The notes beneath the pieces were generated by a model, which worked only from the letters and a program-made list of their open reading frames with translations, was not told where the DNA came from and did no database searches. Shown here piece after piece: positions 1 to 64,000 of a stretch of DNA of 64,000 nt. Origin of the DNA: a virus (taxonomy: Duplodnaviria; Caudoviricetes); the IMG/VR virus record IMGVR_UViG_3300025708_000007, positions 1-64,000 of that record; one strand, 5' to 3'. How positions within the stretch are numbered: the first letter of the stretch is position 1; each line of letters begins with the position of its first letter. The translations under genes were made by a program, and so were the position numbers.

Positions 1-108
1 GCGAATATCAAGCAATTTTTTATCATATAATACCAACATTATCGCCATATAATGTTGGCGATAGAATATTACAAATACAGTTGAGAAATAGAAAAAACAT
101 AAATTTTA

Positions 109-363
109 TTGAAGCCGAAGAACTTTCCAAAACAACACGTGGTGAAGGGGGATTCGGACATACAGGAAAATGACATGGAAGAATTTGATTTAAAAGAAGT
201 TAATCCAAAAGAACTTTTTGGAGAGCAAGAACCTAACGTTTATTTGTATAATAATCATAAAAATAATGTTGTAATCACATCAGGCATGAAATGGTATACA
301 AGACTGTGGTATTTAATCAGTAATCCATTTGTCTATCTTTTTACAGGAAAAATACGTTATTAA
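109..363 (+). CDS. hypothetical protein
   Basis: 84-aa ORF, first of a tightly packed + strand run; no recognised motif. Confidence 0.6.
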   Translation: MKPKNFPKQHVVKGDSDIQENDMEEFDLKEVNPKELFGEQEPNVYLYNNHKNNVVITSGMKWYTRLWYLISNPFVYLFTGKIRY

Positions 364-365
364 AT

Positions 366-650
366 ATGGAAAATTGGAATTATCAAAACCCCGCAAATGA
401 CCCAACAGCACAGGCTGATTGGAATCAAACACTTGTTACAAAATTTAATAAAATTGTAGCAGAAAATAACATGGAAATGCGTCCAGTGCATATTTACGCA
501 CCAATAAAATTTAAATCGTTATTTAAAACTTTAGTGTTTTATAATGATGAGGAACTAACAATCGGTGATAAATATGTTGTTTCTTATATGAATGAAAACA
601 ATAATATTGTTAATATTGGGCAAGAAGAAATGGAAATCATAAATTATTAA
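366..650 (+). CDS. small protein resembling part of the major capsid protein
   Basis: DWNQTLVTK is identical to a segment of the MCP at 8258..9913, with further weak collinear similarity. Confidence 0.65.
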   Translation: MENWNYQNPANDPTAQADWNQTLVTKFNKIVAENNMEMRPVHIYAPIKFKSLFKTLVFYNDEELTIGDKYVVSYMNENNNIVNIGQEEMEIINY

Positions 651-669
651 TAATTTTATTTAAAACAAT

Positions 670-867
670 TTGATTATGAAGGGTACAACTGGAATCAAAA
701 TTAGAAGAGAAGGTGCAAAGCAGAGACTTGAAGCACAACTCAAAAGTAACGTGAAACGTGAAAAAGTTAATGGTAAAACAACCGATAATTTTATACCATT
801 AACAACTGGCGATATTGCACGCATTAATCGTGAACTTGATGCAATAAACAATCCAAAGAAAAAATAA
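670..867 (+). CDS. hypothetical basic protein
   Basis: 65-aa ORF in operon-like spacing. Confidence 0.6.
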   Translation: MIMKGTTGIKIRREGAKQRLEAQLKSNVKREKVNGKTTDNFIPLTTGDIARINRELDAINNPKKK

Positions 868-873
868 AATATT

Positions 874-1203
874 ATGAAAGAATTATTTAAAAGACAGTTA
901 GAGGAAAATAATCTTGTAACTGAAGAAATGTTGAAAAATATAAAAATCAAAACCTATAAAAATGGTAATGAAATTAAAATTGGTGATAAAGTTCTATATG
1001 CATTACTTACAGATATGTCTGAAGAGCAAATAAAAGCAAAAACCTATTTTTCCGACATTCCAATGGAAAGAAAAGAAGAACCCCATGAAATTTCGCTTGA
1101 ATTAATCACATTAAATGAAAATCAATTCGATTTATATACTTATGATAATAGGCTTCAAGATAAAACAAACAAAAAAAGTTTACCAATTATTCGATTAAAA
1201 TAG
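874..1203 (+). CDS. hypothetical protein
   Basis: 109-aa ORF, operon spacing. Confidence 0.65.
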   Translation: MKELFKRQLEENNLVTEEMLKNIKIKTYKNGNEIKIGDKVLYALLTDMSEEQIKAKTYFSDIPMERKEEPHEISLELITLNENQFDLYTYDNRLQDKTNKKSLPIIRLK

Positions 1204-1212
1204 TGATAAATA

Positions 1213-1440
1213 ATGAAAGACAAAATTATAATCATTAGTTGCGAATTAAAAAACGCAAAAGATGATATTTTGATTGAAAAGAATGATGACCCGGTATTAA
1301 TCCGGGCAATGAATGAGTTTGGTAAAGGATTGAAAAAAAATAATATTGAGATTTGGGAACAACATGATAATATCATCATTGCTGAAGACGGTTATTATCT
1401 TGCAATTTATCCCGATAGAATAAAAGAAGTTGTTAAATGA
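1213..1440 (+). CDS. hypothetical protein
   Basis: 75-aa ORF whose stop overlaps the thyA start (ATGA). Confidence 0.65.
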   Translation: MKDKIIIISCELKNAKDDILIEKNDDPVLIRAMNEFGKGLKKNNIEIWEQHDNIIIAEDGYYLAIYPDRIKEVVK

Positions 1441-2495
1441 AACAATACTTAGACGTATTACATGATATCCTCGCCAATGGCAGAGAGAAGGAATCTGGCA
1501 GAGCCAATATGCCAAATACTATTGGTTTATCACGTGCAACCATTTTAATGGAAGACATATATGTAAATTTTCCATTACTCACAACCAAGAAAATGTTCTG
1601 GAAAGGAATTGTTGAAGAACTTTTATGGTTTTTACGTGGAGAAACAAACATAAAACCACTTGTTGATAAAGGTGTGAATATTTGGAATGGTGATGCTTAT
1701 CGTTGGTATAAAGACCATTATGTACCATTGGGTGCACCGCCAATGACAATGGAAGAATTTCTTGAAATGGTAAAAGCAGGTCAAAGTGTAACTGTAAGTG
1801 ACCCACAAAATCCACATCCATATGATAAATATAAAAATTATTATTATGGTGACTTGGATAAAGTTTACGGCTATCAATGGCGTAATCAAAATGGTGTTGA
1901 CCAAATCAAGGATATTTATGAAGATTTGAAGAAAAATCCATACGGAAGGTATAAAATATTGGATGCATGGAACAAAAAAGACTTTCCTGAAATGGCTTTA
2001 CCGCCTTGTCATTTGCTTTATCAGTTTATTGTGAGACCGATGACAATAGTGGAAAGATTGGAATTCTATGAGCCAGAACGATTAACTTTTGATGAATCCG
2101 AAGAAAGACACGAATATTTAGATGCATTAAATGTCCCAAAATATTTTCTTGATATGAATATGTATCAGCGTAGTTGTGATACGTTTCTTGGTGTTCCATT
2201 TAATCTTGCTTCAATGTCACTATTACTTCTGATTATGGCAAAAGCCGTTGGAATGGTTGCTGGTGATGCGTTTTGGATTGGTGGTGATACACATTTATAT
2301 GTTAATCATATTCCAATGGTTAATGAGCAATTGTCAAGAGAACCAAAAGATTTGCCACGAATAGTAGTAAAGAAAGAACTCAATTCATTTGAAGACATAT
2401 TGACATTAAAATATGAAGATTTTGAGTTGATTGGATATAATGACCCACATCCTGCAATTAAGGCTGAGTTATTTACCGGATTCAAAAAATTATAA
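1437..2495 (+). CDS. thyA: thymidylate synthase
   Basis: MALPPCH catalytic Cys motif, YQRSCDTFLGVPFN, GDTHLYVNH, LLTTKKMFWK. Confidence 0.97.
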   Translation: MKQYLDVLHDILANGREKESGRANMPNTIGLSRATILMEDIYVNFPLLTTKKMFWKGIVEELLWFLRGETNIKPLVDKGVNIWNGDAYRWYKDHYVPLGAPPMTMEEFLEMVKAGQSVTVSDPQNPHPYDKYKNYYYGDLDKVYGYQWRNQNGVDQIKDIYEDLKKNPYGRYKILDAWNKKDFPEMALPPCHLLYQFIVRPMTIVERLEFYEPERLTFDESEERHEYLDALNVPKYFLDMNMYQRSCDTFLGVPFNLASMSLLLLIMAKAVGMVAGDAFWIGGDTHLYVNHIPMVNEQLSREPKDLPRIVVKKELNSFEDILTLKYEDFELIGYNDPHPAIKAELFTGFKKL

Positions 2496-2502
2496 CTTTT
2501 GA

Positions 2503-2742
2503 ATGATTATATTATACATAGCAATTGGTTTTTTAGCAATAATCGTATTGTTGCAAGCAATGGCATTGTATTATTTTGTCAGAAAAAGTACATATATTTC
2601 TGACAAGGAAAAAGAATTTATTACATTTGTGATTGATATTTTTTCTGAATACGGTGATGATTTGGGTATACAATCCAAAGACGAGCACGAAAAAATTGTT
2701 AAGGAACTTGATAAAATAAAAAAGAAACACTTACGAAAATGA
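2503..2742 (+). CDS. hypothetical membrane protein
   Basis: N-terminal hydrophobic helix IIILYIAIGFLAIIVLLQAMALYYF. Confidence 0.65.
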   Translation: MIILYIAIGFLAIIVLLQAMALYYFVRKSTYISDKEKEFITFVIDIFSEYGDDLGIQSKDEHEKIVKELDKIKKKHLRK

Positions 2743-3014
2743 GAAAACTCGAACAAATTATTGAATGGTATCCAGATGAAGAATTTCTTTCTGCTGATGG
2801 GTTTGAAGAAGCACTGATTGGTGTTGCATACGATAAAATAAAAGGCACGCATGTGCTTGTTTATTCCAGAATGAAATGTATTGAAATTCTCATTGAAAGG
2901 GATAAAATGAGCAAAGAAGAAGCTGAAGAATATTTCGATTTCAATGTAGAAGGTGCGTACATGGGTGAAAAAACCCCAATATATGTTGATGATTTAATGT
3001 TCTTTGAGGAATAA
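2739..3014 (+). CDS. conserved phage hypothetical protein
   Basis: ADGFEEALIG...EEAEEYFDFNVEGAYMGEKTP resembles a small protein common in aquatic phages (recollection, not searched). Confidence 0.7.
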   Translation: MRKLEQIIEWYPDEEFLSADGFEEALIGVAYDKIKGTHVLVYSRMKCIEILIERDKMSKEEAEEYFDFNVEGAYMGEKTPIYVDDLMFFEE

Positions 3015-3029
3015 AAAAACAATAAAAAT

Positions 3030-3062
3030 AGGGGGGTCGTGAAAACGACCCTTCCCTTTTTA
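3030..3062. terminator. bidirectional intrinsic terminator
   Basis: GGGTCGT-GAAA-ACGACCC hairpin flanked by A and T runs between convergent genes. Confidence 0.75.
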
Positions 3063-3087
3063 TTGTTTAATTTGACGTGATTTCTAA

Positions 3088-3225
3088 TTAAAGAACTTTA
3101 ACTGTCATTTCTTCGTTTGAAACCAAAATTGCTGCCAATGCTGCTGCAATAGCTGCTGCATCTGTAAGACCAGTTTCGTTTACGCCTGTTCTAAGGAACA
3201 ATCTAAGAGTTTTCTGTGTTAACAT
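3088..3225 (-). CDS. 45-aa Ala-rich small protein (below ORF-track cutoff)
   Basis: MLTQKTLRLFLRTGVNETGLTDAAAIAAALAAILVSNEEMTVKVL; AGTATTTATA motif (rc at 3259-3268) upstream. Confidence 0.55.
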   Translation of the reverse strand: MLTQKTLRLFLRTGVNETGLTDAAAIAAALAAILVSNEEMTVKVL

Positions 3226-3297
3226 AGCTTTATTGTTTTAATGTAATGTTATTTTTAATATAAATACTGAAAAGAACTTAAACCACCGGAATAAAAG

Positions 3298-3849
3298 TTA
3301 ATTTCCTTTCGTTTCACTTAAAAAAGGAACAACGTCCTCTTTTACAGGTATTCCAACAACAACTTTCCAATATGGTTTAAAGCCACCAATTGTTTTTTTG
3401 GTTTCATCGGTTACATTATTGGCACTTTCCACTTCATAATACCTGCTCTTTTCTCCGCTCATGTTGTATTCAATAATATCACCCCTGTCAATTTCGATTT
3501 GTTTTTCTTCCAATTCTTTAAGATAAATTCCAAATCTTATATTTCCTGCATCATCACGTGCAATACCACCCGGATTCCCACCATAATTTTCTTGTTTACC
3601 GTCTTCAACAGTAACCATAACCTTCAGTCTTACAGGGGCAAAAAACTTCTTGTCTTTAGTTTTGGTTTGACCATATAATGCGTGTGACTTAGATTCAATT
3701 ATATTAATCTTGTGTAATATAACTTCCTGTGCATTATCTGTTTCGAGATAATTTCTACCGTACATTACATCCAAATCGAAAGAATTGTCAGTCATGAACA
3801 AACCCATTCTTTGACTTTCAAGGTCTATAAGTTGTTTTTTCTTTTTCAT
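3298..3849 (-). CDS. putative neck/head-completion protein (gp14-like)
   Basis: LYG motif and IDRGDII..YYEV beta-rich C-terminus; lies two genes from a gp13-like gene. Confidence 0.45.
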   Translation of the reverse strand: MKKKKQLIDLESQRMGLFMTDNSFDLDVMYGRNYLETDNAQEVILHKINIIESKSHALYGQTKTKDKKFFAPVRLKVMVTVEDGKQENYGGNPGGIARDDAGNIRFGIYLKELEEKQIEIDRGDIIEYNMSGEKSRYYEVESANNVTDETKKTIGGFKPYWKVVVGIPVKEDVVPFLSETKGN

Positions 3850-4688
3850 TAGTCAATTATTTTAAAACCTTCAACTTCAAGCGAATTTATCCCATCAACA
3901 AAACTTTGATATTGCCTGTCAATCGCCCAATCAGGTACATTTGACCTATCAACACCAGCTTCAATATCTTTTCTCACTCTTTGTTTTGCCACTTCCGGGT
4001 CAACACTAAATATTTTTGCAAATCCCTCAAATGGCTTATCTACATGAACTTTCATATAGTTCATAAGTCTTTTCCTATCTTCAGATTTTACATTTGTAGC
4101 ATCAAGAATTACGTTTTTACCGTTATTTAGTGCATCGGCAACTCTTTGAAATGCAAGTGCCCAAACTTGTCCATTTTTTGTTTGGTCAGAAATATTTCCG
4201 GTTAATTCCCTGCGAATATCGTCAGGAGATACAACAACAGTGTTGGCATCAGTATTTGCCTTAATCCACGTAGACTTACCACTACCAGAAATACCAACAG
4301 GGAGAAGTAATTTTGGTTTCCTTTCAATTTCAACTTCGCCTATTATTTCGTTTGGTGAATATTTATCTTCATATTTAATTCTCCAATTATATAATTTCTG
4401 AATGCCCCTACTATTAACCACACCGATTTTATCGTCAATGTTTATATTTTTCTTAATTATTTCTTTGGCACGCTCTAAAGTAAACTTCATAACGCTTGGG
4501 TCACTGTGTTTAACTCGATAATCACATGTTCCAAAACTGTCTTTCATTACTCCACTCAAAGAAGTAATGAAACATTTTCCACCGTGACCTATTCTAAAAA
4601 TTGCCCATGTGTTATCTTCAGGTGATTGGAATTCAGGATTAAGTTTTTCCATTACCTCAAAAAGTCGTTGTTTACTGTCTTTTTTCAT
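3849..4688 (-). CDS. P-loop kinase (AAA_33 / polynucleotide-kinase-like) with N-terminal RLFEVM leader
   Basis: GISGSGKST Walker A, VSPDDIRREL, VILDATN, RxxxR lid region. Confidence 0.8.
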   Translation of the reverse strand: MKKDSKQRLFEVMEKLNPEFQSPEDNTWAIFRIGHGGKCFITSLSGVMKDSFGTCDYRVKHSDPSVMKFTLERAKEIIKKNINIDDKIGVVNSRGIQKLYNWRIKYEDKYSPNEIIGEVEIERKPKLLLPVGISGSGKSTWIKANTDANTVVVSPDDIRRELTGNISDQTKNGQVWALAFQRVADALNNGKNVILDATNVKSEDRKRLMNYMKVHVDKPFEGFAKIFSVDPEVAKQRVRKDIEAGVDRSNVPDWAIDRQYQSFVDGINSLEVEGFKIID

Positions 4689-4689
4689 A

Positions 4690-5808
4690 TTAAATTGCTA
4701 TAATTGGGAACATTGGCGGTTGGTAGCCACGTTCTTTGTTAACGTTTTCAGCTATTTTAGCACGAATCTCTGTCATATTTTCCTGACTTAATTTTTCCAA
4801 CTGGTCAAGAATAATTTTTTCAGTATCTTCTTTTAATTTTGTTCCTTCTTCAAGCAAATGGCGATAATCCATTGTCAATTGCTTTTCAGTAACGCCAAGT
4901 TCACCACTGTAAAACCCTCTTATTCCACCAATAACAATTTTTACTTGCGCAATAAGAAGATTTCTTATTTGTTGTTGTGCAACATCATTCATTTTACCCC
5001 ATTCCAAAACCTTTGTTGGCGGGTCTGATGGTAATCTGACAACATCACTGTTTTCTTCCATACATTTATCTCTATCGTTAATGTTTGTGTCATAATACCA
5101 ATACCAAACTTTTCTACCAGCCATATGCTTACCCCATACACCTTGAATTTCATCACGTGAACCGGGTATTGGGTACAAATGTAATACTTTTTCTCCACTT
5201 GCCAAACCAGTAACACGATATGTTAATATTGATTGTAAAACTCTTTGCTTCATTCTTCTATCCTGTGCAGTTAAAAGAGTTGAAAATGTGGGTTGTACAT
5301 ACATTGCTGGACGACCAAGATATGACCAGCCAACCATGCCCGGACTCCAAGCATTTAATGCGAATGGGTCAACTAAGCCACCATCTATTTCTGGCGGTGT
5401 TTCCCACAAAACTTCATTAATTTCTCTACCAGCAGGTATAATATAATGCTGTGTATTTGCTTGTGTAACAATGAAATCACGCTTTAATTCCCAACCAGTT
5501 GCTGCAGGTGCGTTTGTTCCTAAACCAACTTGACGTGAATAAGCATATGTAAATGATTCCATATAATGATTTGATTTAGTTGTAAAAGCAGAAAGAAAAT
5601 CGCTGCTTTCTTTACTTAAACCTTCAAGTCCAATCCATTGCTGTTGTATCAGCCAATTATTCACAATTGATGAATAATCTTCTATAACCATTTCAAGGTA
5701 AGAATCCATCATTTCATCCTTAATTTCAAATGGTCTGAGTGGATATCCCAACGCATGTTTAACCTTGAGATACAGTTTATTTTTATCAACAGTAGTTATT
5801 AATGCCAT
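4690..5808 (-). CDS. putative neck protein (gp13-like)
   Basis: KVKHALGYPLRPFEI N-terminus reminiscent of gp13 (LGxP); upstream GTATTTAT motif; near head genes. Confidence 0.5.
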   Translation of the reverse strand: MALITTVDKNKLYLKVKHALGYPLRPFEIKDEMMDSYLEMVIEDYSSIVNNWLIQQQWIGLEGLSKESSDFLSAFTTKSNHYMESFTYAYSRQVGLGTNAPAATGWELKRDFIVTQANTQHYIIPAGREINEVLWETPPEIDGGLVDPFALNAWSPGMVGWSYLGRPAMYVQPTFSTLLTAQDRRMKQRVLQSILTYRVTGLASGEKVLHLYPIPGSRDEIQGVWGKHMAGRKVWYWYYDTNINDRDKCMEENSDVVRLPSDPPTKVLEWGKMNDVAQQQIRNLLIAQVKIVIGGIRGFYSGELGVTEKQLTMDYRHLLEEGTKLKEDTEKIILDQLEKLSQENMTEIRAKIAENVNKERGYQPPMFPIIAI

Positions 5809-5856
5809 AATTATGCTTATTTCATATAAATACTAAAAAGTTTTTTTAAAAAATGG

Positions 5857-5887
5857 TTTGGTTCAATAGGAAATTTATGTATATTTG
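5857..5887 (+). promoter_or_regulatory. Bacteroidota sigma-A-type promoter
   Basis: TTTG-N19-TATATTTG. Confidence 0.75.
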
Positions 5888-5911
5888 TCAATTAATTAAC
5901 TCATAGTCAAA

Positions 5912-6388
5912 ATGCTCAAAATTGAATACGAAATTGTTTTGAATAAATCGGGCAGACCTTGTATTGGATTAACAAATCAATATGAAGATAAACCTGAAGA
6001 TAAGTTTTTTGCGCTTGAATTGACAAGATACGTTCTTGAAAATGTATATGCTCGTAGAAGCACACAATTTGACATGGAAACTGCCAAGCAAATTGACCAA
6101 GCAATTATACTACTTCAACAGGTTGGTGATGAAATAGCTGAGATTTTATGGCAAAACATGAAGTTTTTGGGAGATACATCATTGCTCTTTAATAAGACAT
6201 ATCATGTTCAAGTCAATACAATTGAAGAAAGAAACCAATTGGGTTTTGGTGGTATCTTGGCTGGTGATAAAATATATCTCAGGCAAGAAGGACTCAGGGT
6301 ACTTGTTACCGATGAAATGAAAATATATGAATTAAAAGGGGGAATTGATAACGAAAATTGGAGCGAAATTATTACACAGAAAATTTGA
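5912..6388 (+). CDS. hypothetical protein
   Basis: 158-aa ORF downstream of a host-type promoter. Confidence 0.75.
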   Translation: MLKIEYEIVLNKSGRPCIGLTNQYEDKPEDKFFALELTRYVLENVYARRSTQFDMETAKQIDQAIILLQQVGDEIAEILWQNMKFLGDTSLLFNKTYHVQVNTIEERNQLGFGGILAGDKIYLRQEGLRVLVTDEMKIYELKGGIDNENWSEIITQKI

Positions 6389-6392
6389 CACT

Positions 6393-7877
6393 ATGACAAA
6401 TAAGCCGACAGAAGAACAGGAAAGAATATTCTTGTTTGTTAAAAAAAGACCAGAAAATATTTTAATTAAAGCATATGCTGGTGCAGGAAAAACCACCACT
6501 ATTGTTGAAGCAGTAAAATTGTTGCCAAAAGACAAAAATATTATGTTCTTGGCATTTAACAAACATATTCAGGAAGAACTTAAAACCAAATTACCCGAAC
6601 ATGTTCGCTGCTATACGACATATGGACTTGGAACTGCAGCGATTAAAAGAAAATACGGAGATAAAATACATTTTGATGAATTTAAAATCGATAAAATCAT
6701 TCTTGCAAAATCAAAAAATTGGGATTTGCACGATGAATTTAAAAGTGATGAAGAAATACTTCTTTATCAAGATTCAATAAAAAAATTGGTTAATCTTTGT
6801 CGTCTAACATTAACATTAAAACCGGAATTCGTACCATATGTTGCCGAAAGATATGATATAAATATCAGTAAACCAAAGGATATAAAAAGAGTACTTAAAG
6901 TACTTGATGAAGCAACAAGCGATAGAAAAAGCTTCGATTATACCGATATGATTTATCTTCCAGCAGTTGATAATGGCATATGGATGTTTCCGCAGGATTA
7001 TGTGTTTGTTGATGAGGTTCAAGATTTGAACAGATGCCAAATCAAAATAATAGAAAAGGTCTTGAAAAAAGACAGGGTGAGTGGAAAACTTACTGGCAGA
7101 TTAATCACTGTCGGTGATTTTTTTCAAGGAATTTATGGATTTAATGCTGCCGATGAAAAATCATTTGAATGGTTCGAAAAATTTCCAAACACCAAAACAT
7201 TACCACTTTCAGTATCATTCAGATGCTCACAAAATGTAATAAAAAAAGCACAGGAAATTGTGCCGGATATTAAAGCACTTCCTGATGCACCGGACGGTGA
7301 AGTAAGGGATGGCGATGTGCTTACTGAAGCGCAGAGTGGCGACTTTGTACTTTGCAGAACTACGATGCCACTGGTGAAACTATTTTTCGAATTTCTCACT
7401 CAGAGAAAAAAAGCAATTATTAAGGGTTCGGACATAGGAATACAACTTATTGACCTAATCGGTAAAATTAACAATCTTCCAAAACTCGTTAATTTCTGGG
7501 AAAATGAGTTGGCTGAATTTCGTAAAGAGTTAAAATCAAGTGGTGTTATTAATCCACGTGAGCATAGTGGATATGTGGCACTTGAAGATAAAGTAACAAC
7601 TTTGTTATTCTTAGCAGGACTTTCGGACAGCGTGGAAGACCTTAAAAGTAAAATCAGAACAATTTTTACTGATGAAATACAGGGTATTTGTTTAAGTACC
7701 GTACACAAAATTAAAGGTTTGGAAGCAAATCGAGTATTTATAGTACGCCCGGACTTACTGCCAATGCAAAATACCAAATCTTGGCAATATATTCAAGAGA
7801 AGAATTTGGAATATGTGGCATATACAAGGGCAAAACTTGAATTAATTTTTGATAGAAATTGGACTGACGAATCTTAA
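6393..7877 (+). CDS. UvrD/Rep-family SF1 helicase
   Basis: AYAGAGKTTT, VFVDEVQD, TVGDFFQGIYGF, STVHKIKGLE, YVAYTRAK; ATG 6393 preferred over the track start 6345. Confidence 0.9.
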   Translation: MTNKPTEEQERIFLFVKKRPENILIKAYAGAGKTTTIVEAVKLLPKDKNIMFLAFNKHIQEELKTKLPEHVRCYTTYGLGTAAIKRKYGDKIHFDEFKIDKIILAKSKNWDLHDEFKSDEEILLYQDSIKKLVNLCRLTLTLKPEFVPYVAERYDINISKPKDIKRVLKVLDEATSDRKSFDYTDMIYLPAVDNGIWMFPQDYVFVDEVQDLNRCQIKIIEKVLKKDRVSGKLTGRLITVGDFFQGIYGFNAADEKSFEWFEKFPNTKTLPLSVSFRCSQNVIKKAQEIVPDIKALPDAPDGEVRDGDVLTEAQSGDFVLCRTTMPLVKLFFEFLTQRKKAIIKGSDIGIQLIDLIGKINNLPKLVNFWENELAEFRKELKSSGVINPREHSGYVALEDKVTTLLFLAGLSDSVEDLKSKIRTIFTDEIQGICLSTVHKIKGLEANRVFIVRPDLLPMQNTKSWQYIQEKNLEYVAYTRAKLELIFDRNWTDES

Positions 7878-7889
7878 TATCTTATAATT

Positions 7890-8210
7890 ATGGAATGGAC
7901 AATTAAAATTGAAGGAAATGAAGTTGATTTGGTAAGTGAGAAAAAACTTCCAATACCAAATCAAAGAATAGTGGTAAAATATGACCCGCAAAAAGATGAA
8001 ATCAAGTTCATGGGACAATATAAGCCACATAATAAAGAATGGACGGTTTTCAGTGAAGAATCATATTCAACAGAAATTGATTTGGAAAAGATTCAGGAAT
8101 TATTGTATAGAACATACAATAAAATGCGTGAACGAGTGAAGGTGTATGAGAATATTGCAGAAGGATTTAATGTAATTAAATTGATTCAAATACCTGAAGA
8201 AGAAGAATAA
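7890..8210 (+). CDS. hypothetical protein
   Basis: 106-aa ORF followed by a terminator. Confidence 0.7.
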   Translation: MEWTIKIEGNEVDLVSEKKLPIPNQRIVVKYDPQKDEIKFMGQYKPHNKEWTVFSEESYSTEIDLEKIQELLYRTYNKMRERVKVYENIAEGFNVIKLIQIPEEEE

Positions 8211-8240
8211 AAAAAAGGGACTGAATTCAGTCCCTTTTTT
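8211..8240. terminator. bidirectional intrinsic terminator
   Basis: perfect palindrome AAAAAAGGGACTGAATTCAGTCCCTTTTTT between convergent genes. Confidence 0.85.
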
Positions 8241-8257
8241 ACTTTATCGAGCATTGA

Positions 8258-9913
8258 TTACTTCAAGTCGCCAATTCCGAAGGTTGTTAAACCATCGCAG
8301 AAAATTCTACCGTAGTAACGGTTAAGAACCATTTTCTTTGCATAACGAGTCATGATACCACGAATCGGTGTGAAATCGAATGGGTTGTACATAACCGGAG
8401 TCAACTGCATTGGTACATAAGGAGCATAAATGTAACCAGTCTCAAGGATTGATGTACCTTTATGTCCGATAAGTACTGTGTTTGCAGGAGCATACGGGTC
8501 ACGGTATACGATGTAACGTCCGCTAAGTGTACCGATTTTTTCGATACCCATGTTGTACTTGTCCTGTTCAGGAGCAGCGTTGCTAACATGGAAGTATTCA
8601 AGGTCATCGAATACTGCACTTACTTCAGGAGATACAACTACCCATGAAGCACCACCACGAAGGGTAGCTTTGTGAATCTGTGCTGAAATCTGGTTAACTT
8701 TTGTTACCAATGTTTGATTCCAGTCTTTCTGAACACCGTAGTATCCAGTAGTCTGCTTACGAAGACCATTGTAGTCCCATCTTGTTGTCCAAGCAGCACC
8801 CCTTCTAAGGTCACGAAGGATTTCACGGTCAATTTCTGCAGCCATCTGTTCTGAAAGAAGAGCGGTTAACTCAGCTTCAGCGTCAATGTTGTGGAATGCA
8901 CTAACGTCCTGTGCAAGTTCAGGTGTCCACATAGCACGCATTTTACGTGTTTCTACAGATACTGTAACTTGGTCAAGTACGAAAGTAACTTCAGCCATTT
9001 TTGAATCTTCTTCAAGGTCGCTGTATACCCTGTATGCATAGCTGAAAGTAGTTGCACTTGTAGCACCACTCAAAGCCTGATAGCCGTCAGTTCCCGGATA
9101 TGTTAAGTCAGCTACTACAACAACATCGCCAGTTTTGCTAACGATACCCTGTCCGTATTTCTGAACTTTTACATTGAAAGGAATAACTGAACTTGCAGGA
9201 ATTGAATCAGCAGCAGTAGGAGCATCCAAATTAGTGTCTGCGAAAATCCTCAAACCAGCAAGGAATGATTCGGTATCCAAAGGAACACCAGCAGGACCGA
9301 TAAGTTTACCATCGTTTGATGTACTGAAACCAGAAATGGTTAAAGTAACGAATTTACCAGTTGTATCAAGAACTGCTGCGCAGTCACCTGTTATAACGGT
9401 AATTTCACCCTTTGAACGGTCAAACAATGAATAACCTTCGTCATTATATTCGGTTGCATAGAATGCATCGTATAATGAACGAGTTTCGAACTGAGTTCTT
9501 GCTGATAAAGCAAGGTCAGCAGCATTACCATAAGCACCATTAGGTGAAGTATGCTCAAGACCAGCCGGAGCAACCCTAACAGAAGTCTTAGGATTGATGA
9601 AGTACAACTTACCGATAGGCAAGTTTAAAGCCTGTACTGAAACGATGTCGTTTGCAAGTAATTTTGCAAATACCCTACGAATTACAGGGAATGCAACAGT
9701 TTCGAACTGACCTGAACTTGCAGAATCAGTTGATTCGTTAATCATGTAAGATAACTGATTTTCGAAAAGCTGTGCGCAGTTTTCTTTTACGTTACCTTCA
9801 AGACCTTCCAACAAACCGATTTTTTCCCAACGGTTGGTTGTTATTTCTCTTTGTTCACGAAGTTGTTTTAATCCAATATTACCAACTTCGGCACTTTCCA
9901 TTAAAAATCCCAT
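8258..9913 (-). CDS. major capsid protein (T4 gp23-like)
   Basis: VQALNLPIGKLY, RKMRAMWTPELAQD, DAEAELTALLSEQMAAEIDREIL, YAPYVP, PIRGIMTRY. Confidence 0.95.
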   Translation of the reverse strand: MGFLMESAEVGNIGLKQLREQREITTNRWEKIGLLEGLEGNVKENCAQLFENQLSYMINESTDSASSGQFETVAFPVIRRVFAKLLANDIVSVQALNLPIGKLYFINPKTSVRVAPAGLEHTSPNGAYGNAADLALSARTQFETRSLYDAFYATEYNDEGYSLFDRSKGEITVITGDCAAVLDTTGKFVTLTISGFSTSNDGKLIGPAGVPLDTESFLAGLRIFADTNLDAPTAADSIPASSVIPFNVKVQKYGQGIVSKTGDVVVVADLTYPGTDGYQALSGATSATTFSYAYRVYSDLEEDSKMAEVTFVLDQVTVSVETRKMRAMWTPELAQDVSAFHNIDAEAELTALLSEQMAAEIDREILRDLRRGAAWTTRWDYNGLRKQTTGYYGVQKDWNQTLVTKVNQISAQIHKATLRGGASWVVVSPEVSAVFDDLEYFHVSNAAPEQDKYNMGIEKIGTLSGRYIVYRDPYAPANTVLIGHKGTSILETGYIYAPYVPMQLTPVMYNPFDFTPIRGIMTRYAKKMVLNRYYGRIFCDGLTTFGIGDLK

Positions 9914-9933
9914 TGTATTAATGTTTTATTTAA

Positions 9934-11490
9934 TTACAAATTATTTTTTTTGCCTCTTTTCTCTATGGTTTCAATGATTCTCTTCATTTTATTGAGATGT
10001 TCATTGTTTTCATAGGCTGTTACTTCTTTTGCTTCATCAAGTTTCTGCTTTGAAGATGGAGCAACTGAGGCTGCTACTTTATCTTCAATAGCTTCAGTTA
10101 AAGTTTTCTTGCCTTCCTTCATTTCTGAAAGGACTGCTTTGTACTTCTTCTGTGATTCAGCAATACTATCAACCTTTTTAAATTCGTTGATAATCTTAAT
10201 CTTATCTTCTTGAGTTAATGCCAATTCTTCATTTACCAAAAGGTTATTTACATGTGCCAAATTGGTATTGAAAACTGCCATTTCTTTCAATTGTGTGCGA
10301 TACTTTTCAAGTGCCGTCTTATAGCTTTCAATCAAAGTTGTAGCTGACTTTTTGAATTTAATGGTTTCATTAACTTTCTTCGTCAACTTCTTGTTTTCAT
10401 CGATTAAACCCTGAAGTTTTTTCGATTCTTTAATCGCTTCCGGTGACTGGTCTTTTTCGCCCTGACTCAAATATTCTTGTCCCGGCAATACTCTACCCGG
10501 CATTGGTCTCCTTTTTGCATAGGTTACACCATGTGCTTCATCAACTTCCTTTTCTGCACCCAATACTGCTTCAACGTCAGCATCGGTAATTGGAGCTTCT
10601 TCTTGTAAATCAGCAGGACTCATTTCATCCGGCTGCAATTGAAGTTCATCAATTAATTTTTCAGTAGGACCTTGATTGTGTAGAGCATCAATCTGACCAT
10701 CACTACCAAATGTTTCCTGACCTGCAGCATGCATTTCATCAACTGGTTTGAATGAGTTAATCATTTCATCGATTTGATTTCTCATACTTACAAGCTGGTC
10801 GAATGCAACACCTTTATTGCCTTTATCCATATATGAAGGAGAAGAAGGTTCAGTAAAATCGGTAATTCTTTCATCAAGATTTTCCATATTTGCTATTTCT
10901 GCTTCAATCTCATCCATTGTAATGATTTCGTCTTCTTCACCAGCACCTTCTATTGCAGTGCCAACACTATCAACGCTTTGTCCTGTCATGTCAAGGTTTT
11001 CTGTTTGAAGTGGTTTCTGAGCTTTTTTTGCTTTTTCTTTGAATGGGTCGCCATCGCCAACAGTATCTGTAACTTTTACAGTTTCATCAACCATTTTTTC
11101 GCCTTTAGCTTTCTCATCGAATGGGTCGCCATCACCAACGGTATCAATGATTTTTACATCTTCTTCTACCTGTGCCACTTGTTTTGCTTTTTCTCCGAAG
11201 GGTTTACCTTCTCCTGCGGTTTCTTTTACGGCTTTTTTAGCCTCTTTTTCTTGTTTCATAACAGTATCATTATTTGATTCAACGTCATCTTTCGATTCTT
11301 TGCTTTCGTCTATTCTCTTATAAGACTCTTTGGTTGATTTATTTTTATTTAATTCTTCCTTTAATAGTTTATTGAATTTATCGGGAAATTCTTCCGCTAA
11401 TTTCTTCTTAGCATTAGCTTCTGCAGCCTCTCTGATTGCATTATAATCAGTTAAAGCTTCTTTTACTATCGATTTTTTATCGTTTGCCAT
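9934..11490 (-). CDS. prohead core/scaffold protein (gp22-like)
   Basis: acidic coiled-coil protein between protease and MCP; many (I/L/V)xE sites; internal DTVGDGDPF duplication. Confidence 0.7.
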   Translation of the reverse strand: MANDKKSIVKEALTDYNAIREAAEANAKKKLAEEFPDKFNKLLKEELNKNKSTKESYKRIDESKESKDDVESNNDTVMKQEKEAKKAVKETAGEGKPFGEKAKQVAQVEEDVKIIDTVGDGDPFDEKAKGEKMVDETVKVTDTVGDGDPFKEKAKKAQKPLQTENLDMTGQSVDSVGTAIEGAGEEDEIITMDEIEAEIANMENLDERITDFTEPSSPSYMDKGNKGVAFDQLVSMRNQIDEMINSFKPVDEMHAAGQETFGSDGQIDALHNQGPTEKLIDELQLQPDEMSPADLQEEAPITDADVEAVLGAEKEVDEAHGVTYAKRRPMPGRVLPGQEYLSQGEKDQSPEAIKESKKLQGLIDENKKLTKKVNETIKFKKSATTLIESYKTALEKYRTQLKEMAVFNTNLAHVNNLLVNEELALTQEDKIKIINEFKKVDSIAESQKKYKAVLSEMKEGKKTLTEAIEDKVAASVAPSSKQKLDEAKEVTAYENNEHLNKMKRIIETIEKRGKKNNL

Positions 11491-11621
11491 GTTCCTAAAA
11501 TCTCGTGTCTAATACTATAATTTTTATATAAATACATCTTTTTCGCAAAAAAGTATTATTTTTAATAAAATTCTTGCAAATTCAAAATTTTATATTTATA
11601 TTTTGGCACATAGAATCTGTC

Positions 11622-12344
11622 TTATAATAAGAACTTATCTATTGCTTTTATTATCTTACTTTCTTCTTCCTTAATCAATATTCCATTTTTGTTAACATAC
11701 CCTTCTTCAAACTCCAACCCGCTTTGTTCTGGAAATAAATAAGCACCGGGTGTACTTGGTGTAGCAACTAAGTCAAAACCTATTAGTTCAAAATCGTTTT
11801 GAACCATATTTTCACCATTAACCTCTTTAAGTGTGCCAACACCACGTGAGGAAATACCTAATTTAATTTTGTTTTGTAAATAAAGAACAATCTTATCGCC
11901 AATAACCGAAACAACACCATATTTAATATATCCCGGAGATACGATAATTTTAAGCTGACCGAATAGCACATTACTTTGTTCACCCTTACCCCACCACATT
12001 TTCGTAATCATATGGGAGATGTTTTGAAGAGAAATTATTGATGAATCTGGATGGTCTGCTTCAGATACTGCACTATTTGTATCAACCAACTGTTGATATG
12101 ATTGTACTTGAGGAACTAAAACGTCTTTAGGATAAACACGTCCATTCTTATTTTTTACACCCCACTTCTGCAGAATACAGTTAATTAATACGGGTTCGTT
12201 TGGTTTGAGTACAAATCCTTCACTTATCATAGTAGGATTTAAATCAGTATTAACATAGCCAGCATCGTGCTCAATCAAAATTCCAAATCCATATTCACCC
12301 GCTTGCAATATTCTACCTTCACTCAACCTAAATATCTTACTCAT
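11622..12344 (-). CDS. prohead protease (gp21-like)
   Basis: KNKNGRVYP, SEADHP, LGISSRGVG, FDLVATPSTPGAY. Confidence 0.93.
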   Translation of the reverse strand: MSKIFRLSEGRILQAGEYGFGILIEHDAGYVNTDLNPTMISEGFVLKPNEPVLINCILQKWGVKNKNGRVYPKDVLVPQVQSYQQLVDTNSAVSEADHPDSSIISLQNISHMITKMWWGKGEQSNVLFGQLKIIVSPGYIKYGVVSVIGDKIVLYLQNKIKLGISSRGVGTLKEVNGENMVQNDFELIGFDLVATPSTPGAYLFPEQSGLEFEEGYVNKNGILIKEEESKIIKAIDKFLL

Positions 12345-12375
12345 TTTGAACAGTCTTTAATATAAATAGTATTAA

Positions 12376-12540
12376 TTATCGATTTGGTACAGTAATAACT
12401 GCTGGCTTTTCTTCATTACTTTTTTTTATTGGTTCTGATGCACTGATGTTCTCAATGAACATACGTGTTTCCATTTGAATTAGAAGTTTTTTGAGATTTT
12501 CATTAACTTCTTTAAGCTTTTCTATTTTGCCCATTGCCAT
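12376..12540 (-). CDS. 54-aa small protein (below ORF-track cutoff)
   Basis: MAMGKIEKLKEVNENLKKLLIQMETRMFIENIS...; fills the gap between 12555..12968 and the protease. Confidence 0.55.
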   Translation of the reverse strand: MAMGKIEKLKEVNENLKKLLIQMETRMFIENISASEPIKKSNEEKPAVITVPNR

Positions 12541-12554
12541 ATGACTTGAAATTA

Positions 12555-12968
12555 TTATTCGGTTTTATTAAAAGATTCGAGGAATTCGTCAAACTTCTTC
12601 AATATTTTTATCGAATCAGCATGGTCTAATTTTTCCTTCAAATCCAAAAGATTAGATACTCCGTTCAACACATGCAATGTTTCTTTTTCAGATTCAATCC
12701 ATTGACGGGTTCTTTCTTCTTCACGTTTAAGCATTTCCAGTCTCAATCTTTCCAATGTCTCGGCATGTTCTTTCCTGATATTATCAACCCTTGCAAGATA
12801 TTGCTGCTGCAATGTCTTTACTTCAGCAGTTTTTAGCTTTATTGTTTTTATAAAGCTCAGAACTACGATAGCAAACACGATTGCCAATGCGACAAACAAA
12901 TAGAAGAATGCATTGTAATACCAAATTGGATGCTGAATTTGTGCTAATATTGTATATAACATCACCAT
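12555..12968 (-). CDS. membrane-anchored coiled-coil protein
   Basis: TM segment AFFYLFVALAIVFAIVVLSF followed by coiled coil. Confidence 0.7.
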   Translation of the reverse strand: MVMLYTILAQIQHPIWYYNAFFYLFVALAIVFAIVVLSFIKTIKLKTAEVKTLQQQYLARVDNIRKEHAETLERLRLEMLKREEERTRQWIESEKETLHVLNGVSNLLDLKEKLDHADSIKILKKFDEFLESFNKTE

Positions 12969-13042
12969 GAAATTTGTTTTATAATAAATACGAGAAAATA
13001 TCCATTTTTCATTGCAGGGTATTTATATTTAAAATCAACGAA

Positions 13043-16000
13043 ATGGCGAGTAATGTAAATTTAATTGACCCTAACGAAATCAACACCACAAACATGGGTA
13101 ACGATAATGTGAATGCTATTCCACAATATCAGGATATGTATATTTTTGCTGAATTGAAAGCAAAAAGCAAAGCAAGAACAGTTATTGTTACAACAAATGA
13201 TGGTAGCGTTAGTCAGGGAACATTAAAAACCGGACTTGAAAAACCAAGAGAAGTTAATTTAATGGGCGTAAATCAAAATGAGGGTGATAACAATCCGAAT
13301 TATTTGAAATTCACCACCAATTATTATGATGGTAGCACTGGTTCATACACTCAATATGAAAGTTTTGGTATAAGTAATATTAAAATTGTTGTAAATTCCT
13401 CATATGTTCCACAAGTAAACATACAATTCGTTGATTTAAGGGGTTTGTCTTTCTTTAATCAAGAAGGTTCACCTTATAGAATATTATTTGATTTTCCACC
13501 GCCAATTTTTGAATTATCGATTAAAGGATATTATGGAAAAACTCTAAGGTATTTACTCCACTTGGTTAAATACACTTCGGAATTTCAATCAGATACCGGG
13601 AATTTCGTAATTGATGCACAATTTGTCGCCATGACATTTGCTCCATTAAGTGATGTGTTGTTTAGGTATGTAGTTAATGGTGCTTTGATGACAAATCCTC
13701 AAGTTGCAGTATCTCCTTCTACTGAAGCAGCACCTGCAAACACTTTTATGTTAATCACACAGTTAAAAAGCCTATATACTGCAGTTACAGATAAAGTTAA
13801 AACTGACAATGATAGCAAAGAATATGACAGAACGTTGCTAAGATTAAATGAGATTGATAATATGATGAGCATGTTGCAAGGATTCAGAGAAAACCCTGAC
13901 TTGTCAGCATTAGGCACATCATATTTGGTGGTAAAAGAAGCAACACCATCACAATGGGAATCTTTTAATAGCTCTGATGATGCTGAAGAAAATCAACCAA
14001 TAACACAATTAGATATATTATCGGACTATGATGAAAAAATCAAAGCAATTTCAACTGATGCTGTGCCTGAAAAAATGGAAGAAAGACTATATATTATAGT
14101 TCCAGTTCAATACAATTTTGAAAGTTTAGCACCAGCACTGTCTGGGAAAACTATTACAAATCAGCAATATATCAATAATACGAAAACTGCTTTTGAAAAA
14201 TACGCAAAAAAATTAATTGAAAATGCTTCGAATACGCTGGGTATTATAAACACCACTCTCGAACCGACAATATCTAAAGCAGAATTTGACAATTATTATA
14301 GTGTTAAAGATAGAACGATTCTTGAAAAAACCACAAAATATGTGGGTATTGATATTACCGATTTTTATCTAATATTATATAAGGAAAAATTTAATTCAAA
14401 TAAAAGAAGGGTTGACTTGTCAAATATTTTAACCACCAAAATTAACAATATGGTGTTTGAGAGACTTGGTATGATGCCAACCATATATAATATATTTAAA
14501 ATCATTTTGGATGATGTGGATATATTTTTTGAAAGATTAAGAACCGTATCAAAAAAAGCAGAAAATGAACACCATATAAATGAAACTAACAAAAGAATTA
14601 TCTTGGGCGATAGCTATAAAGACGTTACTGATAAAATATATGCATTTCCATTAATTGTCGATACTGAAAAAACAGTTTGTGGTGGAAACAAAGAAGAAAG
14701 AGTAGCACCTATAAGATTAAGCAAAAAAACATTAACTCCTTTTCCTGAAATGGAATTTGTTGATGACTTCATCCAAACATTTTTCACTCAAGCCAGATTA
14801 AATTATCTTGCCAACATGAGAGAAAACCAAAATGATGATGGTACTTATGAGTGGATTCCAATATCACCTTTCGACTCAAAGCTTGGAACAATCAATGCAA
14901 ACAGTCCATATTACGATGTTGATAGTTTAACGTATAGGGTTAATACATCTGAAAGCAGTAAATTGGCACAGGTTTTAGAAATTGCATTGAAAAGATTTTA
15001 TGTATTATCACAAAGTTCAATATCTAATGATTTCTATCCTACCACAACGAATAAAACAGTTAAATTGTCCGAATACGTGAAAATGTATGCCACATCTGAA
15101 GCAATTAATTTAGCATTGTCTGTGGCAAATTCAGATTATGGCGATAATATTAAATCATTTGCTGATAAGTATAGACAAAATGTTGGAGAGTTCTATAAGG
15201 AATTGGAAAAACAAGTGCCAACATGGTACGGCTTTTCTGATGATACTATTATCGCAATTAGTGGTGTAACAGGTGATGAACCAGCATATGTTAATAAAAA
15301 TAATCCTGAGTATCTTGGCATTAATTTATATTATGATGATTTAAAGAAGCAAACAATCAATCAGAATTCTGAAAGACCGATTGATAAATTCAAAGCAGGT
15401 GTTCAAAAAAGTGGCTTTGCTGAATTTTTCAGTGGTCGTGATAAAGAAGTTTACTATCAGTTTACAGAACAAAACACATTATTTATTCTCGATAAAAAAA
15501 TAGATAAAAAGGGCAATGATAAGAGTCAAAATATATTTGATGCTGATGGAAATAATATAATAACCAGATATTTGAGCAGTCCTACATTATTTGAAAGCAT
15601 GAGATACTCGAACACTCCTTATATGACCTACTACGATTATCCTGTATTACTTAGTCAGGGAAACAAACGTTTTGCTTCACTGCCAACAGGTACTGTTAAA
15701 GCCAATTTAAAAAGATTTGAAAGTATTGTAGATGTGTGGTCAGAACAATTATCAAAAAGAATTTATATTAACAACACTTCACAATATTTTGATGATTTAA
15801 TATACGATGATATCATCAAAACACCTTCAAAGTTAAGTGCATTATTTATATTATCCAATTTTGGTAACACATTAGGAGCATTCAACAAATATCCGAGTGA
15901 TTTAAATTCACTGATATTTACAACACCTGCTGCAATTGAAGTTCCGAGATACCTACCACTATATCTTGGTGCGTTAATTGATGCATGTGAAGACAATTGG

Positions 16001-18262
16001 ATTGATGACGTTATACAATATTTTACTGGTGGGACGGGTAAGTATTTCTACGATAGAGCAATTTTAATCTTTTGTGATTATTCTGATGTAAACAAATATC
16101 TTTCAACAAAAGACAAAGCAATTCTTCGTAATGCGTTTCTTGATTATTATAATTTTGGCAGTAATACTGGTGAGTATTATTTGAATCTGGTTCGTTTCCA
16201 ACATTTATATGATGCTGTTAGTGGAAGCACCGGAAATAATAAAGAAAAAATATATAAAAGTCATTTAGACCCGGAAGATAACGCTAATGTTACGAAATAT
16301 TATGGCTCTGTATTAAGACCATTGATTGAAAGAATGAATATAATTGTTTTCAGTCAGGATACGTTTGAAATGTCAACCGATTATCCGACAGCATATAAAT
16401 CAATTAAGTCGCTTAATACAAATACGAGTAAAAAAGCTGTTAATGATGGATATTTCACTAAATTCTTGAATGAACTATTCAACCAAATTGAAAACAAAAA
16501 AGCTGATACGATAAAAAAAGAGAATGAGGATGAAAAGAAAAAGAATGATGAGGATATTATCACACAAACATATTACTCATTTAAAAACATAAATGATAAA
16601 TGGTTAACAAATCCAACTAATTCGAAAGTCTGGGGATATCCGTTTAACAGAAACGACAAGAGATTAATTGATTCATTTGTTTTTGTTGACAGGGCAATGA
16701 ATCCTGCTGGGGATACTATGCTTAATGCTGAAATACTTATAGAATTGCTTGATGACCCAAATATTAGTGTATATAGTGTATTGTCACAATTATTGTCATT
16801 AAATGGTTTTGAATTCTTCCCACTTCAAAACTTTATGATTGGACAGGGTGCATGGGAAGAATGCTTTAAAATTGATACAAGTGGCGTAATTGAAGATAGA
16901 CCTGCGTTTGTGTGCATGTATGTTGGTGGTAGTGCAAATTATCCCACAACAGTCCAAAATGGATTTAAAAATGATGGTATTGAAGACTTAGCAAATACCG
17001 ATGCGACAGATTTTTCAACTGAAGAATGCTCCCCTGACTCGAAAAAAGATAATCAATTGGCTGGGAATGATGAGGGTGAAGATAAATTTCCATATCGTAC
17101 TGTTCGTGCATTTAAAGTAAGGTTTGGGGAACAAAACCAGTCGATGTTTACAAACATAAAAATTGATAGTAAAGAATATCCTGAAACAAATGAATCAATA
17201 CAAATTCTTTCAAGATTGGCTGGTGATAATAAAGAACACGCAATACCGAAGGGACAAAACTTGTATAATCTATATGAAAACAGGTCATATAAAGCAACCA
17301 TAATGGGATTGGGAAATGTTATGATTCAACCGACACAATATTTTCAATTAGAAAATGTGCCATTGTTTAATGGCGCATATATTATATTAAGTGTTGAACA
17401 TGATATTACTGCAAATAAGATGACAACCACATTCTCAGGAACAAAAATATTAAAATACCCTGTTCCGAGAGTAAAAGACCCGTTGGCATTTATGGGTTAT
17501 GATGGCGGTGAATCAAGAATGACCAGCACAAGAGAATTATCATCTGGACAGCTTGTTGCTGCAGCACAAGCAACAACTATGTCTAAAGCAAGATTGGCAC
17601 AATTAAATTCAGTATATGGTGTTGACGTTTCAAAATGGCAAGGCGACCTTGATTGGAATGCACTGGCAAATCCAACATATGAAGATGACCCTAAACCAAA
17701 GTTTGCTTTAATTAAAGTAACTCAGGGTACAACAATTATAGATAAAAAAGCAAGTAAAAATGCAAATGGTGCAAAAGCTGAAGGGTTAAAGATTGGATAT
17801 TATCACTACGCACAGCAATATACTGGAAGTGATATTGTGAACGATGCAAAGGCACAGGCACAATTCTTTTTAAATAATATAGCGACACTGCCAAAACCTG
17901 ATTTTCCACTTGTTTTGGATATTGAAGATAATGAACCACAAAATAAACTTTGGGGTTTGATTAAAACAAACAACGATTTGTGGATTAATACTTTTGTTAG
18001 TGAACTAAAAGCAAATGGATATGATACGATTCTTTATAGCAACAAATATTTCTTCCAAGATAAAACGAGCAATAATTTTGGTTCAATTCCATTGTGGCAT
18101 GCACAATATTTACTCACACCGGAAGTAAGTAATCCAAGTATTGCAAGTGGATGGAATGATTGGAAAATTTGGCAATTTAGTTCTCAGGGCAAGGTTAATG
18201 GATATGGTGGTGATGTGGATATTAACGCCATGAAAGAAAGCTTTTATAATAAATATGCATAA
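13043..18262 (+). CDS. large virion structural protein with C-terminal GH25 muramidase (baseplate-hub/tail-lysin-like)
   Basis: C-terminal YGVDVSKWQG, FALIKVTQG, LVLDIED, WKIWQFSS, GDVDIN; ATG 13043 follows GGTATTTATA at 13018-13027. Confidence 0.8.
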   Translation: MASNVNLIDPNEINTTNMGNDNVNAIPQYQDMYIFAELKAKSKARTVIVTTNDGSVSQGTLKTGLEKPREVNLMGVNQNEGDNNPNYLKFTTNYYDGSTGSYTQYESFGISNIKIVVNSSYVPQVNIQFVDLRGLSFFNQEGSPYRILFDFPPPIFELSIKGYYGKTLRYLLHLVKYTSEFQSDTGNFVIDAQFVAMTFAPLSDVLFRYVVNGALMTNPQVAVSPSTEAAPANTFMLITQLKSLYTAVTDKVKTDNDSKEYDRTLLRLNEIDNMMSMLQGFRENPDLSALGTSYLVVKEATPSQWESFNSSDDAEENQPITQLDILSDYDEKIKAISTDAVPEKMEERLYIIVPVQYNFESLAPALSGKTITNQQYINNTKTAFEKYAKKLIENASNTLGIINTTLEPTISKAEFDNYYSVKDRTILEKTTKYVGIDITDFYLILYKEKFNSNKRRVDLSNILTTKINNMVFERLGMMPTIYNIFKIILDDVDIFFERLRTVSKKAENEHHINETNKRIILGDSYKDVTDKIYAFPLIVDTEKTVCGGNKEERVAPIRLSKKTLTPFPEMEFVDDFIQTFFTQARLNYLANMRENQNDDGTYEWIPISPFDSKLGTINANSPYYDVDSLTYRVNTSESSKLAQVLEIALKRFYVLSQSSISNDFYPTTTNKTVKLSEYVKMYATSEAINLALSVANSDYGDNIKSFADKYRQNVGEFYKELEKQVPTWYGFSDDTIIAISGVTGDEPAYVNKNNPEYLGINLYYDDLKKQTINQNSERPIDKFKAGVQKSGFAEFFSGRDKEVYYQFTEQNTLFILDKKIDKKGNDKSQNIFDADGNNIITRYLSSPTLFESMRYSNTPYMTYYDYPVLLSQGNKRFASLPTGTVKANLKRFESIVDVWSEQLSKRIYINNTSQYFDDLIYDDIIKTPSKLSALFILSNFGNTLGAFNKYPSDLNSLIFTTPAAIEVPRYLPLYLGALIDACEDNWIDDVIQYFTGGTGKYFYDRAILIFCDYSDVNKYLSTKDKAILRNAFLDYYNFGSNTGEYYLNLVRFQHLYDAVSGSTGNNKEKIYKSHLDPEDNANVTKYYGSVLRPLIERMNIIVFSQDTFEMSTDYPTAYKSIKSLNTNTSKKAVNDGYFTKFLNELFNQIENKKADTIKKENEDEKKKNDEDIITQTYYSFKNINDKWLTNPTNSKVWGYPFNRNDKRLIDSFVFVDRAMNPAGDTMLNAEILIELLDDPNISVYSVLSQLLSLNGFEFFPLQNFMIGQGAWEECFKIDTSGVIEDRPAFVCMYVGGSANYPTTVQNGFKNDGIEDLANTDATDFSTEECSPDSKKDNQLAGNDEGEDKFPYRTVRAFKVRFGEQNQSMFTNIKIDSKEYPETNESIQILSRLAGDNKEHAIPKGQNLYNLYENRSYKATIMGLGNVMIQPTQYFQLENVPLFNGAYIILSVEHDITANKMTTTFSGTKILKYPVPRVKDPLAFMGYDGGESRMTSTRELSSGQLVAAAQATTMSKARLAQLNSVYGVDVSKWQGDLDWNALANPTYEDDPKPKFALIKVTQGTTIIDKKASKNANGAKAEGLKIGYYHYAQQYTGSDIVNDAKAQAQFFLNNIATLPKPDFPLVLDIEDNEPQNKLWGLIKTNNDLWINTFVSELKANGYDTILYSNKYFFQDKTSNNFGSIPLWHAQYLLTPEVSNPSIASGWNDWKIWQFSSQGKVNGYGGDVDINAMKESFYNKYA

Positions 18263-18266
18263 AAAG

Positions 18267-18291
18267 AAAATGCCCCGATTGGGGCATTTTT
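18267..18291. terminator. bidirectional intrinsic terminator
   Basis: AAAATGCCCC-GATT-GGGGCATTTTT between convergent genes. Confidence 0.8.
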
Positions 18292-19070
18292 TATAAGAGT
18301 TCTTTTTTCAATTCATAGAGACTTATGATATCATCATCAACTTTTTGTCGATTATACGCCATTTCTTTAATTTTTTGAATAGCTTTTGCGATATTATCTT
18401 TTGTCATGTCTTTGTTTAAACCTTCTAATATTAACAGCGTATCGTTTTTAAAGGTTTCGAGCAAATCTTCTTTTTCTTTATCGTTTGAGTTAATTAATTT
18501 TTGAAGCAAATTCTTATCGTCTTCATTTAAAGATTCGTATTTCTCATTGAATTTATTTACTGCAATTTCAATAACCTCTTCATTTATCATGTTCAAATCA
18601 GCGTCTTCATTAACAATATTTCTTGATGATTTTACATGATTTAAAACAACTGTAAATGATTCGTGAATTGCATCAACATCAATTTTACTATTATCATTTA
18701 ACGACTCAGTGATTAAACGGTCAATAGCTGAATATAACTCAACTCTTTTATCACCAATAGAAAGTTGAGTTTCAGAAACAAACGGTAATAATTTTTCACG
18801 TTCTTTGTCAATTTCTTGAATGGTGTAGACTTCAAATAATTTGATGTTGCTGTCAATGTAGCGAGTAGCAGCCAAATCATCTTCAATGTGTTTGTTTTCA
18901 AGATTGTTAAAAACATTGAATTCAAGCTGCAATATCGGTGAATTTTTCACGACACTGAAAAAATCCTGTGTTGCTTTCTTTGATTCCTCAATTAAAGTAT
19001 TACTAAAATAAGAATCTTTTAATTTGTTTGAAATCATCAAATTAACTATTCCTATATTCATGTTTTTCAT
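18291..19070 (-). CDS. hypothetical helical protein in head module
   Basis: 259-aa ORF downstream of portal; own GTATTTAT motif (rc 19090-19099). Confidence 0.75.
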   Translation of the reverse strand: MKNMNIGIVNLMISNKLKDSYFSNTLIEESKKATQDFFSVVKNSPILQLEFNVFNNLENKHIEDDLAATRYIDSNIKLFEVYTIQEIDKEREKLLPFVSETQLSIGDKRVELYSAIDRLITESLNDNSKIDVDAIHESFTVVLNHVKSSRNIVNEDADLNMINEEVIEIAVNKFNEKYESLNEDDKNLLQKLINSNDKEKEDLLETFKNDTLLILEGLNKDMTKDNIAKAIQKIKEMAYNRQKVDDDIISLYELKKELL

Positions 19071-19145
19071 ATGACTTGGCTCAATTTAATATAAATACTC
19101 TAAATAATTATAAACGTTCTTGTTGTCACATTTCCCAATTCAGAA

Positions 19146-21173
19146 TTATTTATCTTCTAAATCAAGATTTTCAATTTCTTCAAAGTCAACATCCACTCCG
19201 GTATCAATAGCACCATGCTGTGTGTTAATGCTTTCACCTACGTTAAGTAAAGTATCGATTTCATTAACCATCTCTAACGCTTTCTTATTCTGATTTTCAA
19301 CGATTGCGTTATTTTCATTAATTACTTTCTTATGCTTTGCTGATTTTTTACGTTCGGGTTCTGCAGTTTCACCGCCAACCAATTTTTCAACGAGCTTGTT
19401 AAATTCATTAACACTCATTCTTCCTTTACCTTCAGCTAAAGGTGGTGCTCCACCAACAGGTGGTGCTGCTGCTTCAGGTGGCATACCGCCACCCATTTCT
19501 GGTGCTCCACCAGCAGGTGCTCCACCAACAGGTGGCATACCGCCACCAGCAGGTGCTCCACCGCCAGCAGGTGGCATTTCTCCACCCGGAGTAGTTGCAC
19601 CCGTTTCAGCACCAATTGGCATTCCTTCAACTGGCTCACCATATCTTGCATCAATATCTGCAAATAAGCCAGTTTTCTTAATATTAACTGGAGAGTCTTG
19701 AAGTTCTTGCATGATGACTTTTTCCATTTTTTGTTGTTTCAAGTCATCAATAATTTCCTTATCACTCATATTCCACAACTTCCTCTTAGCATTGGTGTGT
19801 GACATTGCAGCAATACCACCTTCACCACGTGTTAATTCAGTATATGTTTGTGCTTTATCACGCATTAATTCAGACTTCATTTGTTCTGCCTGAAGCGAAG
19901 GATTGGTAAGCGTTAATTGGAAATTATTTAAATCATCACCAGTGTAACCCAATAAATATAAATGTATCATTGCCATTTTATTGAGTTCCTGAATTATTGC
20001 CTGTTGAATACGATTTACTTTTTTTGCAAAGCGGATGTCATATTGAGCCATATTTTTTCCCGCACCTGCAGCATCTTGGAATGATAAGAAAGGTTTCGGT
20101 ATCCCAAGACCAGTAAATAAATTATCACGAAGGTATTCAATGTCATGTATTTGGTCAAGATTTTGTGCACCCGGAAGTGTTTCAATTCCTGTTTGAGTAT
20201 TTGCATTTCTTACTGGTAAGAAATAATCTTCATCATTGCCAAGAATATTGAAGCGATAATCAATTTGACCATCGTTTGGTGAAACCTGTGCAATCTTTTT
20301 AAATTTGGTAGCAACCTTATAGATATAATCTTCAATATCGTCTTCATCAATATTTCCAACGTCAATTTTGAAAACTTTCTTCTCACCAGCACGAATAATA
20401 CGATAGGTTAACATTGCATCTTCAGCCATTACAAGCTGACGAAAAACTCTACGTACTTTATTAAGTACTGATGAACCATATGGTAAATATTTATCATCAC
20501 CAAGAAGCCTGAAATGAGCAATTTCAAAAACATTAAATTCATCACCAGTCATTCTTTCTCTAAATCTGACTGTTGGTTTACCATTTTGTATTCTTTCGAA
20601 ACGTTCAATTTCATAATTCACTAATTGTTTTACGTGAGTAACACCTTTTTTACGTTCACCATAAAGCAACACAAAATTATCACCATATTTTACAGTATTT
20701 CTTACCCAAAACGGTAAGTTTACATTTACGTTAACAGTATCATAGAAAAATTCTTCCAACATAGTTTTAATTCTTTCTTTGTTGGAATATATGTTGAGCA
20801 TTTTACCATTAAAGCCAATGGTTGTTGCTTCTTCCATAAATAAATCCAATGCACTTGAAATAATTGGATAGTATTCCATACCCTCATAATCAATATATGC
20901 CGGAAGTCTGGCTGCTTCATATTGTAGTGCTTTCTGGAAACCTCTATCAGTGGTTCTGAAAAATTTATTTTGAAGGTCTTTTTTTTGTTGTAACTCCAAT
21001 CCCTTCCTCATTACTTCATCAGGACTACTACCTTTAATAATAACCTTTGGTGGTTGTTTTACTGGTGTGCTTTGCGAAATTGCAGGTTGCTGGTCTTGAA
21101 AACCAAAACCGTCCAGATTCAACATTTTATTAAGCTGTTGATATATAGTACCTTTTTTCTGTTCGTCAGCCAT
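19146..21173 (-). CDS. portal protein (T4 gp20-like)
   Basis: QLVMAEDAMLTYRIIRAGEKKVFKIDVGNI, EDYFLPVR, IETLPGAQNL, IEYLRDNLFTGLGIP. Confidence 0.95.
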   Translation of the reverse strand: MADEQKKGTIYQQLNKMLNLDGFGFQDQQPAISQSTPVKQPPKVIIKGSSPDEVMRKGLELQQKKDLQNKFFRTTDRGFQKALQYEAARLPAYIDYEGMEYYPIISSALDLFMEEATTIGFNGKMLNIYSNKERIKTMLEEFFYDTVNVNVNLPFWVRNTVKYGDNFVLLYGERKKGVTHVKQLVNYEIERFERIQNGKPTVRFRERMTGDEFNVFEIAHFRLLGDDKYLPYGSSVLNKVRRVFRQLVMAEDAMLTYRIIRAGEKKVFKIDVGNIDEDDIEDYIYKVATKFKKIAQVSPNDGQIDYRFNILGNDEDYFLPVRNANTQTGIETLPGAQNLDQIHDIEYLRDNLFTGLGIPKPFLSFQDAAGAGKNMAQYDIRFAKKVNRIQQAIIQELNKMAMIHLYLLGYTGDDLNNFQLTLTNPSLQAEQMKSELMRDKAQTYTELTRGEGGIAAMSHTNAKRKLWNMSDKEIIDDLKQQKMEKVIMQELQDSPVNIKKTGLFADIDARYGEPVEGMPIGAETGATTPGGEMPPAGGGAPAGGGMPPVGGAPAGGAPEMGGGMPPEAAAPPVGGAPPLAEGKGRMSVNEFNKLVEKLVGGETAEPERKKSAKHKKVINENNAIVENQNKKALEMVNEIDTLLNVGESINTQHGAIDTGVDVDFEEIENLDLEDK
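19440..19600 (-). repeat. Gly/Pro/Ala-rich coding repeats in portal C-terminus
   Basis: repeated GGAP/GGGMPP units (GGTGCTCCACCA on + strand). Confidence 0.75.
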
Positions 21174-21255
21174 TTTTATAAATTTTTATATTTTTTTATA
21201 AATACTGCAGTTTTTCGGAAAAGACACGAAAAACTCATTTAAATATAAATACAAT

Positions 21256-23337
21256 TTAATTTTTCTTTTTCTTATCCAATCCATTAAATAACCAAGAATG
21301 TGCGATATATGGATTTAATGGTGATGCGCTGCTTGGTGAAATCATTGGTCTGTTTTTTATGTCTTTCTTTTTTTCGATTTCTTTAATGTCATTTACAGTA
21401 ACAATTGCATTAAGCATTTTTTCGGTCATGCTTTTACTTTGCTTGTATCTTGCCATATCAAAATTCAAAACATATAAACCAATTGACAATCCCATTATTG
21501 AATCATCGTGGAATGAACGTTTATGGTCAGCAACACGGTTTCCGGGAACAGTGACAAAAGTTTTCAATTCATTTAGTAATCTCACAGACCTAATTATCAC
21601 ATCTTCAAGATGAATAGCACGTTGCATCTCAAGTAATACTGAAGCACGGTTATTGCCAATAAAAAATCCGGGAATTAAATCAACAGTAACGACACTACCA
21701 TCACTCAAAGTTTTTTGTCCTTTTTTAATATATCCTTGTAGTCTATCTCTCGATGGTTTATGTGTTACTTCAGCATAATGAATGCTTTCTTCAGGATAAC
21801 CAAATTCAATTAGTTTTTCTACTGTTTGTACACCATAACCACCTGTAATATCAATTACACAATATGCATTATTATATCTTTTACCATACTGATATGCAAT
21901 TTCAGCAAGCATTTGTGGTGTTATTTTACCATAATATTCGGCAACTTGTTCGCACAAATGTCTTTTTATTTTAACCTTCTTTACCTTATCGCCTTTAGTG
22001 ATTATTTTTTCTTCAATAATTTCTTTTATTTTTAACATATTCATGGTTGAATTATCTTCACCATGTCCCGGTGATGCATCAAGTGCCATGATATAATTTT
22101 CACCCGGTAATGGGTCTTCCCAAACCCACAAATTTAAATCAGTGTATTCCTGACGAATTGGCGTTAATACTTCATTTTCTTGAATACGTTTAAGAAATTC
22201 TTCTGCAATGAAGTTATCTCCTGAACCCAAAAATGAGCATAAAAGTTCCTGTGCGATTTTACGCATGTCACCATTTGCATCACGTACTTCAGCTTCGAAC
22301 CAAGGAGAACTTGCTTCCCAACCTTCGGTCATTAAATCAATGCGTTTTTTATAATCCCAATTTTCGTCAACTATTTTTATTTCATTTGATTTACCCTTAT
22401 TTTTCAGCCAAACCAAATCTTTATTATATCTGGGGTCATTATACCACCAAAGTTCAACAGCTTTGAAGTTATTTTCTTTGCTTCTTGCACCCATGAATGT
22501 TTTATAGAATACTGCATCAAGACCAGAAGGAGTACTTACGAAAATAGCTGCACCACCAGTCTGAAGTGTAGGTTTTGCAGATGTCCAGAACTTATCACCT
22601 TTTTCTGTCCATGCAACCTCATCCCAGAATAATAATGTTGGCGTATAACCACGAAGACCTTTTGATGAGAAAGCACCCAATTTTGAATTGTTATCATAAA
22701 TTTTCATTTTCTGGGTGTCTTTCAAATTCTTCTCACTATTTCTTCCGGTTTTCGGTCTAAGCCAACTTGGGCAACTTTCAATAAAGTCAACAACGTCAGC
22801 CATCATTTCGTCACGTGCTGTTTCAAGTTTATCTGCAACAATAGCAACCTGTCTGTTTCTATTAAACATTATGTACCATGCAATATATGCACAAGTGGTT
22901 GTTGAAATACCAGCCTGACGATATTTGTTTGCAACAACAAATCGATTGTCTTTATATGTTTCAACCAATTCTTTTTGAAATTCAAATAATTTAAACGGCA
23001 CAATCATACCACCAGCACCCTGAGTCTGGTCAAAAATGGTTAAATAGGTTTCGATGAAATAAACAGGATTTGTTGCACAACGAACAATTTCTTGTTTTTG
23101 CTCTAAAAGAGTTAATTCACTTGCTTTTTTTGTTAATCCTTCTTCAGTAACAACAATCGGTTCAACATTCCCAATTTTTTTTCTAAGTTCGGCAGCTTTT
23201 TTTCTCGCCTCTTCTTTTTCCTTTTCTTTTTGAAGGTCAAGTGGAATTATTGGTACATGTTCTGGAAATAGGGAATCTTCTTCTTGTTCTTTTTTCTTTT
23301 TTTCGGGGTCAATATTTAAATTTGCATTAATACTCAT
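21256..23337 (-). CDS. terL: terminase large subunit (gp17-like)
   Basis: KYRQAGISTT, LFWDEVAW, VSTPSG, nuclease DASPGHGEDNS and HDDSIMG. Confidence 0.95.
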   Translation of the reverse strand: MSINANLNIDPEKKKKEQEEDSLFPEHVPIIPLDLQKEKEKEEARKKAAELRKKIGNVEPIVVTEEGLTKKASELTLLEQKQEIVRCATNPVYFIETYLTIFDQTQGAGGMIVPFKLFEFQKELVETYKDNRFVVANKYRQAGISTTTCAYIAWYIMFNRNRQVAIVADKLETARDEMMADVVDFIESCPSWLRPKTGRNSEKNLKDTQKMKIYDNNSKLGAFSSKGLRGYTPTLLFWDEVAWTEKGDKFWTSAKPTLQTGGAAIFVSTPSGLDAVFYKTFMGARSKENNFKAVELWWYNDPRYNKDLVWLKNKGKSNEIKIVDENWDYKKRIDLMTEGWEASSPWFEAEVRDANGDMRKIAQELLCSFLGSGDNFIAEEFLKRIQENEVLTPIRQEYTDLNLWVWEDPLPGENYIMALDASPGHGEDNSTMNMLKIKEIIEEKIITKGDKVKKVKIKRHLCEQVAEYYGKITPQMLAEIAYQYGKRYNNAYCVIDITGGYGVQTVEKLIEFGYPEESIHYAEVTHKPSRDRLQGYIKKGQKTLSDGSVVTVDLIPGFFIGNNRASVLLEMQRAIHLEDVIIRSVRLLNELKTFVTVPGNRVADHKRSFHDDSIMGLSIGLYVLNFDMARYKQSKSMTEKMLNAIVTVNDIKEIEKKKDIKNRPMISPSSASPLNPYIAHSWLFNGLDKKKKN

Positions 23338-23413
23338 TTATAATATTTTATAAATAAATACTATGTTTTCATCATTTTTGTAAGGCTCAGTATTTATCTA
23401 AAAATCGTGCCTT

Positions 23414-23791
23414 ATGAGAGACAAAAAACAACATGCTGAATATACAAAACAATGGCGCATAAATAATGCACAACGTGTTAAAGATTATGAAATTGCAAAT
23501 AAGGACAGAAGAAAATTAAATAGTATGAAATCCATATTAAAAAATAAATATGGAATAACAATTGAAATATACGAAAAAATGTATTCAACACAAAATGGCT
23601 GTTGTGCAATTTGCGGTGAGCACCGTGAAATGCACACATCTAATTTAGCCGTTGACCATAATCATGACACCAATGAAATTAGAGGCTTACTCTGCAAAAG
23701 ATGTAATTTATTATTAGGTAGCGTAAAAGATGATGTTCAAATATTAAAAAATGCAATCACTTACCTTATAAAAAACCGCAAGGCGGGGTAA
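23414..23791 (+). CDS. endonuclease VII-like (His-Me) homing endonuclease
   Basis: CAIC...LAVDHNHDTNEIRGLLCKRCNLLLG. Confidence 0.85.
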   Translation: MRDKKQHAEYTKQWRINNAQRVKDYEIANKDRRKLNSMKSILKNKYGITIEIYEKMYSTQNGCCAICGEHREMHTSNLAVDHNHDTNEIRGLLCKRCNLLLGSVKDDVQILKNAITYLIKNRKAG

Positions 23792-24035
23792 ATATCTTGA
23801 TTTATCCCGCCTCGAAACCTTTTCTTCCAATTCCGGTAAGATAGGCAAAAAACGATACACATCTTGGCATACCGTTTTTCGATTTCCTTCCCTCAAATGA
23901 TGGGATGAACTCATGAACGCTGATTAGCGGGTTCAGCGTCCGAAACCTTTATTGATTCCACACCAAAGGTATAGAATTAAACCGAAAACGTATTCATGAA
24001 CCACGTCTTCTTTACTGTTTTACCACGTGGGCAAT
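23790..24035 (-). ncRNA. candidate structured ncRNA (~250 nt)
   Basis: GTATTTAT motif upstream (rc 24044-24053), about 6 consecutive hairpins, terminator-like hairpin at 23780-23814; no convincing ORF. Confidence 0.45.
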
Positions 24036-24051
24036 CAGTTATGGATAAATA

Positions 24052-24543
24052 CTAAAACTTTATCGAAGAGACTTCAATAAATTCGTTATTTTTCAGAACA
24101 ATTTTCCTTGTATTTAAAATCTCTTTAACTTTTCCAAGCGTCATACCATAATGAAATACCATTAATGGCAAATCATCGTCTTCTTTTTCAAACATCTTTT
24201 CATAATCGCCATACTTACTGTCATTAGTTTCATCAACCTGTTTTTCGATTTCATATGCAAGCGCATGAATAGTATGATAGCCATGCATGTATTCTCTATC
24301 AACAGCCTCATGTAAGCAAAATAAATCAAACGTACTTGTTTTTAAACTATAAACTTCGTTAACATATTTTTCGGTTGGCGGTAATGCGTTGTCACATGCG
24401 GGTGAAATATCCCAGCACCATCCTTCAACATCAATATTTTCTGGATTTTCCGAAAAAATGAATTCATATAACCCCTCGCCTTTTGAATTATAACCAATTT
24501 TCAATATGAAAATTAATTTTAATTTTGAATCTTCATCTTTCAT
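24052..24543 (-). CDS. hypothetical protein
   Basis: 163-aa ORF with upstream GTATTTAT motif. Confidence 0.75.
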   Translation of the reverse strand: MKDEDSKLKLIFILKIGYNSKGEGLYEFIFSENPENIDVEGWCWDISPACDNALPPTEKYVNEVYSLKTSTFDLFCLHEAVDREYMHGYHTIHALAYEIEKQVDETNDSKYGDYEKMFEKEDDDLPLMVFHYGMTLGKVKEILNTRKIVLKNNEFIEVSSIKF

Positions 24544-24586
24544 ATCACGATTTTTTCATAAATACTACAAAAACCCGTTCGAAAAA

Positions 24587-24976
24587 TTATATTTCGGGCA
24601 TTGTAATACCATATTCGTTTTTTATTACAGCATCAACGAATAGAAGTGCAAGATTGTATGCTCTGAAGACAAATTTGAAATGTTTTTTATTTTTATATGA
24701 AAAAATTTGTGACGTTAGGGATGCGAACATTAATCCATAAAAGATTGTTGGATTTTCTGTGAAAAATATGGAAAGTATCAGAAGTATCCATGAAATCCAA
24801 TTCCAAACAATCATTTTGCTGAATGCCACGTGAAGGTCAAGTTCGTTTTCTTGTATTAGCAATCTACGATATTCAAAATCGAGATGTGCTTCTGCAAGTC
24901 TCACCATTTCAGCATTTTTCCTTTTACTTCCTCTGAAAAATTTAATTCTGTCGTATTCTCTAATATTACTTTTCAT
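24587..24976 (-). CDS. hypothetical membrane protein
   Basis: two hydrophobic segments. Confidence 0.65.
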   Translation of the reverse strand: MKSNIREYDRIKFFRGSKRKNAEMVRLAEAHLDFEYRRLLIQENELDLHVAFSKMIVWNWISWILLILSIFFTENPTIFYGLMFASLTSQIFSYKNKKHFKFVFRAYNLALLFVDAVIKNEYGITMPEI

Positions 24977-25061
24977 ACGGCATTATACGATAAAGAATTA
25001 AATTTGTTACAAAAAAACCCGACTTTTTTTGAGTCGGGTTCTTATTTTCTTAAATATTTTT

Positions 25062-27506
25062 TTATGCTCTGTTTGCGGGAATATAAATAAGCTTACCTGC
25101 TTGTGAACTTACTTTACCTAATCCATCAGGGTCATTTGCTGCTTGTTTTGCAACATTTATTACATCTTGGAATGCTGCTCTATCAATCATAATTCCCAAT
25201 CCACCATTGTACATGATTTCAGAAGAATATGCTTTTTTCAATGCGCTTCTTGAAAGATTTGGGTCAGCATCAATACTTGCTTTCAATTCTTTTTGCTTTC
25301 TTAATTTACCTTCAACACTTTGATTGAATTTGTTCATCATTCCTGTTATTTTTTCACCAAAACCTTCGTCAACAGATTCATACAATTTGAATTGTTTATC
25401 AATCATTGCATCAAGTTTCTTTATTGTTGGTGATTTTTCGCTTTCATTCAAAACCGCTTTCCTTAAACCAACCTTTTCCTGTAAACGTGCACGAATGTAC
25501 TTTCTAAGTTTTGCTTCAGATTCACTCATTGTGGCTTTTTTTTGCTTTTTTGTTTCATTCACAGTAATGTTTACTGTTGAATCTTTAATTTCAATTTCTT
25601 TTCCACCACTTTCAGTTTCAGGTTCTTCAATTTCAACTTCAGCACTATCTGGTTTTGCAATACCTGCGCCAAGAACATCAGCATCTGCAGCGAAACCAAC
25701 TTCTTCTTTTCCTTCTTCGCCTTCAGGTTCTTCAACTTCATCGTCTTCTTTCAACATTTCCGGTTGAACTTCAACATTAGCTGGGTCTGTACCTTCAGCA
25801 GCCATACCATATTTACCTAAACTTGCACTACCTTTTGCACCGACTTGATTTTGTATTGTTGCTAAAATACTTTTTATGTTGACTGGTTGCTGACCAGCTT
25901 TCTGTAATCTGGTATTTAATGCAGCAATCTGTTTTCCTAAATCAGCAGCAATGGTTTCAAGTTTTTTGATTTCACCCGGAACTTCACCTGCGTGATATGT
26001 TTGCTTAATTGCAGTTGCAGCTTGACCAACCTTTTCTTTACCTGCCTGATATGCTTGACCAACTTTTTCAGCACCTGCCTGTGCAGCTTGACCAACAGCT
26101 TGTGCGCCTTTTTGAATTGCACCACCTACTGCTTGAGCACCTTTTTTAATACCAGCACCTGCTGCTTTACCTAAAGCACCCAAACCACCCCAAAGTTCAT
26201 TCATTTGAGCTAATTTGTCTTCTTCACTGGATTCGCTCATTTGATTAACATAAGGAGTAAGTTTTTCTGCATATTCATCATGACCATAATCACCTTTTAA
26301 TTTTTCAAGCATTTCGGGATTCAATAATAACGCCACCATTTTAAAGTCGCCATCATTCTGACCATCATTATATGCATTTGCATATCCACTAACCAAACTA
26401 CCCATTTCTTCTTCGCCACATTCCATAATAGATTCTTTGGTATAGCCTCTTGATTCGGCATATCTACCGAAACCACCACATTCTGCACAAACACCTTCTT
26501 CTTCAATGCCAGCAGCTTCTTCACCTGCTTCAACATTTTGTCCTAAATCTTCAACTTCATCATCAGGAACAACTTTGAGGATTTTGTCTGCCATTGCTTT
26601 TCTGTCTTCGATTTCAATTTCATCGAATTTGTCTTTAAATGAAGCAAGGAATGAGTTAACATATGATTTGACTTCGCTTGGTTCTAATTCAGTTTTTCTG
26701 ATTTTACCAGTTAATTTACCAAGCGTTTTTTCAATTTCTTTTACTGTAAGACTTTTTTCATCTTCAGGAGATGTTGCATCTGCAGCAGCATCGCCTTCCG
26801 GTTCTTCTCCGGGAATTTCTTCTTCACCACCTTCAGGAGCAGGTTCTTCATCACCTTCACCACCTTCAGGAGCAGGTTCAGCAGGAACTTCTTCTTCGCC
26901 ACCTTCTGGTGCTGGCATTTCAGCAGGAGCTTCTTCACCACCTTCAGGAGCGGGTTCTGCTGAAACTTCTTCACCAGCAGCAGGTTCAGCATCTAAACCA
27001 GCAGCCATTTCAGCATCACCTGCAGCATCAGCAGCAGCCATTGCATCGCCACTTGCATCTGCAGCAGCAGCGTCTGCGGTAGCAGCGTCTAAATCAGCTA
27101 CTTTACTTGCAGCTTGGTCAATTTCTTGCCCAGCAACATCTTCTTTTAAAAGCTTGCTACCATTTTTGTTTAACTTGCTGCCAACACTTTCATTGATGGT
27201 TGCAAATAACATATTTCTATTCTTATCAGCTTCTGCCAACGATTTGTATTGGAATTCAGTGATGTTTGCCAACCCACCGATATATGCAAAATCAGCAACA
27301 TTTGGGTCTTGTTTTAAACCAGCCTTTTTGACATAGTAGTGATGGTTTTCTTTGATAATGCCATAAGCAACACCGTCTGCTGCTCTTTTATAATCAATTA
27401 AAGTACCCAAATTACGTGTTTTTGATTCTTTTACAGAAACTTTGTTTACTTCTGCTAAGTTTTTTAGCCTTTCGAAATAAGCTTCTTTTGAACTATGATT
27501 CTTCAT
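25062..27506 (-). CDS. large acidic putative internal head/core protein
   Basis: 814 aa, very acidic, PAPEGGEE repeats, many INE/LKE/LNE/VNE sites, upstream GTATTTAT motif. Confidence 0.65.
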   Translation of the reverse strand: MKNHSSKEAYFERLKNLAEVNKVSVKESKTRNLGTLIDYKRAADGVAYGIIKENHHYYVKKAGLKQDPNVADFAYIGGLANITEFQYKSLAEADKNRNMLFATINESVGSKLNKNGSKLLKEDVAGQEIDQAASKVADLDAATADAAAADASGDAMAAADAAGDAEMAAGLDAEPAAGEEVSAEPAPEGGEEAPAEMPAPEGGEEEVPAEPAPEGGEGDEEPAPEGGEEEIPGEEPEGDAAADATSPEDEKSLTVKEIEKTLGKLTGKIRKTELEPSEVKSYVNSFLASFKDKFDEIEIEDRKAMADKILKVVPDDEVEDLGQNVEAGEEAAGIEEEGVCAECGGFGRYAESRGYTKESIMECGEEEMGSLVSGYANAYNDGQNDGDFKMVALLLNPEMLEKLKGDYGHDEYAEKLTPYVNQMSESSEEDKLAQMNELWGGLGALGKAAGAGIKKGAQAVGGAIQKGAQAVGQAAQAGAEKVGQAYQAGKEKVGQAATAIKQTYHAGEVPGEIKKLETIAADLGKQIAALNTRLQKAGQQPVNIKSILATIQNQVGAKGSASLGKYGMAAEGTDPANVEVQPEMLKEDDEVEEPEGEEGKEEVGFAADADVLGAGIAKPDSAEVEIEEPETESGGKEIEIKDSTVNITVNETKKQKKATMSESEAKLRKYIRARLQEKVGLRKAVLNESEKSPTIKKLDAMIDKQFKLYESVDEGFGEKITGMMNKFNQSVEGKLRKQKELKASIDADPNLSRSALKKAYSSEIMYNGGLGIMIDRAAFQDVINVAKQAANDPDGLGKVSSQAGKLIYIPANRA
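26800..26990 (-). repeat. PAPEGGEE coding repeats
   Basis: four imperfect copies of (E/M)PAPEGGE(E/G). Confidence 0.75.
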
Positions 27507-27584
27507 TTTTATATTTTTATAATAGCTATTATGTACTTTACATTTTTTTATAAATACTTAATTAAGAACAAAAAAATACTAAAC

Positions 27585-27830
27585 TCATATTATTTCATAG
27601 TTTTCGTTTATGATTTTGTGCTTAACAAGCATTTCATATACCCTTGGGGTTATTAATTTTTTTCTCTTGTAATTTTCAATGACAGACTGGTTAGCTTTCT
27701 TATGTGAAATGCTTTCGTTCAAAAATTTTGCATTTTTATGCAAATTTTCAACAATCTCATAAAAAACCTTTTCGGCTTTCTTCTTTTCAACAAACTCGGC
27801 TAATTGCTCTTTTGTGACTATAATTTTCAT
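27585..27830 (-). CDS. hypothetical protein
   Basis: 81-aa ORF overlapping the upstream stop. Confidence 0.7.
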   Translation of the reverse strand: MKIIVTKEQLAEFVEKKKAEKVFYEIVENLHKNAKFLNESISHKKANQSVIENYKRKKLITPRVYEMLVKHKIINENYEII

Positions 27831-28657
27831 AATTCGTTGTCAATAAATTCCTTTAAACTTAATTCTTGTGTTAAGTATTCGTTTTTAAGTTCAATCATCT
27901 TGCCAAGATATCCGGTATTTCTTAAAACTTTAAAAACGAGATTTTCAACTGAGTATTCACCCGCTCTATCAAGTCCGGTCTGTCTATATTTTTTTACCTT
28001 ATCCTTAATTTTTTCATATTTTTTCAAAAAATCTTCGCTATTAGCATGCTTTTCCAAATCATCAATTGCATTCATATAATCGGCAGATTTTAATTGAACA
28101 TCTGCAGTATCAATATTTACAATCTTCTTTGTTGGCTTATTAATCCATTCATTTCTATATAGCGAATATGTGCCCGATGCATGATGTGGTTCAGCACTGT
28201 CTTGAAAATACATTTCAACGTCATGTCCTTTCACTTGAATTGGAAGGGTATCATTCCACAATGTTTTTTTTAATTTAAAAAAGTCACCGACAAAATCTTT
28301 ATTTTCTGAAACCTGTCCAAAATCCAAAACAATATGAACATCCAAATCCGAATTTTCATTATAATTGAAATTTGCCATACTGCCAGTTAGCATAATGTCA
28401 TTGAATTTAAGATTTTCAACATCACTAAACTCAATGAATCTTTTAGCATTCATCAGCAATGCTTTTCTAACTTCAGGTTTCATTTTCTCGCTCTCATCCC
28501 AAATAAGCGGAGATAATGTATCGTGCATTTGAAGTGATGAAACATCAACGCTATCTGGTTCAATAACTTCTTTCAATACGTCAGAAACGTTCTTTTTTGA
28601 CCAGAATTTACATGACCAGCATCTTGGATTTTTCTTATTCTCAGCTTCGTTATGCAT
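27827..28657 (-). CDS. Pol-beta-superfamily nucleotidyltransferase
   Basis: LTGSMANFNYNENSDLDVHI (GS...DxD) plus third Asp in HDVEMY. Confidence 0.8.
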   Translation of the reverse strand: MHNEAENKKNPRCWSCKFWSKKNVSDVLKEVIEPDSVDVSSLQMHDTLSPLIWDESEKMKPEVRKALLMNAKRFIEFSDVENLKFNDIMLTGSMANFNYNENSDLDVHIVLDFGQVSENKDFVGDFFKLKKTLWNDTLPIQVKGHDVEMYFQDSAEPHHASGTYSLYRNEWINKPTKKIVNIDTADVQLKSADYMNAIDDLEKHANSEDFLKKYEKIKDKVKKYRQTGLDRAGEYSVENLVFKVLRNTGYLGKMIELKNEYLTQELSLKEFIDNEL

Positions 28658-28659
28658 GA

Positions 28660-28959
28660 TTATTTTTTCTTGGTAAATACTTTTAATAATTCTTCAGCTA
28701 CCATTTGAACATCTTGTTGAACGTTCTGTCCTCTCGGCTTTCTTTCAACAAACAGTCTATATAGTGTATCAATCACTTCGTAATCGTATTCTCTCATTAA
28801 TTCATCAATAACGGCTTTAAGTTTTTCAGCCTTTAATTGATATTCTCTATCATACTCGTCTTCGCTACGATTTAAAACACCTTCATTTACTTTGAAATCA
28901 GAGTTTAATTTAACCATGTTTTCAAATAATAGCTTTTTTATATCCTTTTGCTTTTTCAT
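28660..28959 (-). CDS. hypothetical protein with RLFEVM-like leader
   Basis: MKKQKDIKKLLFENMVKLNSDFKVNE N-terminus. Confidence 0.7.
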   Translation of the reverse strand: MKKQKDIKKLLFENMVKLNSDFKVNEGVLNRSEDEYDREYQLKAEKLKAVIDELMREYDYEVIDTLYRLFVERKPRGQNVQQDVQMVAEELLKVFTKKK

Positions 28960-28975
28960 ATAAGATAAATACTTA

Positions 28976-30100
28976 TTAATGATACAATAAAAAGGTTCTT
29001 TTTACATCTTTTCTTTGTGCTGCAATATCACCCTGTCCTTTTGGCAATACAATAACATCAAAAACACCTTGAGAACCTTCAGGTATTTTTATTAAGTCAT
29101 CATACATTATTAAAGTATTGATGTCTGCATTATACTTATCAGCAATTCTTTGCTTTAATGTAGCAATGCTGTTTTCGTCTTTTGGTATTAATTTGCCTTT
29201 ATCGTCCACAGCAAAATGCGGACCTTTTCTAATAAACAAATCATTAAAAATATCTGAGGACACTATTTCAGATGTTTTTGCTTGCGTTAAATCAACCTTC
29301 CCTTTTTCTTTTTCGGTAGCATCGACAGAAAAATTCAAGGTCACATCAGGGTCATTCAAGTTATAAACATCACCCATTTTCGTATGCGCATATGAGCCAA
29401 AATTATATCCTTTGCTTTTTAATTCACGTGTTATATCTGCAGCAATTTGAAAATATTTTTTTGAGAAAAAATCACCAGCATCATTCCATCTGAAAAGTAA
29501 TTTTTTACCTTTATTTTTCAATGCCACTATTTCAATTTCACGCCTCAATATTTCTTTAAATTCATCTGGTTTATTTAACAACAGGTTTAAAATTCTTGTT
29601 TGCTTTACAAATATTGATGGTATTAAAACATATCTTCCACGTCTTGCATAGCACACTCTCTGGCAAGAACCTGCACCGGGACAAGTGTTTATAATATAAA
29701 ATTCTTTATTATCCATATCATATACTAACCCACGCAATGCAGGTATGCCGATATTAAATGTTATTGAATTATCAGTACCAGATTTTCCCATTTTTTCGTT
29801 TTGACTGATAATATTTGGGGGGTATGCTGTTATGTTATCAATAAAAGCCTGTACATCAATTTCTCCTTTTTCATCAAACGGAATTGCTTTATTGTGTACA
29901 AGTAACGATGATTTAGTTCTTTTATCTGAAGGCAATTCCTGATTAGACAATACTTTATTGAGATATTCTTTCAATGCCTCAACATTCATACATTCTTTTG
30001 AAACATCACTGAATTCACCTTCCCAATCAATTTCGTTCAATGACATCCCGCCAACACTTTCCATTAATTGAAAAAGTCGTTTCTTATTATCCTTATCCAT
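28976..30100 (-). CDS. GP88-like Cys-cluster protein with RLFEVM-like leader
   Basis: TCPGAGSCQRVCYA and LFRWNDAGDF motifs resemble the phage GP88 family (recollection). Confidence 0.6.
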   Translation of the reverse strand: MDKDNKKRLFQLMESVGGMSLNEIDWEGEFSDVSKECMNVEALKEYLNKVLSNQELPSDKRTKSSLLVHNKAIPFDEKGEIDVQAFIDNITAYPPNIISQNEKMGKSGTDNSITFNIGIPALRGLVYDMDNKEFYIINTCPGAGSCQRVCYARRGRYVLIPSIFVKQTRILNLLLNKPDEFKEILRREIEIVALKNKGKKLLFRWNDAGDFFSKKYFQIAADITRELKSKGYNFGSYAHTKMGDVYNLNDPDVTLNFSVDATEKEKGKVDLTQAKTSEIVSSDIFNDLFIRKGPHFAVDDKGKLIPKDENSIATLKQRIADKYNADINTLIMYDDLIKIPEGSQGVFDVIVLPKGQGDIAAQRKDVKRTFLLYH

Positions 30101-30172
30101 TGAAAATCATTTTTTATAAATACTCATTTCTATTTAAATAGCATTAGTATTTATATTAAATTCCAGTACGAA

Positions 30173-32020
30173 ATGAATTTAGAATGCTTAAACGACATAA
30201 TTACCGACAATTTGGCAATACACATTGATTTAACTAACATTAAATCATGGATTGATTGGAATACGGGTTTAACTGCATTTAGCTTAACCAAATGGGCAGG
30301 TGCAATTTCAGACAATATTAATCTTATTGATTTCGGTTTAACTGGTTTCGATAACGGAAGAACCGATATTATATGGAGCGGATTTACATTAACACCCAAC
30401 GACACATTATTTTCAATGCACAGGGTTGGTTATAATGAAGTACAAAACCCAACAACCGGACAAACAAGTGGTATTACGGTAACAACGGAATATCTTCCAA
30501 TGAGCGCAACTTCAGTAACTGGTGGTACTTCAAATTATTTTGATTTGGCAGGTGGTTATTTGCAAGGATTCTTTAAATTGAATGGATTTAATTATCAATT
30601 GTTTCCGGCACGCTATAATACGGGTATTACGATTGAAACACTATTATATCTATATCCAGATTCAGAAGGTATTTTCTTAATGATGGGTGCTCGTGCAGAA
30701 GACAAATATAATCCATATTTTTCTGGCGAAACAATGACAGGTATAACAACAACTGGCGTAACAACAAGTTTTGATAATTACTTGGATGCAATTCAGGAAA
30801 ATCAAACAATAAAGAGTGGATTTGGTGTTTTTGAGGAAAGAATGGAAGTTACATATTCACAACCCAATCCGCTCGATAACATAAAAAATAATGTAATTGC
30901 TTTCGAATTAACTGAAGACAAGCATTTGGCTTACAAATATATCAATAAAGACGGCTTAATTGTAACAAACGCTTCGGGTGCAATAATTGAAAGAACTGGT
31001 TTTACATGGATTACAATAACATTCACACCTGATTCAATAATCGAAGACCCGGATTTGCTTGAATGCGCAAAACAAAGAACTGGCAAATTAAAATTCTTCG
31101 TTAACGGACGCAGTGTTTGGACAATTAACGAATTCCCCGAATTTTATTTTAAAGCACTTATTAATGACAAAGAAAAACAAATAGGTGTCCCATATTCAAT
31201 TAGCTGGGGCGGTGGTTCATTTGGCTTAAAACATTCATGGCATTATGATTATCAAACATACGAATTATATACGGGACAAGACACAGCATACATTGAAAAT
31301 AATTTCTTTGTTGAAGCAAATCCAATTCCGGCAGAATGTTATATTCCCCCAACAGGAAGCACATATTTAAGTGGTTTATCGTTAAGTGCTGACAGTCAAA
31401 CATTTTATGGCGTTGATGAATGTAATCCAATGGTAATGATTCCAATGACAGTAATGCGCATTGAATTTACTGGTACAACGGGAAATTCATATTATATCAA
31501 ATATAATCATCCTGTTTCAGTTTTATCAAACAGGGATTGTGTAGTTGAATTGTCGGTATTTGATGCTGGTTTCTTCAGAATCGGTGCAACCAAAAAAATA
31601 TCAATATTGCCATACGGTAATGTTGACGTTAATATTATCAGCGAAACAGTATTTGATTCTGGTTTTGGTATGTGGAAACCATTGAAATGTGTATTCAGAA
31701 TAAATGATAATACTGGTCAGCAATTCATCAACATTGGAATATTAATCGAATCCAGTGATACTTTTAATGCCGATGTACCGTTATTTGTAACCGGGTTTGG
31801 TTATACTGCAGCAGACATATTAGTACAAGACCCAAGAAAAAACAACCTAACAATAGAGCAAAATTTTGATTCAGCATTTATCGGTGGAATCCAAAAATTG
31901 AGGATTTACGATAATGCGTTAACATCATCTGAAGTATTACATAATATATATTGGGAAACGAAAAACAACCCATATCAAAATATTGTTGTAAGTAAGGGTG
32001 GTAGAATTATCTATCGTTAG
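30173..32020 (+). CDS. putative virion structural protein (beta-rich, possible LamG-like parts)
   Basis: Thr/Gly-rich; FIGGIQKLRIYDNALT C-terminal motif typical of LamG; AGTATTTATA at 30146-30155. Confidence 0.55.
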   Translation: MNLECLNDIITDNLAIHIDLTNIKSWIDWNTGLTAFSLTKWAGAISDNINLIDFGLTGFDNGRTDIIWSGFTLTPNDTLFSMHRVGYNEVQNPTTGQTSGITVTTEYLPMSATSVTGGTSNYFDLAGGYLQGFFKLNGFNYQLFPARYNTGITIETLLYLYPDSEGIFLMMGARAEDKYNPYFSGETMTGITTTGVTTSFDNYLDAIQENQTIKSGFGVFEERMEVTYSQPNPLDNIKNNVIAFELTEDKHLAYKYINKDGLIVTNASGAIIERTGFTWITITFTPDSIIEDPDLLECAKQRTGKLKFFVNGRSVWTINEFPEFYFKALINDKEKQIGVPYSISWGGGSFGLKHSWHYDYQTYELYTGQDTAYIENNFFVEANPIPAECYIPPTGSTYLSGLSLSADSQTFYGVDECNPMVMIPMTVMRIEFTGTTGNSYYIKYNHPVSVLSNRDCVVELSVFDAGFFRIGATKKISILPYGNVDVNIISETVFDSGFGMWKPLKCVFRINDNTGQQFINIGILIESSDTFNADVPLFVTGFGYTAADILVQDPRKNNLTIEQNFDSAFIGGIQKLRIYDNALTSSEVLHNIYWETKNNPYQNIVVSKGGRIIYR

Positions 32021-32024
32021 AAGT

Positions 32025-32237
32025 ATGAGCGCATTAGAAAGATTGACAGAAATTTATCAGGGTTGGAAGAATTTTGCTTTTCCAAATCCCGAAACTGAAG
32101 AAATGGCAAAAAAAAGAATCACAATCTGTGTTGATTGTGATAAACTAAAAAGGAATAATACATGCGCACTCTGTGGCTGTTATATGCCAGCAAAGGTAAG
32201 AAGTCCAAAATCACATTGCAGATTAAAAAAATGGTAG
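32025..32237 (+). CDS. small Cys-rich (zinc-binding) protein
   Basis: CVDC...CALCGC...CRLKKW. Confidence 0.7.
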   Translation: MSALERLTEIYQGWKNFAFPNPETEEMAKKRITICVDCDKLKRNNTCALCGCYMPAKVRSPKSHCRLKKW

Positions 32238-32654
32238 TTATACCTTATTGGTTGTAATTAAGTAAGTATTTTCCAAAGCCTTGCCATGAAATTCATTATC
32301 TTCTAAGCAAATTTTAGTATATGCTTCAAGAAGTACTGTCTTATCCCCAATTTCAAGCTCAAGACCACCATTAATACATGTTATACAACCAATATAATCT
32401 CTCTTTCTGTGTTCAAGAATTGCACCTTTTGGGATAAAAAAGAATACTACCTTTTCATCTGGTTTGTTTACGTTAATTATTCTTTTATATCTTATTTTAG
32501 TGTTGTCATCACAACTATCCCAATCGGTGAAAAAACGAATAATAAAGCCATCCTCAATTTCATGAACTGCCGGAAATCTATCTAACATTTCATTTCTTAA
32601 TTTAAGAATCTGCTTATTGATTTTGTCTAATATTTGTTTTTTTTCGTCTGTCAT
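32238..32654 (-). CDS. hypothetical protein (cupin-like C-terminus possible)
   Basis: ATG 32654 abuts the upstream stop at 32656; beta-rich. Confidence 0.65.
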   Translation of the reverse strand: MTDEKKQILDKINKQILKLRNEMLDRFPAVHEIEDGFIIRFFTDWDSCDDNTKIRYKRIINVNKPDEKVVFFFIPKGAILEHRKRDYIGCITCINGGLELEIGDKTVLLEAYTKICLEDNEFHGKALENTYLITTNKV

Positions 32655-32655
32655 T

Positions 32656-33300
32656 TTAACAATAAGGTGATTTTGACATATTATTATAACGACTACTATT
32701 GTCTTCAATAGATAGCGTTCTGTTTTCAATAAAACCTTCAGTATATTCTCTAATAAACAGTGTTTGAATGTTACGTGGGGCATGTTTAAATGCAAGGAAA
32801 TCTATTTCATCACCATCGGGACTCCACATGGTCACTTGAATATCATCCCAATTTAAGTGTGTGAAATACGCCTCACCTTCAGCTTCTCTATCAGTATCAG
32901 GTGTACCACCAAGTCTTGCAGGTGTATAATAACCACCCTTTCCAATTGAAATTTTGTCTGAATCAAAAATCAATGTAAATTTTACAGGTGCTTGTGTTTC
33001 ATCATGTTTATATTCAATTTCAAGACCATAAAATAATGTTAAGTACGATGCGTCACCAAAATCATTTTCCCAATCACCATCAATTGTTGCATCCGTTACA
33101 TTAATTTTTATTTTTCTATTTCTTTCAGTTTTTCTATAATCATTGATACTGAGTAATGAATCACAAATAAATTGCTTTTGAAAATCTTCACTCGACAACA
33201 ATCTCAAATCGTTTTCTTCTTGAAGACGTTTTTCACTACCTAAAAAATCAAAATTGGAAATCTCTTCGTTGATTATTTTTATAAATTCTTTCTTTTTCAC
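32656..33300 (-). CDS. hypothetical late protein
   Basis: MKKKEFIKIINEEI N-terminus; GTATTTAT motif (rc 33315-33324). Confidence 0.7.
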   Translation of the reverse strand: MKKKEFIKIINEEISNFDFLGSEKRLQEENDLRLLSSEDFQKQFICDSLLSINDYRKTERNRKIKINVTDATIDGDWENDFGDASYLTLFYGLEIEYKHDETQAPVKFTLIFDSDKISIGKGGYYTPARLGGTPDTDREAEGEAYFTHLNWDDIQVTMWSPDGDEIDFLAFKHAPRNIQTLFIREYTEGFIENRTLSIEDNSSRYNNMSKSPYC

Positions 33301-33501
33301 AAAGCAAAATTTATTATAAATACTTATTACTTTATATAAATGCAGAAAAATTTGTGCTATCCAAGTATTTATGAAATGAAAGGGTCATTGCTTAATAGTG
33401 ATATTAAGTTAGGTCAGATAAAGTTAGATGTGACTTTTAAAATTTTATCGCCTGATAGGGGTTATGTAAAATTTTAGACTTGACTTTTCAAAAGAAAGAT
33501 T

Positions 33502-33540
33502 AAACGCACCTTGTTATCATATATAAGGTGCGTTTTTTTT
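33502..33540 (+). terminator. intrinsic terminator insulating tRNA operon 1
   Basis: AAACGCACCTT...AAGGTGCGTTT followed by a T run. Confidence 0.75.
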
Positions 33541-33578
33541 CACAAAAAAATATTTTTTTGAAAAATTTTTCGAAAAAG

Positions 33579-33609
33579 TTTGTATTTATGATTTTAAGTG
33601 CTATATTTG
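33579..33609 (+). promoter_or_regulatory. Bacteroidota sigma-A-type promoter of tRNA operon 1
   Basis: TTTG-N19-TATATTTG. Confidence 0.8.
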
Positions 33610-33642
33610 CACTATCATTTTTTAAGATTTATTGCTATAGTT

Positions 33643-33717
33643 ATGGAGAATTTTGTACATATTCAACCCCAGCCACAACAGCATCCACAAGATGGTGAAT
33701 GGGGAACATGTGCTTAA
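33643..33717 (+). CDS. attenuator leader peptide 1 (His/Gln/Pro-rich)
   Basis: MENFVHIQPQPQQHPQDGEWGTCA; upstream of Pro/His/Gln tRNAs. Confidence 0.8.
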   Translation: MENFVHIQPQPQQHPQDGEWGTCA

Positions 33718-33752
33718 TTTTTCGAAGATGAAGTTTTGAGTTAAACATTGTG

Positions 33753-33783
33753 AACCCCATTCTGAAAAGAGTGGGGTTTTTTT
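33753..33783 (+). terminator. attenuator terminator 1
   Basis: AACCCCATTC-TGAAAA-GAGTGGGGTT+T5; 5' arm is also complementary to GAATGGGG (33697-33704). Confidence 0.85.
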
Positions 33784-33796
33784 GTTCTTTGAAATT

Positions 33797-33871
33797 CTGG
33801 GTGTTCCGCAGATGGCTATACGGGCGTGCCTTGGAAGCACGTGTTCGCTGGTTCGAATCCAGCTACCCAGA
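33797..33871 (+). tRNA. tRNA-Pro(TGG)
   Basis: cloverleaf; CGTGC-CTTGGAA-GCACG; GTTCGAATC T-loop. Confidence 0.9.
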
Positions 33872-33877
33872 CAACAC

Positions 33878-33953
33878 GGTGAGCGTAGTTCAGTTGGCAG
33901 AACACCAGATTGTGGTTCTGGTTGTCGCTGGTTCGAATCCAGTCGTTCACCCA
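33878..33953 (+). tRNA. tRNA-His(GTG)
   Basis: cloverleaf; CCAGA-TTGTGGT-TCTGG; encoded G-1, C73. Confidence 0.92.
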
Positions 33954-34123
33954 AAAATATCGATGATTTTATCTATATTTTCAAAATATCGATGAATTTA
34001 TCGATAAAATGAAAATATCGCTTAATTACACGATAATTGTATTTATCACGTAAACAAGTGATAAATAAGTTCTTTGAATTAATGAAAAAATGGGATTTGA
34101 AAAATTTTCAAGTATTTATTTAC

Positions 34124-34531
34124 ATGAAATATCCTAAGATAATAAAACGTTGTCCTATTTGTGATAAAGAATTTGAAACAAAATCGGGACACCCCAAAGA
34201 AAAAACAGTTTGTTCACATTCTTGTGCAAACACATATTTTCGGTCTGGAACTTCAAATCCTAATTACAAAAATGATGATGAATTAACTGGTGTTGCGAAA
34301 TACATTAGAATTTGTTTTCGATATCATCCTAAAAAATGCGTCTGCTGCAATGAAACAAATATTGTGGAAGTGCATCATTATGATAATAATAAAGAAAATA
34401 ATTCACCCGAAAACTTAATACCTTTATGTCCAACACATCATCAATATTGGCACAGTAGATTTAGACATTTGATTAAAACAAAGATTGATAAATATATTGT
34501 GGAATTTAAAAAAAATTTTATCGGGGTGTAG
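34124..34531 (+). CDS. HNH homing endonuclease
   Basis: CPIC, CSHSC, CVCC...EVHHYD...NLIPLCPTHH; track start 34037, ATG 34124 preferred. Confidence 0.8.
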   Translation: MKYPKIIKRCPICDKEFETKSGHPKEKTVCSHSCANTYFRSGTSNPNYKNDDELTGVAKYIRICFRYHPKKCVCCNETNIVEVHHYDNNKENNSPENLIPLCPTHHQYWHSRFRHLIKTKIDKYIVEFKKNFIGV

Positions 34532-34594
34532 CGCAGTTGGTAGCGTACCTGCTTTGGGAGCAGGGGGTCGTCAGTTCGAGCCTGACTACCCCGA
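34522..34594 (+). tRNA. tRNA-Pro(TGG)
   Basis: cloverleaf; CCTGC-TTTGGGA-GCAGG. Confidence 0.93.
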
Positions 34595-34596
34595 CT

Positions 34597-34671
34597 GTGT
34601 TAGATGAAGATATTGGTTCTCTTCGCCTGATTGTGACTCAGGCTTCTGCGGGTTCGATTCCCGTCTAACAC
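34597..34671 (+). tRNA. tRNA-His(GTG)
   Basis: CCTGA-TTGTGAC-TCAGG; G-1, C73. Confidence 0.85.
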
Positions 34672-34679
34672 CTAATTAT

Positions 34680-34752
34680 TGTCTCGTGGTGTAACGGCTA
34701 ACATGGCTGACTCTGACTCAGGAGATTGCAGGTTCGAATCCTGCCGAGACAA
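34680..34752 (+). tRNA. tRNA-Gln(CTG)
   Basis: T1:A72 acceptor; loop CTCTGAC. Confidence 0.88.
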
Positions 34753-34756
34753 CAGT

Positions 34757-34849
34757 GGTGACAGATATAAAAAACTGCACGAGAAACAGACACGAGTGGG
34801 TTAAGAGTTGTTTTAATACCCGCAATGGTTGCCAGTACCTAATGTCACC
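34757..34849 (+). ncRNA. 93-nt structured element, copy 1
   Basis: 7-bp terminal stem GGTGACA/TGTCACC; core near-identical to 39727..39819. Confidence 0.7.
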
Positions 34850-34854
34850 CAAAT

Positions 34855-34937
34855 TGACCTCTGGCAGAATGGTTATTGCATCGGTCTTTGAAGCCGACAC
34901 CCTTTGTGGTTTACAGGTTCGAGTCCTGTGGGGTCAA
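34855..34937 (+). tRNA. tRNA-Gln(TTG) with long variable arm
   Basis: TCGGT-CTTTGAA-GCCGA; ~14-nt variable region. Confidence 0.75.
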
Positions 34938-35010
34938 CAAAATATATTTTTTTGCATATATTTTAATATGTTTGCATAAAATTATATTTATTTACATATA
35001 TTTGCATAAT

Positions 35011-35165
35011 TATTGTTACGTGACGAAGCGATTCGTAATTAAGCCTTTGACTGTAAACCTTCACAGGGGTTCGGTTGCTTTCAGGATATAGTTCACTGGT
35101 TATGTGGAAAGTAACACTGTGTTAAGTGATAACTTAATGAAAGTAAAGACAGTCCCGTAACAATA
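35011..35165 (+). ncRNA. candidate 155-nt multibranch ncRNA
   Basis: TATTGTTACG/CGTAACAATA closing stem with internal hairpins. Confidence 0.5.
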
Positions 35166-35168
35166 CAT

Positions 35169-35242
35169 TGACCCGTAGTGTAATTGGTTAACACGTCTCA
35201 CTTTGACTGAGAAGACTACAGGTTCGAGTCCTGTCGGGTCAA
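35169..35242 (+). tRNA. tRNA-Gln(TTG)
   Basis: TCTCA-CTTTGAC-TGAGA; T1:A72. Confidence 0.93.
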
Positions 35243-35712
35243 CTTTTTTTACGACAATGCGTTGGTAATGTTGCGTTACAGTTAGGACATAAAATTCTTA
35301 GATTTTCAATTCTATGGTCTGAATTATCACCATTAATATGGTCGAGAATTAAACTTATATGTTCACCGTTCCAATTTTCATTCTGACCACATTTTTCACA
35401 AATACGTTTTTTTAATCCTTCTTCATATAATCTATTCTTAATATTACCCAAATTTGTATAGGTTGAGCCAGACACTAAAATTTCGATTGTTGAAATTTTG
35501 CGAGAATTATTTAATTTGGTGTTTGTTCTCATATACCGTTCTACTTTTGATTCGAAATGTGAAATATCAATATCATATAATTTAATATATTTCTTTAGTG
35601 TAGGTCTCGAATTTCCTTTAATTCCCAATCCCAATTTTTGAAGTATTTCGGTATAATTTTTCGAGTTTTTTACAATAGGTTCAAAATTTTCTCGCAAATA
35701 TTTTGTTTTCAT
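35239..35712 (-). CDS. HNH homing endonuclease
   Basis: CEKC...LILDHINGDNSDHRIENLRILCPNC. Confidence 0.88.
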   Translation of the reverse strand: MKTKYLRENFEPIVKNSKNYTEILQKLGLGIKGNSRPTLKKYIKLYDIDISHFESKVERYMRTNTKLNNSRKISTIEILVSGSTYTNLGNIKNRLYEEGLKKRICEKCGQNENWNGEHISLILDHINGDNSDHRIENLRILCPNCNATLPTHCRKKS

Positions 35713-35777
35713 ATTTTATTTTTTTAACTTCGTGGTTTATTTTAAAATAAATAGTTAAAAATAAAAAAACAACAACG

Positions 35778-36179
35778 ATGAGTTACAATTTATTTCTTGA
35801 CGACTTCCGCATGCCAAAAGATGCTTTTGACTACATGCATTTACCAGTCTATATTCAAAAAGAATGGATTGTGGTTCGTAATTACCATGCATTTATTTCA
35901 TTAATTGAAGGAAAAGGAATTCCCGAAATTATATCTTTTGACCATGACCTTGCAGATGAACATTATGATTATCAGGAACATCTTGATGGTGATTATTATG
36001 ATATAATGACTGAAAAAACAGGATACCATTGCGCAAAATGGCTCATTGATTATTGTATTGATAACAATAAAGAACTTCCTGCAACGATTCTTATTCATTC
36101 GATGAATCCTGCTGGAAGTCTTAATATTAAATCTCTTTTCGATACCTATTATAAGTATCACGAAAAGGGTTTATTGTAA
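35778..36179 (+). CDS. cyclic-phosphate-processing receiver-like domain protein
   Basis: LFLDDFRMP, ISFDHDL, KTGYHCAKWL, IHSMNPAG pattern (family recalled, not searched). Confidence 0.65.
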   Translation: MSYNLFLDDFRMPKDAFDYMHLPVYIQKEWIVVRNYHAFISLIEGKGIPEIISFDHDLADEHYDYQEHLDGDYYDIMTEKTGYHCAKWLIDYCIDNNKELPATILIHSMNPAGSLNIKSLFDTYYKYHEKGLL

Positions 36180-37325
36180 TTATCTTCTGCCACCACTTGA
36201 ACTTCTACCTGCTGAACTGCTGGATGAAGAACTTCCCGAACTTCTACTTGCCCCGGACGAACCAGAACTGAAAGAAGAACTGTTTCTGCTTTGATTCGAA
36301 TAACTACTTGAACTTCTATTGTATGATTGTGGAGTACTTGATGAAGGACGTGAATAGCTGTTCGAACTTCTTGAAGTGGATGGTGTCGAATATGACGGTC
36401 TGCTACTATTTGTAGAAGGACGAGAATAAATCGGTTTATCCTGATTTGAAGGAGTAGTTGTGCGAGTTTGCGTTTGGGTACGTGTCTGAGTAGTTGACGA
36501 TGAACGAGTATATGTGCGATTTGGTGTTGTATTATTATAACTTGGTCTTGTACTCATACGTGGGTTTTCGTAAGAAGGAGTATATGTTCTTCTACTTTCA
36601 CTATATGTTGGCTTATTCTGCGGATTAGTGGCAACAGTACGTCTTTCTTGTGTTGCTGTAACAGTACGTGTTTGTGTCTGATTTTGAGCAACACTGATTC
36701 TTCTTGTTGGTTGACTAAGCGTCATTGTTGAAGGGCGTTCTCTACGACCATATTCAATATTGTTATAATACGGCTTTGATTGATTCCAACTATAATAATT
36801 GTAATTAATTGTTTGATATCTTGGTGTATACCAATACCTATATGGTTGATGCCAATACCAGTGTGAATAATATGGATACCCCCAACTATAATATGGATAA
36901 TACCAATCATAATAGAATGGGTCATACCATCCATAATTCCAACTCCAATACCATGAATCATAATAAAATGGTGAGTAATGATAACTATACCAAAAGCTAA
37001 AACTTCCGTGATGATACCTATTAATTAAATTTGCATAGTAATAATCATCGCTGTAATAATAATTGTTAACGATGGTTTTTTGTTGTTCCTTTTTAATTTC
37101 TCTTTTTTCTTGTCTTAAAAATTTTTGTTGCTGTTTGATAGTATCTAATTTAGCGTTATAATAGAGGTCATCAAACTCTGGTTTTTCTGCAACCTTCAAT
37201 GTGTCACCAAATTTTGCAGCTTCTTTAGCTTCCCAATACTTCTCGTAATCGGATTTTTCTCTAACTTGTGCAATTAATGCACCAGTTAAAAGTAATGCAA
37301 TTATTGTTAAGATTAATCTTTTCAT
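36180..37325 (-). CDS. secreted/envelope protein with Tyr/Trp-rich and Ser/Thr/Arg low-complexity regions
   Basis: signal peptide MKRLILTIIALLLTGALIAQ; YW-rich middle; S-rich tail. Confidence 0.75.
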   Translation of the reverse strand: MKRLILTIIALLLTGALIAQVREKSDYEKYWEAKEAAKFGDTLKVAEKPEFDDLYYNAKLDTIKQQQKFLRQEKREIKKEQQKTIVNNYYYSDDYYYANLINRYHHGSFSFWYSYHYSPFYYDSWYWSWNYGWYDPFYYDWYYPYYSWGYPYYSHWYWHQPYRYWYTPRYQTINYNYYSWNQSKPYYNNIEYGRRERPSTMTLSQPTRRISVAQNQTQTRTVTATQERRTVATNPQNKPTYSESRRTYTPSYENPRMSTRPSYNNTTPNRTYTRSSSTTQTRTQTQTRTTTPSNQDKPIYSRPSTNSSRPSYSTPSTSRSSNSYSRPSSSTPQSYNRSSSSYSNQSRNSSSFSSGSSGASRSSGSSSSSSSAGRSSSGGRR

Positions 37326-37407
37326 ATCTTGTGTGTTTAAATAAATAAAACAATTTTCGTGCCGGAATTATTAATATCTTTATGGTATTTATTATAAATA
37401 TTTGATT

Positions 37408-38121
37408 ATGAAAAATCGGGGTGGTAGACAAAGACTTTTTGAAGTTCTGGCAAAAGTAGACCCAACTTTCAAACCCAAAGCAGGTACTGGTGCAAAGCTA
37501 TATGTAAAGCCATCGGATGTGCCGTTACAAATCATTGATTGGGCAAAATCAATTGTTGGCGGTGGCTTTCAAAACAATATAACAATACAAAAATCAACAG
37601 GTGCTGTAAAACTTGGTATGCCTTGGCATGATGCTGATAGAGAAACACACCAATATTTTAAATTAATGGATAATGGTGCTGCTGAAATGGGAAATCCAGT
37701 ATCAAGGTCAGGCTGGTCAGAAGTAAATATGGGTGATAGTTATGGTGAAGTTCCAATACCGTCAGGTTATGTTTTAGCAACAGTTGGTACATATCCAAAA
37801 AGGCTTAGAATAGTAACAAACCCGGATGCGATGGATGTGCTTTCAAATAATGATGAAGCATTAAACAAACTTTCTGATGAAGCATTGGTTGCGTTACACC
37901 AAGCAAAATCATATAAATCGTTTGCCAGACAAAAATTTAATAATAGTGTTTATGAGGAATTATTATCATCTGGATTAATGAACAAACAAAGAGCAATAAC
38001 AATTGATGGAAGAAATTTCATTAGTTCTCCAGAAGCCATTAAAAAATTAAAAAACATTAAAGAAAAAGATGAAAAGGAAAATGGCAGATGGAGTGCGAAA
38101 TATTATATGCCAAGTATTTAA
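37408..38121 (+). CDS. hypothetical protein with RLFEVM-like leader
   Basis: MKNRGGRQRLFEVLAKVDPTFKPK; GGTATTTATT at 37384-37393. Confidence 0.75.
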   Translation: MKNRGGRQRLFEVLAKVDPTFKPKAGTGAKLYVKPSDVPLQIIDWAKSIVGGGFQNNITIQKSTGAVKLGMPWHDADRETHQYFKLMDNGAAEMGNPVSRSGWSEVNMGDSYGEVPIPSGYVLATVGTYPKRLRIVTNPDAMDVLSNNDEALNKLSDEALVALHQAKSYKSFARQKFNNSVYEELLSSGLMNKQRAITIDGRNFISSPEAIKKLKNIKEKDEKENGRWSAKYYMPSI

Positions 38122-38136
38122 TATAAAATAAATGTT

Positions 38137-39060
38137 ATGAAAAAAGATAGCAAACAAAGACTTTTCGAAGTTATGAGCAGACTTGATAAAACATTCAAGC
38201 CAAAATTGAATGAAATTTTTGGGGAAGAACCAGAAGAATTCGTCCCACACGGCACATATACTGTTTCGAATGCAGGTGGTTATGAAATTATGTTAAACGA
38301 TGCGGGTGATGCTGCCAAAGTACGTGATGCGTTTGGCTCAGACAACCCAAAAACTTCAGATTGGTTAGAAATAGAATACACGCCTGATAATGAAACTGGC
38401 GAAAGTGAACCAGTTATTGACCCAAATGGTTATAACATTCCTTTAAATCAGGTTATGAGATTACAAGAAGAAGCAAATGTTAATGAAGAACAAACCAGAC
38501 CATTATATGATATTGCTCAAGAAATCTATCAGGACTGGAGACCAGTTCATCCATATGCAAAACCATATCTTGAAGCAATGTCAACATTGAATTCAATAGA
38601 TGATAACTATATGATGGATTCAGGTAGAAGTATTGTTTCATATTTTCTTTCAAATGCAAGTCAATGGAAAGGTGAAACAGCAAAACGCATTAAAATTGAA
38701 TTGAAAAAAATGTTAGGAATGCGAGAAGGTAGTAGATTAAATGAAACTGGTGAATGGGCAGGTGATGAAGATGATATAGCATGGATAGATGCTCTCAAAT
38801 CTGAAGTACAAAAAATCGAATCAGAAACTGATGGAAAATTAAAATTGGTCGAAGTCAGGGGTTTCGATAAATATCAAGGACCTTACGCCATTGTTGATAT
38901 TGAAGGAAGAAAATACAAAATCTGGACAGTTGGTGGTGAATATGATAGCGATTTACTTTGGATTGAAAATTATCCCATTGACAATACTTCAAGTGAGGAT
39001 ATGAATGCTGGTTTTATGGGTACAACAAAAACAATTATTAATATGTTGAAACAGAACTGA
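38137..39060 (+). CDS. multidomain protein with RLFEVM leader
   Basis: MKKDSKQRLFEVMSRLDKTFKPKLNE; internal LQE/VNE/LNE junctions. Confidence 0.8.
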   Translation: MKKDSKQRLFEVMSRLDKTFKPKLNEIFGEEPEEFVPHGTYTVSNAGGYEIMLNDAGDAAKVRDAFGSDNPKTSDWLEIEYTPDNETGESEPVIDPNGYNIPLNQVMRLQEEANVNEEQTRPLYDIAQEIYQDWRPVHPYAKPYLEAMSTLNSIDDNYMMDSGRSIVSYFLSNASQWKGETAKRIKIELKKMLGMREGSRLNETGEWAGDEDDIAWIDALKSEVQKIESETDGKLKLVEVRGFDKYQGPYAIVDIEGRKYKIWTVGGEYDSDLLWIENYPIDNTSSEDMNAGFMGTTKTIINMLKQN

Positions 39061-39104
39061 TTGCAAAACTTGAAAAATTATTTTTAAAAATAATTGAAAA
39101 AAAG

Positions 39105-39135
39105 TTTGTTTATTTTGAAACATTTTTTATCTTTG
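39105..39135 (+). promoter_or_regulatory. Bacteroidota sigma-A-type promoter of tRNA operon 2
   Basis: TTTG-N19-TATCTTTG. Confidence 0.8.
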
Positions 39136-39200
39136 TATCGTATAATTGCAAAACAAATAGTATTTAAATAAAAAGTATTAACAATTAAAATTCAAAACGA

Positions 39201-39296
39201 ATGAAAAGAATGCTCGACATATCAGTAATGGCAGTAGCCTTGAACGCAGTCCTATTATGGGATGCAGTAGAGGATGCGCTATGCAAAGTCGGGTAA
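39201..39296 (+). CDS. attenuator leader peptide 2 (Val/Ala/Leu/Asp/Glu/Trp)
   Basis: MKRMLDISVMAVALNAVLLWDAVEDALCKVG; upstream of Asp/Glu/Val/Leu/Ala/Trp tRNAs. Confidence 0.8.
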   Translation: MKRMLDISVMAVALNAVLLWDAVEDALCKVG

Positions 39297-39333
39297 TTTG
39301 TATTCATATACAACCTCCTTTCTAAATGAAAAG

Positions 39334-39365
39334 ACCCGACTTCCCTACAAGCCGGGTTTTTTTTT
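39334..39365 (+). terminator. attenuator terminator 2
   Basis: ACCCGACTT-CCCTAC-AAGCCGGGT+T run; 5' arm perfectly complementary to AAGTCGGGT (39286-39294). Confidence 0.85.
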
Positions 39366-39375
39366 GAAAGGAGAA

Positions 39376-39393
39376 GTTCTTTGACATGCTGGA
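39376..39393 (+). promoter_or_regulatory. boxA-like antitermination site
   Basis: GTTCTTTGACATGCTGGA, identical at 61012-61029. Confidence 0.55.
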
Positions 39394-39398
39394 AATTT

Positions 39399-39474
39399 GG
39401 TGCTGGGGTCTGCTTGGCGTGGACGCATGACTGTCACTCATGATATCAGGAGAGTTCGAATCTCTTCAGCACCG
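39399..39474 (+). tRNA. tRNA-Asp(GTC)
   Basis: CATGA-CTGTCAC-TCATG; G73. Confidence 0.9.
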
Positions 39475-39479
39475 CATAC

Positions 39480-39597
39480 GGTCTTATAAATAATTACCCT
39501 GAGTAAATCGGGTAGCCGATGTACACGGTTTGGAACGATTCGGAAAGCAAGCATGCATTGCTCGATGAGGGGGGGTTCGAATCCCTGTAAGACCGCA
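39480..39597 (+). ncRNA. tRNA-like RNA (acceptor + T-arm, non-tRNA interior)
   Basis: GGTCTTA/TAAGACC stem, GGGTTCGAATCCC, interior hairpins. Confidence 0.55.
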
Positions 39598-39602
39598 ATT
39601 TC

Positions 39603-39672
39603 GAGGTCGTAGTTTAATGGTTAGAATGCCACCCTGTCACGATGGAGAAGGGGTTCGAATCCCACGGCTTCG
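39603..39672 (+). tRNA. tRNA-Asp(GTC), degenerate
   Basis: loop CTGTCAC; short, imperfect T-stem. Confidence 0.6.
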
Positions 39673-39726
39673 GCAAATTTTACTGTTAAAGCAGTAAAAA
39701 GTGCCATATATGATACTAAAGATAGT

Positions 39727-39819
39727 GATGACCGATGTAAAAAACTGCACGAGAAACAGACACGAGTGGGTTAAGAGTTGTTTTAATACCCGCAACGGTT
39801 GCCAGTACCCAAGGTCATC
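39727..39819 (+). ncRNA. 93-nt structured element, copy 2
   Basis: GATGACC/GGTCATC terminal stem with two compensatory changes relative to copy 1. Confidence 0.7.
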
Positions 39820-39824
39820 CAGAT

Positions 39825-39898
39825 GCTGCGTTCGGCAAGATGGTTAAGCCGTAAGACCTTCAATCTTACATGCATGGGTTCGAGTCCCATACGCAGTA
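39825..39898 (+). tRNA. tRNA-Glu(TTC)
   Basis: TAAGA-CCTTCAA-TCTTA. Confidence 0.88.
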
Positions 39899-40013
39899 CA
39901 AGTGAAATCGAAATGTCGTAAGATAGTAGTAGTTAAGTCTACCGATTTTTGTGGTTTTGAGCACGAGACGCTCATGTAATAGGGCATACACTCCCTTTCC
40001 ACCACTTACTTAT

Positions 40014-40085
40014 GCTCGATTCTTCTAACGGTAAGGAAAACTGACTCTCAATCAGTTAATGGCAGTTCAATTCTGCCATCGAGTA
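40014..40085 (+). tRNA. tRNA-Glu(CTC)
   Basis: ACTGA-CTCTCAA-TCAGT. Confidence 0.85.
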
Positions 40086-40087
40086 CA

Positions 40088-40165
40088 ATTGGTCGGCTCG
40101 TCTAATTGGTTAGGACATCACCCTTTCACGGTGAAGATTTACGGGTTCGAGTCCCATACGCAATA
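40088..40165 (+). pseudogene. tRNA-Glu(TTC) with disrupted acceptor stem
   Basis: TCACC-CTTTCAC-GGTGA intact; acceptor strands pair poorly. Confidence 0.6.
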
Positions 40166-40262
40166 CAATGTTGAGGTGGTATTACACAGAGAAAAGAAAG
40201 TCTCTGCAGAGAACCTAAAAAATAATGGCTGCATGCGGGTGAAAATCCCGTCAACGTTAAAT

Positions 40263-40334
40263 GTCCGGTTCGTCTAACGGTTAGGACACCACCCTTTCAC
40301 GGTGAAAATACGAGTTCGATTCACGTACCGGATA
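40263..40334 (+). tRNA. tRNA-Glu(TTC)
   Basis: loop CTTTCAC; acceptor GTCCGGT/ACCGGAT. Confidence 0.88.
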
Positions 40335-40374
40335 CTATAAATCGGCACTAAATTCAATTTGCTGCCGAAAATTT

Positions 40375-40448
40375 GCTTCCTTAACTCAGTCCGGGAGAGT
40401 GTCTGTTTTACATACAGAAAGTCGCAGGTTCAAACCCTGCAGGAAGCA
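40375..40448 (+). tRNA. tRNA-Val(TAC)
   Basis: TCTGT-TTTACAT-ACAGA. Confidence 0.88.
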
Positions 40449-40641
40449 CAAAATGCCAAAGACTTGGGATAACATTCTCTTAAAGGGAAACCGGAGTAGT
40501 GATAGCTTAAACGAAGGGGTTTCATAGTCAATGGTAACAGCGAAAAGATAGCCACTCAGTAACTGTTGGGTGAGTAATGTAAGGGTTAAGCATGCCGGAG
40601 CGAAAGCCGGAAGATAAGGTTCGAATCCCCCACCCCAAAAT

Positions 40642-40719
40642 GCACTCTTAGCTCAGTTGGTTCAGAGCGTGTGCCTTACAAGCACAGGGTCGGGGGTTCG
40701 AATCCCTCAGAGTGCACCA
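40642..40719 (+). tRNA. tRNA-Val(TAC)
   Basis: TGTGC-CTTACAA-GCACA; encoded CCA. Confidence 0.95.
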
Positions 40720-40795
40720 AAATGAAAAATATGCTCAAAAACAAAAAAATATTATACTTTTGAGCATATGTTAGTATTTATTGTAAATTATTATC

Positions 40796-41293
40796 ATGGA
40801 AAGCTGTATTTTTTGTGGACATAGCAATATCGTTAGGGCAGGTAAAAATAAAAGGGGTAGTCAAAGATATATTTGCAGAAAATGTGGTAAATATTTTAAC
40901 GAAAATACTGACCCAAACATTGGAGTTATATTAAATGGTAAAAAATATTGTTCTAAGTGTAAAACATTTAAGTTAGTATCGGAATTTCAATCAACAAATG
41001 GTAGATTACGTTATTGTTGTAAAAAATGTGCATCAAAATCAAGTAAAGCAAGATTCAGAAATCATAATATAACTGAATTTGAATTCGTTAATTTAATCGA
41101 TAGTCAAAAAAATATGTGTCCAATATGTGGGGATAAATTTAAATCATATAAACATGCAATTATTGACCATAATCATAAAAATGGTAAAAATAGAGAATTA
41201 TTATGTTCTAAATGTAATACGTTGTTAGGTATGTGTAATGATAATATTGATATTCTCAATAGTGCAATCAATTATTTATTAAAACACAATTAA
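40796..41293 (+). CDS. endonuclease VII-like homing endonuclease with N-terminal zinc ribbons
   Basis: CPIC...IIDHNHKNGKNRELLCSKCNTLLG. Confidence 0.82.
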   Translation: MESCIFCGHSNIVRAGKNKRGSQRYICRKCGKYFNENTDPNIGVILNGKKYCSKCKTFKLVSEFQSTNGRLRYCCKKCASKSSKARFRNHNITEFEFVNLIDSQKNMCPICGDKFKSYKHAIIDHNHKNGKNRELLCSKCNTLLGMCNDNIDILNSAINYLLKHN

Positions 41294-41350
41294 TTTATCG
41301 GTATATTTGCCTATAAAGATATATTATCGGCTCTACAACCGATAAAATTT

Positions 41351-41433
41351 CCTCAAGTGTTGTAATTGGGTAGCCAAGCCAGACTAAGAATCTGGTGTCG
41401 AAAGATGTGTGGGTTCGAGTCCCACCTTGAGGA
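41351..41433 (+). tRNA. tRNA-Leu(AAG)
   Basis: CCAGA-CTAAGAA-TCTGG; long variable arm; A73. Confidence 0.88.
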
Positions 41434-41439
41434 CAAAAT

Positions 41440-41526
41440 GCGGATGTGATGGAATGGTAGACATGATACGCTTAGAACGTATTGCGAAGTAATAGTAGCG
41501 TGGGGGTTCGAGTCCCTTCATCCGTA
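41440..41526 (+). tRNA. tRNA-Leu(TAG)
   Basis: ATACG-CTTAGAA-CGTAT; long variable arm. Confidence 0.92.
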
Positions 41527-41532
41527 CTAAAT

Positions 41533-41607
41533 GCTGGTGTAGCCGAATGGTAAAGAGGCAACTGTTTTAGAAACAGAAATTTGTGGGTTCGACTCCCACC
41601 ACCAGTA
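41533..41607 (+). tRNA. tRNA-Leu(TAG), short variable loop
   Basis: CTGT-TTTAGAA-ACAG; A73. Confidence 0.78.
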
Positions 41608-41837
41608 CAAAGATGTTAATAAATAGAGTTGAGGGGCAGTAAGAGTGGTAATGAAAAGTCCTGAGAACCACCACCAGTTTGTTAACATTGAGAGAGGCGC
41701 ATGACAGATTCGAGCAGGGATGACTGCGTAGCCTGTACCAAGTGTTCTTAAAAGTGAAGGAGTAATACCTTCAGGCGCATTATTTCGAACTGCAAAGGGG
41801 TAATGGTCGAATTACTAATAAGGTACTACTCTCATTT

Positions 41838-41911
41838 GGGGTCGTAGCTCAATTGGCAAGAGCACCTGCCTTGCACGCAGGGGGTTGAGGGTTCGAGTCC
41901 CTTCGACTCCA
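41838..41911 (+). tRNA. tRNA-Ala(TGC)
   Basis: CCTGC-CTTGCAC-GCAGG; G3:U70. Confidence 0.95.
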
Positions 41912-41914
41912 CAA

Positions 41915-41994
41915 AATGAAATACAGAAAGTCTGGGTCAAACCCCAGAGAGACGTAAAATGTCGAGAAGTGTGACGGCACGTCTGTATTTCATT
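41915..41994 (+). ncRNA. candidate 80-nt four-way-junction RNA
   Basis: perfect 13-bp closing stem AATGAAATACAGA/TCTGTATTTCATT enclosing three hairpins. Confidence 0.55.
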
Positions 41995-41998
41995 CTTT

Positions 41999-42070
41999 GG
42001 GGCAGTAACTCAACGGCTGAGTGCTTGACTTGCAATCAAGTGTATGCGGGTTCGAATCCCGTCTGCTCCA
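41999..42070 (+). tRNA. tRNA-Ala(TGC)
   Basis: CTTGA-CTTGCAA-TCAAG; G3:U70. Confidence 0.92.
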
Positions 42071-42151
42071 CAAAATTGGTTGGAATTATTCCGTCAATTC
42101 TGTAATAAGAGCGTCAACAGCTACGGCATTAACTCTTTCCAATTTTAACAT

Positions 42152-42232
42152 GACCCCTTGAATTATGCAAAATAGGCACAGCAGACAGGCTTAAACCCTG
42201 ATTCTTTGTGGGTTCGAGTCCCACAGGGGTTA
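42152..42232 (+). tRNA. tRNA-Leu(TAA), atypical D region and short variable loop
   Basis: CAGG-CTTAAAC-CCTG; GACCCCT/AGGGGTT acceptor. Confidence 0.65.
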
Positions 42233-42241
42233 CAAATTTAC

Positions 42242-42315
42242 GGCACAGTAGTCCAACTGGCAGAGATACCCGCCTCAAAAGCGGTTCAGTGTGGGTTCGA
42301 ATCCCACCTGTGCTA
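42242..42315 (+). tRNA. tRNA-Leu(CAA), short variable loop
   Basis: loop CTCAAAA; 5-nt variable loop; A73. Confidence 0.82.
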
Positions 42316-42366
42316 CAAGCACGCACACAATGAATCGAAAATAAATTTTCGAAGTATTTATGATAT

Positions 42367-43035
42367 ATGATACCACTATATACACAAACGGAATTTGATT
42401 TAGCAAAAGATAATGATAAATTACCTTGTAAATGTGTTGAATGTGGTAAAATTTTTTATAAACTGAAAAGGGTGATAAAAAGAACATTCATTGGCTACGA
42501 TAGAAACATTGGTGATTATTGTTCAAGAAGATGTGCTCGATTATCAAAAAAATCGAGTGCAGATGTTGTTTGCAGTAATTGTGGAAAATCTTTCAATAAA
42601 GTAAAAAGTCAAATTAAAAGAAGCAAAAATCATTTTTGTTCTAAATCATGTTCTGCAATTTATAATAACGTCCATAAAAAACATGGAACACGAAAATCCA
42701 AACTTGAAAAATGGTTGGAATATAATCTCACCAAAATATACCCAGACTTAAATTTTCATTTTAATTGCAAAGACACCATTAATTCAGAACTTGATATTTA
42801 TATTCCATCATTAAAATTAGCTTTTGAATTAAATGGAATATACCATTACGAACCAATATATGGTGAGGATAAACTTCAACAAATTCAAAGCAATGATAAT
42901 CGTAAATTTCAAGCCTGTTTGGAAAAAGGTATCGAACTATGTATTATTGATACTTCACAACAAAAATATTTTAAAGAACAAACATCACAAAAATATTTAA
43001 AAATCGTACAAGAAATAATAAACACACATCGGTAG
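42367..43035 (+). CDS. zinc-finger + PD-(D/E)xK/Vsr-like putative homing endonuclease
   Basis: CVEC, CSRRC, CSNC, CSKSC; ELDIYIPSLKLAFELNG. Confidence 0.75.
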   Translation: MIPLYTQTEFDLAKDNDKLPCKCVECGKIFYKLKRVIKRTFIGYDRNIGDYCSRRCARLSKKSSADVVCSNCGKSFNKVKSQIKRSKNHFCSKSCSAIYNNVHKKHGTRKSKLEKWLEYNLTKIYPDLNFHFNCKDTINSELDIYIPSLKLAFELNGIYHYEPIYGEDKLQQIQSNDNRKFQACLEKGIELCIIDTSQQKYFKEQTSQKYLKIVQEIINTHR

Positions 43036-43097
43036 TTCAGTGGTAGAACGTTGGTCTCCAAAACCAAATGTCGGGTGTTCGAATCGCCCCCGGTGTG
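43026..43097 (+). tRNA. tRNA-Trp(CCA)
   Basis: TTGGT-CTCCAAA-ACCAA. Confidence 0.92.
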
Positions 43098-43103
43098 CTA
43101 AAT

Positions 43104-43178
43104 GTGTCTGTCGTCTAATGGCTAAGATATTGGCTTCCAAACCCAAGGATGAAGGTTCGAGTCCTTCCAGACATGCCA
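43104..43178 (+). tRNA. tRNA-Trp(CCA)
   Basis: loop TTCCAAA; encoded CCA. Confidence 0.85.
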
Positions 43179-43212
43179 AAACACGGAATAAAACCGTGCC
43201 AATTTTCGTAAT

Positions 43213-43335
43213 GAAACGGTGAAAAAATCGCAGGTGCGAGGCACAATCACCGTTGGAGTCCAAATCCGACACAGATACCACTGAGGGCAGAAGTGTACCC
43301 AAGAGCAATATCAGTTAGTGGTTCGTCACCGTTTC
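43213..43335 (+). ncRNA. candidate 123-nt structured RNA
   Basis: GAAACGGTGA/TCACCGTTTC 10-bp closing stem; internal ACCACTGA/TTAGTGGT stem. Confidence 0.45.
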
Positions 43336-43400
43336 AGAAAGTTTCAGTATTTTGTAACATTTTCAAATTTATTTCGTATAATCATTAAAAAGAAAGGAGC

Positions 43401-43624
43401 ATGCCTTCAAAATAACATTTAAATATCGCAAGACTTGGTGGTGGAGATTTGTACATTACAATTATTTTCACAAGCAATTGTTCAGAAAATATTATGTGCA
43501 AAGAAAAAGAGCACTTACCGAAAAGGAAATCAAGAAGTATAAACGATATCAGAAAATCGATGACTTGATAACTTTAAGAAAAGTAGATTGGTTGCGAGAA
43601 TTTATATGGCGATTAGAACCATAA
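43401..43624 (+). pseudogene. basic protein gene interrupted by a 1-nt frameshift
   Basis: ATG CCT TCA AAA TAA; one extra A in the run at 43409-43412 joins it to a ~70-codon start-less frame (…ITFKYRKTWWWRF…). Confidence 0.4.
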
Positions 43625-43653
43625 TTTTGTATTTATTGATAAAAGTGAAAATT

Positions 43654-44085
43654 ATGAAAAAAATATTGTTTCTTTTAACTCTGGTGATTATTGCAATGTT
43701 TTTGATGTCACAGACACAAACAACAAGGCAGAAAGAAGTTTATTATCAGGATAAATTTGCTGAAATCATCAAAGGCAGCACAAGCGTTACATTATGGGAT
43801 AAAACTGAAGTCGATATTCTTACCGACACATTTGCAATCGAAGTTGATTTTTCTGAGAAATGGGCAGAAAGCATAGGTCAGTCATTATATTATGCTGAAA
43901 TGACAAATCGTAAAGCAGGTGTTTTACTTGTTGTAAATAGTAATCTCGATGAAAGATTTATCAGAAGACTAATGACCGTTGCTATGAGAAAAGACATTAC
44001 TGTTTGGTTAATGGACTATACCACAGAAAAATGGTGCAAAGTTGATAGATTTGTTGAATATTCTTATTCATACGAATTTAAATAA
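43654..44085 (+). CDS. secreted/membrane-anchored protein with PD-(D/E)xK-like motif
   Basis: signal-like N-terminus; EVDILTDTFAIEVDFSEKWAESIGQSLYY. Confidence 0.6.
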   Translation: MKKILFLLTLVIIAMFLMSQTQTTRQKEVYYQDKFAEIIKGSTSVTLWDKTEVDILTDTFAIEVDFSEKWAESIGQSLYYAEMTNRKAGVLLVVNSNLDERFIRRLMTVAMRKDITVWLMDYTTEKWCKVDRFVEYSYSYEFK

Positions 44086-44126
44086 CACTTGTTTGTTTCA
44101 GAAAAAAGAATTAAATTTGTCACCCT

Positions 44127-44861
44127 ATGTATATCATTGCAAAGAAAAAGGACTATTATGATGGCGTTGCTGGAAGTACTGGCATTGACAAAACCATTGT
44201 TTATGACCGTCAAATAGTTGAACTTGAAAGGGACGAAATACCCACTGAGTTCAGGAAAAGGGGTTATTATACTAAAGAAAACAACCCATTATATCTTTTA
44301 AGCAATGCCAGCATAAAAAAAGAATATCAGGAAACATATCCAAAAGGTGCATATTTCATTATTGGATTTTGTGGTAAACTTTATCTGGGGTGGAAATTCT
44401 ATAGTTTCAAAAAGAATTGTGAGTATAATGATTATGAAAACATTAATACTTTAATAACATACGATTTGGACTATATTAAAGAAATCCTTGAAGAAAAAAC
44501 TTGGTATGGTGTCACTGCTGACCAAATCGAAAGTGTATTAAATTTTAATGCAACGGATTGGTTCAGAAAATTTAATGCTCCTTGTTTTGTTTACGATTAT
44601 GATTATGGCAGAACACACCTTGATGAAAAATATTGGAGAAGTGATAATGTTTCAAAATTTATAATCAATCCTCTTTTAAAAGACTACGAATTTTATAAAG
44701 TATTTGATTCATTTCAAGCATTTCAGGAAGTTTCGATGTTCATAGGCGGTGTACTTGGCAAGGAAGAAAAAGATATTGTAGAAGTTGCGGATAAATATAA
44801 AATTGCGCAACATGGTTTTGATAAATGGAGTTTCAGAAAAATGCCAAAAAATGAAAAATAG
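44127..44861 (+). CDS. conserved phage hypothetical protein
   Basis: KKDYYD N-terminus and KIAQHGFDKWSFRK C-terminus. Confidence 0.75.
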   Translation: MYIIAKKKDYYDGVAGSTGIDKTIVYDRQIVELERDEIPTEFRKRGYYTKENNPLYLLSNASIKKEYQETYPKGAYFIIGFCGKLYLGWKFYSFKKNCEYNDYENINTLITYDLDYIKEILEEKTWYGVTADQIESVLNFNATDWFRKFNAPCFVYDYDYGRTHLDEKYWRSDNVSKFIINPLLKDYEFYKVFDSFQAFQEVSMFIGGVLGKEEKDIVEVADKYKIAQHGFDKWSFRKMPKNEK

Positions 44862-45051
44862 TGTTACGGATGAAAATGATAATCCAATTGGATTGATGGA
44901 ACAAATAAGAAAGCAATCTGAAGAGAACAAAAAAATTGAAATTAATCTCGAAGAAAAATTAAGTGAGCCTTGGAAAAAACCCAATATTGACACAATATAT
45001 GGTGGAATTGAATTTATTGAAAAATTTAATGAAGAGTTAAATGAAACATAA
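44851..45051 (+). CDS. hypothetical protein
   Basis: 66-aa ORF overlapping the upstream stop. Confidence 0.55.
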   Translation: MKNSVTDENDNPIGLMEQIRKQSEENKKIEINLEEKLSEPWKKPNIDTIYGGIEFIEKFNEELNET

Positions 45052-45121
45052 TTGAAGACTTTATTCATGAAGTCAGATACAGTATTTCTTTAATGGATGG
45101 TACGCATCCTTGACGTTCTTT

Positions 45122-45494
45122 GGGGCAGTTTGGTTTTGACAGCATGCTTGAATGGTATGTAAGCAAGTCGTAGTTTGAGCAACACTACGTAAAAACAGGT
45201 TCAAAACAATAAATGCAGAGGATATAATGTCCATTCCTACTTCTCTAACGAGAGGTCGCTTATTTGTAGAGAGTGCTGAACTCGCAATGGTAGCGTAAGG
45301 AAGCAGCAAACGCAGCAAAAACCTTCCAAATAAACCCATCTCGATGGAACTTGTTATTTTAACAGAGAGATAAGGAAGTAAAATAAAACAGTGGATAAAA
45401 AATAAATGTTTTGCTGATTTAGAAAAATCAGATAAACTTGTAGAAAACGTATTGGGCACATGACTGCACACGGGTTCGAATCCCGTCTGCTCCA
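45122..45494 (+). ncRNA. ssrA: tmRNA
   Basis: 5' GGGGCAGTTTGGTTTTGACAGC, 3' GGGTTCGAATCCCGTCTGCTCCA, G3:U70; resume GCA at 45215 after ATAAAT; tag AEDIMSIPTSLTRGRLFVESAELAMVA* to 45298. Confidence 0.92.
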
Positions 45495-45519
45495 CTAAAA
45501 CATTTAAAACATTGAAATT

Positions 45520-45957
45520 ATGAGTGACCATAGTAAACAAATAGAATTACTGGAAAAACTTCTCAATTCTGAGGAAGGTAAAGCCTCTATGAAAAAATTT
45601 TTCAACGATTTGGCAGATAAGAAAAAAATTGCTGAAGGTCGTTATAGGAAATTTGAAAAATGGCTTGAAACTCACGATTTAGATGAAATAATGCAACGTC
45701 TTGAAAAAGAACATTGTGTTGAATGGCGTAATAAGTGTTATAATAATGGTTATGAACCATATCCAAATAACAAACTTGCTTTTTTAATTGATTATGTCGT
45801 TCATAATTATTATTCAATTAGCGTACCGCAAATTGAAAGCGAACATTTCGCAAATCAATCTTGGTTTTTCAAAGGATACTATATTAATATGACTTGGGGT
45901 CAGGGAGTGTTCACGCAAATATTTGACAGCAAATTCAATCAAATTATTGCGCTATGA
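45520..45957 (+). CDS. hypothetical protein
   Basis: 145-aa ORF. Confidence 0.72.
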   Translation: MSDHSKQIELLEKLLNSEEGKASMKKFFNDLADKKKIAEGRYRKFEKWLETHDLDEIMQRLEKEHCVEWRNKCYNNGYEPYPNNKLAFLIDYVVHNYYSISVPQIESEHFANQSWFFKGYYINMTWGQGVFTQIFDSKFNQIIAL

Positions 45958-46268
45958 AAATATATCACAACAAATTGGTGAGAGATAAAATACTGAAGAC
46001 ACTAAAAAAATCTGGTGTTGGTCATAAATATCATATTGCAAAAGACGATACTGAATTTCTTGAAAAACTTAATGAAAAACTTCGGGAAGAAATACAAGAA
46101 TTTAATGAAAAACCAAGCATTGAGGAATTTGCGGATATACTACAAGTACTTGAAACCATTGCAAGATTTCATAGTTTTGATTTGAATGAAATTAAAGAAG
46201 CAAAAGCCAATAAATTCTATAATAAAGGTGGCTTTAATAATAGAATTGTTTTGGAAGAAACGAATTAA
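45954..46268 (+). CDS. MazG-like nucleoside triphosphate pyrophosphohydrolase
   Basis: HNKLVRDKI, LREEIQEF, SIEEFADILQVL (EExxE...EExxD). Confidence 0.78.
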   Translation: MKIYHNKLVRDKILKTLKKSGVGHKYHIAKDDTEFLEKLNEKLREEIQEFNEKPSIEEFADILQVLETIARFHSFDLNEIKEAKANKFYNKGGFNNRIVLEETN

Positions 46269-46295
46269 CTGAAACTTTTTGCGGTAAAAATAAAC

Positions 46296-46385
46296 GGGGG
46301 TGTGATGAAATTGGTAGCACATACGGGACTTAAAATCCCGTGGGCAGTAATGCCCGTGTCGGTTCGAGTCCGACCACCCCTACCA
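46296..46385 (+). tRNA. tRNA-Leu(TAA)
   Basis: CGGGA-CTTAAAA-TCCCG; long variable arm; encoded CCA. Confidence 0.95.
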
Positions 46386-46497
46386 AAACATTTGGTAGCA
46401 TTGCTACAAATAAACAAAGGCGGGTGTGGTGTCCCAACATCGGCAATTTAGATGCAATTGTCGGTAGCATGAGTTCGAGTCTCACCACCAAATGTTT
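46386..46497 (+). ncRNA. tRNA-like RNA with T-arm and long hairpin
   Basis: AAACATTTGGT/ACCAAATGTTT stem, GAGTTCGAGTCTC T-arm, 10-bp hairpin with 7-nt loop. Confidence 0.5.
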
Positions 46498-46512
46498 TTA
46501 AATTAAAATGAT

Positions 46513-46695
46513 ATGTTGTCATACGGAAAAAATAAGAAAATGCGTGAAAACTATCCTGACAATCATCCCAAGAAAGGATATGTAAACTGGTGGGAAGTTG
46601 AACTTGGAGATATTGATAAAGGTCGTGAACGTCAAGAAGCAAAACGTAACATAAAAAAAGAATTAAATGATGAAACTATTGGCAGGAATGATTGA
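46513..46695 (+). CDS. hypothetical protein
   Basis: 60-aa basic ORF. Confidence 0.55.
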   Translation: MLSYGKNKKMRENYPDNHPKKGYVNWWEVELGDIDKGRERQEAKRNIKKELNDETIGRND

Positions 46696-46781
46696 AATGT
46701 TCAGAATGTTGTTTATTAACAGTTATGATGACCCATACACTGAATACCTTTCGGAACAACCGGGTATTTATGTTCACATAA

Positions 46782-47078
46782 GTGATGTTTATGATAATGT
46801 TTAGAGAAATGCGTAAAGAAGTTAAGTTTTTATCAAAAGAAATTAAATTTGCAATTCGTAAAGAAATTCGCAAAGAATGCCGTCAGGAAGCAATACGAAT
46901 ACTTGAACTTGCAGAGGAAAAAGACCGTGAGGATTTTCTTAAATATCATAAAGAAGACCAAGGAAACATTTGCTGTATGGTGTTGGATTTTGCAAAGAAA
47001 AAATTAGTTGAAAAGGGTGTTATGGAACAAAAACCAAACGATTGTTTTGAAGACCCGACAATACATTTGGAAAAATGA
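46782..47078 (+). CDS. hypothetical protein
   Basis: 98-aa ORF. Confidence 0.55.
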   Translation: MMFMIMFREMRKEVKFLSKEIKFAIRKEIRKECRQEAIRILELAEEKDREDFLKYHKEDQGNICCMVLDFAKKKLVEKGVMEQKPNDCFEDPTIHLEK

Positions 47079-47196
47079 AAATCAAAAAGAATTTCAATCC
47101 CAATGATTGTGGTTGTGGTAAATCTTTAAAAACTAAGGATTCTCGAAGAAAAAATACCACACCAAAACGAATAATAAAGAAAAAAAGTAACCTCAA

Positions 47197-47742
47197 GTGA
47201 TGGATAATAAATCATATTCATATTTGTTGGGGCAGTATTTAGGTGACGGCTGTGTTTCTGAAACAAAAAGAACGTATAGATTACGTATTTTTAATGACGT
47301 TAAATATAATCATTTAAATGACTATATATTTCAAACAATACAAAAAATATTTCCAAACAATAAGGTGAATACATGTTTTTATCAAAATCATGTTATTACT
47401 TATGTTTATTCAAATGAAATTCCCAAATTATTTCCACAACACAATCTGGGATTAAAAAAAAATAGAAAAATTCAATTATATGACTGGCAAATAAAAATAT
47501 TGGACTATAAATATTTATTTGCAGGATTGTTGCATTCAGATGGTTGTATTTATTTTGACAGAGGATATAAAATGTGTGTATTTACTAACACTTCATTAGA
47601 CATATTGGACATTTTTAAAGATTGTTGCGATAAATTAAATATTGAATACACCATCAATAAAAATAGGATACAAATAAGAAAAAGAAAATCTAATGATTGG
47701 ATTGAAGAAAATGTTGGTGATAAAAATATAATTAAAATATAA
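47197..47742 (+). CDS. LAGLIDADG-family homing endonuclease
   Basis: two motifs YLLGQYLGDGC and LFAGLLHSDGC. Confidence 0.85.
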   Translation: MMDNKSYSYLLGQYLGDGCVSETKRTYRLRIFNDVKYNHLNDYIFQTIQKIFPNNKVNTCFYQNHVITYVYSNEIPKLFPQHNLGLKKNRKIQLYDWQIKILDYKYLFAGLLHSDGCIYFDRGYKMCVFTNTSLDILDIFKDCCDKLNIEYTINKNRIQIRKRKSNDWIEENVGDKNIIKI

Positions 47743-47743
47743 T

Positions 47744-47817
47744 GCCCAGATGACGGAATTGGCATACGTATTAGATTCAAAACCTAAGTTTTGTGGGTTC
47801 GACTCCCACTCTGGGCA
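47744..47817 (+). tRNA. tRNA-Leu(CAA), short variable loop
   Basis: loop TTCAAAA; 5-nt variable loop; A73. Confidence 0.8.
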
Positions 47818-47837
47818 CTAAAAAAAATGTATTGGTT

Positions 47838-48341
47838 ATGGCAAAAATACTCAAAGTTCCAATGAAAGGACAATGGTATGATTTTGATTGCGGTGTTGCT
47901 ATAACATATTCAATATTAAGATATCTCAAAATAAAGGTTAGTTATGAAGATGTTTTAAAAACATCAAAAGTGTGCCCGGTAAATGGCATAAAGCCAAACA
48001 AGCTTATCAATTTGTTTAAAAAATTTGGATTGAATGCTGTTTGCGAAAACGATAAAAACATTAGATTCTTAATCAAACAAATAAATGCCAATAATCCAGT
48101 AATTGTATTAATTCAATGTAGAAAAGAATATAAAAAGTCTTGGGCGAGTACGTGGGCACACGGACACTACGTTGTGGTAATTGGTTACGATAAAAACAGA
48201 GTATTTATATTTGACCCGTCAATGGGTGGTAGCATAAAAACATTTACACATAAACAATTTTATGGTCGTTGGCATGATTATTCAAAAAATAATACTTATA
48301 TTCGAACCGTAATTTATATTGATGATGAAAATGAGAAATGA
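47838..48341 (+). CDS. C39-like cysteine peptidase
   Basis: QWYDFDCGVA (Q...C), HGHYVVVIGYD, FDPSMG. Confidence 0.8.
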   Translation: MAKILKVPMKGQWYDFDCGVAITYSILRYLKIKVSYEDVLKTSKVCPVNGIKPNKLINLFKKFGLNAVCENDKNIRFLIKQINANNPVIVLIQCRKEYKKSWASTWAHGHYVVVIGYDKNRVFIFDPSMGGSIKTFTHKQFYGRWHDYSKNNTYIRTVIYIDDENEK

Positions 48342-48376
48342 AAGGGCATCAGTCTTTTAAGTTAATTACTTAAAAG

Positions 48377-48700
48377 ATGAAAGCAAAAAAAATCTCAGAC
48401 GAAACCACTAATCGTGGTGAATTCAATCGTGCATACAAGTTTTATCTTGAGCACAGTGGCAAAATTAGCTGTAGTTATTGTCGTTACAATCGTGGCGAAA
48501 ATTCAAATCAAAAATGGTATGGTGGTTATCTTTATGATGACATGGAAATTTGTCGTGGTAAAAGAAAGGGAACAAATACCAGATTTCCAAACTGGAAACT
48601 TGTTTCAAAAAATAAAAAACAGTGGATGGAAAAGCCAATCAAAATGAAAAAAAGATATTTTGGTGGGTATACCAGAATTTATATCGACATTGTTTGGTAA
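48377..48700 (+). CDS. hypothetical basic protein
   Basis: CSYCRYNRGEN and NWKLVSKNKKQW motifs. Confidence 0.7.
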   Translation: MKAKKISDETTNRGEFNRAYKFYLEHSGKISCSYCRYNRGENSNQKWYGGYLYDDMEICRGKRKGTNTRFPNWKLVSKNKKQWMEKPIKMKKRYFGGYTRIYIDIVW

Positions 48701-48712
48701 TGTCGATTATTT

Positions 48713-48785
48713 GGCGGGATAGCTCAGTTGGTAGAGCGATGGAGTCATAACCCATAGGTCGTGAGTTCGAATCTCACTCCCGCTA
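48713..48785 (+). tRNA. tRNA-Met(CAT) (elongator; Ile2 not excluded)
   Basis: GGCGGGA acceptor; loop GTCATAA. Confidence 0.88.
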
Positions 48786-48789
48786 CAAA

Positions 48790-48818
48790 TAAAAAAACCC
48801 ATCGAATTCGATGGGTTT
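48790..48818. terminator. terminator ending tRNA operon 2 / convergent genes
   Basis: AAACCCATCGAATTCGATGGGTTT palindrome. Confidence 0.75.
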
Positions 48819-48833
48819 ATGTTTCCAGTGTGT

Positions 48834-49100
48834 TTACTTTTTCTTTTTTTCTTTTTGCTGTTTGATGTATGCTTTGATAACTTTATCCAATCCGAAGAAT
48901 TTCCAGAAAATCCAATATCCCAAAAGGATAAATCCCCAAAGTCCAACCAGTGTTGCAGCACCCGATTTTCCAGCATCGTCTAATTTACCATATGCAAATA
49001 ATACAACAAATACGTTTACTATTTGAATCCACGCAACTTTTAACCAAGGCAGTGCGGTTTCTTTTGCCCATTTTTTAATTTTTTCCCAAAGATTTTTCAT
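48834..49100 (-). CDS. two-TM membrane protein (holin-like topology)
   Basis: two hydrophobic helices and a basic C-terminus. Confidence 0.65.
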   Translation of the reverse strand: MKNLWEKIKKWAKETALPWLKVAWIQIVNVFVVLFAYGKLDDAGKSGAATLVGLWGFILLGYWIFWKFFGLDKVIKAYIKQQKEKKKK

Positions 49101-49127
49101 TTTATTATTTTTACCATAATGTTATTT

Positions 49128-49526
49128 TTATTTATAATCAGGACTTATTTTGTATGATTTTGCTGTAACATACCCGCTTGATGCACTCTTGCCTGTTGGA
49201 ACAATTGCACCCATATCAATGAGTGATTTTGCAACTGGTTCATTTTCGCTCCAATCTTTCAAGAAAAATTCGTCTTCAGCAAGTTGCGCTGATTCCGGCA
49301 TATTAACCGAAATCATTGCAAATGGTTCGCCATTGGTAGTGATTAGTTCAACGGCAAGTGCATTGTTGTCCCTATACCTGTCAAATTCGAAATATACTTC
49401 ATCATCTTCACCCCAAAGATTAAGTGTGAATGTTTTCTGCGGACTTTCATTCAATTTTCTTTTCTTAAATGTTTTATCAAGTCTGCCCATGACTTCATAA
49501 AGTCTTTTTCTATCTGTATTTTTCAT
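49128..49526 (-). CDS. DUF4313-like protein with RLYEVM leader
   Basis: MKNTDRKRLYEVMGRLDKTFKKRKLNE; then YRDNNALAVEL...EPFAMISVN...DEFFLKDWSENE. Confidence 0.7.
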   Translation of the reverse strand: MKNTDRKRLYEVMGRLDKTFKKRKLNESPQKTFTLNLWGEDDEVYFEFDRYRDNNALAVELITTNGEPFAMISVNMPESAQLAEDEFFLKDWSENEPVAKSLIDMGAIVPTGKSASSGYVTAKSYKISPDYK

Positions 49527-49530
49527 ATTA

Positions 49531-50364
49531 TTAAATTATTTCAACTAATTCCCACTCACTTGAATTTTTGGGTGATTGAATTTCTTCCGAAACCACTACG
49601 GATGAACCTCTTTTTATTCTTAACTCTTTGATGATATCATCATTCAACAATTGTTCAAGAACCGCATCTGATAGTGGCGATGAGGTAAATCCTCTTGCAA
49701 ATGTCCTTGAAATCCTATAACGTTGTAATTCAGGATTTTTTGATTTAACAACTGTAATTTCCAAATCACTCAATCTTCCTTGATTTACAAATTTTTCCAT
49801 TAAGTTGAATAGATGGTCAGATTCTTTATTATAAACTTCCGGTGTCGTTACAGTAACACTATATTGTTTATTCATGTGAATAATTATTGCAATCAAATCT
49901 TTTTGTCTGACATTATCAGACACGTTGATTTCACCTTCATGTGTTGCAGTTATTTTAAATCCATATCCCATACCATTTATTCTTCTTGCTTCACGTTCAA
50001 ACGAAAATCCATGATTTCCGTTTTCCTTAAAAATAAGAAATTGCTTCACGTGAATCATTTCGTGTGCAAATGTATTTAAAAATTCTCTATATGGCAACTT
50101 ATAAAAGGTGGAAATTGCTAAATTTTTTACAATTATTTCACGTGTGTATCTATTAATCAATGCCTGTACCTTACCAAGCGGTCTCATTTTCATTAACACC
50201 AATGGAACTTTTGGTAATTGATTATCAAAAAGCAATAGATTTAATCTATCGTATTCCTCTTGCAGATTAATCTTGTTCAAATCAACGATTTCATCATCAG
50301 CATACTTGCCATATTCAGTAATAAAACCACCGATTTCTTCTTTTATGATTACATTTAATTTCAT
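49531..50364 (-). CDS. SprT-like zinc metalloprotease domain protein
   Basis: NTFAHEMIH (HExxH) and HGFSF second ligand region. Confidence 0.78.
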   Translation of the reverse strand: MKLNVIIKEEIGGFITEYGKYADDEIVDLNKINLQEEYDRLNLLLFDNQLPKVPLVLMKMRPLGKVQALINRYTREIIVKNLAISTFYKLPYREFLNTFAHEMIHVKQFLIFKENGNHGFSFEREARRINGMGYGFKITATHEGEINVSDNVRQKDLIAIIIHMNKQYSVTVTTPEVYNKESDHLFNLMEKFVNQGRLSDLEITVVKSKNPELQRYRISRTFARGFTSSPLSDAVLEQLLNDDIIKELRIKRGSSVVVSEEIQSPKNSSEWELVEII

Positions 50365-50367
50365 CTA

Positions 50368-50826
50368 TTAACCAAATATTACATCACATTTCATTGTACT
50401 GAAATCTATTTCAACTTCTGTTGGATATACTCCATCACCAAAAACTCTGTCTGTAATTGAAGTATTAAATTCCCACTGATACTTCGCAACATCAAGCTGT
50501 GCTTCTTGGTCGGGTACATTTTCATCTGATGATACGATTTCATAATATATTGTGCCTACAATGCCATCAATCATAACCATCATGCTTTTAATTCCATAAT
50601 CCCTGATTTCTGGTATAATGTGCCATTTCACATCAACCTTCTGACGATAAGCATCAACATATTCTGCTTGTGGATAAAATTTTTCTTTTAAGCCGTCAAT
50701 ATGAACCTCAACATTTTTTGAATAAAATGACCAATCATCATCAGTCATTTCATTCATTTTGGGTTTATACGATTTATCAATAGCTTGCATAACTTCAACA
50801 AGCCTTTGTTTTTTATTGCCTTTCAT
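50368..50826 (-). CDS. hypothetical protein with RLVEVM leader
   Basis: MKGNKKQRLVEVMQAIDKSYKPKMNE; ATG 50826 lies downstream of the GTATTTAT motif (rc 50847-50856). Confidence 0.75.
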   Translation of the reverse strand: MKGNKKQRLVEVMQAIDKSYKPKMNEMTDDDWSFYSKNVEVHIDGLKEKFYPQAEYVDAYRQKVDVKWHIIPEIRDYGIKSMMVMIDGIVGTIYYEIVSSDENVPDQEAQLDVAKYQWEFNTSITDRVFGDGVYPTEVEIDFSTMKCDVIFG

Positions 50827-50890
50827 GTCGTGGAATAACAATTTTTTATAAATACTTGACAACGATTAAAATTCTATATAAATTCGCAGC

Positions 50891-51397
50891 ATGTTACAAG
50901 AATACACTTCAGCAAAATCATGCATTAAACAAGTTCCGGCTGGTTTTAAAATTGTTCACAAATATTTTGGCTGGGAAGAAAATACCGTTAATCTTGATAT
51001 TGGCGGTGGAAAATATGATTTAATGACTAATAGATTAAAAGAATTGGGTGTGACAAATTTAGTGTTTGACCCATATAACCGAAGTATCACCCACAATATC
51101 AAAGTTGTGAATAAGATATTCAATAATGATGTGGATACGGTTACAATCTTTAATGTTTTAAATGTAATAAAAGAACGTGAAATTCAATTAAACGTATTAA
51201 AGCTTGGATTTAACGCACTTAAAAAGGGTGGAATGGTATTTGTCAGGTCAACATATATGAACTCAAATAAAGCCTCTGGTGTGACAAAATCGGGCACATT
51301 TCAACATTACCTCACCCAAGGACAATATCTCGAAATAGTAAAAGAAGTTTTTCCAAACGCCCAATTAAAATACGGCATAATTTACGCAACAAAATGA
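50891..51397 (+). CDS. small SAM-dependent methyltransferase-like protein
   Basis: NLDIGGGKYD motif I, FDPYN, VTIFNVLNVI. Confidence 0.7.
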   Translation: MLQEYTSAKSCIKQVPAGFKIVHKYFGWEENTVNLDIGGGKYDLMTNRLKELGVTNLVFDPYNRSITHNIKVVNKIFNNDVDTVTIFNVLNVIKEREIQLNVLKLGFNALKKGGMVFVRSTYMNSNKASGVTKSGTFQHYLTQGQYLEIVKEVFPNAQLKYGIIYATK

Positions 51398-52258
51398 TTA
51401 GAGATTACAATAAAGACCATTGCTGGCAATATGATATCAGATTAAATAACCTTGAAGAAGATTTAATATTGGCTGGTTTAACTGCAGATGATGTAAGTAA
51501 TCTTAATGTCACTGATTTTGTTTTACAGCACGAAGACAAGGAAATCTGCTATGAGGAAGTAAAGTCTTTCATTGAAAGGCACGAATGGCTTGGAAGAATG
51601 AGTTTATATCCAACAAATATTTTTACCGCAAGATATAATGGCATTTTAGCGGGTGTGGTTATAATGGATATGCCAAGTGTGTTTTCAAAAATGCTTGGCG
51701 ATGAAACAAGAAAAATTGAAAGATTAATAAGCAGGGGGGGCATGTATCAGTTGGTCGCCAAAAAATTTGGGAAGTTCTTTAATTATGTTTGCCATAAAAT
51801 GGATGGTAAAAAACACCAGATTTCGTTTGTTTGTGGCGTATTCGGATATTGAGGCAAAAGAATTGGGAACAATATATCAAGCATGCAACTTTTATTATAT
51901 TGGTAAGAAATCTGGTGCAAAGAAACAATATAAAATAGAATCAGGCAGGTGGGTTTCCGATAGATATTTCAGAGCAAGGTCTGTATATAAAAGACTGGCG
52001 AAAGAAGATGGAATTGTTTGGCAGGATGAATGGCAAATTGGTGATAGTGTTAAATTTGATAAAATGCCGGAAGATGTTGCCAAAAGAATAAAAATGCTAT
52101 CGAAAAATTATCTCAATTCTTGTGAGAGTAGGGAAATAATGCCAAAGCATAAATATGTTTATGTCTTAGGCGAAAACAAGGCAGAAACGAAGTATTTAAG
52201 AAAAATGTTTATAAGTAGAAATAAAATTTACCCTTATCCGAAAGAAAGAGGTAATTAA
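51394..52258 (+). pseudogene. Mom-like DNA-modification acetyltransferase split by a G7 frameshift
   Basis: removing one G from 51734-51740 fuses 51394..51852 and 51767..52258 (RLISRGACISWSPKNLGSSL...VAYSD...GTIYQACNFYYIG). Confidence 0.7.
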
Positions 52259-52295
52259 TTGTAACATTTTTAAATATTCTTCGTATAATTGCATT

Positions 52296-53390
52296 ATGAA
52301 GTTAAATTACAAAATATTAGAAAAGGTCGATTGGAAAGTCTTGCAGACTTACATTGATAACAGTCTTATTGTCGCAAATAAGCATCCAGAATATGACATT
52401 TGGATATTGAACTATTCACCAAAAGTTCAATCTAAGAAATTCTGGGATGAATATACTTTATCTGCACGTGGACTCGTTATTGATGCAGAGGGTAATATTG
52501 TTGCACGTCCATATCAGAAGTTCATGAACCTTGAAGAACATGACCCAGCAGACATTGATATGTCTCAGGAATATGAGGTTTTTGAAAAGGTAGATGGGTC
52601 ATTAATCATCCTTTTCTATTACGAACCACGTATGCAATGGATTTTTGCTTCAAGAGGCTCATTCATTTCAGAACAGGCATTGGAAGCACAGAAAATGTTC
52701 AACCACACTGTTCAGGAAAAAATGAGTTCAAAATATACTTATTTGTTTGAAGTCTTATATCCAGAAAACCGTATTGTGGTTGATTATGGTAGCAGAAGGG
52801 AACTTGTGTTACTTGGAAAAATGAACACCACTACGGGTGAAGAATGCCCATACGAATATCTTGTTGACAAATATTCAAAGCATTTTACTGTCGTGAAAAG
52901 AATTGACGTAAGACTCGATAATTTATCCGAATTAAAAAGGCTTGAAGAAGACAACAAGGAAGGGTTCGTGGTGAGATTCAAGAACGGTTTCAGGGTTAAA
53001 GTCAAATTTAACGAATACGTTAGATTGCATGGTATTCTAACAAATGTTTCAAACATAACTGTTTGGGAACATTTGGTGAATAACTACAATTTTGACCAGT
53101 TACTTGACAGAGTGCCAGACGAATTTTATGGTTGGCTACAAAGAGTCGTAGCGTCATTGCAAGGAAAATACGATGAAATTGAAAAAGAATCGTTGAAAGA
53201 ATTCGTGAGAATTTACCACACCAATGGTATTATTGAACGTAAGGATTTTGCAATGGAAGCTTTGAAATCGGACTACCGTTCGATTCTTTTCAAAATGTAC
53301 GACAAAAAACCATATGAATCGATAATCTGGAATATGGTGCGTCCTGTATATAGTAAGCCATTCAAGGATGGTTTCGAATATAGTATATAA
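52296..53390 (+). CDS. ATP-dependent RNA ligase (T4 Rnl1-like)
   Basis: motif I EKVDGS, ARGLV, YLFEVLYPENRIVVDY, EGFVVRF, RVKVKFNEY. Confidence 0.88.
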   Translation: MKLNYKILEKVDWKVLQTYIDNSLIVANKHPEYDIWILNYSPKVQSKKFWDEYTLSARGLVIDAEGNIVARPYQKFMNLEEHDPADIDMSQEYEVFEKVDGSLIILFYYEPRMQWIFASRGSFISEQALEAQKMFNHTVQEKMSSKYTYLFEVLYPENRIVVDYGSRRELVLLGKMNTTTGEECPYEYLVDKYSKHFTVVKRIDVRLDNLSELKRLEEDNKEGFVVRFKNGFRVKVKFNEYVRLHGILTNVSNITVWEHLVNNYNFDQLLDRVPDEFYGWLQRVVASLQGKYDEIEKESLKEFVRIYHTNGIIERKDFAMEALKSDYRSILFKMYDKKPYESIIWNMVRPVYSKPFKDGFEYSI

Positions 53391-53420
53391 AAAAAAGCTA
53401 CCAAACGGTAGCTTTTTTTA
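53391..53420. terminator. bidirectional intrinsic terminator
   Basis: AAAAAAGCTACC-AAAC-GGTAGCTTTTTT. Confidence 0.82.
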
Positions 53421-53421
53421 T

Positions 53422-53991
53422 TTATCGTATTCTTTCTTTATTGTCACCCATGTAGGTGTATTTAAATGCCGGATTCTTTAATAATGCACTTCCTGCAGCA
53501 ATTGCAGCAATTCTTTCTTCCAACATTGGAATTATAGGGGGTGGCGTACCAGAAGGTATTGAAATATATTGTGCAATTTCTTCGTAAGGCACAACTTCCC
53601 AATCCAACGTATATACAGTATGAAATGTTGCATCTTCCTGTGGAACAATTGGGAAATATCTACCGTTAGGTCCTTCCACCATTATTTTCACACCCTCAAT
53701 TGGCTTGTATTCAGTTGTACCGCCAACAAATTGGAAATTAGGGTCTTTACGCAACATTGATTCTTTGTATGTTTCTGCCCATCTGAACTTATAGGGTTTG
53801 TGTTTAAAAATCCTACCAAAATATGGATTTGGGTTTGTTCTTGAACCCAATGTCTTTGGTGCTCGTGCTGGATATGTATAATATACGTATCCAAAAGAAT
53901 ATTTTTGTGGGTCTCTACCCATAAATTCGAGAAAATCCTCTACGGTTGTAATTTCACGACCTTCACTAAGTTCGTATATAAAATTTCCCAT
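53422..53991 (-). CDS. hypothetical late protein
   Basis: 189-aa ORF; GTATTTAT motif (rc 54008-54017). Confidence 0.75.
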   Translation of the reverse strand: MGNFIYELSEGREITTVEDFLEFMGRDPQKYSFGYVYYTYPARAPKTLGSRTNPNPYFGRIFKHKPYKFRWAETYKESMLRKDPNFQFVGGTTEYKPIEGVKIMVEGPNGRYFPIVPQEDATFHTVYTLDWEVVPYEEIAQYISIPSGTPPPIIPMLEERIAAIAAGSALLKNPAFKYTYMGDNKERIR

Positions 53992-54063
53992 AAATCTTTA
54001 ATTTTTCTATAAATACTTTCGACTCACTGAAAACAATTTTGTATTTATATTAAAAGCAACACT

Positions 54064-54867
54064 ATGAAACTATTTAATTTTTTAAAAAGAAAAAACAAAA
54101 TCGAACCACAGGTTAGTGGAAATAAATTAGGACTTGGTTGGAAACGTGATTTACCTGACCCAAGAGACTTTAAATTTAAAGTAACTGCACCAATTCCATT
54201 ACCAAGTTTGGTTGATTTAAGACCAAAATGCCCACCAATTTATAACCAATATGAACTTGGTTCATGTACAGCAAATGCAATGGGTGCTGCATTTCAATTT
54301 GAACAAATGAAGCAGGGAAAGAAAAATTTCATGCCTTCAAGACTTTTTATTTATTATAATACCAGAGCAATTGAGGGTACAATTAATTCCGATGCAGGTG
54401 CAACCATGAGAAATACAATGAAAAGTTTGGTTGATAAAGGCACTTGCCCTGAAACAAAATGGGATTATAATACCAGCAAATTTGCAGAAAAACCAAATTT
54501 CTGTTGCTATCAGATAGCAAAGGATAATCAAGTTCTTCAATATTTGAGAGTAACGCATGATTTAACAGAAATAAAACAATGCCTTGCTTTGGGATACACC
54601 GTTGCATTCGGTATGATACTATTTAATTCATTCATGTCAAACGATACTGCTGCAAACGGAAATGTAATTATGCCATTGCCAAATGAATCATCAATTGGCG
54701 GTCATGCAGTACTTGCTGTTGGATATGATGAAGAGAAGAAAGTATTGATAATGAGGAATAGTTGGGGCGTAGAATGGGGTGATAAGGGTTATTTTTATCT
54801 ACCATACGAATATATAACAACACCCAACTTAGCTGCTGACTTTTGGACAATTAGACTGGTTGAATAA
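54064..54867 (+). CDS. papain-family (C1A) cysteine peptidase
   Basis: QYELGSCTANA, GGHAVLAVGY, RNSWGVEWGDKGYFYL. Confidence 0.93.
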   Translation: MKLFNFLKRKNKIEPQVSGNKLGLGWKRDLPDPRDFKFKVTAPIPLPSLVDLRPKCPPIYNQYELGSCTANAMGAAFQFEQMKQGKKNFMPSRLFIYYNTRAIEGTINSDAGATMRNTMKSLVDKGTCPETKWDYNTSKFAEKPNFCCYQIAKDNQVLQYLRVTHDLTEIKQCLALGYTVAFGMILFNSFMSNDTAANGNVIMPLPNESSIGGHAVLAVGYDEEKKVLIMRNSWGVEWGDKGYFYLPYEYITTPNLAADFWTIRLVE

Positions 54868-54895
54868 AAAAATATTGAAAATTTTGTAACATTTA

Positions 54896-54926
54896 TTTGT
54901 TTTTATCGTATTTATCCTTACATTTG
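54896..54926 (+). promoter_or_regulatory. Bacteroidota sigma-A-type promoter of tRNA operon 3
   Basis: TTTG-N19-TACATTTG. Confidence 0.8.
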
Positions 54927-54954
54927 TAACCTCAAACTTTGTAAAAACATTTTT

Positions 54955-55044
54955 ATGATGACTATTTTTGGAACATATTATTACGGTAAAAAATCTTATA
55001 AGAAACAACTTATAGGAATCGGGAATACTATGTCCAAAAATTAA
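54955..55044 (+). CDS. attenuator leader peptide 3 (Tyr/Lys-rich)
   Basis: MMTIFGTYYYGKKSYKKQLIGIGNTMSKN; upstream of Tyr/Lys tRNAs. Confidence 0.85.
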   Translation: MMTIFGTYYYGKKSYKKQLIGIGNTMSKN

Positions 55045-55072
55045 ATGGTTTTGATTTTAATCTGACATGAAC

Positions 55073-55101
55073 AACCCGATTCCGAAAGAGTCGGGTTTTT
55101 T
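55073..55101 (+). terminator. attenuator terminator 3
   Basis: AACCCGATT-CCGAAAG-AGTCGGGTT+T run; CCCGATTCC also pairs with GGAATCGGG (55015-55023). Confidence 0.85.
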
Positions 55102-55113
55102 ATTTTGTATATT

Positions 55114-55195
55114 CGGCAGAATGGTAAGTGGGTGAAATCACAGGTCTGTAAAACCTTCGCCATTGGCTATGGGGGTTCGAATCCCTCTCTGCCGA
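55114..55195 (+). tRNA. tRNA-Tyr(GTA)
   Basis: loop CTGTAAA; long variable arm. Confidence 0.88.
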
Positions 55196-55244
55196 CTGAA
55201 AGAGTTTAGGCATTTTCTGTATCGCTGACTGAAATATCCAAATT

Positions 55245-55318
55245 GACTTCGTATCCGTAGTGGCTTTCGGACTTGACTCTTAATCAAGGATACGTGGGTT
55301 CGAATCCCACCGAGGTCA
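55245..55318 (+). tRNA. tRNA-Lys(CTT)
   Basis: CTTGA-CTCTTAA-TCAAG. Confidence 0.88.
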
Positions 55319-55323
55319 CAAAT

Positions 55324-55406
55324 GGGAGTGCGCTATCGTTGGAGAGATAGGCTTGTCTGTAAAACAAGTGCCATTGGCTGAGTTGGTTCGAATCCTATCG
55401 CTCCCA
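55324..55406 (+). tRNA. tRNA-Tyr(GTA)
   Basis: CTTGT-CTGTAAA-ACAAG; long variable arm. Confidence 0.88.
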
Positions 55407-55413
55407 CAAATTT

Positions 55414-55486
55414 GCGCTTGTAACTCAGTTGGTAGAGTAACGGACCTTTAATCCGTGAGTCGTGGGTTCGACCCCCACCGGGCGCA
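55414..55486 (+). tRNA. tRNA-Lys(TTT), C at position 33
   Basis: ACGGA-CCTTTAA-TCCGT. Confidence 0.82.
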
Positions 55487-55493
55487 CAAATAT

Positions 55494-55567
55494 TCTCCTA
55501 TAGCAAACAGGATGTATTGCCCCGCTCTTTTAAAGCGGTGGGTCTGGTTCGATTCCAGATAGGAGAA
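55494..55567 (+). tRNA. tRNA-Lys(TTT)
   Basis: CCGCT-CTTTTAA-AGCGG. Confidence 0.82.
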
Positions 55568-55655
55568 CAGACAAGCATTGTGTTCATACTAACATTTAAT
55601 TAATGAATATAATGCTTTTTCGTTTTGCAATGTATTTATCATAAAAGTATTTTTT

Positions 55656-56300
55656 ATGTATCATTGCAATAAATGTGATAAAAACTTCGAAAATCGGTAT
55701 TCTTATATAGCACATTGCCGAATTCATTCCAATTATGTAAGACCCAAAAATCCAAATTCAAGACGAAATAAACCACCCAAAACAATATGTATATATTGTG
55801 GTAAAACTTTTCAGAATGGACGTAGTTTAGGTGGACACATGACCCATTGCGAATTAAATCCAAATCATAATCTTATTTTACAAAACATGTCCAAAGCAAG
55901 TCCAAAACGAAAATGGTCAGAAGAAGATAAAAAGAAAATTAGTAGAAGAATGATTGAATTTTTAATGAAAAATCCAGACAAAGTACCATATAAATTAAAT
56001 CATTCAAGTAAAATGAGTTATCCTGAAAGAGTATTTGAAAATGCATTAAAATCAGCAAATATTTCAGGTTGGACATACAATTACCAAAATGGAATTTATT
56101 CATATGACTTTGCGTTTCCAGTTTTGAAAATAGATGTGGAAATTGATGGAAATACACATATCCAAGAAAAGGTGAGAAATATTGATAAACGCAGGGATAA
56201 ATTTAGTACCAATAATGGTTGGATTGTAATTCGTTTTACCGCAAATGAAATTAAAGAAGATGTTTTGAAATGTATAAATACATTAAAAACATTTCTTTAA
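55656..56300 (+). CDS. C2H2 zinc-finger + DUF559/Vsr-like endonuclease
   Basis: CNKC...HCRIH, CIYC...HMTH; YDFAFPVLKIDVEIDGNTH...RDKF. Confidence 0.8.
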   Translation: MYHCNKCDKNFENRYSYIAHCRIHSNYVRPKNPNSRRNKPPKTICIYCGKTFQNGRSLGGHMTHCELNPNHNLILQNMSKASPKRKWSEEDKKKISRRMIEFLMKNPDKVPYKLNHSSKMSYPERVFENALKSANISGWTYNYQNGIYSYDFAFPVLKIDVEIDGNTHIQEKVRNIDKRRDKFSTNNGWIVIRFTANEIKEDVLKCINTLKTFL

Positions 56301-56412
56301 GTATTTATATTCCCCATTGTTTTTATTTAGTCTAAATAAAAATAACTTGCATTTTTAAATAAAAGATGTTATATTTGGGGAAAATAACTTTTAAGTTTAA
56401 GTATTATGAAGC

Positions 56413-57237
56413 ATGACTAAAAAGAAAAAAGTAACGACAACCGTTACGACTACCGTTACTGAAGAAATAATTTCTTCGAACGAAAAAACTCAAATTATCT
56501 GTATTCTTGACCGTTCTGGCTCTATGTCAGAGAACGGTGTAATTTATGAAGCAATCAATGGCTTCAACGAGTTCCTTAAAAAACAAAGGGAGCTAAAAGA
56601 CAAAGCAACACTCACTGTTGCACTATTCGATGACCAATATCAGTTACTTTATGATGATGTTGACGTAAAAGATGTTCCAGACATCACATACGACACTTGG
56701 ACACCAAGAGGGATGACAGCATTGCTTGATGCAATTGGTAAAACAATCAACGCTGTAAAGGCAAACCGTATTAAATTAGGCTCAGAAAAACCCGATAAAG
56801 TATTGGTTTGCATTGTTACTGACGGCAAAGAAAATGCAAGTCAGGAATATGTTGCAAGACAAGGCAATAAAGGCGATGTGATAAAAAAACTTATTAAAGA
56901 ATGTGAAAATGAAGGCTGGAATTTCATTTATCTTGCTGCAAATCAGGACGCATTTGATGTTGGCAGCACATTTGGTGTAAGTTATGGAAATACCTACAAT
57001 TTTGCTGCAACTGCTGCTGGCGCATCTGCAATGAGCATGACGTTAAATAACGCTACTGTATCATACAGAAGCATGAGCACACAAGACGCTGGCTATCAGA
57101 AAAAAGCAAAAAATCTTATTGCTGATTTAGGCGAACAGGATGAAAAAGATGACTCACAAGATAGTGATAATAATACTGTAACTGGTACGGCTACAGGTAA
57201 TGTTACTTTTGATGTAAATAATATGTCACACACATAA
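56413..57237 (+). CDS. von Willebrand factor A domain protein
   Basis: MIDAS motif DRSGSM, GMTALLDA, IVTDGKEN. Confidence 0.9.
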   Translation: MTKKKKVTTTVTTTVTEEIISSNEKTQIICILDRSGSMSENGVIYEAINGFNEFLKKQRELKDKATLTVALFDDQYQLLYDDVDVKDVPDITYDTWTPRGMTALLDAIGKTINAVKANRIKLGSEKPDKVLVCIVTDGKENASQEYVARQGNKGDVIKKLIKECENEGWNFIYLAANQDAFDVGSTFGVSYGNTYNFAATAAGASAMSMTLNNATVSYRSMSTQDAGYQKKAKNLIADLGEQDEKDDSQDSDNNTVTGTATGNVTFDVNNMSHT

Positions 57238-57275
57238 TTATTTTTCTGTTTTTTTTCGTATCTATTTCCGTTTTA

Positions 57276-57302
57276 AAGGGTGTTTTCCGACACCCTTTTT
57301 TT
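57276..57302 (+). terminator. intrinsic terminator
   Basis: AAAGGGTGT-TTTCCG-ACACCCTTT+T run. Confidence 0.75.
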
Positions 57303-57446
57303 GTTAAAAGTTTCAGCCATAGTGGATTAAAAAAACGTGAAAAATTTTTTTAAAAATAATTGTGAAATGTCAAGAATCCCTTGTATTTATGGTTGCCTTT
57401 GCATATATTTGCAAACATAAAATTTCATAAAAAATTATAAAAAATT

Positions 57447-60014
57447 ATGACAGAAAAATCGCAAAAAATTTATTCAAAACAGGAAATAGAAAAATCAACA
57501 TTACAGTATTTTAAGGGTGACGAACTGGCAACAAAAGTCTGGCTTACAAAATACTGCTTAAAGGACGAAAAAAACTATTACGAATTAAACCCGGATGAGA
57601 TGCACAGAAGACTTGCCAAAGAACTCGCAAGAATCGAAGCAAAATATCCAAACCCTCTCACAGAAGAACAAATTTATGAAACATTAAAAAATTTCAATAG
57701 AATTGTACCACAAGGGTCTCCAATGTCAGGTATTGGCAATGATTTCCAAGTGGTATCTTTATCCAATTGTTTCGTTATTGGTAATAAGGGTGAATCAGAT
57801 TCCTATGGTGGAATATTAAAAATAGACCAAGAACAAATACAATTAATGAAACGCAGAGGCGGTGTCGGACACGATTTGTCCCACATTCGTCCAAAAGGAA
57901 GTCCGGTGAAAAATAGTGCAATTACCAGTACGGGTGTTGTACCTTTCATGGAAAGATATTCAAATAGCACAAGAGAAGTCGCACAAGACGGTAGACGTGG
58001 CGCACTTATGCTTAGTATTTCAATAAAACATCCAGATTCCGAAGCATTTATTGATGCAAAAATGACACCGGGAAAAATAACTGGCGCAAACGTATCGGTA
58101 AAAATTGATAATGATTTCATGGAGTGTGCAATGCAAGGGACTACATACACTCAAATGTTTCCTACAAAGGGACATCCAAAAATGATTAAAGATATTGATG
58201 CGCAAAAACTTTGGAAAAAAATTATTCACAATGCTTGGAAATCTGCCGAACCGGGAATACTTTTCTGGGATAAGATTATGGAAGAAAGTGTTCCAGATTG
58301 TTATGCTGATGAAGGATTCACAACCGTAAGCACAAATCCTTGTGGCGAAATTCCACTATGTCCATACGATAGTTGTCGATTGTTAGCAATTAATTTGTTT
58401 GGATATATTAAAAATCCTTTCACCAAGGAAGCAGAATTTGATTGGGATTTGTTTGAAAAAGATGTCATTATTGCTATGAGATATATGGATGACATCATTG
58501 ACTTGGAAGTTGAAAAAATTGATGCAATTCTTGAAAAAATCAAGTCTGACCCCGAAGATGAATTTCTTAAATTAACTGAAATCAACCTTTGGAATAATAT
58601 CAAGGAAATGACGCTTAAAGGTAGAAGAACCGGACTTGGTGTAACTGCTGAAGGTGACATGCTTGCAGCTTTGAATTTACGTTATGGAACTGATGAAGCA
58701 ACAGATTTTAGTGAAAAAGTACATAGAACATTAAAATTAAAAGCATATCGTTCAAGTGTTATTATGGCAGAAGAACGTGGCGCATTCTCCGTTTGGAATG
58801 GCGAACGTGAAACAAAAAATCCTTTCATTCTTAGAATAGCTGCTGAAGACCCAGAATTGTTTGAAGATATGATGAAATATGGACGTAGAAATATTTCATT
58901 ACTCACAATTGCACCAACTGGTACTGTTTCAATCATGACACAAACAACTTCGGGTATTGAACCAGCATTTGAAGTGTTTTACAAACGTAGACGTAAAATT
59001 AATCCACAGGAAAAAGATGTTCGCATTGATTTTGTTGATGAAGAAGGAATTGCGTGGACTGAATATCCAGTCTTTCACCATAAATTCGAAACATGGCTTG
59101 AATTGAATGGATATGACGTTAATGTTGTAAGAACAATGGATAATGCGCAACTCGATGAAGTTGTGAAAAAATCGCCATATTATAAAGCAACGGCAAATGA
59201 TGTCGATTGGTTAAAAAAGGTTGAAATGCAGGGTCGTTTACAAAGACACGTAGACCACTCAATTTCAGTGACAGTCAATCTCCCAAGTGACATTACTGAA
59301 GAAATGGTGGCAAAAGTTTATGAAACCGCATGGAAATCTGGCTGTAAGGGTTGTACTGTCTATCGTGATGGTTCACGCAGTGGTGTGTTAATCACTGAAG
59401 AAAAGAAAACAAAAGAAAGTGAATTTCATGATACGCATGCGCCAAAACGTCCTAAGAGATTAAAAGGTGAAATTCATCGTTTTCAAAACAGTCTTGAAAA
59501 ATGGATTGCAGTTGTTGGATTAAAAGACGGCAGACCATATGAAATTTTCACAGGTAAAAATGAAAACGGCTTGAGTTATCTGCCAAACAATTTAAAAGAA
59601 TGTGAAATTGTTAAGCAAATCTTTGAAGTTGAAGAACCAGATGAAAATGGTAAATTGGTTAAAGTCAGAAAAAAAAGATATGACATTGAATATATTGACG
59701 CTAATGGCGAAAGACAAGTACATACTGGCTTAAATCATGCATTCAATCCTGAATTCTGGAACTATGCAAAATTCATATCTGCAGTTCTCAGGCATGGAAT
59801 GCCACTTCTTTATACGTGGGAATTAATTGATTCATTGAACTTTAAAGAAGACTATATCAACACTTGGAAAAATGGTGTTGCTCGTGTGATAAAGAAATAC
59901 ATTAAAGATGGTATTGAAGTAAATAAAAAATGCCCGAATTGTGGTAGTGACCATTTGGAATTTAAAGAAGGTTGCCTCACATGTATGGCATGTGGAAACA
60001 GTAAATGCGGTTAA
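57447..60014 (+). CDS. nrdJ: class II (adenosylcobalamin-dependent) ribonucleotide reductase
   Basis: SLSNCF, RRGALM, TNPCGEIPL, TIAPTGT, VDHSISVTVN, KGCTVYRDGSR, C-terminal zinc ribbon. Confidence 0.93.
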   Translation: MTEKSQKIYSKQEIEKSTLQYFKGDELATKVWLTKYCLKDEKNYYELNPDEMHRRLAKELARIEAKYPNPLTEEQIYETLKNFNRIVPQGSPMSGIGNDFQVVSLSNCFVIGNKGESDSYGGILKIDQEQIQLMKRRGGVGHDLSHIRPKGSPVKNSAITSTGVVPFMERYSNSTREVAQDGRRGALMLSISIKHPDSEAFIDAKMTPGKITGANVSVKIDNDFMECAMQGTTYTQMFPTKGHPKMIKDIDAQKLWKKIIHNAWKSAEPGILFWDKIMEESVPDCYADEGFTTVSTNPCGEIPLCPYDSCRLLAINLFGYIKNPFTKEAEFDWDLFEKDVIIAMRYMDDIIDLEVEKIDAILEKIKSDPEDEFLKLTEINLWNNIKEMTLKGRRTGLGVTAEGDMLAALNLRYGTDEATDFSEKVHRTLKLKAYRSSVIMAEERGAFSVWNGERETKNPFILRIAAEDPELFEDMMKYGRRNISLLTIAPTGTVSIMTQTTSGIEPAFEVFYKRRRKINPQEKDVRIDFVDEEGIAWTEYPVFHHKFETWLELNGYDVNVVRTMDNAQLDEVVKKSPYYKATANDVDWLKKVEMQGRLQRHVDHSISVTVNLPSDITEEMVAKVYETAWKSGCKGCTVYRDGSRSGVLITEEKKTKESEFHDTHAPKRPKRLKGEIHRFQNSLEKWIAVVGLKDGRPYEIFTGKNENGLSYLPNNLKECEIVKQIFEVEEPDENGKLVKVRKKRYDIEYIDANGERQVHTGLNHAFNPEFWNYAKFISAVLRHGMPLLYTWELIDSLNFKEDYINTWKNGVARVIKKYIKDGIEVNKKCPNCGSDHLEFKEGCLTCMACGNSKCG

Positions 60015-60015
60015 T

Positions 60016-60198
60016 ATGATAATATTGGAAAACAAAATTATTGGTGAAAAGTACGTTGCAGGATATTACCTGACAATGGAAGATTTAAAAAGGCTTGTAA
60101 GAGATTTTCAAGCAGATTGTCACGATGGATTCATAAGTAATGATGAAGCATATCTTGAACAGTGGCTTAAAAAGCACGAACGAATCGAAAAAAAATAA
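60016..60198 (+). CDS. hypothetical protein
   Basis: 60-aa ORF directly after the nrdJ stop. Confidence 0.6.
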   Translation: MIILENKIIGEKYVAGYYLTMEDLKRLVRDFQADCHDGFISNDEAYLEQWLKKHERIEKK

Positions 60199-60275
60199 GC
60201 AAAAACCCCGGAAAGCCAGTATTTTCGGGGTTTTTTATTGTTTGTTGTAGTATTTATTATAAAAAATTATAAATC

Positions 60276-60491
60276 ATGGAAACTGTGTTAACAATATTGT
60301 TACTTTACATATTGGGAGTGACAATTTATACTATCTTGGTAAGAAAAAGTCCAACAAATAAACATGTGCCGAACTTTAATTATAAGTCAACAATAATTGA
60401 TGGAATGAAAGGGATGGCTATTGGTTTTGCAGTTGTCGGTGCATTATATTTTATCTTAGGACAAATTTTAACTTGGGTTCATATACATTGA
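60276..60491 (+). CDS. two-TM membrane protein
   Basis: two hydrophobic helices; AGTATTTATT upstream. Confidence 0.65.
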   Translation: METVLTILLLYILGVTIYTILVRKSPTNKHVPNFNYKSTIIDGMKGMAIGFAVVGALYFILGQILTWVHIH

Positions 60492-60546
60492 ATATTAACG
60501 AGTTAGATTTTTTCTGTAAAAAAAATGAAAAAAATATTGAAAATAA

Positions 60547-60577
60547 TTTGGTATTTATGAAACATTTTATACCTTTG
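60547..60577 (+). promoter_or_regulatory. Bacteroidota sigma-A-type promoter of tRNA operon 4
   Basis: TTTG-N19-TACCTTTG. Confidence 0.8.
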
Positions 60578-60646
60578 CATCGTATTTAGGTAAAAATGAG
60601 TTTATGAAAAAACCTTTTTATTATTAAAAACAAAAAAAATAAAACA

Positions 60647-60781
60647 ATGAAACGAATAGCGTACATATTAGTATCGAGTCTAACGACAACCAGTCGTATT
60701 GGAGAAGGTACATTTTGCTCAGATTTCGGCAGAAATAATATTGCGGATACGGGTTCAGGTTTTATTGACTTAAAAAGATAA
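60647..60781 (+). CDS. attenuator leader peptide 4 (Thr/Ser/Ile/Gly/Phe/Cys/Asn/Arg)
   Basis: MKRIAYILVSSLTTTSRIGEGTFCSDFGRNNIADTGSGFIDLKR. Confidence 0.75.
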   Translation: MKRIAYILVSSLTTTSRIGEGTFCSDFGRNNIADTGSGFIDLKR

Positions 60782-60814
60782 GTAGGTAGTAAAATAAAAC
60801 TGAAATAAAATCAG

Positions 60815-60846
60815 AACCCGGAATCCAAAAAAGTTCCGGGTTTTTT
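60815..60846 (+). terminator. attenuator terminator 4
   Basis: AACCCGGAAT-CCAAAAAA-GTTCCGGGTT+T run; GAACCCG pairs with CGGGTTC (60750-60756). Confidence 0.85.
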
Positions 60847-60871
60847 GTTTTTAATGCGTTCTTTACATATT

Positions 60872-60943
60872 GCCAAGTTAGTTTAACGGATAGAATCTCT
60901 GTGTGGTATTCAGGGGATACAAGTTCGATTCTTGTACTTGGCT
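60872..60943 (+). tRNA. tRNA-Thr(GGT)
   Basis: GCCAAGT/ACTTGGC acceptor; loop GTGGTAT; imperfect anticodon stem. Confidence 0.7.
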
Positions 60944-61035
60944 CAAAAATATAAGTCTTACAGCTTATAAACACCGAATATAAGGTTTATGTCTTATATT
61001 TACCGTAAGATGTTCTTTGACATGCTGGATTACCT

Positions 61036-61120
61036 GTCGGGTTGCCTGAGTGGTTGAAAGGGGCGGTCTGCAAAACCGTTTGCTTAATTGCACACGTGGG
61101 TTCGAATCCCACATCCGACT
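61036..61120 (+). tRNA. tRNA-Cys(GCA) with long variable arm
   Basis: GCGGT-CTGCAAA-ACCGT; U73; TGC-TTAATT-GCA variable hairpin. Confidence 0.85.
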
Positions 61121-61210
61121 CTACGGTTCAACAAACTAATGGCGTTGAATTTTATACGCATGCATGCCAATACGTATGAAAGGAAGGGTGAAACCCCCTT
61201 CACTGCACTT

Positions 61211-61296
61211 GTTCGGGTTGCTTTAGTTGGTCGAAAAGTCCTGCCTGTTAAGCAGACGGAGAAATCCCACCGCAGGTTCGAATCCTGCCCCGAACG
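61211..61296 (+). tRNA. tRNA-Asn(GTT) with long variable arm
   Basis: CTGC-CTGTTAA-GCAG; G73; GGA-GAAA-TCC variable hairpin. Confidence 0.8.
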
Positions 61297-61359
61297 CAAA
61301 TCTTTTTCATACTTTCGACTATTTATTATAAATAATGAGATAATTAATTAATCGAAAGT

Positions 61360-61953
61360 ATGAAAACAAAAGATAGTGTAATTAAACTAAGACTTTCTGG
61401 AAAAAGTTATGGCGAAATAAGTAAAATGCTGAACATTTCTAAACCCACAGTATCCTACCATTGTATAAATGCCGGATTGAATGAACCAATTGATGGTCGT
61501 AAAATATTGAATGAGGCTGAGAAAATTGAACTTAATGAATATTATAAATCACATACTATTTTCGAAACAGCAGAAAAATTTAAGATATCAAGAACAACTG
61601 TTCTTGCAAACACTGAAAATAAGAGACTGGTATTGTGTGAAATTGAAAAAAGAAAAAGAAATTATGAAAAGGTAAAAAATAGGCGACAACGGCTTAAAGA
61701 GATGGGTGTTGAATATTTAGGTGGAAAATGTATGAAATGTGGGTATGATAAATGTATTGCTGCGTTAGAATTTCACCATAGAAACCCAGAAGAAAAAGAA
61801 TTTGGAATATCACGTTATCAAAATTTGAGTTGGTCAAGAATTATTGTTGAATTAGATAAATGTGATTTACTGTGTTCTAATTGTCATAAAGAATTACATT
61901 ATGAGGAACATTGGGATGTATCACCTCTGCCTGATAAGCAGTCGAAAGTGTAG
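61360..61953 (+). CDS. HTH + HNH homing endonuclease
   Basis: CMKCGYDKCIAALEFHHRNP...KCDLLCSNCHKELH. Confidence 0.88.
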   Translation: MKTKDSVIKLRLSGKSYGEISKMLNISKPTVSYHCINAGLNEPIDGRKILNEAEKIELNEYYKSHTIFETAEKFKISRTTVLANTENKRLVLCEIEKRKRNYEKVKNRRQRLKEMGVEYLGGKCMKCGYDKCIAALEFHHRNPEEKEFGISRYQNLSWSRIIVELDKCDLLCSNCHKELHYEEHWDVSPLPDKQSKV

Positions 61954-61989
61954 TTTGGTTGCACGTGGGTTCAAATCCCACCTTCCCAA
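61912..61989 (+). tRNA. tRNA-Ile(GAT)-like, D-arm missing
   Basis: CTGC-CTGATAA-GCAG; GTGGG-TTCAAAT-CCCAC; only 6-8 nt between acceptor and anticodon stem. Confidence 0.5.
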
Positions 61990-62027
61990 CAAACCTTGAC
62001 GAAGGTTTAACGTTGCAACGTTGAAAT

Positions 62028-62108
62028 GGCTACCTGTGGTTAGCATAGCTGGCAATGCTGCCCCCTGAAATGGGTGAAGGTGAGTTCAAGTCTCACACGC
62101 AGGAGTCA
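62028..62108 (+). pseudogene. degenerate tRNA-like element (GAA loop)
   Basis: good D-arm and T-arm; weak anticodon and acceptor stems. Confidence 0.4.
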
Positions 62109-62115
62109 TTTATTT

Positions 62116-62200
62116 GGAGAAGTGTCCGAGTGGTTTATGGTGGCAGTCTTGAAAACTGCTGGATGTAACAGTCCCGTGGGTTCGAATCCTACCTTCTCCG
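62116..62200 (+). tRNA. tRNA-Ser(TGA)
   Basis: GCAGT-CTTGAAA-ACTGC; long variable arm; G73. Confidence 0.95.
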
Positions 62201-62274
62201 CAAAGTCGTGTGCATTGGACTATCATCACACGATTTTCACATCAAAAAGGAGTCATGACCCGGTTTGATGTCAG

Positions 62275-62430
62275 GGTTCTGGGTTGCATAAGAGGCTGCC
62301 CTGATGTTCAGTGGCGAAATCATGTACTCGCATTTGGCAGTGCGAATAGTACACGATAAGTAGTTGAGAGACATCCAAGTTAGTTGAAATACTTTCGGGG
62401 GACGTGAGTATGAGGCTCACACCAGAACCA
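62275..62430 (+). ncRNA. candidate 156-nt structured RNA
   Basis: GGTTCTGG/CCAGAACC closing stem; T-arm-positioned GTGAG-TATGAGG-CTCAC hairpin. Confidence 0.45.
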
Positions 62431-62434
62431 AAAT

Positions 62435-62506
62435 GGAGCGGTAACTCAATGGTAGAGTGTCTGCCTGAAGAGCAGATGGTTGCAGGTTCAAGTCCTGCCC
62501 GTTCCA
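62435..62506 (+). tRNA. tRNA-Phe(GAA)
   Basis: TCTGC-CTGAAGA-GCAGA. Confidence 0.93.
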
Positions 62507-62552
62507 CCGAAACGGTTCGCACTACACGATATGGAGAGTAGGAAGTGCAAAT

Positions 62553-62714
62553 GGGGAGATAGGGTTATTTGGTAGACTCGTCAGTGTGAAAACTGAACTA
62601 CGAAAGTAGGTAGTCCTCATGAGGGTTGTTGTTAACGTGCGCACAATTCTAACAACGCTTCCACTGAATGTGAGTAATGACGAGAGGTTGGTGGTTCAAA
62701 TCCATCTCTCCCCA
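62553..62714 (+). ncRNA. tRNA scaffold carrying a ~100-nt structured insert
   Basis: GGGGAGA/TCTCCCC acceptor, D-arm, T-arm GGTGG-TTCAAAT-CCATC; no 7-nt anticodon loop. Confidence 0.6.
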
Positions 62715-62761
62715 CCGCAACGGTTCGCACTACACGGTGATTAACGAGGAAGTGCAAAATT

Positions 62762-62835
62762 GTTGGGTAGTTTACAATGGGCAAAACGTCTGCCATGCGC
62801 AGGTGGACAAGAGGGTTCAAATCCTTCTCCAACAG
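62762..62835 (+). ncRNA. tRNA-like RNA with non-canonical anticodon arm
   Basis: good acceptor, D- and T-arms; middle arm folds as 7 bp + ATGCGCA loop or 5 bp + 5-nt loop. Confidence 0.5.
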
Positions 62836-63000
62836 CAATTAAGAACTGGTCGCACGGGTGTTTGTCCTAACCAGAAAAACATTGTTCACCGAATAGGTGA
62901 GTATCCGAAAGTGGGCGATTCGGAGTGTGAAAATTTTTTATAGGTCGGGTCACAGAGGGCGTGGCTTGGGTAACTGTCTCACAAGGCATCCTGTAAATAC

Positions 63001-63073
63001 GGTGCGGTAGCTCAGTTGGTAGAGCAATGGACTGAAAATCCATGTGTCGGCAGTTCGATTCTGCCCCGTACCA
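63001..63073 (+). tRNA. tRNA-Phe(GAA)
   Basis: ATGGA-CTGAAAA-TCCAT. Confidence 0.95.
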
Positions 63074-63118
63074 CCCCCATCCATGCGGTTCGCACTACAC
63101 GAAGTAGGAAGTGCAAAT

Positions 63119-63191
63119 GCAGGAATAACTCAATTGGCAGAGCGTCAGCCTTCCAAGCTGAAAGTTGCGGGTTCGAATCCCGCTTCCTGCT
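63119..63191 (+). tRNA. tRNA-Gly(TCC)
   Basis: TCAGC-CTTCCAA-GCTGA; U73. Confidence 0.95.
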
Positions 63192-63245
63192 CAAAATGGG
63201 TCTGAGGGAGTCCCTTAAAGGTATAAATAACCTGTCCCTCTCCAT

Positions 63246-63319
63246 AGTGGTGTAGCTCAATTGGTTAGAGCACTCGGCTTATACCCAAGAGGTTGGGGGT
63301 TCAAGTCCCTTCACCACTA
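63246..63319 (+). tRNA. tRNA-Ile(TAT)
   Basis: loop CTTATAC; A73. Confidence 0.85.
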
Positions 63320-63456
63320 CAAACGCAGTGCTCACAGTCTCGCAAACTGTTATAAAGGAGTAGTTAAACCCGAAATCGGTTCTCGAAATCGGCTGCGTTT
63401 TATTTTTTTGGTTAACAATTTGTGTTAACCACGTATTTATGCATAAATTGTATTTT

Positions 63457-63801
63457 ATGATTAAAGAATGTAAAAAACATGGGTTAACTGAATTTAGTTG
63501 TGTTGGAAATGGTAATGGCACAAAAAGATGGCGATGCAAAAAATGTGTTGTTGATGCAGTAACCAAAAGACGAAGAGTTTTAAAAGAAAAAGCAGTTGCA
63601 TATAAAGGTGGAAAATGTGAAAAGTGTGGATATGATAAATATATTGGAGCACTTGAATTTCATCATCCTGAAAATAATAAAGAATTTGGAATCGGTCAAA
63701 AAGGATATACAAAAAGTTGGGAAGCAATAAAAAAAGAATTGGATAAATGTATGCTTGTTTGTTCTAATTGTCATAAAGAAATTGCTGCTGGTATAATATA
63801 A
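63457..63801 (+). CDS. HNH homing endonuclease
   Basis: CEKCGYDKYIGALEFHHP...KCMLVCSNCHKEI; paralog of 61360..61953. Confidence 0.88.
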   Translation: MIKECKKHGLTEFSCVGNGNGTKRWRCKKCVVDAVTKRRRVLKEKAVAYKGGKCEKCGYDKYIGALEFHHPENNKEFGIGQKGYTKSWEAIKKELDKCMLVCSNCHKEIAAGII

Positions 63802-63875
63802 GCTTCGGTAGCTCAGTTGGTAGTAGCATCTGACTGTTAATCAGAGGGTCGCAGGTTCAAGTCCTGCCCGGAGCG
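63802..63875 (+). tRNA. tRNA-Asn(GTT)
   Basis: TCTGA-CTGTTAA-TCAGA; G73. Confidence 0.95.
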
Positions 63876-64000
63876 CAAAAAAGATTTGGAATCATCATTT
63901 TAATTATTATCTTTGTTTTTTAATTTTTATAAAATGTACGAATATCCAAAGCTTAGTGAACGGTACTTTTTCTGGAAAAGATTGTATCAAAAATTGAAAA

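What the first reader, a model, noticed from the sequence alone, without database searches (positions are those of the whole stretch)
3849..50826. Shared N-terminal KQRLFEVM...FKPKLNE leader on unrelated late proteins: candidate capsid-targeting signal
Seen: near-identical N-termini on proteins with unrelated bodies. They are MKKDSKQRLFEVMEKLNPEF (kinase 4688), MKKQKDIKKLLFENMVKLNSDFKVNE (28959), MDKDNKKRLFQLMESVGGMSLNE (GP88-like 30100), MKNRGGRQRLFEVLAKVDPTFKPK (37408), MKKDSKQRLFEVMSRLDKTFKPKLNE (38137), MKNTDRKRLYEVMGRLDKTFKKRKLNE (49526) and MKGNKKQRLVEVMQAIDKSYKPKMNE (50826). Most sit behind the GTATTTAT motif, and five end in (L/V/M)NE like the MCP propeptide (...MINE/ST). Established: T4 internal proteins share an N-terminal capsid-targeting sequence removed by gp21 after L/I-x-E. 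Inference: this is a modular ~25-aa tag that loads diverse enzymes into the head for injection, and may be usable for protein packaging.
Basis: partly seen in the sequence, partly recalled or inferred. Interest (0 to 1): 0.82.

Follow-up and report, generated by a model that had tools for sequence, protein, structure and literature searches.

The report
Shared head-loading leader on phage proteins
Seven unrelated proteins of this uncultured giant phage start with the same ~26-residue tag, which usually ends in the probable cut site of the phage's own T4-type head protease. It is most likely a label that loads proteins into the capsid as in phage T4, a known idea in a new, very large and untested sequence family.

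Summary
A profile of the leader finds exactly these 7 ORF starts in the 90,967-bp record (E 1e-9 to 1e-17; next best about 2.7). The seven bodies share no similarity (best BLASTP E 0.35).

The phage has a T4-type head module: Gp23 capsid protein, gp21-like S77 protease with its His and Ser, and Gp20 portal. The capsid propeptide ends M-I-N-E|S. Five of the seven leaders end in (L/V/M)NE at residues 23-27.

The family is large:
- 115 unique leader proteins in 73 IMG/VR loci, in at least 25 body clusters.
- 637 clusters at E<=0.001 among 1.84 billion representatives, almost all with the leader N-terminal.

Synonymous sites vary freely, so selection acts on the peptide. Complete relatives are 325-365 kb jumbo phages with 3-11 leaders each. 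One cargo is an ADP-ribosyltransferase, which recalls T4 Alt. Some proteins are in-frame polyproteins whose internal leaders lie between L-x-E motifs. A cultured Flavobacterium phage (immuto) has its own sister leader on at least 4 proteins.

Best reading: a T4 CTS-like capsid-targeting propeptide (confidence 0.62). Packaging and cleavage are untested. The GTATTTAT motif is a general gene-start motif, not a late marker. This scan has noted similar leaders, including this (R/M)LFE(V/M) type, on other genomes. I found no paper on this family.

The parts
38137..38214 (+). Leader (26 codons, ends KLNE) of the 307-aa protein 38137-39060. The body looks like three modules joined at LQE..VNE (aa 109-117) and MRE..LNE (aa 195-203).
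   Evidence: The middle module (aa 111-193) matches phrog_13953 and leaderless actinophage proteins.
4611..4688 (-). Leader (first 26 codons, no x-N-E end) of the 279-aa AAA_33 / Zeta_toxin / polynucleotide-kinase-like protein 3849-4688.
   Evidence: The ortholog L062:114-647 has the same leader and also lacks the cut motif.
28882..28959 (-). Leader (26 codons, ends KVNE) of the 99-aa protein 28660-28959. This variant reads KKLLFENM and resembles the Immutovirus leader.
30032..30100 (-). Leader (23 codons, subtype RLFQLMESVGGMSLNE) of the 374-aa GP88-family protein 28976-30100.
   Evidence: Nine GP88-family orthologs all carry this subtype, each ending in [LIV]xE.
37408..37479 (+). Leader (24 codons, cut motif lost: KPKAGTGAK) of the 237-aa protein 37408-38121, a conserved protein of the clade with unknown fold.
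   Evidence: In many orthologs the leader ends LNE immediately before the conserved body. AF2 shows the leader detached from the body.
49446..49526 (-). Leader (27 codons, ends KLNE) of the 132-aa DUF4313 protein 49128-49526.
50749..50826 (-). Leader (26 codons, ends KMNE) of the 152-aa protein 50368-50826 (no family).
8258..9913 (-). T4-type major capsid protein (Gp23 family). The predicted 61-aa propeptide ends MINE|S (coding 9731-9913).
   Evidence: PF07068 E 3e-72. The site M(I/L)NE|S is conserved in 22/22 clade MCPs. The T4 mature chain aligns from query aa 69.
11622..12344 (-). gp21-like prohead core serine protease (Peptidase_S77), the presumed enzyme that removes the leaders.
   Evidence: PF03420 E 2e-19. 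It aligns to T4 gp21 (5jbl), with His (EADHP) and Ser (GISSRG) at the two positions where that chain has Ala.
9934..11490 (-). 518-aa acidic, helix-rich protein between the protease and the MCP. This is the presumed scaffold/core protein and a candidate docking partner of the leader. It has three [VI]NE motifs in its C-terminal part.
   Evidence: Position and composition. No family hit. The assignment is an inference.
19146..21173 (-). T4-type portal protein (Gp20 family).
   Evidence: PF07230 E 2e-62.

Best explanation
The ~26-residue leader is a capsid-targeting propeptide of the T4 CTS kind.

Proposed mechanism:
1. Its N-terminal amphipathic helix (residues 3-16, core K-Q-R-L-F-E-V-M-x-[KR]-L) docks the newly made protein onto the scaffold/core of the assembling prohead. 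This step is inferred.
2. The extended tail (D-K-T-F-K-P-K-L-N-E) presents an [L/I/V/M]-x-E site, usually x-N-E.
3. The phage's gp21-like S77 protease cuts there during head maturation, as it is predicted to cut the capsid protein after M-I-N-E. This step is inferred from sequence.
4. The released bodies stay in the head and are presumably ejected with the DNA into the next host. This step is inferred by analogy with T4 IPI-III and Alt.

The tag is modular. It sits on at least 25 unrelated body families in the clade, often in tandem gene arrays. It also occurs inside in-frame polyproteins, where it is bracketed by L-x-E motifs.

Shown here:
- the shared peptide and its N-terminal position;
- selection at the peptide level;
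- the motif match with the MCP propeptide end;
- an intact T4-type protease;
- modular distribution across unrelated bodies.

Not shown: packaging, cleavage and injection.
For: (1) Exactly 7 leaders occur in the record, all at ORF starts and on unrelated bodies.

(2) The head module is T4-type: Gp23 MCP, S77 protease and Gp20 portal. The protease keeps His and Ser at the positions that are Ala in the crystallised T4 gp21 chain.

(3) The MCP propeptide ends M(I/L)NE|S in 22/22 clade members, 7 residues before the region that aligns with mature T4 gp23. That gives a 61-aa propeptide, against 65 aa in T4 (PMC5694885).

(4) The leader tail carries [LIVM]xE in 88% of 116 leaders, against 28% of body windows. 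It carries [LIVM]NE in 59% against 3.5%. The cut position peaks at residues 26-27.

(5) Third codon positions and Leu codon families vary freely at invariant L, F, E and V, and upstream DNA is not conserved beyond a general 8-mer. Selection is therefore on the peptide.

(6) In the 37408 family, conservation of the body starts right after the leader. Distant orthologs have a different N-terminus that still ends I-x-E.

(7) AF2 predicts a helix at residues 3-16 followed by coil through LNE. In a full-length model the leader is detached, with pLDDT below 50.

(8) There are 115 unique leader proteins in 73 IMG/VR loci, in at least 25 body clusters. There are 637 clusters in 1.84e9 representatives, and 131 of the best 150 carry a single leader at residues 1-30.

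(9) Cargo types fit injected effectors. They include ART-PolyVal (G020:97109-97543), which recalls T4 Alt, and a Zeta_toxin/AAA_33 kinase (PMC5512222).

(10) All 5 complete relatives (325-365 kb) have the MCP, the S77 protease and 3-11 leaders, mostly within about 40 kb of the MCP gene.

(11) Of 18 internal leaders in polyproteins, 16 have [LIVM]xE within 20 aa upstream (p 1.5e-7) and 16 have it at their end.

(12) Published precedent: the T4 CTS is a 10-20-aa N-terminal propeptide removed by gp21, and it is sufficient to package foreign proteins (PMC9026906, PMC5694885, PMC3012670).
Against: - There are no virion proteomics, cleavage data or expression data for any member. All members are uncultured.
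- Two of the seven window leaders (kinase 4688 and 37408) lack the terminal cut motif, as do about half of the 37408 orthologs. Cleavage is therefore not obligatory.
- The leader has no detectable homology to T4 internal proteins (no PHROG or Pfam hit over it).
- [LIVM]NE is common in this proteome (48 sites) and does not single out head proteins.
- The enrichment statistics partly use sequences selected with a profile that contains LNE.
- Four of the seven genes lie among tRNA arrays rather than in the head module.
- The docking partner is unknown.
Confidence: 0.62

Rival explanations
1. The leader is a shared docking helix for some other common partner, and the terminal glutamate motif is incidental. 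Candidate partners are a hub protein, a chaperone, the outside of the capsid, or a tail or baseplate part. The proteins would assemble onto a structure or complex but would not be loaded inside the head or processed.
For: - The helix is predicted and nearly invariant.
- 2/7 leaders, and many 37408 orthologs, lack the cut motif.
- Several leader genes lie outside the head module.
Against: - The x-N-E end is enriched 17-fold over body windows and matches the MCP maturation motif.
- Internal leaders are bracketed by L-x-E.
- The cargo includes small enzymes (ART, kinase, cupin) that are unlike structural parts.
Confidence: 0.13
2. The leader is an inhibitory pro-sequence. It keeps potentially harmful enzymes inactive in the producing cell until a protease removes it, without itself directing packaging.
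For: - A cleavable-looking junction lies directly before the body.
- The cargo includes toxin-like folds (Zeta_toxin-like kinase, ART).
Against: - One 26-aa peptide is unlikely to inhibit at least 25 unrelated folds.
- AF2 shows it detached from the body.
- Many bodies are small, acidic, low-complexity proteins rather than enzymes.
Confidence: 0.07
3. The shared 5' coding segment is a nucleic-acid-level cassette spread by recombination: a promoter, a translation-initiation region and a downstream box. The peptide would be a by-product.
For: - A GTATTTA[TA] motif lies 5-21 nt upstream of 5/7 genes.
- The genes occur in tandem arrays.
- T4-type phages have mobile promoter cassettes at their internal-protein loci (my knowledge: Arbiol et al. 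2010).
Against: - Third codon positions are far more variable than first and second positions at invariant residues, and Leu uses both CTN and TTR.
- Upstream DNA is otherwise unalignable.
- The 8-mer is a general motif with 69 copies.
- Leaders persist inside long ORFs, far from any start.
Confidence: 0.03
4. The leader is a secretion, membrane or degradation signal read by host machinery: a signal peptide, an N-degron or an adaptor tag.
For: It is N-terminal and positively charged at its start.
Against: - It has no hydrophobic core. It is a charged amphipathic helix.
- It also occurs internally.
- In the records searched it occurs only in phage contigs, and where those are complete enough they carry this T4-type head module (MCP in 21 of 26 records, including all 5 complete ones; S77 protease in all 5 complete ones).
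Confidence: 0.04

Closest known systems
Phage T4 capsid targeting sequence (CTS) of internal proteins IPI, IPII, IPIII and of Alt, removed by prohead protease gp21 (Mullaney & Black 1996; reviewed in PMC9026906, PMC3012670)
   Same: - An N-terminal tag shared by otherwise unrelated, fast-evolving proteins.
- It ends in [L/I]-x-E.
- The phage has Gp23, gp21 (S77) and Gp20 homologs.
- The MCP propeptide is of similar length (61 vs 65 aa).
- One cargo in a relative is an ADP-ribosyltransferase, like Alt.
- The genes often sit in variable tandem arrays.
   Different: - There is no detectable sequence homology to the T4 CTS or IPs.
- It is about 26 aa (a helix plus an extended tail) rather than 10-20 aa.
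- P2 is strongly Asn.
- Some members lack the cut site.
- Internal copies occur in polyproteins.
- Nothing has been shown experimentally.
Propeptides of head/ejection proteins of phiKZ-like giant phages (phiKZ gp175, 201phi2-1, SPN3US gp245; PMC5694885, PMC10052503)
   Same: - Giant phages with a T4-related protease that cuts after Glu.
- Paralogous inner-head proteins with conserved N-termini.
- Multiple cut sites within one substrate.
   Different: - In those phages the motif is S/A/G-x-E, most propeptides exceed 100 aa, and the substrates are largely paralogs.
- Here P3 is L/I/V/M, the tag is short, and the bodies are unrelated.
Polyvalent proteins of phages and conjugative elements (Iyer et al. 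2017, PMC5512222)
   Same: - Effector domains predicted to be delivered with the DNA.
- An ART-PolyVal domain and a Zeta-toxin-like kinase occur among the cargo.
- Several modules occur in one polypeptide in some members.
   Different: - Most members here are single small bodies behind a tag, not 2-15-domain giants.
- Modules are separated by a reiterated leader with protease-type junctions.
- There is no MuF or portal-associated anchor domain.
Shared leader of cultured Flavobacterium phage vB_FspM_immuto (NC_055915, Immutovirus), found here
   Same: - It has a T4-type head (MCP 32% identical).
- At least 4 proteins start M-E-N-F-D-L-K-K-F-L-V-E-N-K-L-T-x-N-S-K-[LI]-[LI]-x-E|G.
- The length and architecture are the same.
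- It resembles the window's 28959 leader (KKLLFENM...VNE|G).
   Different: - It does not match the clade profile.
- Homology is only suggestive (E 0.035 for the 99-aa pair).
- It too is uncharacterised.

Membership tests
T4-type capsid-targeting propeptide (CTS) system | The same short peptide sits at the N-terminus of several otherwise unrelated phage proteins. | tested here: met
   Seven of seven leaders lie at ORF starts and the bodies are unrelated. Of the 150 best database hits, 131 carry a single leader at residues 1-30.
T4-type capsid-targeting propeptide (CTS) system | The peptide ends in the prohead-protease motif (L/I)-x-E. | tested here: met
   Five of seven in the window end this way. 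In the family, 88% do so against a 28% background, and x-N-E occurs in 59% against 3.5%. Two window members lack it.
T4-type capsid-targeting propeptide (CTS) system | The phage encodes a gp21-type (Peptidase_S77) prohead protease with its catalytic residues. | tested here: met
   PF03420 E 2e-19. His and Ser are present where the 5jbl chain has Ala. The protease is present in 5/5 complete relatives.
T4-type capsid-targeting propeptide (CTS) system | The Gp23-type MCP has an N-terminal propeptide ending in the same motif. | tested here: met
   M(I/L)NE|S occurs at residues 58-61 in 22/22 MCPs, just before the region homologous to mature T4 gp23. Cleavage itself is inferred.
T4-type capsid-targeting propeptide (CTS) system | The tagged proteins are present inside virions with the tag removed. 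| not testable with these tools
   No cultured member and no proteome exist.
T4-type capsid-targeting propeptide (CTS) system | The tag is sufficient to package a foreign protein. | not testable with these tools
   This needs a genetic system.
T4-type capsid-targeting propeptide (CTS) system | Sequence homology to T4 internal proteins or the T4 CTS. | tested here: not met
   No Pfam or PHROG family covers the leader, and there are no internal-head-protein hits. The resemblance is functional, not sequence membership.
phiKZ-like inner-body/ejection protein propeptides | Cleavage motif S/A/G-x-E and propeptides mostly longer than 100 aa. | tested here: not met
   P3 is L/I/V/M and the leader is about 26 aa.
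Polyvalent proteins (Iyer et al. 2017) | Two to fifteen disparate effector domains in one polypeptide, near packaging genes. | tested here: inconclusive
   Most members have a single body. A minority are 2-3-module polyproteins. An ART-PolyVal domain occurs in one 157-aa member.

The most novel reading that the evidence does not exclude
The leader would be a reiterated, excisable docking module, not only an N-terminal tag. This jumbo-phage clade would build cargo polyproteins of the form leader-body-leader-body, with bodies also joined at tandem L-x-E junctions as in the window's 38137 protein. The prohead protease would cut these apart inside the head. One translation product would then deliver several separate effectors, and new cargo would be recruited simply by in-frame fusion at a junction. 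The roughly 640 tagged protein clusters would then be a ready-labelled catalogue of injected effectors of uncultured phages.
Probability: 0.3. Interest if true: 0.7.

Novelty: new member of a known kind. Interest (0 to 1): 0.52.

Why it matters
If the tag does load proteins into the head, one short profile labels several hundred protein clusters as probable virion-packaged, host-injected proteins of an uncultured jumbo-phage clade. Most of these clusters have unknown function. That class includes anti-restriction and host-takeover factors in T4, so the tag would give a direct handle for mining such effectors.

The tag also suggests a longer, helix-plus-linker packaging signal that could be used to load foreign proteins into T4-type heads. 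The sister leader in a cultured Flavobacterium phage makes the idea testable at the bench. The general principle (the T4 CTS) is more than 25 years old, so a specialist would be interested rather than surprised.

Tried and rejected
- The first degenerate DNA pattern had too few fixed bases.
P0003 was not found in viral contigs.
- A tblastn of the leader against GenBank phages found nothing. The same kind of search does find the immuto leader at E 3e-9, so that negative result is meaningful.
- The clade profile does not match the immuto genome.
- The fold of the 37408 body gave no Foldseek PDB match and no ESM Atlas lead.
- No paper mentions DUF4313, RLFEVM or the related leader strings KKFLVEN, LFEVMG and LFEVMS.
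- A per-protein count of [LIVM]NE does not single out head proteins, so I do not use it to predict other substrates.
- The N-terminus of the 814-aa protein (25062-27506) looks leader-like by eye (YFERL...VKE|S) but is not a significant profile match. I dropped it.
- The immuto 333-aa leader protein is not similar to the window's GP88-like protein.
- Reading GTATTTAT as a late-promoter marker was rejected.
- The single-linkage clustering of bodies over-merges through low-complexity acidic linkers, so '25 clusters' is a lower bound.

Full report
**The observation**

- A profile HMM built from them and run over all six frames finds only these seven, in the window and in the whole 90,967-bp record (E 1e-9 to 1e-17). 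The next best hit has E about 2-3.
- A larger profile run on the first 45 residues of 127 called genes gives the same gap: 4e-11 versus 0.3.
- Each match lies at an ORF start.
- The parts after residue 32 show no pairwise similarity (best BLASTP E 0.35).
- The bodies fall into different families: AAA_33/Zeta_toxin/polynucleotide-kinase-like (3849-4688), GP88 (28976-30100), DUF4313 (49128-49526) and phrog_13953 (38137-39060). Three have no family.
- Five leaders end in LNE, VNE or MNE at residues 23-27. The kinase and the 37408 protein do not.

**The surroundings**

The record is a fragment of an uncultured phage with more than 40 tRNA genes and a tmRNA. It has a T4-type head module on the minus strand of the window:

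- MCP 8258-9913 (Gp23, PF07068, E 3e-72);
- an acidic 518-aa scaffold-like protein, 9934-11490;
- gp21-like protease 11622-12344 (Peptidase_S77);
- portal 19146-21173 (Gp20);
- large terminase 21256-23337.

The protease aligns to T4 gp21 (5jbl). It has His and Ser exactly where that crystallised chain has Ala. From my own knowledge these are the catalytic His85 and Ser140.

The MCP has a single [LIVM]NE, at residues 58-60 in the context SYMINE|STD. The segment homologous to mature T4 gp23 begins 7 residues later. The predicted propeptide is therefore 61 aa, against 65 aa in T4 (PMC5694885). The site M(I/L)NE|S is conserved in all 22 MCPs of the clade that I retrieved.

**Spread of the leader**

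- A degenerate DNA pattern for KQRLFEVM hits 73 IMG/VR stretches. By my own estimate about three would be expected by chance.
- In these stretches the profile finds 137 leaders (115 unique proteins), all N-terminal and often in tandem arrays of 3-4 genes.
- Their bodies form at least 25 BLAST clusters.
- Pfam recognises only a minority: GP88 x9, DUF4313 x4, AAA_33/Zeta_toxin x2, Cupin_2 x2 and ART-PolyVal x1.
- The ADP-ribosyltransferase is a 157-aa protein of a complete 327,676-bp relative (G020:97109-97543). It recalls T4 Alt, a packaged, gp21-processed, injected ART (PMC5512222, PMC9026906).
- A profile search of 1.84 billion cluster representatives gives 637 clusters at E<=0.001. Of the best 150, 131 carry one leader at residues 1-30.
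- Complete relatives are 325-365 kb. All five have the Gp23 MCP and an S77 protease and carry 3-11 leaders, mostly within about 40 kb of the MCP gene.
- No GenBank phage has the leader. The positive control for this kind of search is.
- No paper holds its core strings.

**Peptide or DNA?**

- Upstream regions share only GTATTTA[TA], 5-21 nt before the ATG of 5/7 genes.
- That 8-mer occurs 69 times in the record, typically 14-24 nt before gene starts of every kind. It is a general promoter-like element, not evidence that these genes are late.
- Across 116 distinct leaders, third codon positions at the invariant L, F, E and V carry 0.7-1.9 bits of entropy. Second positions carry about 0 bits. 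Leu uses both codon families.
- The conservation is therefore selected at the peptide level. A mobile DNA cassette or an RNA element is not supported.

**The cut site**

- The tail of the leader carries [LIVM]xE in 88% of cases, against 28% of equally long windows in the bodies. It carries [LIVM]NE in 59% against 3.5%. The Glu peaks at residues 26-27.
- There is some circularity, because the profile used to collect members includes LNE. The initial DNA pattern did not.
- In the 57-member family of the 37408 protein, body conservation starts immediately after the leader. Many orthologs read ...KPxLNE|(S/A)K(I/L)YVKP. The window's copy has lost the motif. Orthologs at 38-40% identity have a different N-terminal peptide that still ends I-x-E just before the body.
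- The GP88 family carries a leader subtype (RLFEMMxKVGGMPLNE) that ends [LIV]xE in all nine members.
- AF2 on the leader alignment predicts a helix at residues 3-16 followed by coil through LNE. In the full-length 37408 model the leader has pLDDT below 50 and is detached from the folded body, which starts at about residue 30.

**Polyproteins**

- Fifteen of the 150 best database hits have a second, internal leader.
- DNA fetched from metagenomes confirms in-frame fusions under the standard code in four ORFs of three contigs (L115, L117 with two, L128).
- Of 18 distinct internal leaders, 16 have an [LIVM]xE within 20 residues upstream (binomial p 1.5e-7 against the 28% background). Homologous families make these cases partly non-independent. 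Sixteen also end in such a motif.
- The window's own 38137 protein looks similar. Tandem motifs LQE..VNE (aa 109-117) and MRE..LNE (aa 195-203) bracket a middle module (aa 111-193). That module matches a stand-alone actinophage protein family lacking any leader.
- In relative L014 the same module follows the leader directly.
- Module boundaries thus coincide with protease-type motifs.

**A cultured sister system**

The closest cultured MCP (32% identity) is that of Flavobacterium phage vB_FspM_immuto.

- It has no match to the clade profile.
- At least four of its proteins, including two next to its terminase gene, start with their own shared 24-26-aa leader. This leader reads MENFDLKKFLVENKLTxNSK, then two L/I residues, one variable residue and E|G, so it ends in LKE, INE or LLE.
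- The window's 28959 leader (KKLLFENM...VNE|G) looks intermediate between the two types. The two 99-aa proteins align weakly (E 0.035).
- This makes the hypothesis testable in a phage that can be grown.

**Interpretation**

The anatomy matches the T4 capsid-targeting sequence in all computable respects. In T4, the CTS is an N-terminal 10-20-aa propeptide. It gives internal proteins and Alt affinity for the prohead core, is removed by gp21 after (L/I)-x-E, and suffices to package foreign proteins (PMC9026906, PMC5694885, PMC3012670).

I therefore read the leader as a CTS-like tag. The helix would dock on the scaffold/core, the extended tail would be cut by the S77 protease, and the body would be retained and probably ejected.

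Docking, cutting and ejection are inferences. The docking partner is unknown. Members without the motif would stay uncut, or would be cut only at the nearly invariant L-F-E inside the helix.

It is not a sequence member of the T4 CTS/IP families. It also differs from phiKZ-type propeptides, which use S/A/G-x-E and are usually longer than 100 aa.

I weigh the rivals below the main reading for the reasons given in their entries. They are: a docking helix for another partner, an inhibitory pro-sequence, a nucleic-acid cassette, and a host-read signal.

**Relation to other notes of this scan**

Similar shared leaders, including the same (R/M)LFE(V/M) type, have been noted on other genomes. A first-reader note on this window proposed the polyprotein reading of 38137, which I checked in part.

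**Verdict**

This is a new, very large member of a known kind of system, with an interesting polyprotein twist, and it is entirely untested experimentally.

Noticed in passing
G004:C1:214260-215930 and G008:C1:63143-64738 (loci L107, L108): In two complete relatives the S77 prohead-protease gene is one open frame of 651 or 615 aa. The Pfam match is split into positions 43-108 and 102-191 by an insert of about 400 aa, which suggests an intein or another in-frame insertion.
   Followed up: no
whole record; e.g. window 11528(-), 13019(+), 21198(-), 23354(-), 30116(-), 38114(+): GTATTTA[TA] occurs 69 times, mostly 14-24 nt upstream of start codons of structural and non-structural genes alike. It is probably the phage's general promoter or gene-start element.
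   Followed up: partly
NC_055915 (L138:2697-3997; L139; L140): The cultured Flavobacterium phage vB_FspM_immuto has its own 24-26-aa shared leader (MENFDLKKFLVENKLT...LxE|G) on at least 4 proteins. One of them is annotated as cob(I)alamin adenosyltransferase.
   Followed up: partly
window 38137-39060 (+): The 307-aa leader protein looks like a three-module polyprotein. Its junctions are LQE..VNE (aa 109-117) and MRE..LNE (aa 195-203). The middle module matches leaderless Gordonia and Mycobacterium phage proteins (phrog_13953).
   Followed up: partly
L011:4255-4740, L013:6388-6879, L027:4486-4977 and about 20 others: The commonest cargo family is a ~160-aa protein: leader, then often EWNFDKKKGE, then a long acidic/lysine-rich low-complexity stretch, then a conserved C-terminus KIPVAAIAKVGK. 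It may be an abundant internal protein.
   Followed up: no
window 9731-9913 (-) versus the leaders: The MCP propeptide contains AQLFENQLSYMINE. This resembles the leader core (KQRLFEVM..., KKLLFENM...VNE) by eye. The profile does not score it, so it may be chance, or it may be mimicry of the scaffold-binding part of the MCP.
   Followed up: partly
window 33797-63876: ARAGORN finds 41 tRNA genes and a tmRNA (45122-45495) in the window. Four of the seven leader genes lie among these arrays.
   Followed up: no

Follow-up and report, generated by a model that had tools for sequence, protein, structure and literature searches.

Putative leader-peptide attenuators in front of four phage tRNA arrays

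Phage tRNA arrays are viewed as codon-usage compensation or as a replacement for host tRNAs cut by anticodon nucleases, as for T4 and T5, and the usual view of tRNA genes, in bacteria as in phages, is that they are expressed constitutively or under growth-rate control. The DNA analysed here (the window, 64,000 nt of a 91-kb contig) is a giant-phage fragment. It carries 41 tRNAs and one tmRNA as called by ARAGORN. We propose that four cassettes in front of the arrays are ribosome-mediated (leader-peptide) transcription attenuators, in which slow decoding leads to read-through into the matching tRNAs. In the absence of expression data, we consider this reading likely.

Layout of the four cassettes

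The arrays start at positions 33797, 39399, 55114 and 60872 (ARAGORN), and the same order of elements is observed in front of all four: a Bacteroidota-type promoter, an ORF of 24-44 codons, an intrinsic terminator and the first tRNA. This shared architecture had been described in the initial annotation, and promoters, ORFs, terminators and tRNAs were all located where it had placed them. Promoters of the form TTTG-N19-TAnnTTTG lie at 33579, 39105, 54896 and 60547; the motif has 10 matches in the window compared to 1.1 expected from shuffled sequence. The leader ORFs start 22-62 nt downstream of the -7 box. Each terminator consists of a GC-rich stem of 10-12 bp and a T-tract and ends 10-30 nt 5' of the first tRNA, so that no space is left for a separate promoter. 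A scan of the whole 91-kb contig for promoter-then-terminator cassettes within 280 nt returned only these four. In all of them the downstream genes are tRNAs, not amino-acid biosynthesis or synthetase genes. Promoters, leader ORFs, terminators, arrays and the segments of the ORFs that are complementary to the terminator 5' arm (region 2) are on the + strand throughout.

Cassette 1 (His/Gln/Pro) is insulated by an upstream terminator (33502-33535). Promoter 1, with a -33 TTTG and a -7 TAnnTTTG element, spans 33579..33609 and is followed by leader ORF 1 (33643..33717), in which 10 of the 24 codons specify His, Gln or Pro, all of them within codons 6-16. Region 2 of this leader, the antiterminator strand (33697..33704), is the exact complement of 33755-33762 in terminator 1 (33752..33786), which has a 12-bp stem and a T-tract and ends 10 nt before the first tRNA. 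Array 1 (33797..35243; ARAGORN) encodes tRNAs for Pro, His, Pro, His, Gln, Gln and Gln and contains an HNH endonuclease ORF at 34037-34531.

Cassette 2 (Asp/Glu/Val/Leu/Ala/Trp) consists of promoter 2 (39105..39135), leader ORF 2 (39201..39296), terminator 2 (39332..39368) and array 2 (39399..43178), with two tRNAs for Asp, three for Glu, two for Val, four for Leu, two for Ala and two for Trp, and with embedded endonuclease-like ORFs. Leader ORF 2 has 31 codons, 20 of which belong to the amino acids of the array, and also internal Met codons. Its region 2 (39286..39294) is a 9-nt complement of 39334-39342 and overlaps the stop codon.

Cassette 3 (Tyr/Lys) comprises promoter 3 (54896..54926), leader ORF 3 (54955..55044; 29 codons) with a Tyr/Lys-rich core in codons 8-17, and terminator 3 (55073..55103), which ends 10 nt before the first tRNA of array 3 (55114..55568; Tyr, Lys, Tyr, Lys, Lys). 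Relatives start at the second ATG (54958). Region 2 (55015..55023) is complementary to 55075-55083.

In cassette 4, promoter 4 (60547..60577) precedes leader ORF 4 (60647..60781), in which 30 of the 44 codons are for Thr, Cys, Asn, Phe, Ser, Arg, Gly or Ile. Region 2 (60750..60756) is a 7-nt exact complement of 60814-60820, with extra pairs in the fold, and terminator 4 (60812..60852) is followed by array 4 (60872..63876) with tRNAs for Thr, Cys, Asn, Phe, Ser, Phe, Arg, Phe, Gly, Ile and Asn.

The cassettes had been said to control all four tRNA operons. This holds for the window, but the distal tRNAs of the contig, at 46296-48786 in the window and at 65649-73366 past its end, have no leader of their own. 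For the groups at 65649, 66916, 68340, 70421 and 73291, no leader-terminator cassette was found in the contig scan. We interpret these groups as distal parts of existing operons and not as extra operons; co-transcription has not been shown. The distal tRNAs match codons of leaders 2 and 4, and the contig at 65649-70506 carries more Thr, Arg, Gly and Ser tRNAs, which match leader 4. Protein genes and a promoter-like site at 63885, however, lie between distal tRNAs and leaders, which counts against a shared operon. The tRNAs Leu(taa), Leu(caa) and Met at 46296..48786 (+ strand) are probably distal members of operon 2, again without proof of co-transcription: their codons TTA, TTG and ATG occur in leader 2, and in the related locus L095 these tRNAs are contiguous with the array.

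Leader composition and array content

The residue counts given in the initial annotation, 10/24, 20/31, 9/29 and 26/44 for leaders 1-4, agreed with our recount. For leader 4 the count rises from 26/44 to 30/44 with Arg, because ARAGORN calls a tRNA-Arg at 62761. Enrichment of own-array residues relative to the contig proteome was observed for all four leaders (binomial p = 1e-5, 2.3e-4, 0.012 and 1.6e-4 for leaders 1-4), and all 12 off-diagonal combinations of leader and array were non-significant. The enrichment is also specific to the reading frame. In the ATG frame, own-array codons account for 10/23, 20/30, 9/28 and 30/43 codons of leaders 1-4, compared to 4 and 1, 3 and 4, 2 and 6, and 14 and 22 in the respective other frames. 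These four leaders had not been filtered beforehand. When anticodon entries are summed over the four operons and the distal tRNAs are included, a cognate codon is present in the operon's own leader for 33 of 34. Together the leaders cover all 20 amino acids.

Dozens of related phage contigs in IMG/VR, up to 675 kb long, also carry the cassettes, and their architecture is retained even though proteins encoded nearby share only 52-86% identity between contigs. The leader in relatives was taken as the longest ORF starting after the -7 box. Homologues of leader ORF 1 were found in L010, L011 and L094, those of leader ORF 2 in L010, L011 and L095, and those of leader ORF 4 in more than 12 loci. The 17 leader-3 homologues all keep the ATG; variation among them is greatest at third codon positions, and one indel preserves the reading frame.

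A further check proposed at the outset was whether leader composition tracks array content at homologous loci, and across three tRNA groupings it was observed to do so. The large array is split in G001 and G002 into a Thr/Arg/Ile and an Asn/Phe/Ile/Ser/Gly/Leu/Cys operon, and each leader matches its own group. Phages of 420-675 kb (G003-G005) have the groups Thr/Gly/Ala/Gln/Pro/Arg, Leu/Asp/Asn/Met/Glu/Tyr and Ser/Trp/Ile/Val/His/Lys(/Phe/Tyr), which are likewise mirrored by the leaders. Own-array enrichment was significant for 12 of 12 leader types from the three groupings (p 2e-6 to 0.012) and for 46 of 55 unique leaders (p<0.05), and the true pairing of leaders with arrays was the best of all 24, 120 and 6 permutations of the respective groupings. 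Fisher's combined p is 5e-30 for the 12 types, with related leaders treated as independent, and 1.5e-25 for nine less-related types. Since related leaders are not phylogenetically independent, these pooled values overstate the evidence. Over 43 leaders, own-array codons make up 50% of the ATG frame compared to 19% and 25% of the other two frames. The share of own-array residues also differs along the ORF, with 59% upstream of region 2 and 25% from region 2 to the stop codon. The leader set behind both statistics had been pre-filtered for enrichment, in frame 0 for the former.

A leader in L011/L013 retains its Val/Ala/Leu/Glu codons, although the tRNAs left in its array are those for Asp and Trp only; a tmRNA and a Leu tRNA come next. 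As judged from the sequences, this is a partial counter-example, in which the leader appears to have been kept after most of the array was lost. The comparative data carry most of the evidential weight. Outside this set, a BLAST search with two cassette regions against 50,697 GenBank phage records gave tRNA-level matches only and no relatives, even with settings for distant similarity, and the leader-3 core was found among 185,579 bacterial species genomes in one contig only, a mis-binned phage, which revealed neither a host nor a bacterial counterpart.

Antiterminator pairing, proposed switch and alternatives

An ORF segment of 7-9 nt complementary to the terminator 5' arm had been claimed for each leader and was found in all four, with exact complements of 8, 9, 8-9 and 7 nt inside ORFs 1-4. 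Random genome windows of the same length reached these values in 0.5%, 0.24%, 0.33% and 4.5% of trials, respectively. Over 30 distinct arm sequences, region 2 is complementary to its own terminator arm over a mean of 7.4 nt, compared to 5.2 nt for foreign terminators. Region 2 and the terminator arm change together between homologues; in L010, both strands of the leader 1 pairing are altered in a compensatory way.

These elements suggest the following switch. Transcription would start from the Bacteroidota-type promoter, and the leader ORF, built mainly from codons read by the downstream-encoded tRNAs, would be translated during RNA synthesis. When matching charged tRNA is scarce, slow decoding would stall the ribosome 5' of region 2. 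The free region 2 could then pair with the terminator 5' arm, no terminator hairpin would form and the polymerase would read into the array. Under fast decoding, the ribosome would cross region 2 and halt on it or within the would-be pairing loop, the terminator would form and the array would remain untranscribed. Each tRNA subset would in this way be produced on demand, and production would be self-limiting. Translation of the leaders, the direction of the switch and its natural trigger are inferred, and read-through has likewise not been demonstrated; that the trigger is starvation or an anticodon nuclease, as had been suggested, is pure inference. The tests that sequence alone permits were favourable to attenuation, namely array- and frame-specific enrichment, the position of the matching residues 5' of region 2, the folds with a stalled ribosome and the homologues.

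Folding with and without a ribosome had been put forward as a check. When leaders 2-4 were folded without the terminator 3' arm, the helix between region 2 and the terminator 5' arm formed. When a ribosome mask was placed on the own-array codons, all 43 leaders kept more than 50% of the terminator 5' arm sequestered (thermodynamic folds), as a stall that keeps the terminator from forming would require. A mask at the stop codon, in contrast, freed the arm in only 14 of 43 leaders in a simple footprint model. In leaders 1 and 2, a ribosome that has reached the stop codon is predicted to mask region 2 directly. The median distance from region 2 to the stop codon 3' of it is 19 nt (range 0-35); in leaders without direct masking this distance is 16-35 nt, which puts the stop codon within the antiterminator loop. 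As the stop mask fails to free the arm in most leaders, termination under fast decoding needs an extra assumption, either that a ribosome inside the loop of 31-73 nt blocks closure of the antiterminator or that timing decides.

The his/trp/thr-type geometry that had been claimed for all cassettes applies in full only to leader 1. Its folds contain, in addition, a helix between region 1 and region 2 and so have the classical four-segment layout. Region 1, which consists of Pro/Gln codons (33667..33671, + strand), pairs with 33700-33704 in the MFE fold, and in the fold without a ribosome the sequestered fraction of the terminator 5' arm is only 0.28. On this model, region 1 may hold back the antiterminator strand when the ribosome is absent. 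For leaders 2-4 without a ribosome, the antiterminator is the default fold, unlike trp. Stop codons are also often located over 15 nt 3' of region 2. A hairpin between segments 1 and 2 was not evident in the folds of leaders 2 and 4. Leader 3 contains a conserved 9-bp hairpin (54994..55017, + strand), whose 5' arm is formed by Ser-Tyr-Lys codons and whose 3' arm overlaps region 2. It is paired in 17 of 17 homologues, with one covarying pair (G-C to A-U), and is a candidate pause or anti-antiterminator hairpin.

The default antiterminator leaves room for a different output of translated leaders and terminators, such as stability or processing of the tRNA precursor, or a global sensing of translation capacity (shut-off, ribosome availability): with the antiterminator as the ribosome-free state of leaders 2-4, a general loss of translation would open every array. 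Most leaders also have a stop-codon geometry that gives no direct masking. A global sensor, however, would have no need for an array-specific composition that tracks regrouped arrays in other lineages, and own-array codons are concentrated 5' of region 2, as codon-specific stalling predicts. We regard such other outputs as improbable.

It is also conceivable that the ORF is incidental and that the leader RNA binds tRNAs through codon-like triplets without translation, as a multi-specifier T-box would. The leader RNA is strongly conserved in nucleotides and contains conserved hairpins, and expression data for translation of the ORF are lacking. The matching triplets, however, share the reading frame of an invariant ATG and occur far less often in the other two frames, and coding is also consistent with the in-frame indels and the variation at third positions. 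Without a ribosome, ten to thirty separate 3-nt contacts would, we infer, be energetically weak. Neither the T-box nor any other Rfam cis-regulatory family was matched with E up to 1. A cmscan with all 4227 Rfam families returned only tRNA, tmRNA and sub-threshold chance matches, with no match of the Trp, His, Thr, Leu and Phe leader families in the leaders and none of the T-box (RF00230) in 30000-64000. Identity with a T-box riboswitch was rejected, given the lack of a covariance-model match and a signal that is frame-specific across many codons; the broader idea of a translation-independent switch seems very unlikely.

Small ORFs are frequent in AT-rich DNA, and the peptides of leaders 3 and 4 are conserved in sequence. 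Both facts would suit independent small-protein genes with their own terminators that stand before the arrays by chance or synteny, with the arrays using other promoters. But the gap between terminator and tRNA is too short for a promoter, and in 12 independent or semi-independent types the leader reflects its array in composition. In L058, moreover, a frameshift alters the C-terminal peptide, yet the nucleotides of region 2 are retained. The peptides themselves probably have no function as products. Small-protein genes would also give the complementarity between region 2 and the terminator no role, and we find this explanation hardly tenable. A chance resemblance without function, which has nothing in its favour beyond the small size of each element, is ruled out by the statistics and the conservation, since every component is above chance and the architecture persists among the diverged contigs.

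Relation to known attenuators and possible role

Leader-peptide attenuation, which we prefer over these alternatives, has enterobacterial precedents that sense several amino acids: the ilvGMEDA leader senses Ile, Leu and Val, and the thr leader senses Thr and Ile. As in the phage, codons for several amino acids are abundant in a short leader, downstream of which antiterminator and terminator hairpins can form as alternatives, and a stall at any sensed codon leads, in the phage case by proposal, to read-through. The phage elements differ in that they control tRNAs and not biosynthetic enzymes, in that up to eight amino acids would be sensed per leader, and in that the antiterminator strand is part of the ORF, whose stop codon follows 0-35 nt further on. 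A clear anti-antiterminator is also not seen in three of the four phage leaders, and the phage promoters are of the Bacteroidota type. Leader 1 comes closest to the classical four-segment attenuators trpL and hisL, with its Pro/Gln codons as segment 1 and a segment 2 that pairs with either segment 1 or the terminator 5' arm. It shares no sequence or Rfam kinship with them, however, and its output is tRNA genes, with three amino acids sensed.

Attenuation of a component of the translation apparatus is known from E. coli pheST, where the pheM leader controls phenylalanyl-tRNA synthetase and, as proposed for the phage, reads the supply of charged tRNA. There, a synthetase gene responds to one amino acid, whereas in the phage the product of the operon would itself be the sensed molecule, which would result in direct negative feedback. 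T-box elements also report tRNA status through a choice between terminator and antiterminator. Unlike the phage leaders, they bind uncharged tRNA directly without a ribosome and have a single specifier codon and the conserved T-box sequence. tRNA genes as the regulated output are a departure from known leader-peptide attenuators. A literature search found no account of conditional, codon-sensing control of phage tRNA arrays, and one on leader-peptide attenuation in Bacteroidota found nothing usable.

If the attenuators work as proposed, the decoding speed of the ribosome would feed back on transcription of the tRNAs in use, which would be a new mode of tRNA gene regulation. It would explain why the tRNAs of huge phages are ordered in conserved amino-acid groups, and the leader would be a readable label in front of the array that predicts its content. 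More tentatively, and with clearly less confidence than in attenuation as such, the leaders might perform a real-time audit of nearly every phage isoacceptor, in which destruction or withholding of tRNAs by the host opens only the matching operon, which recloses once the tRNA is supplied. Possible host causes on this tentative reading are anticodon nucleases, tRNA-cleaving abortive-infection systems and a mismatch in codon usage. Such an audit would be a self-tuning counter-defence at the translation apparatus. Like the tRNA sets of T4 and T5, the phage-encoded set is large, and a T4 Rnl1-type RNA ligase gene lies near the arrays; the audit may cooperate with this ligase and the phage tmRNA. 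With the cassettes, a response of phage tRNA sets to depletion of host tRNAs or to defence by anticodon nucleases becomes directly testable. At less than 300 nt each, they could also serve as engineering parts, as small modular sensors that report how well chosen tRNAs are supplied.

Leader cassettes and their codon content

The window covers the first 64 kb of one virus contig, which is 90,967 bp long. ARAGORN identified 41 tRNA genes and one tmRNA in the window and 50 tRNA genes in the whole contig, with arrays starting at 33797, 39399, 55114 and 60872. The initial annotation had described a shared layout of promoter, ORF of 24-44 codons, terminator and first tRNA, and this cassette was found upstream of all four arrays. 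Its first element, the motif TTTG-N19-TAnnTTTG, occurs 10 times in the window (1.1 matches expected by shuffling), four times as part of the array cassettes. Downstream of the motif lie ATG-initiated ORFs of 24, 31, 29 and 44 codons (leaders 1-4), each followed by a GC-rich hairpin with a T-tract, which ends just 10-30 nt before the first tRNA. In a scan of the whole contig, a promoter followed by a terminator within 280 nt was found in exactly these four places. Cassette 1 is insulated upstream by a further terminator at 33502-33535.

The leaders are enriched in the amino acids carried by the tRNAs of their own array. Using the large ORFs of the same contig as binomial background and leaving out the initiator Met, own-array residues account for 10/23 in leader 1 (Pro/His/Gln; p = 1e-5), 20/30 in leader 2 (Asp/Glu/Val/Leu/Ala/Trp; p = 2.3e-4), 9/28 in leader 3 (Tyr/Lys; p = 0.012) and 30/43 in leader 4 (Thr/Cys/Asn/Phe/Ser/Arg/Gly/Ile; p = 1.6e-4). 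A recount reproduced the residue counts of the initial annotation. All 12 wrong leader/array pairings were non-significant and most were depleted. In the proposed comparison with random small ORFs, only 3, 3, 5 and 23 of the 519 small ORFs of the contig matched the fractions of leaders 1-4. The enrichment is confined to the ATG frame: own-array codons number 10/23 in leader 1 (4 and 1 in the two other frames), 20/30 in leader 2 (3 and 4), 9/28 in leader 3 (2 and 6) and 30/43 in leader 4 (14 and 22). Over 43 leaders, a set that was pre-filtered for enrichment, the own-array fraction is 50% in the ATG frame compared to 19% and 25% in the others. We count this frame-specificity as evidence, computational only, that ribosomes translate the triplets. 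TAA is the stop codon of all four window leaders, which TAG suppression would therefore leave unaffected. An amber-suppressor tRNA (anticodon CTA) at contig positions 73291-73366, beyond the window, points to recoding of TAG at some time during infection.

Leaders of related phages

No relatives were found among GenBank phages. In IMG/VR, queries with the neighbouring C1 peptidase, an unnamed 307-aa protein and ribonucleotide reductase retrieved 92 loci. Because these lie on contigs of up to 675 kb, we place the window, as a fragment, in a jumbo- or megaphage lineage.

The initial annotation had proposed to compare leader composition with array content in related phages, and the leaders do follow arrays that are grouped differently. 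In two related contigs (G001/G002), the large array is divided into two operons. The Thr/Arg/Ile half stands behind a leader consisting mostly of Ile/Thr/Arg codons, and the second half, an Asn/Phe/Ile/Ser/Gly/Leu/Cys operon, has a leader rich in just those residues, with Leu now among them. Phages of 420-675 kb (G003-G005) group their tRNAs as Thr/Gly/Ala/Gln/Pro/Arg, Leu/Asp/Asn/Met/Glu/Tyr and Ser/Trp/Ile/Val/His/Lys, the last with Phe or Tyr added in some, and in each case leader composition mirrors the leader's own group. Taking one leader per type (12 types, three groupings), own-array enrichment was observed in 12/12 types (p from 2e-6 to 0.012), and the true assignment ranks best of all 24, 120 and 6 permutations, respectively. 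In the leaders, enrichment is 2.4-fold for amino acids that have a tRNA in the array and 0.64-fold for the others. Under an objective ORF rule, 46 of the 55 unique leaders are significant (p<0.05); among the others, most have an array cut by the locus end, a weak terminator without promoter box, or a tRNA that ARAGORN misses and Rfam finds. The leaders are mutually related, and pooled p-values therefore overstate independence; the independent evidence is the regrouping events. As a counter-example, the operon 2 leader of two related loci (L011/L013) retains Val/Ala/Leu/Glu codons in front of an array of only Asp and Trp tRNAs, followed by protein genes, a tmRNA and a Leu tRNA. Tracking is therefore imperfect or not immediate. 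Disagreement between tRNA callers on some of these phage tRNAs can produce false mismatches. At about 998-1081 of locus L096 (G002 215497-215580), Rfam places a tRNA directly behind a Tyr/Lys-type leader; ARAGORN finds no tRNA there and calls the next gene Leu(gag).

More than 20 loci, with peptidases of only 52-86% identity, carry the Tyr/Lys leader, and an exact-pattern scan found the leader 3 core in 26 viral contigs. In an alignment of 17 homologues, the ATG is invariant, one indel is in frame and third codon positions are the most variable in the N-terminal and Tyr/Lys parts, while the spacer from stop codon to terminator varies freely. In locus L058, a 1-nt deletion alters the C-terminal peptide and leaves the antiterminator nucleotides unchanged, which fits a peptide without function of its own. 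The sole 'bacterial' genome contig with the leader 3 core (JBAZIW010000001.1, 362,763 bp) bears the label of a Candidatus Paceibacterota MAG; it is probably a mis-binned megaphage, its length being identical to that of IMG/VR phage contig 3300029288_000055.

Predicted antiterminator pairing and the stop codon

The claimed complementarity between the ORF and the 5′ arm of the terminator holds, with segments (region 2) of 8, 9, 8-9 and 7 nt in leaders 1-4. Complements of such length occur in 0.5%, 0.24%, 0.33% and 4.5% of random genome windows of equal length (20,000 trials). Region 2 matches its own terminator arm over 7.4 nt compared to 5.2 nt for foreign arms (30 different arms), and the two strands co-vary between homologues, being altered together. 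The share of own-array residues is 59% in the part of the ORF 5′ of region 2 and 25% in the remainder, region 2 included, which is precisely the arrangement that codon-specific stalling requires.

Folds of the nascent RNA that end at the terminator loop pair region 2 with the terminator arm in leaders 2-4. In leader 1, it is Pro/Gln codons that pair with region 2 (33667-33671 with 33700-33704), in a predicted helix that corresponds to the classical four-segment layout. Folding with a ribosome-protected window, as had been suggested, sequestered more than half of the terminator 5′ arm in 43/43 leaders when a 30-nt mask was placed on an own-array codon. Leaders 2-4 would also read through upon total translation failure. 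The leader 3 family carries a 9-bp hairpin across its Ser-Tyr-Lys codons, paired in 17/17 sequences and with one covarying pair (G-C to A-U), which may be a pause or anti-antiterminator element.

Stop-codon geometry is the weak point of the proposed mechanism. The stop lies a median of 19 nt (range 0-35) 3′ of region 2, and in a simple footprint model only 14 of the 43 leaders have their terminator arm freed by a ribosome at the stop. In all 43, the stop falls on region 2 or within the 31-73 nt antiterminator loop. It is from this position, with no calculation behind it, that we infer that a terminating ribosome would block antiterminator pairing sterically or kinetically.

Known attenuators, operon extent and neighbouring genes

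The logic of leader-peptide attenuation is known; the novelty is tRNA genes as the regulated target. The phage cassettes share their logic with the multivalent leader-peptide attenuators of ilv and thr, and leader 1 with those of trp and his, while the pheST synthetase leader is the nearest known system by target. In contrast to these, the regulated product here is the tRNAs themselves, so that feedback would be direct, and a single leader would sense as many as eight amino acids. The leaders had no match among the Rfam leader and T-box models, and a full-text literature search found no published description of such control of tRNA genes. All evidence for the attenuators is computational; translation and read-through are inferred.

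Leader 2 contains TTA, TTG and ATG codons, matching tRNAs at 46296-48786, and codons in leader 4 correspond to the Thr, Arg, Gly and Ser tRNAs at 65649-70506. When the distal tRNAs are counted, the four operons add up to 34 anticodon entries, of which 33 find a cognate codon in the leader of their operon, and the leaders jointly cover all 20 amino acids. In relatives, the distal tRNAs are contiguous with the arrays; in this contig they are set apart by other genes, some of them endonuclease-like, and by a promoter-like site at 63885. They may be distal members of operons 2 and 4, as inferred from codon match and from the layout in relatives. The promoter-like site, a perfect TTTG-N19-TAnnTTTG motif (63885-63915) right behind the last tRNA of array 4 and before protein genes, may start a separate unit with the distal Thr/Arg/Gly/Ser tRNAs.

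A tmRNA (45122-45495; Rfam 105.7 bits) lies between proximal array 2 and Leu/Leu/Met tRNAs, and in the relative L013 one is placed likewise (10235-10599). A ribosome-rescue RNA inside an operon proposed to use ribosome stalling may be more than coincidence. A T4 Rnl1-type RNA ligase (52296-53390; Pfam RNA_lig_T4_1, E 1.4e-21) precedes the Tyr/Lys cassette by 1.6 kb. Enzymes of this class mend tRNA cleaved by anticodon nuclease in T4, and by analogy the ligase would be consistent with a conflict over tRNA. The gene at 51767-52258 encodes a Mom-family protein (DNA-modification family, E 3e-10), that at 57447-60014 the large subunit of a class I/II-type ribonucleotide reductase (E 4e-89); the reductase as marker recovered 78 related loci. 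ORFs within or adjoining the arrays (34037-34531, 40796-41293, 47197-47742, 55656-56300 and 61360-61953) carry HNH, endonuclease VII, LAGLIDADG, DUF559/zinc-finger and HTH domains and are probably homing endonucleases or mobile genes that split arrays. Partial tRNA-like and tmRNA-like Rfam matches, below or near threshold, at 40100-40157 and 61912-61992 in arrays 2 and 4 may be decayed tRNA genes.

Follow-up and report, generated by a model that had tools for sequence, protein, structure and literature searches.

A likely leader-peptide attenuator ahead of a Pro/His/Gln tRNA array in a relative of uncultured jumbo phages

When and why large phages express the dozens of tRNAs that they encode is an open question. 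The locus described here raises it in a specific form: why should a short open reading frame (ORF) dominated by histidine, glutamine and proline codons, followed by an intrinsic terminator, stand between a promoter and an array of tRNA genes for just these three amino acids? The locus lies within the opening 64 kb of a virus contig in IMG/VR (the whole stretch of DNA analysed, 64,000 nt, referred to here as the window), whose full record runs to 90,967 bases and is estimated to be 28% complete. One strand of this window carries 42 tRNA genes together with a tmRNA gene (ARAGORN). Similarity in ribonucleotide reductase identified the relatives of the phage as uncultured jumbo phages of 320-675 kb, amongst them the 635-kb GenBank records LR745206.1 and LR756504.1; a cultured relative was not found, the nearest GenBank phage records all being uncultured. 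Bacteroidetes hosts have been predicted for phage genomes of the 635-kb class in a paper on huge phages (PMC7162821), in which attenuators, leaders and terminators are not mentioned. All the sequence-level features of a ribosome-mediated attenuator are present at the locus, namely a leader ORF, cognate codons, a terminator and a mutually exclusive antiterminator, and we consider it likely, in the absence of expression data, that it acts as a transcription attenuator of the trp/his type, mediated by the ribosome through a leader peptide, and controls a phage tRNA operon.

The cassette and the tRNA array that it precedes are made up of the following features.

33502-33543, plus strand: upstream intrinsic terminator (13-pair stem, then a T run), insulating the cassette from transcription that originates to its left
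33579-33609, plus strand: Bacteroidetes-type promoter (TTTG at 33579-33582, 19 nt, then TATATTTG at 33602-33609)
33643-33717, plus strand: leader ORF of 24 codons plus TAA (ATG at 33643, TAA at 33715-33717), predicted peptide MENFVHIQPQPQQHPQDGEWGTCA
33658-33690, plus strand: regulatory codon run, codons 6-16 (H I Q P Q P Q Q H P Q; 10 of 11 are His, Gln or Pro)
33667-33671, plus strand: region 1, CCCCA, within the regulatory codons; pairs with region 2 (TGGGG, 33700-33704) if free of the ribosome
33697-33704, plus strand: region 2, GAATGGGG, codons Glu-Trp-Gly; 5' strand of the antiterminator
33713-33740, plus strand: spacer hairpin, with the stop codon in its 5' arm; lies within the loop of the antiterminator, drawing regions 2 and 3 close to each other
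33752-33783, plus strand: intrinsic terminator, a 12-pair stem (33752-33779), then seven T (33777-33783)
33797-35243, plus strand: putatively controlled tRNA array, only Pro x2, His x2 and Gln x3 (ARAGORN and the Rfam tRNA model, as for each tRNA below)
33797-33872, plus strand: tRNA-Pro(TGG)
33879-33952, plus strand: tRNA-His(GTG)
34037-34531, plus strand: HNH endonuclease ORF inside the array (Pfam HNH_2, E = 2.3e-5)
34522-34595, plus strand: second tRNA-Pro(TGG)
34597-34672, plus strand: second tRNA-His(GTG)
34680-34753, plus strand: tRNA-Gln(CTG)
34855-34938, plus strand: tRNA-Gln(TTG)
35169-35243, plus strand: second tRNA-Gln(TTG)

Since a separate terminator at 33502-33535 closes the upstream unit, the cassette constitutes a self-contained unit of promoter, short ORF, terminator and tRNA genes. 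The Bacteroidetes promoter consensus is TTTG, 19 nt, TAnnTTTG. A pattern search found 13 matches in the window (4.4 +/- 2.1 expected), and the pattern was present, with the same 31-nt spacing, at the head of all four tRNA cassettes in the window and was kept in the orthologues of this one. Transcription is likely to start near 33615-33620, as inferred from sequence alone. There is no Shine-Dalgarno sequence before the leader ATG, an absence that is usual for Bacteroidetes; given this absence, initiation of the leader remains unproven and, without ribosome or peptide data, is an inference. The codon run uses CAT twice for His, CAA three times and CAG twice for Gln, and CCC once and CCA twice for Pro. 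Region 2 is a perfect complement of CCCCATTC (33755-33762), which lies in the terminator 5' arm. This arm (33752-33763) constitutes region 3 and is followed by a GAAA loop (33764-33767) and by the 3' arm, or region 4 (33768-33779), the hairpin having an energy of -18.3 kcal/mol; beyond it, the first tRNA gene starts at 33797. The anatomy and the alternative pairings are shown by these data, and the function of the terminator in vivo is inferred.

The locus had been picked out in a first-pass annotation, which claimed that 10 of 11 consecutive leader codons encode His, Gln or Pro, that the leader uses both CAA and CAG, matching tRNA-Gln(TTG) and tRNA-Gln(CTG), that 33697-33704 is complementary to 33755-33762, and that the array contains only Pro x2, His x2 and Gln x3. 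Each of these claims held, that on Gln codons as regards the presence of both codons and of both tRNAs (one CTG, two TTG). Absent from that annotation were the HNH ORF, a 101-nt repeat and a possible internal promoter, all inside the array.

These inserts are observations in their own right. Besides the HNH ORF listed above, an ORF beside the array (35239-35712, minus strand) has a Pfam HNH match, and two ORFs in or beside tRNA arrays (40796-41293 and 42367-43035, both plus strand) have Cys/His-rich motifs and are HNH-type by motif only; the HNH-type ORFs are probably homing endonucleases. A promoter-like TTTG-N22-TATATTTG near 34967-35003 could conceivably allow the last tRNA-Gln to escape control. 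It precedes a stretch of ~150 nt (35017-35166) immediately 5' of that gene, which is closed by a perfect 10-bp stem, TATTGTTACG ... CGTAACAATA, has no Rfam match and might be a small RNA. So might the 101-nt element, co-transcribed with the tRNAs and structured, which occurs in two copies (34754-34854 and 39724-39824, 92% identity), each filling an inter-tRNA gap and ending one base before the next tRNA, Gln(TTG) and Glu(TTC) respectively. The closing stem differs between the copies at two compensating positions (GTGGTGACAG/ATGTCACC versus GTGATGACCG/AGGTCATC); at E <= 1 nothing in Rfam matches the element, which folds with a z-score of just -1.2.

How might translation of the leader decide between the alternative pairings? 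We modelled the transcript as it would be before the terminator 3' arm has been made, masking a ribosome footprint that extends from -15 to +12 around the A site. In the absence of a ribosome, regions 1 and 2 were paired and region 3 was free; minimum-energy folds without a ribosome also contained a second small helix (33682-33685 with 33694-33697). With the A site at codons 4-14, a range that takes in His6, Gln8, Pro9, Gln10, Pro11, Gln12, Gln13 and His14, all eight of the antiterminator (2:3) pairs formed, enclosing the spacer hairpin, and from codon 15 through the stop codon none did. The last two regulatory codons, Pro and Gln at positions 15-16, thus lie outside the modelled antitermination window. 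Seven of the eight orthologues modelled in this way gave the same pattern, and the eighth (L102) fell below the antiterminator threshold. The model therefore predicts, in silico only, that ribosome position sets the fold, a stall permitting the antiterminator and run-on blocking it. A purely thermodynamic switch was ruled out: once the whole terminator was present, the minimum-energy fold retained it at every ribosome position. Any choice made by the ribosome must thus, we infer, be kinetic and co-transcriptional; kinetic control is an assumption of the model that thermodynamics cannot prove.

We looked for orthologues of the unit by searching 37 related contigs with its first two tRNAs and inspecting the DNA upstream. 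An H/Q/P-rich ORF ahead of Pro/His/Gln tRNAs was kept in 8 related contigs, with cores such as HIQPQPQHPQDAEW, IVPQPQQHPQDGEW, HIQPQHQPPQVERG, HIQPQHQPQKVEW, IQHQPVQHPQD, IQQPNSNQHP and VPQPKHQLQ, together with TQPQPQHH from a separate cassette search. In an alignment of six orthologous sequences, on which all the alignment statistics for the leader rest, the ATG was invariant and gaps within the ORF were all of 3 or 6 nt, while downstream of the stop codon they were of 1, 2, 4, 5, 6, 7 or 8 nt. Pairwise differences at codon positions 1, 2 and 3 numbered 48, 64 and 135, an excess at third positions. From the invariant ATG, the frame-preserving gaps and this excess, and without ribosome or peptide data, we infer that the leader ORF is translated. 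The encoded peptides diverge freely except in the H/Q/P run and at the Glu-Trp codons, whose letters spell out region 2.

The structures are conserved as well. Across the six orthologues the terminator has 100% of cells paired, with 4 compensatory pairs, and the antiterminator 95.8%, with one compensatory change (U-A to C-G, in L100). The covariation of the antiterminator is thin among such close orthologues, since 142 of 500 shuffles do as well. In L100 regions 2, 3 and 4 shift together, from GAATGGGG/CCCCATTC/GAGTGGGG to GAACGGGG/CCCCGTTC/GAGCGGGG, and another orthologue (L103) possesses a terminator unrelated in sequence, CCCAAGC...GCTTGGG, with a matching GCTTGGG in its own leader, and it too models as a switch. 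An RNAalifold consensus of the six contained three hairpins: the 1:2 hairpin (alignment columns 31-35 with 67-71), the spacer hairpin (columns 86-96 with 109-119, one of its pairs changing from C-G to U-A) and the terminator. The conservation of the element is thus shown.

Within the phage itself, the leader stands out against several chance expectations. H, Q and P together account for 8.7% of the residues encoded by the long ORFs of the record, and an 11-codon window with at least 10 H/Q/P codons occurs once in all six frames of its 90,967 bases and was absent from 30 block-shuffled genomes. Pairing of the leader segment with the terminator arm yields a duplex of -14.6 kcal/mol, compared with -7.6 +/- 2.1 when the leader is dinucleotide-shuffled (p = 0.01), and the 173-nt leader RNA has a folding z-score of -4.55, with 0 of 200 shuffles folding equally well. 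Of the ~19 strong terminators in the record, only those directly 5' of tRNAs are combined with a nearby promoter and a short ORF.

Cassettes of the same arrangement were sought by rule: a terminator at most 150 nt 5' of a tRNA, and an ATG ORF of 18-60 codons ending no more than 110 nt before that terminator. Cassettes were found throughout the phage and the two 635-kb phages (LR745206.1 and LR756504.1), and the resulting family set consists of 16 cassettes from the three genomes. The second cassette of the window, which the rule missed because its terminator has an A.C mismatch, was added by hand. Choosing the ORF with the nearest stop gave wrong-frame ORFs in L062, L074, L092, L097, L099 and L101; these were left in the permutation tests, which can only have been weakened by them, and for orthologues of the Pro/His/Gln unit the correct frame was read directly. 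The three sibling cassettes in the window share the promoter spacing, and each combines its leader ORF with a terminator and an antiterminator to match.

39105-39366: first sibling cassette; ORF 39201-39296, V/A/L/D/E/W-rich, before Asp/Glu/Val/Leu/Ala/Trp tRNAs; terminator 39334-39357 with one A.C mismatch
54896-55104: second sibling cassette; ORF 54955-55044, core YYYGKKSYKK, before Tyr/Lys tRNAs
60547-60850: third sibling cassette; ORF 60647-60781, T/S/R/I/G/F/C/N-rich, before Thr/Cys/Asn/Phe/Ser/Arg/Gly/Ile tRNAs

The leaders differ from one cassette to the next, and the composition of each mirrors the array behind it. Besides the Tyr/Lys leader just listed, examples include PQPQDQDP ahead of Pro/Asp/Gln tRNAs, KQDKQYQPQYD ahead of Asp/Tyr/Gln/Lys tRNAs, IAIVEIAVIGGAEEGV ahead of Glu/Ala/Ile/Val/Gly tRNAs, IAMIIRMRIIR ahead of Arg/Ile/Met tRNAs and HKNFSKSHKWF ahead of His/Phe/Trp/Lys tRNAs. 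Across the 16 cassettes, the mean fraction of leader residues cognate to the downstream tRNAs was 0.44, compared with 0.19 +/- 0.03 when leaders and arrays were paired at random, a match that none of 200,000 permutations reached (z = 8.5); the best 10-residue window contained on average 7.75 cognate residues, against 3.29 in permuted pairings. The result was replicated on 25 further cassettes from relatives in IMG/VR, many of them homologous to one another, with 0 of 200,000 once more. The link between leader composition and tRNA identity is therefore shown. In addition, a 3' segment of the cassette's own leader was complementary to its terminator at p <= 0.05 in 14 of the 16 (dinucleotide shuffles; Fisher combined 8e-15), and modelled stall positions that give antitermination were enriched for cognate codons (odds ratio 2.3, p = 2e-5).

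Less support was found for the further idea that codons are chosen to fit the anticodons of the array. Both Gln codons can be read by the tRNAs at this locus; across cassettes, the codon-to-anticodon match for the six-fold amino acids Leu, Arg and Ser was 30 of 46 (25.2 expected, z = 1.7), which is not significant. We therefore make no claim of sensing at the level of isoacceptors; the match holds at the level of amino acids. It is possible that a 1.5-kb gap rule, by cutting arrays short, accounts for some of the codon-anticodon misses. The attenuator interpretation of the first-pass annotation is supported by conservation, by footprint folding, by the composition of 16 cassettes and by their matched antiterminators, with no expression data to set beside these; and the test set in advance, whether relatives conserve the ORF, came out in its favour (8 relatives keep an H/Q/P-rich ORF before Pro/His/Gln tRNAs).

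A few further features of these genomes were noted in passing. One array on the minus strand of L003 (LR756504.1) contains a tandem pair of attenuators, at ~21890-22000 and ~21600-21690; tRNA-Asp is preceded by a K/Q/D/Y leader, and directly after it comes a K/Q/Y leader with its own terminator, ahead of Tyr/Tyr/Gln/Lys tRNAs, raising the possibility of nested control inside a single array. The phage-encoded tmRNA of the window (45122-45495) scores 105.7 bits with the Rfam model and is located between blocks of tRNA genes, sharing their strand; its tag peptide is predicted by ARAGORN to be AEDIMSIPTSLTRGRLFVESAELAMVA. Past the window, at ~73291 of the same record (G000), there is a tRNA with the anticodon CTA, an amber suppressor labelled Pyl by ARAGORN; since the leader ORFs examined all end in TAA or TGA, the attenuator reading is independent of it. 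Finally, several otherwise unrelated proteins (28976-30100, minus strand; 37402-38121 and 38137-39060, plus strand; 49128-49526 and 50368-50862, minus strand) share the N-terminal motif K(Q/K)RL(F/Y/V)E(V/L)M...(T/S)(F/Y)KPK.NE, and a 52-nt DNA repeat underlies two of them.

In the mechanism that we propose, the TTTG/TATATTTG promoter would fire and a ribosome would translate the 24-codon leader, transcription and translation being assumed to be coupled in the host. With His-, Gln- and Pro-tRNAs plentiful, the ribosome would pass codons 6-16 and cover region 2, so that the 3:4 terminator would form and transcription would halt at the T run near 33780. If any one of these aminoacyl-tRNAs were scarce, the ribosome would stall in the H/Q/P run, masking region 1 and leaving region 2 available for pairing with region 3 at a time when region 4 does not yet exist; no terminator would then form, and the polymerase would enter the Pro/His/Gln tRNA genes. 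Newly made tRNAs, once charged, would lift the stall, closing a negative feedback loop. Without a ribosome, the 1:2 pairing and the terminator would make off the default state. With an H/Q/P leader wired to a switchable stop, the tRNAs would probably be made only when those codons are read slowly. The kinetic coupling of ribosome and polymerase is inferred, and so is the response of termination to the supply of cognate aminoacyl-tRNA, for which there are no transcript-end, ribosome-occupancy or limitation data. The physiological trigger is likewise a matter of inference; candidates are tRNA shortages during infection that arise through codon-usage mismatch, host shut-off or tRNA-cutting defences. 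Because a stall reports charged tRNA, it cannot by itself separate a shortage of tRNA from one of amino acid, and since more tRNA would be useless in the latter case, the adaptive signal remains uncertain.

Could these observations be explained without a translated leader acting as the sensor? One possibility is that the terminator is regulated by a phage or host protein, or by direct, T-box-like binding of tRNA, the ORF being incidental or secondary. Alternative hairpins alone do not tell what selects between the folds, the codon run could in principle pair with anticodons, and the leader shows weak, sub-threshold likeness to protein-dependent attenuators (PyrR site, E = 0.29; L10 leader, E = 0.19). 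Against this, no T-box was matched in Rfam scans of 33000-64000 at the gathering score or of 33500-35300 at E <= 1, and in neither did the leader have a family above threshold. Moreover, the conserved start, frame and stop, the gaps in multiples of three and the third-position excess are hard to explain for an untranslated RNA, and the cognate codons occupy precisely the positions at which a stall would leave region 2 free. We therefore regard this explanation as unlikely. The same is true of the proposal that the product of the ORF is a small functional peptide, or that the ORF lies upstream without any regulatory role, with the hairpin serving as a leaky terminator or insulator, or as an element for the processing or stability of tRNA precursors. 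Small ORFs and hairpins are frequent in phage tRNA regions, and the ORF is indeed conserved in relatives. However, its peptides vary without constraint outside the H/Q/P run and the region-2 Glu-Trp codons, and non-homologous leaders elsewhere change their composition to suit their own tRNAs. A strong constitutive terminator placed 60 nt 5' of genes and 3' of their promoter would also be hard to account for without antitermination, and a plain terminator has no need of matched antiterminator segments.

There remains chance, that is, a random short ORF beside an ordinary end-of-gene terminator. AT-rich phage DNA is rich in short ORFs and in promoter-like matches. This explanation is nonetheless all but excluded, given that the H/Q/P window is unique in the record and was never found in shuffles, that the cassette has a separate upstream terminator and a dedicated promoter, that it is conserved in 8 relatives, and that the permutation tests gave no match in 200,000. 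A ribosome-mediated attenuator therefore remains our preferred reading.

A bolder reading can be put forward only tentatively, the balance of our judgement tipping slightly against it. This is that giant phages of Bacteroidetes-type hosts run demand-driven, self-limiting circuits for their tRNA arrays, in which the 'roster' leader of each array would sample the decoding of exactly those amino acids that its tRNAs serve, so that a set of tRNAs would be switched on only when the matching host pool is limiting, as under attack by anticodon nucleases or during shut-off. If this were true, the attenuators would serve both as an inducible counter-defence and as a sensor of codon supply, and these would be the first tRNA genes known to be under leader-peptide attenuation. 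If the cassettes work as we read them, large phages would express each tRNA array as it is needed, with feedback built in, which would bear on the question with which we began; the leaders would form a readable record of the tRNA shortages that a phage expects, which could be linked to host defences that target tRNA; and the cassettes might prove useful in synthetic biology as compact, modular sensors of decoding speed at chosen codons.

Amongst known systems, the closest in logic are the ilvGMEDA (Ile/Leu/Val codons) and thr (Thr/Ile codons) leaders, in which a short multivalent ORF likewise senses several amino acids, a stall at any sensed codon releases an antiterminator in competition with an intrinsic terminator, and there are four regions, with region 1 within the regulatory codons. 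Unlike these, the phage element would regulate tRNA genes rather than biosynthetic enzymes, in a Bacteroidetes-type host, has no sequence or Rfam relationship to them, and has its set of sensed amino acids re-drawn for each phage array. Like hisL, with its seven consecutive His codons, and trpL, it is predicted to form 2:3 upon a stall, 3:4 upon run-on, and 1:2 plus 3:4 when untranslated, and its codon run lies ~100 nt from the T run, a distance of similar order in trpL. It differs from both in interleaving three amino acids, in possessing an extra conserved hairpin between regions 2 and 3, and in having tRNA as its output. The enterobacterial His, Trp, Leu and Thr leader RNA families of Rfam gave no match in the scans described above, and the likeness to them is one of mechanism, not descent.

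Leader-peptide attenuation of a translation component that serves the sensed amino acid has precedents in pheST, with its pheM leader, and in the bacilli, where a His-rich leader lies upstream of hisS/hisZ (PMC2965389). There it is synthetase genes that are controlled; here it would be the tRNA genes themselves, so that the product would directly replenish the molecule sensed. T-box riboswitches also respond to the state of a particular tRNA by switching a terminator or antiterminator 5' of translation-related genes, but in them the uncharged tRNA is bound directly and without translation, by way of a specifier codon and the T-box sequence, whereas the phage element shows coding-frame constraint and has no T-box match. 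Leader-peptide attenuation is itself a textbook mechanism. In the full-text literature that we searched, all the genes for which we found it described are those for amino-acid biosynthesis and transport or for aminoacyl-tRNA synthetases, and no published case for tRNA genes was found. What would be new in the cassettes described here is the use of this classical logic on tRNA arrays, in a multivalent form that is re-drawn for every array.
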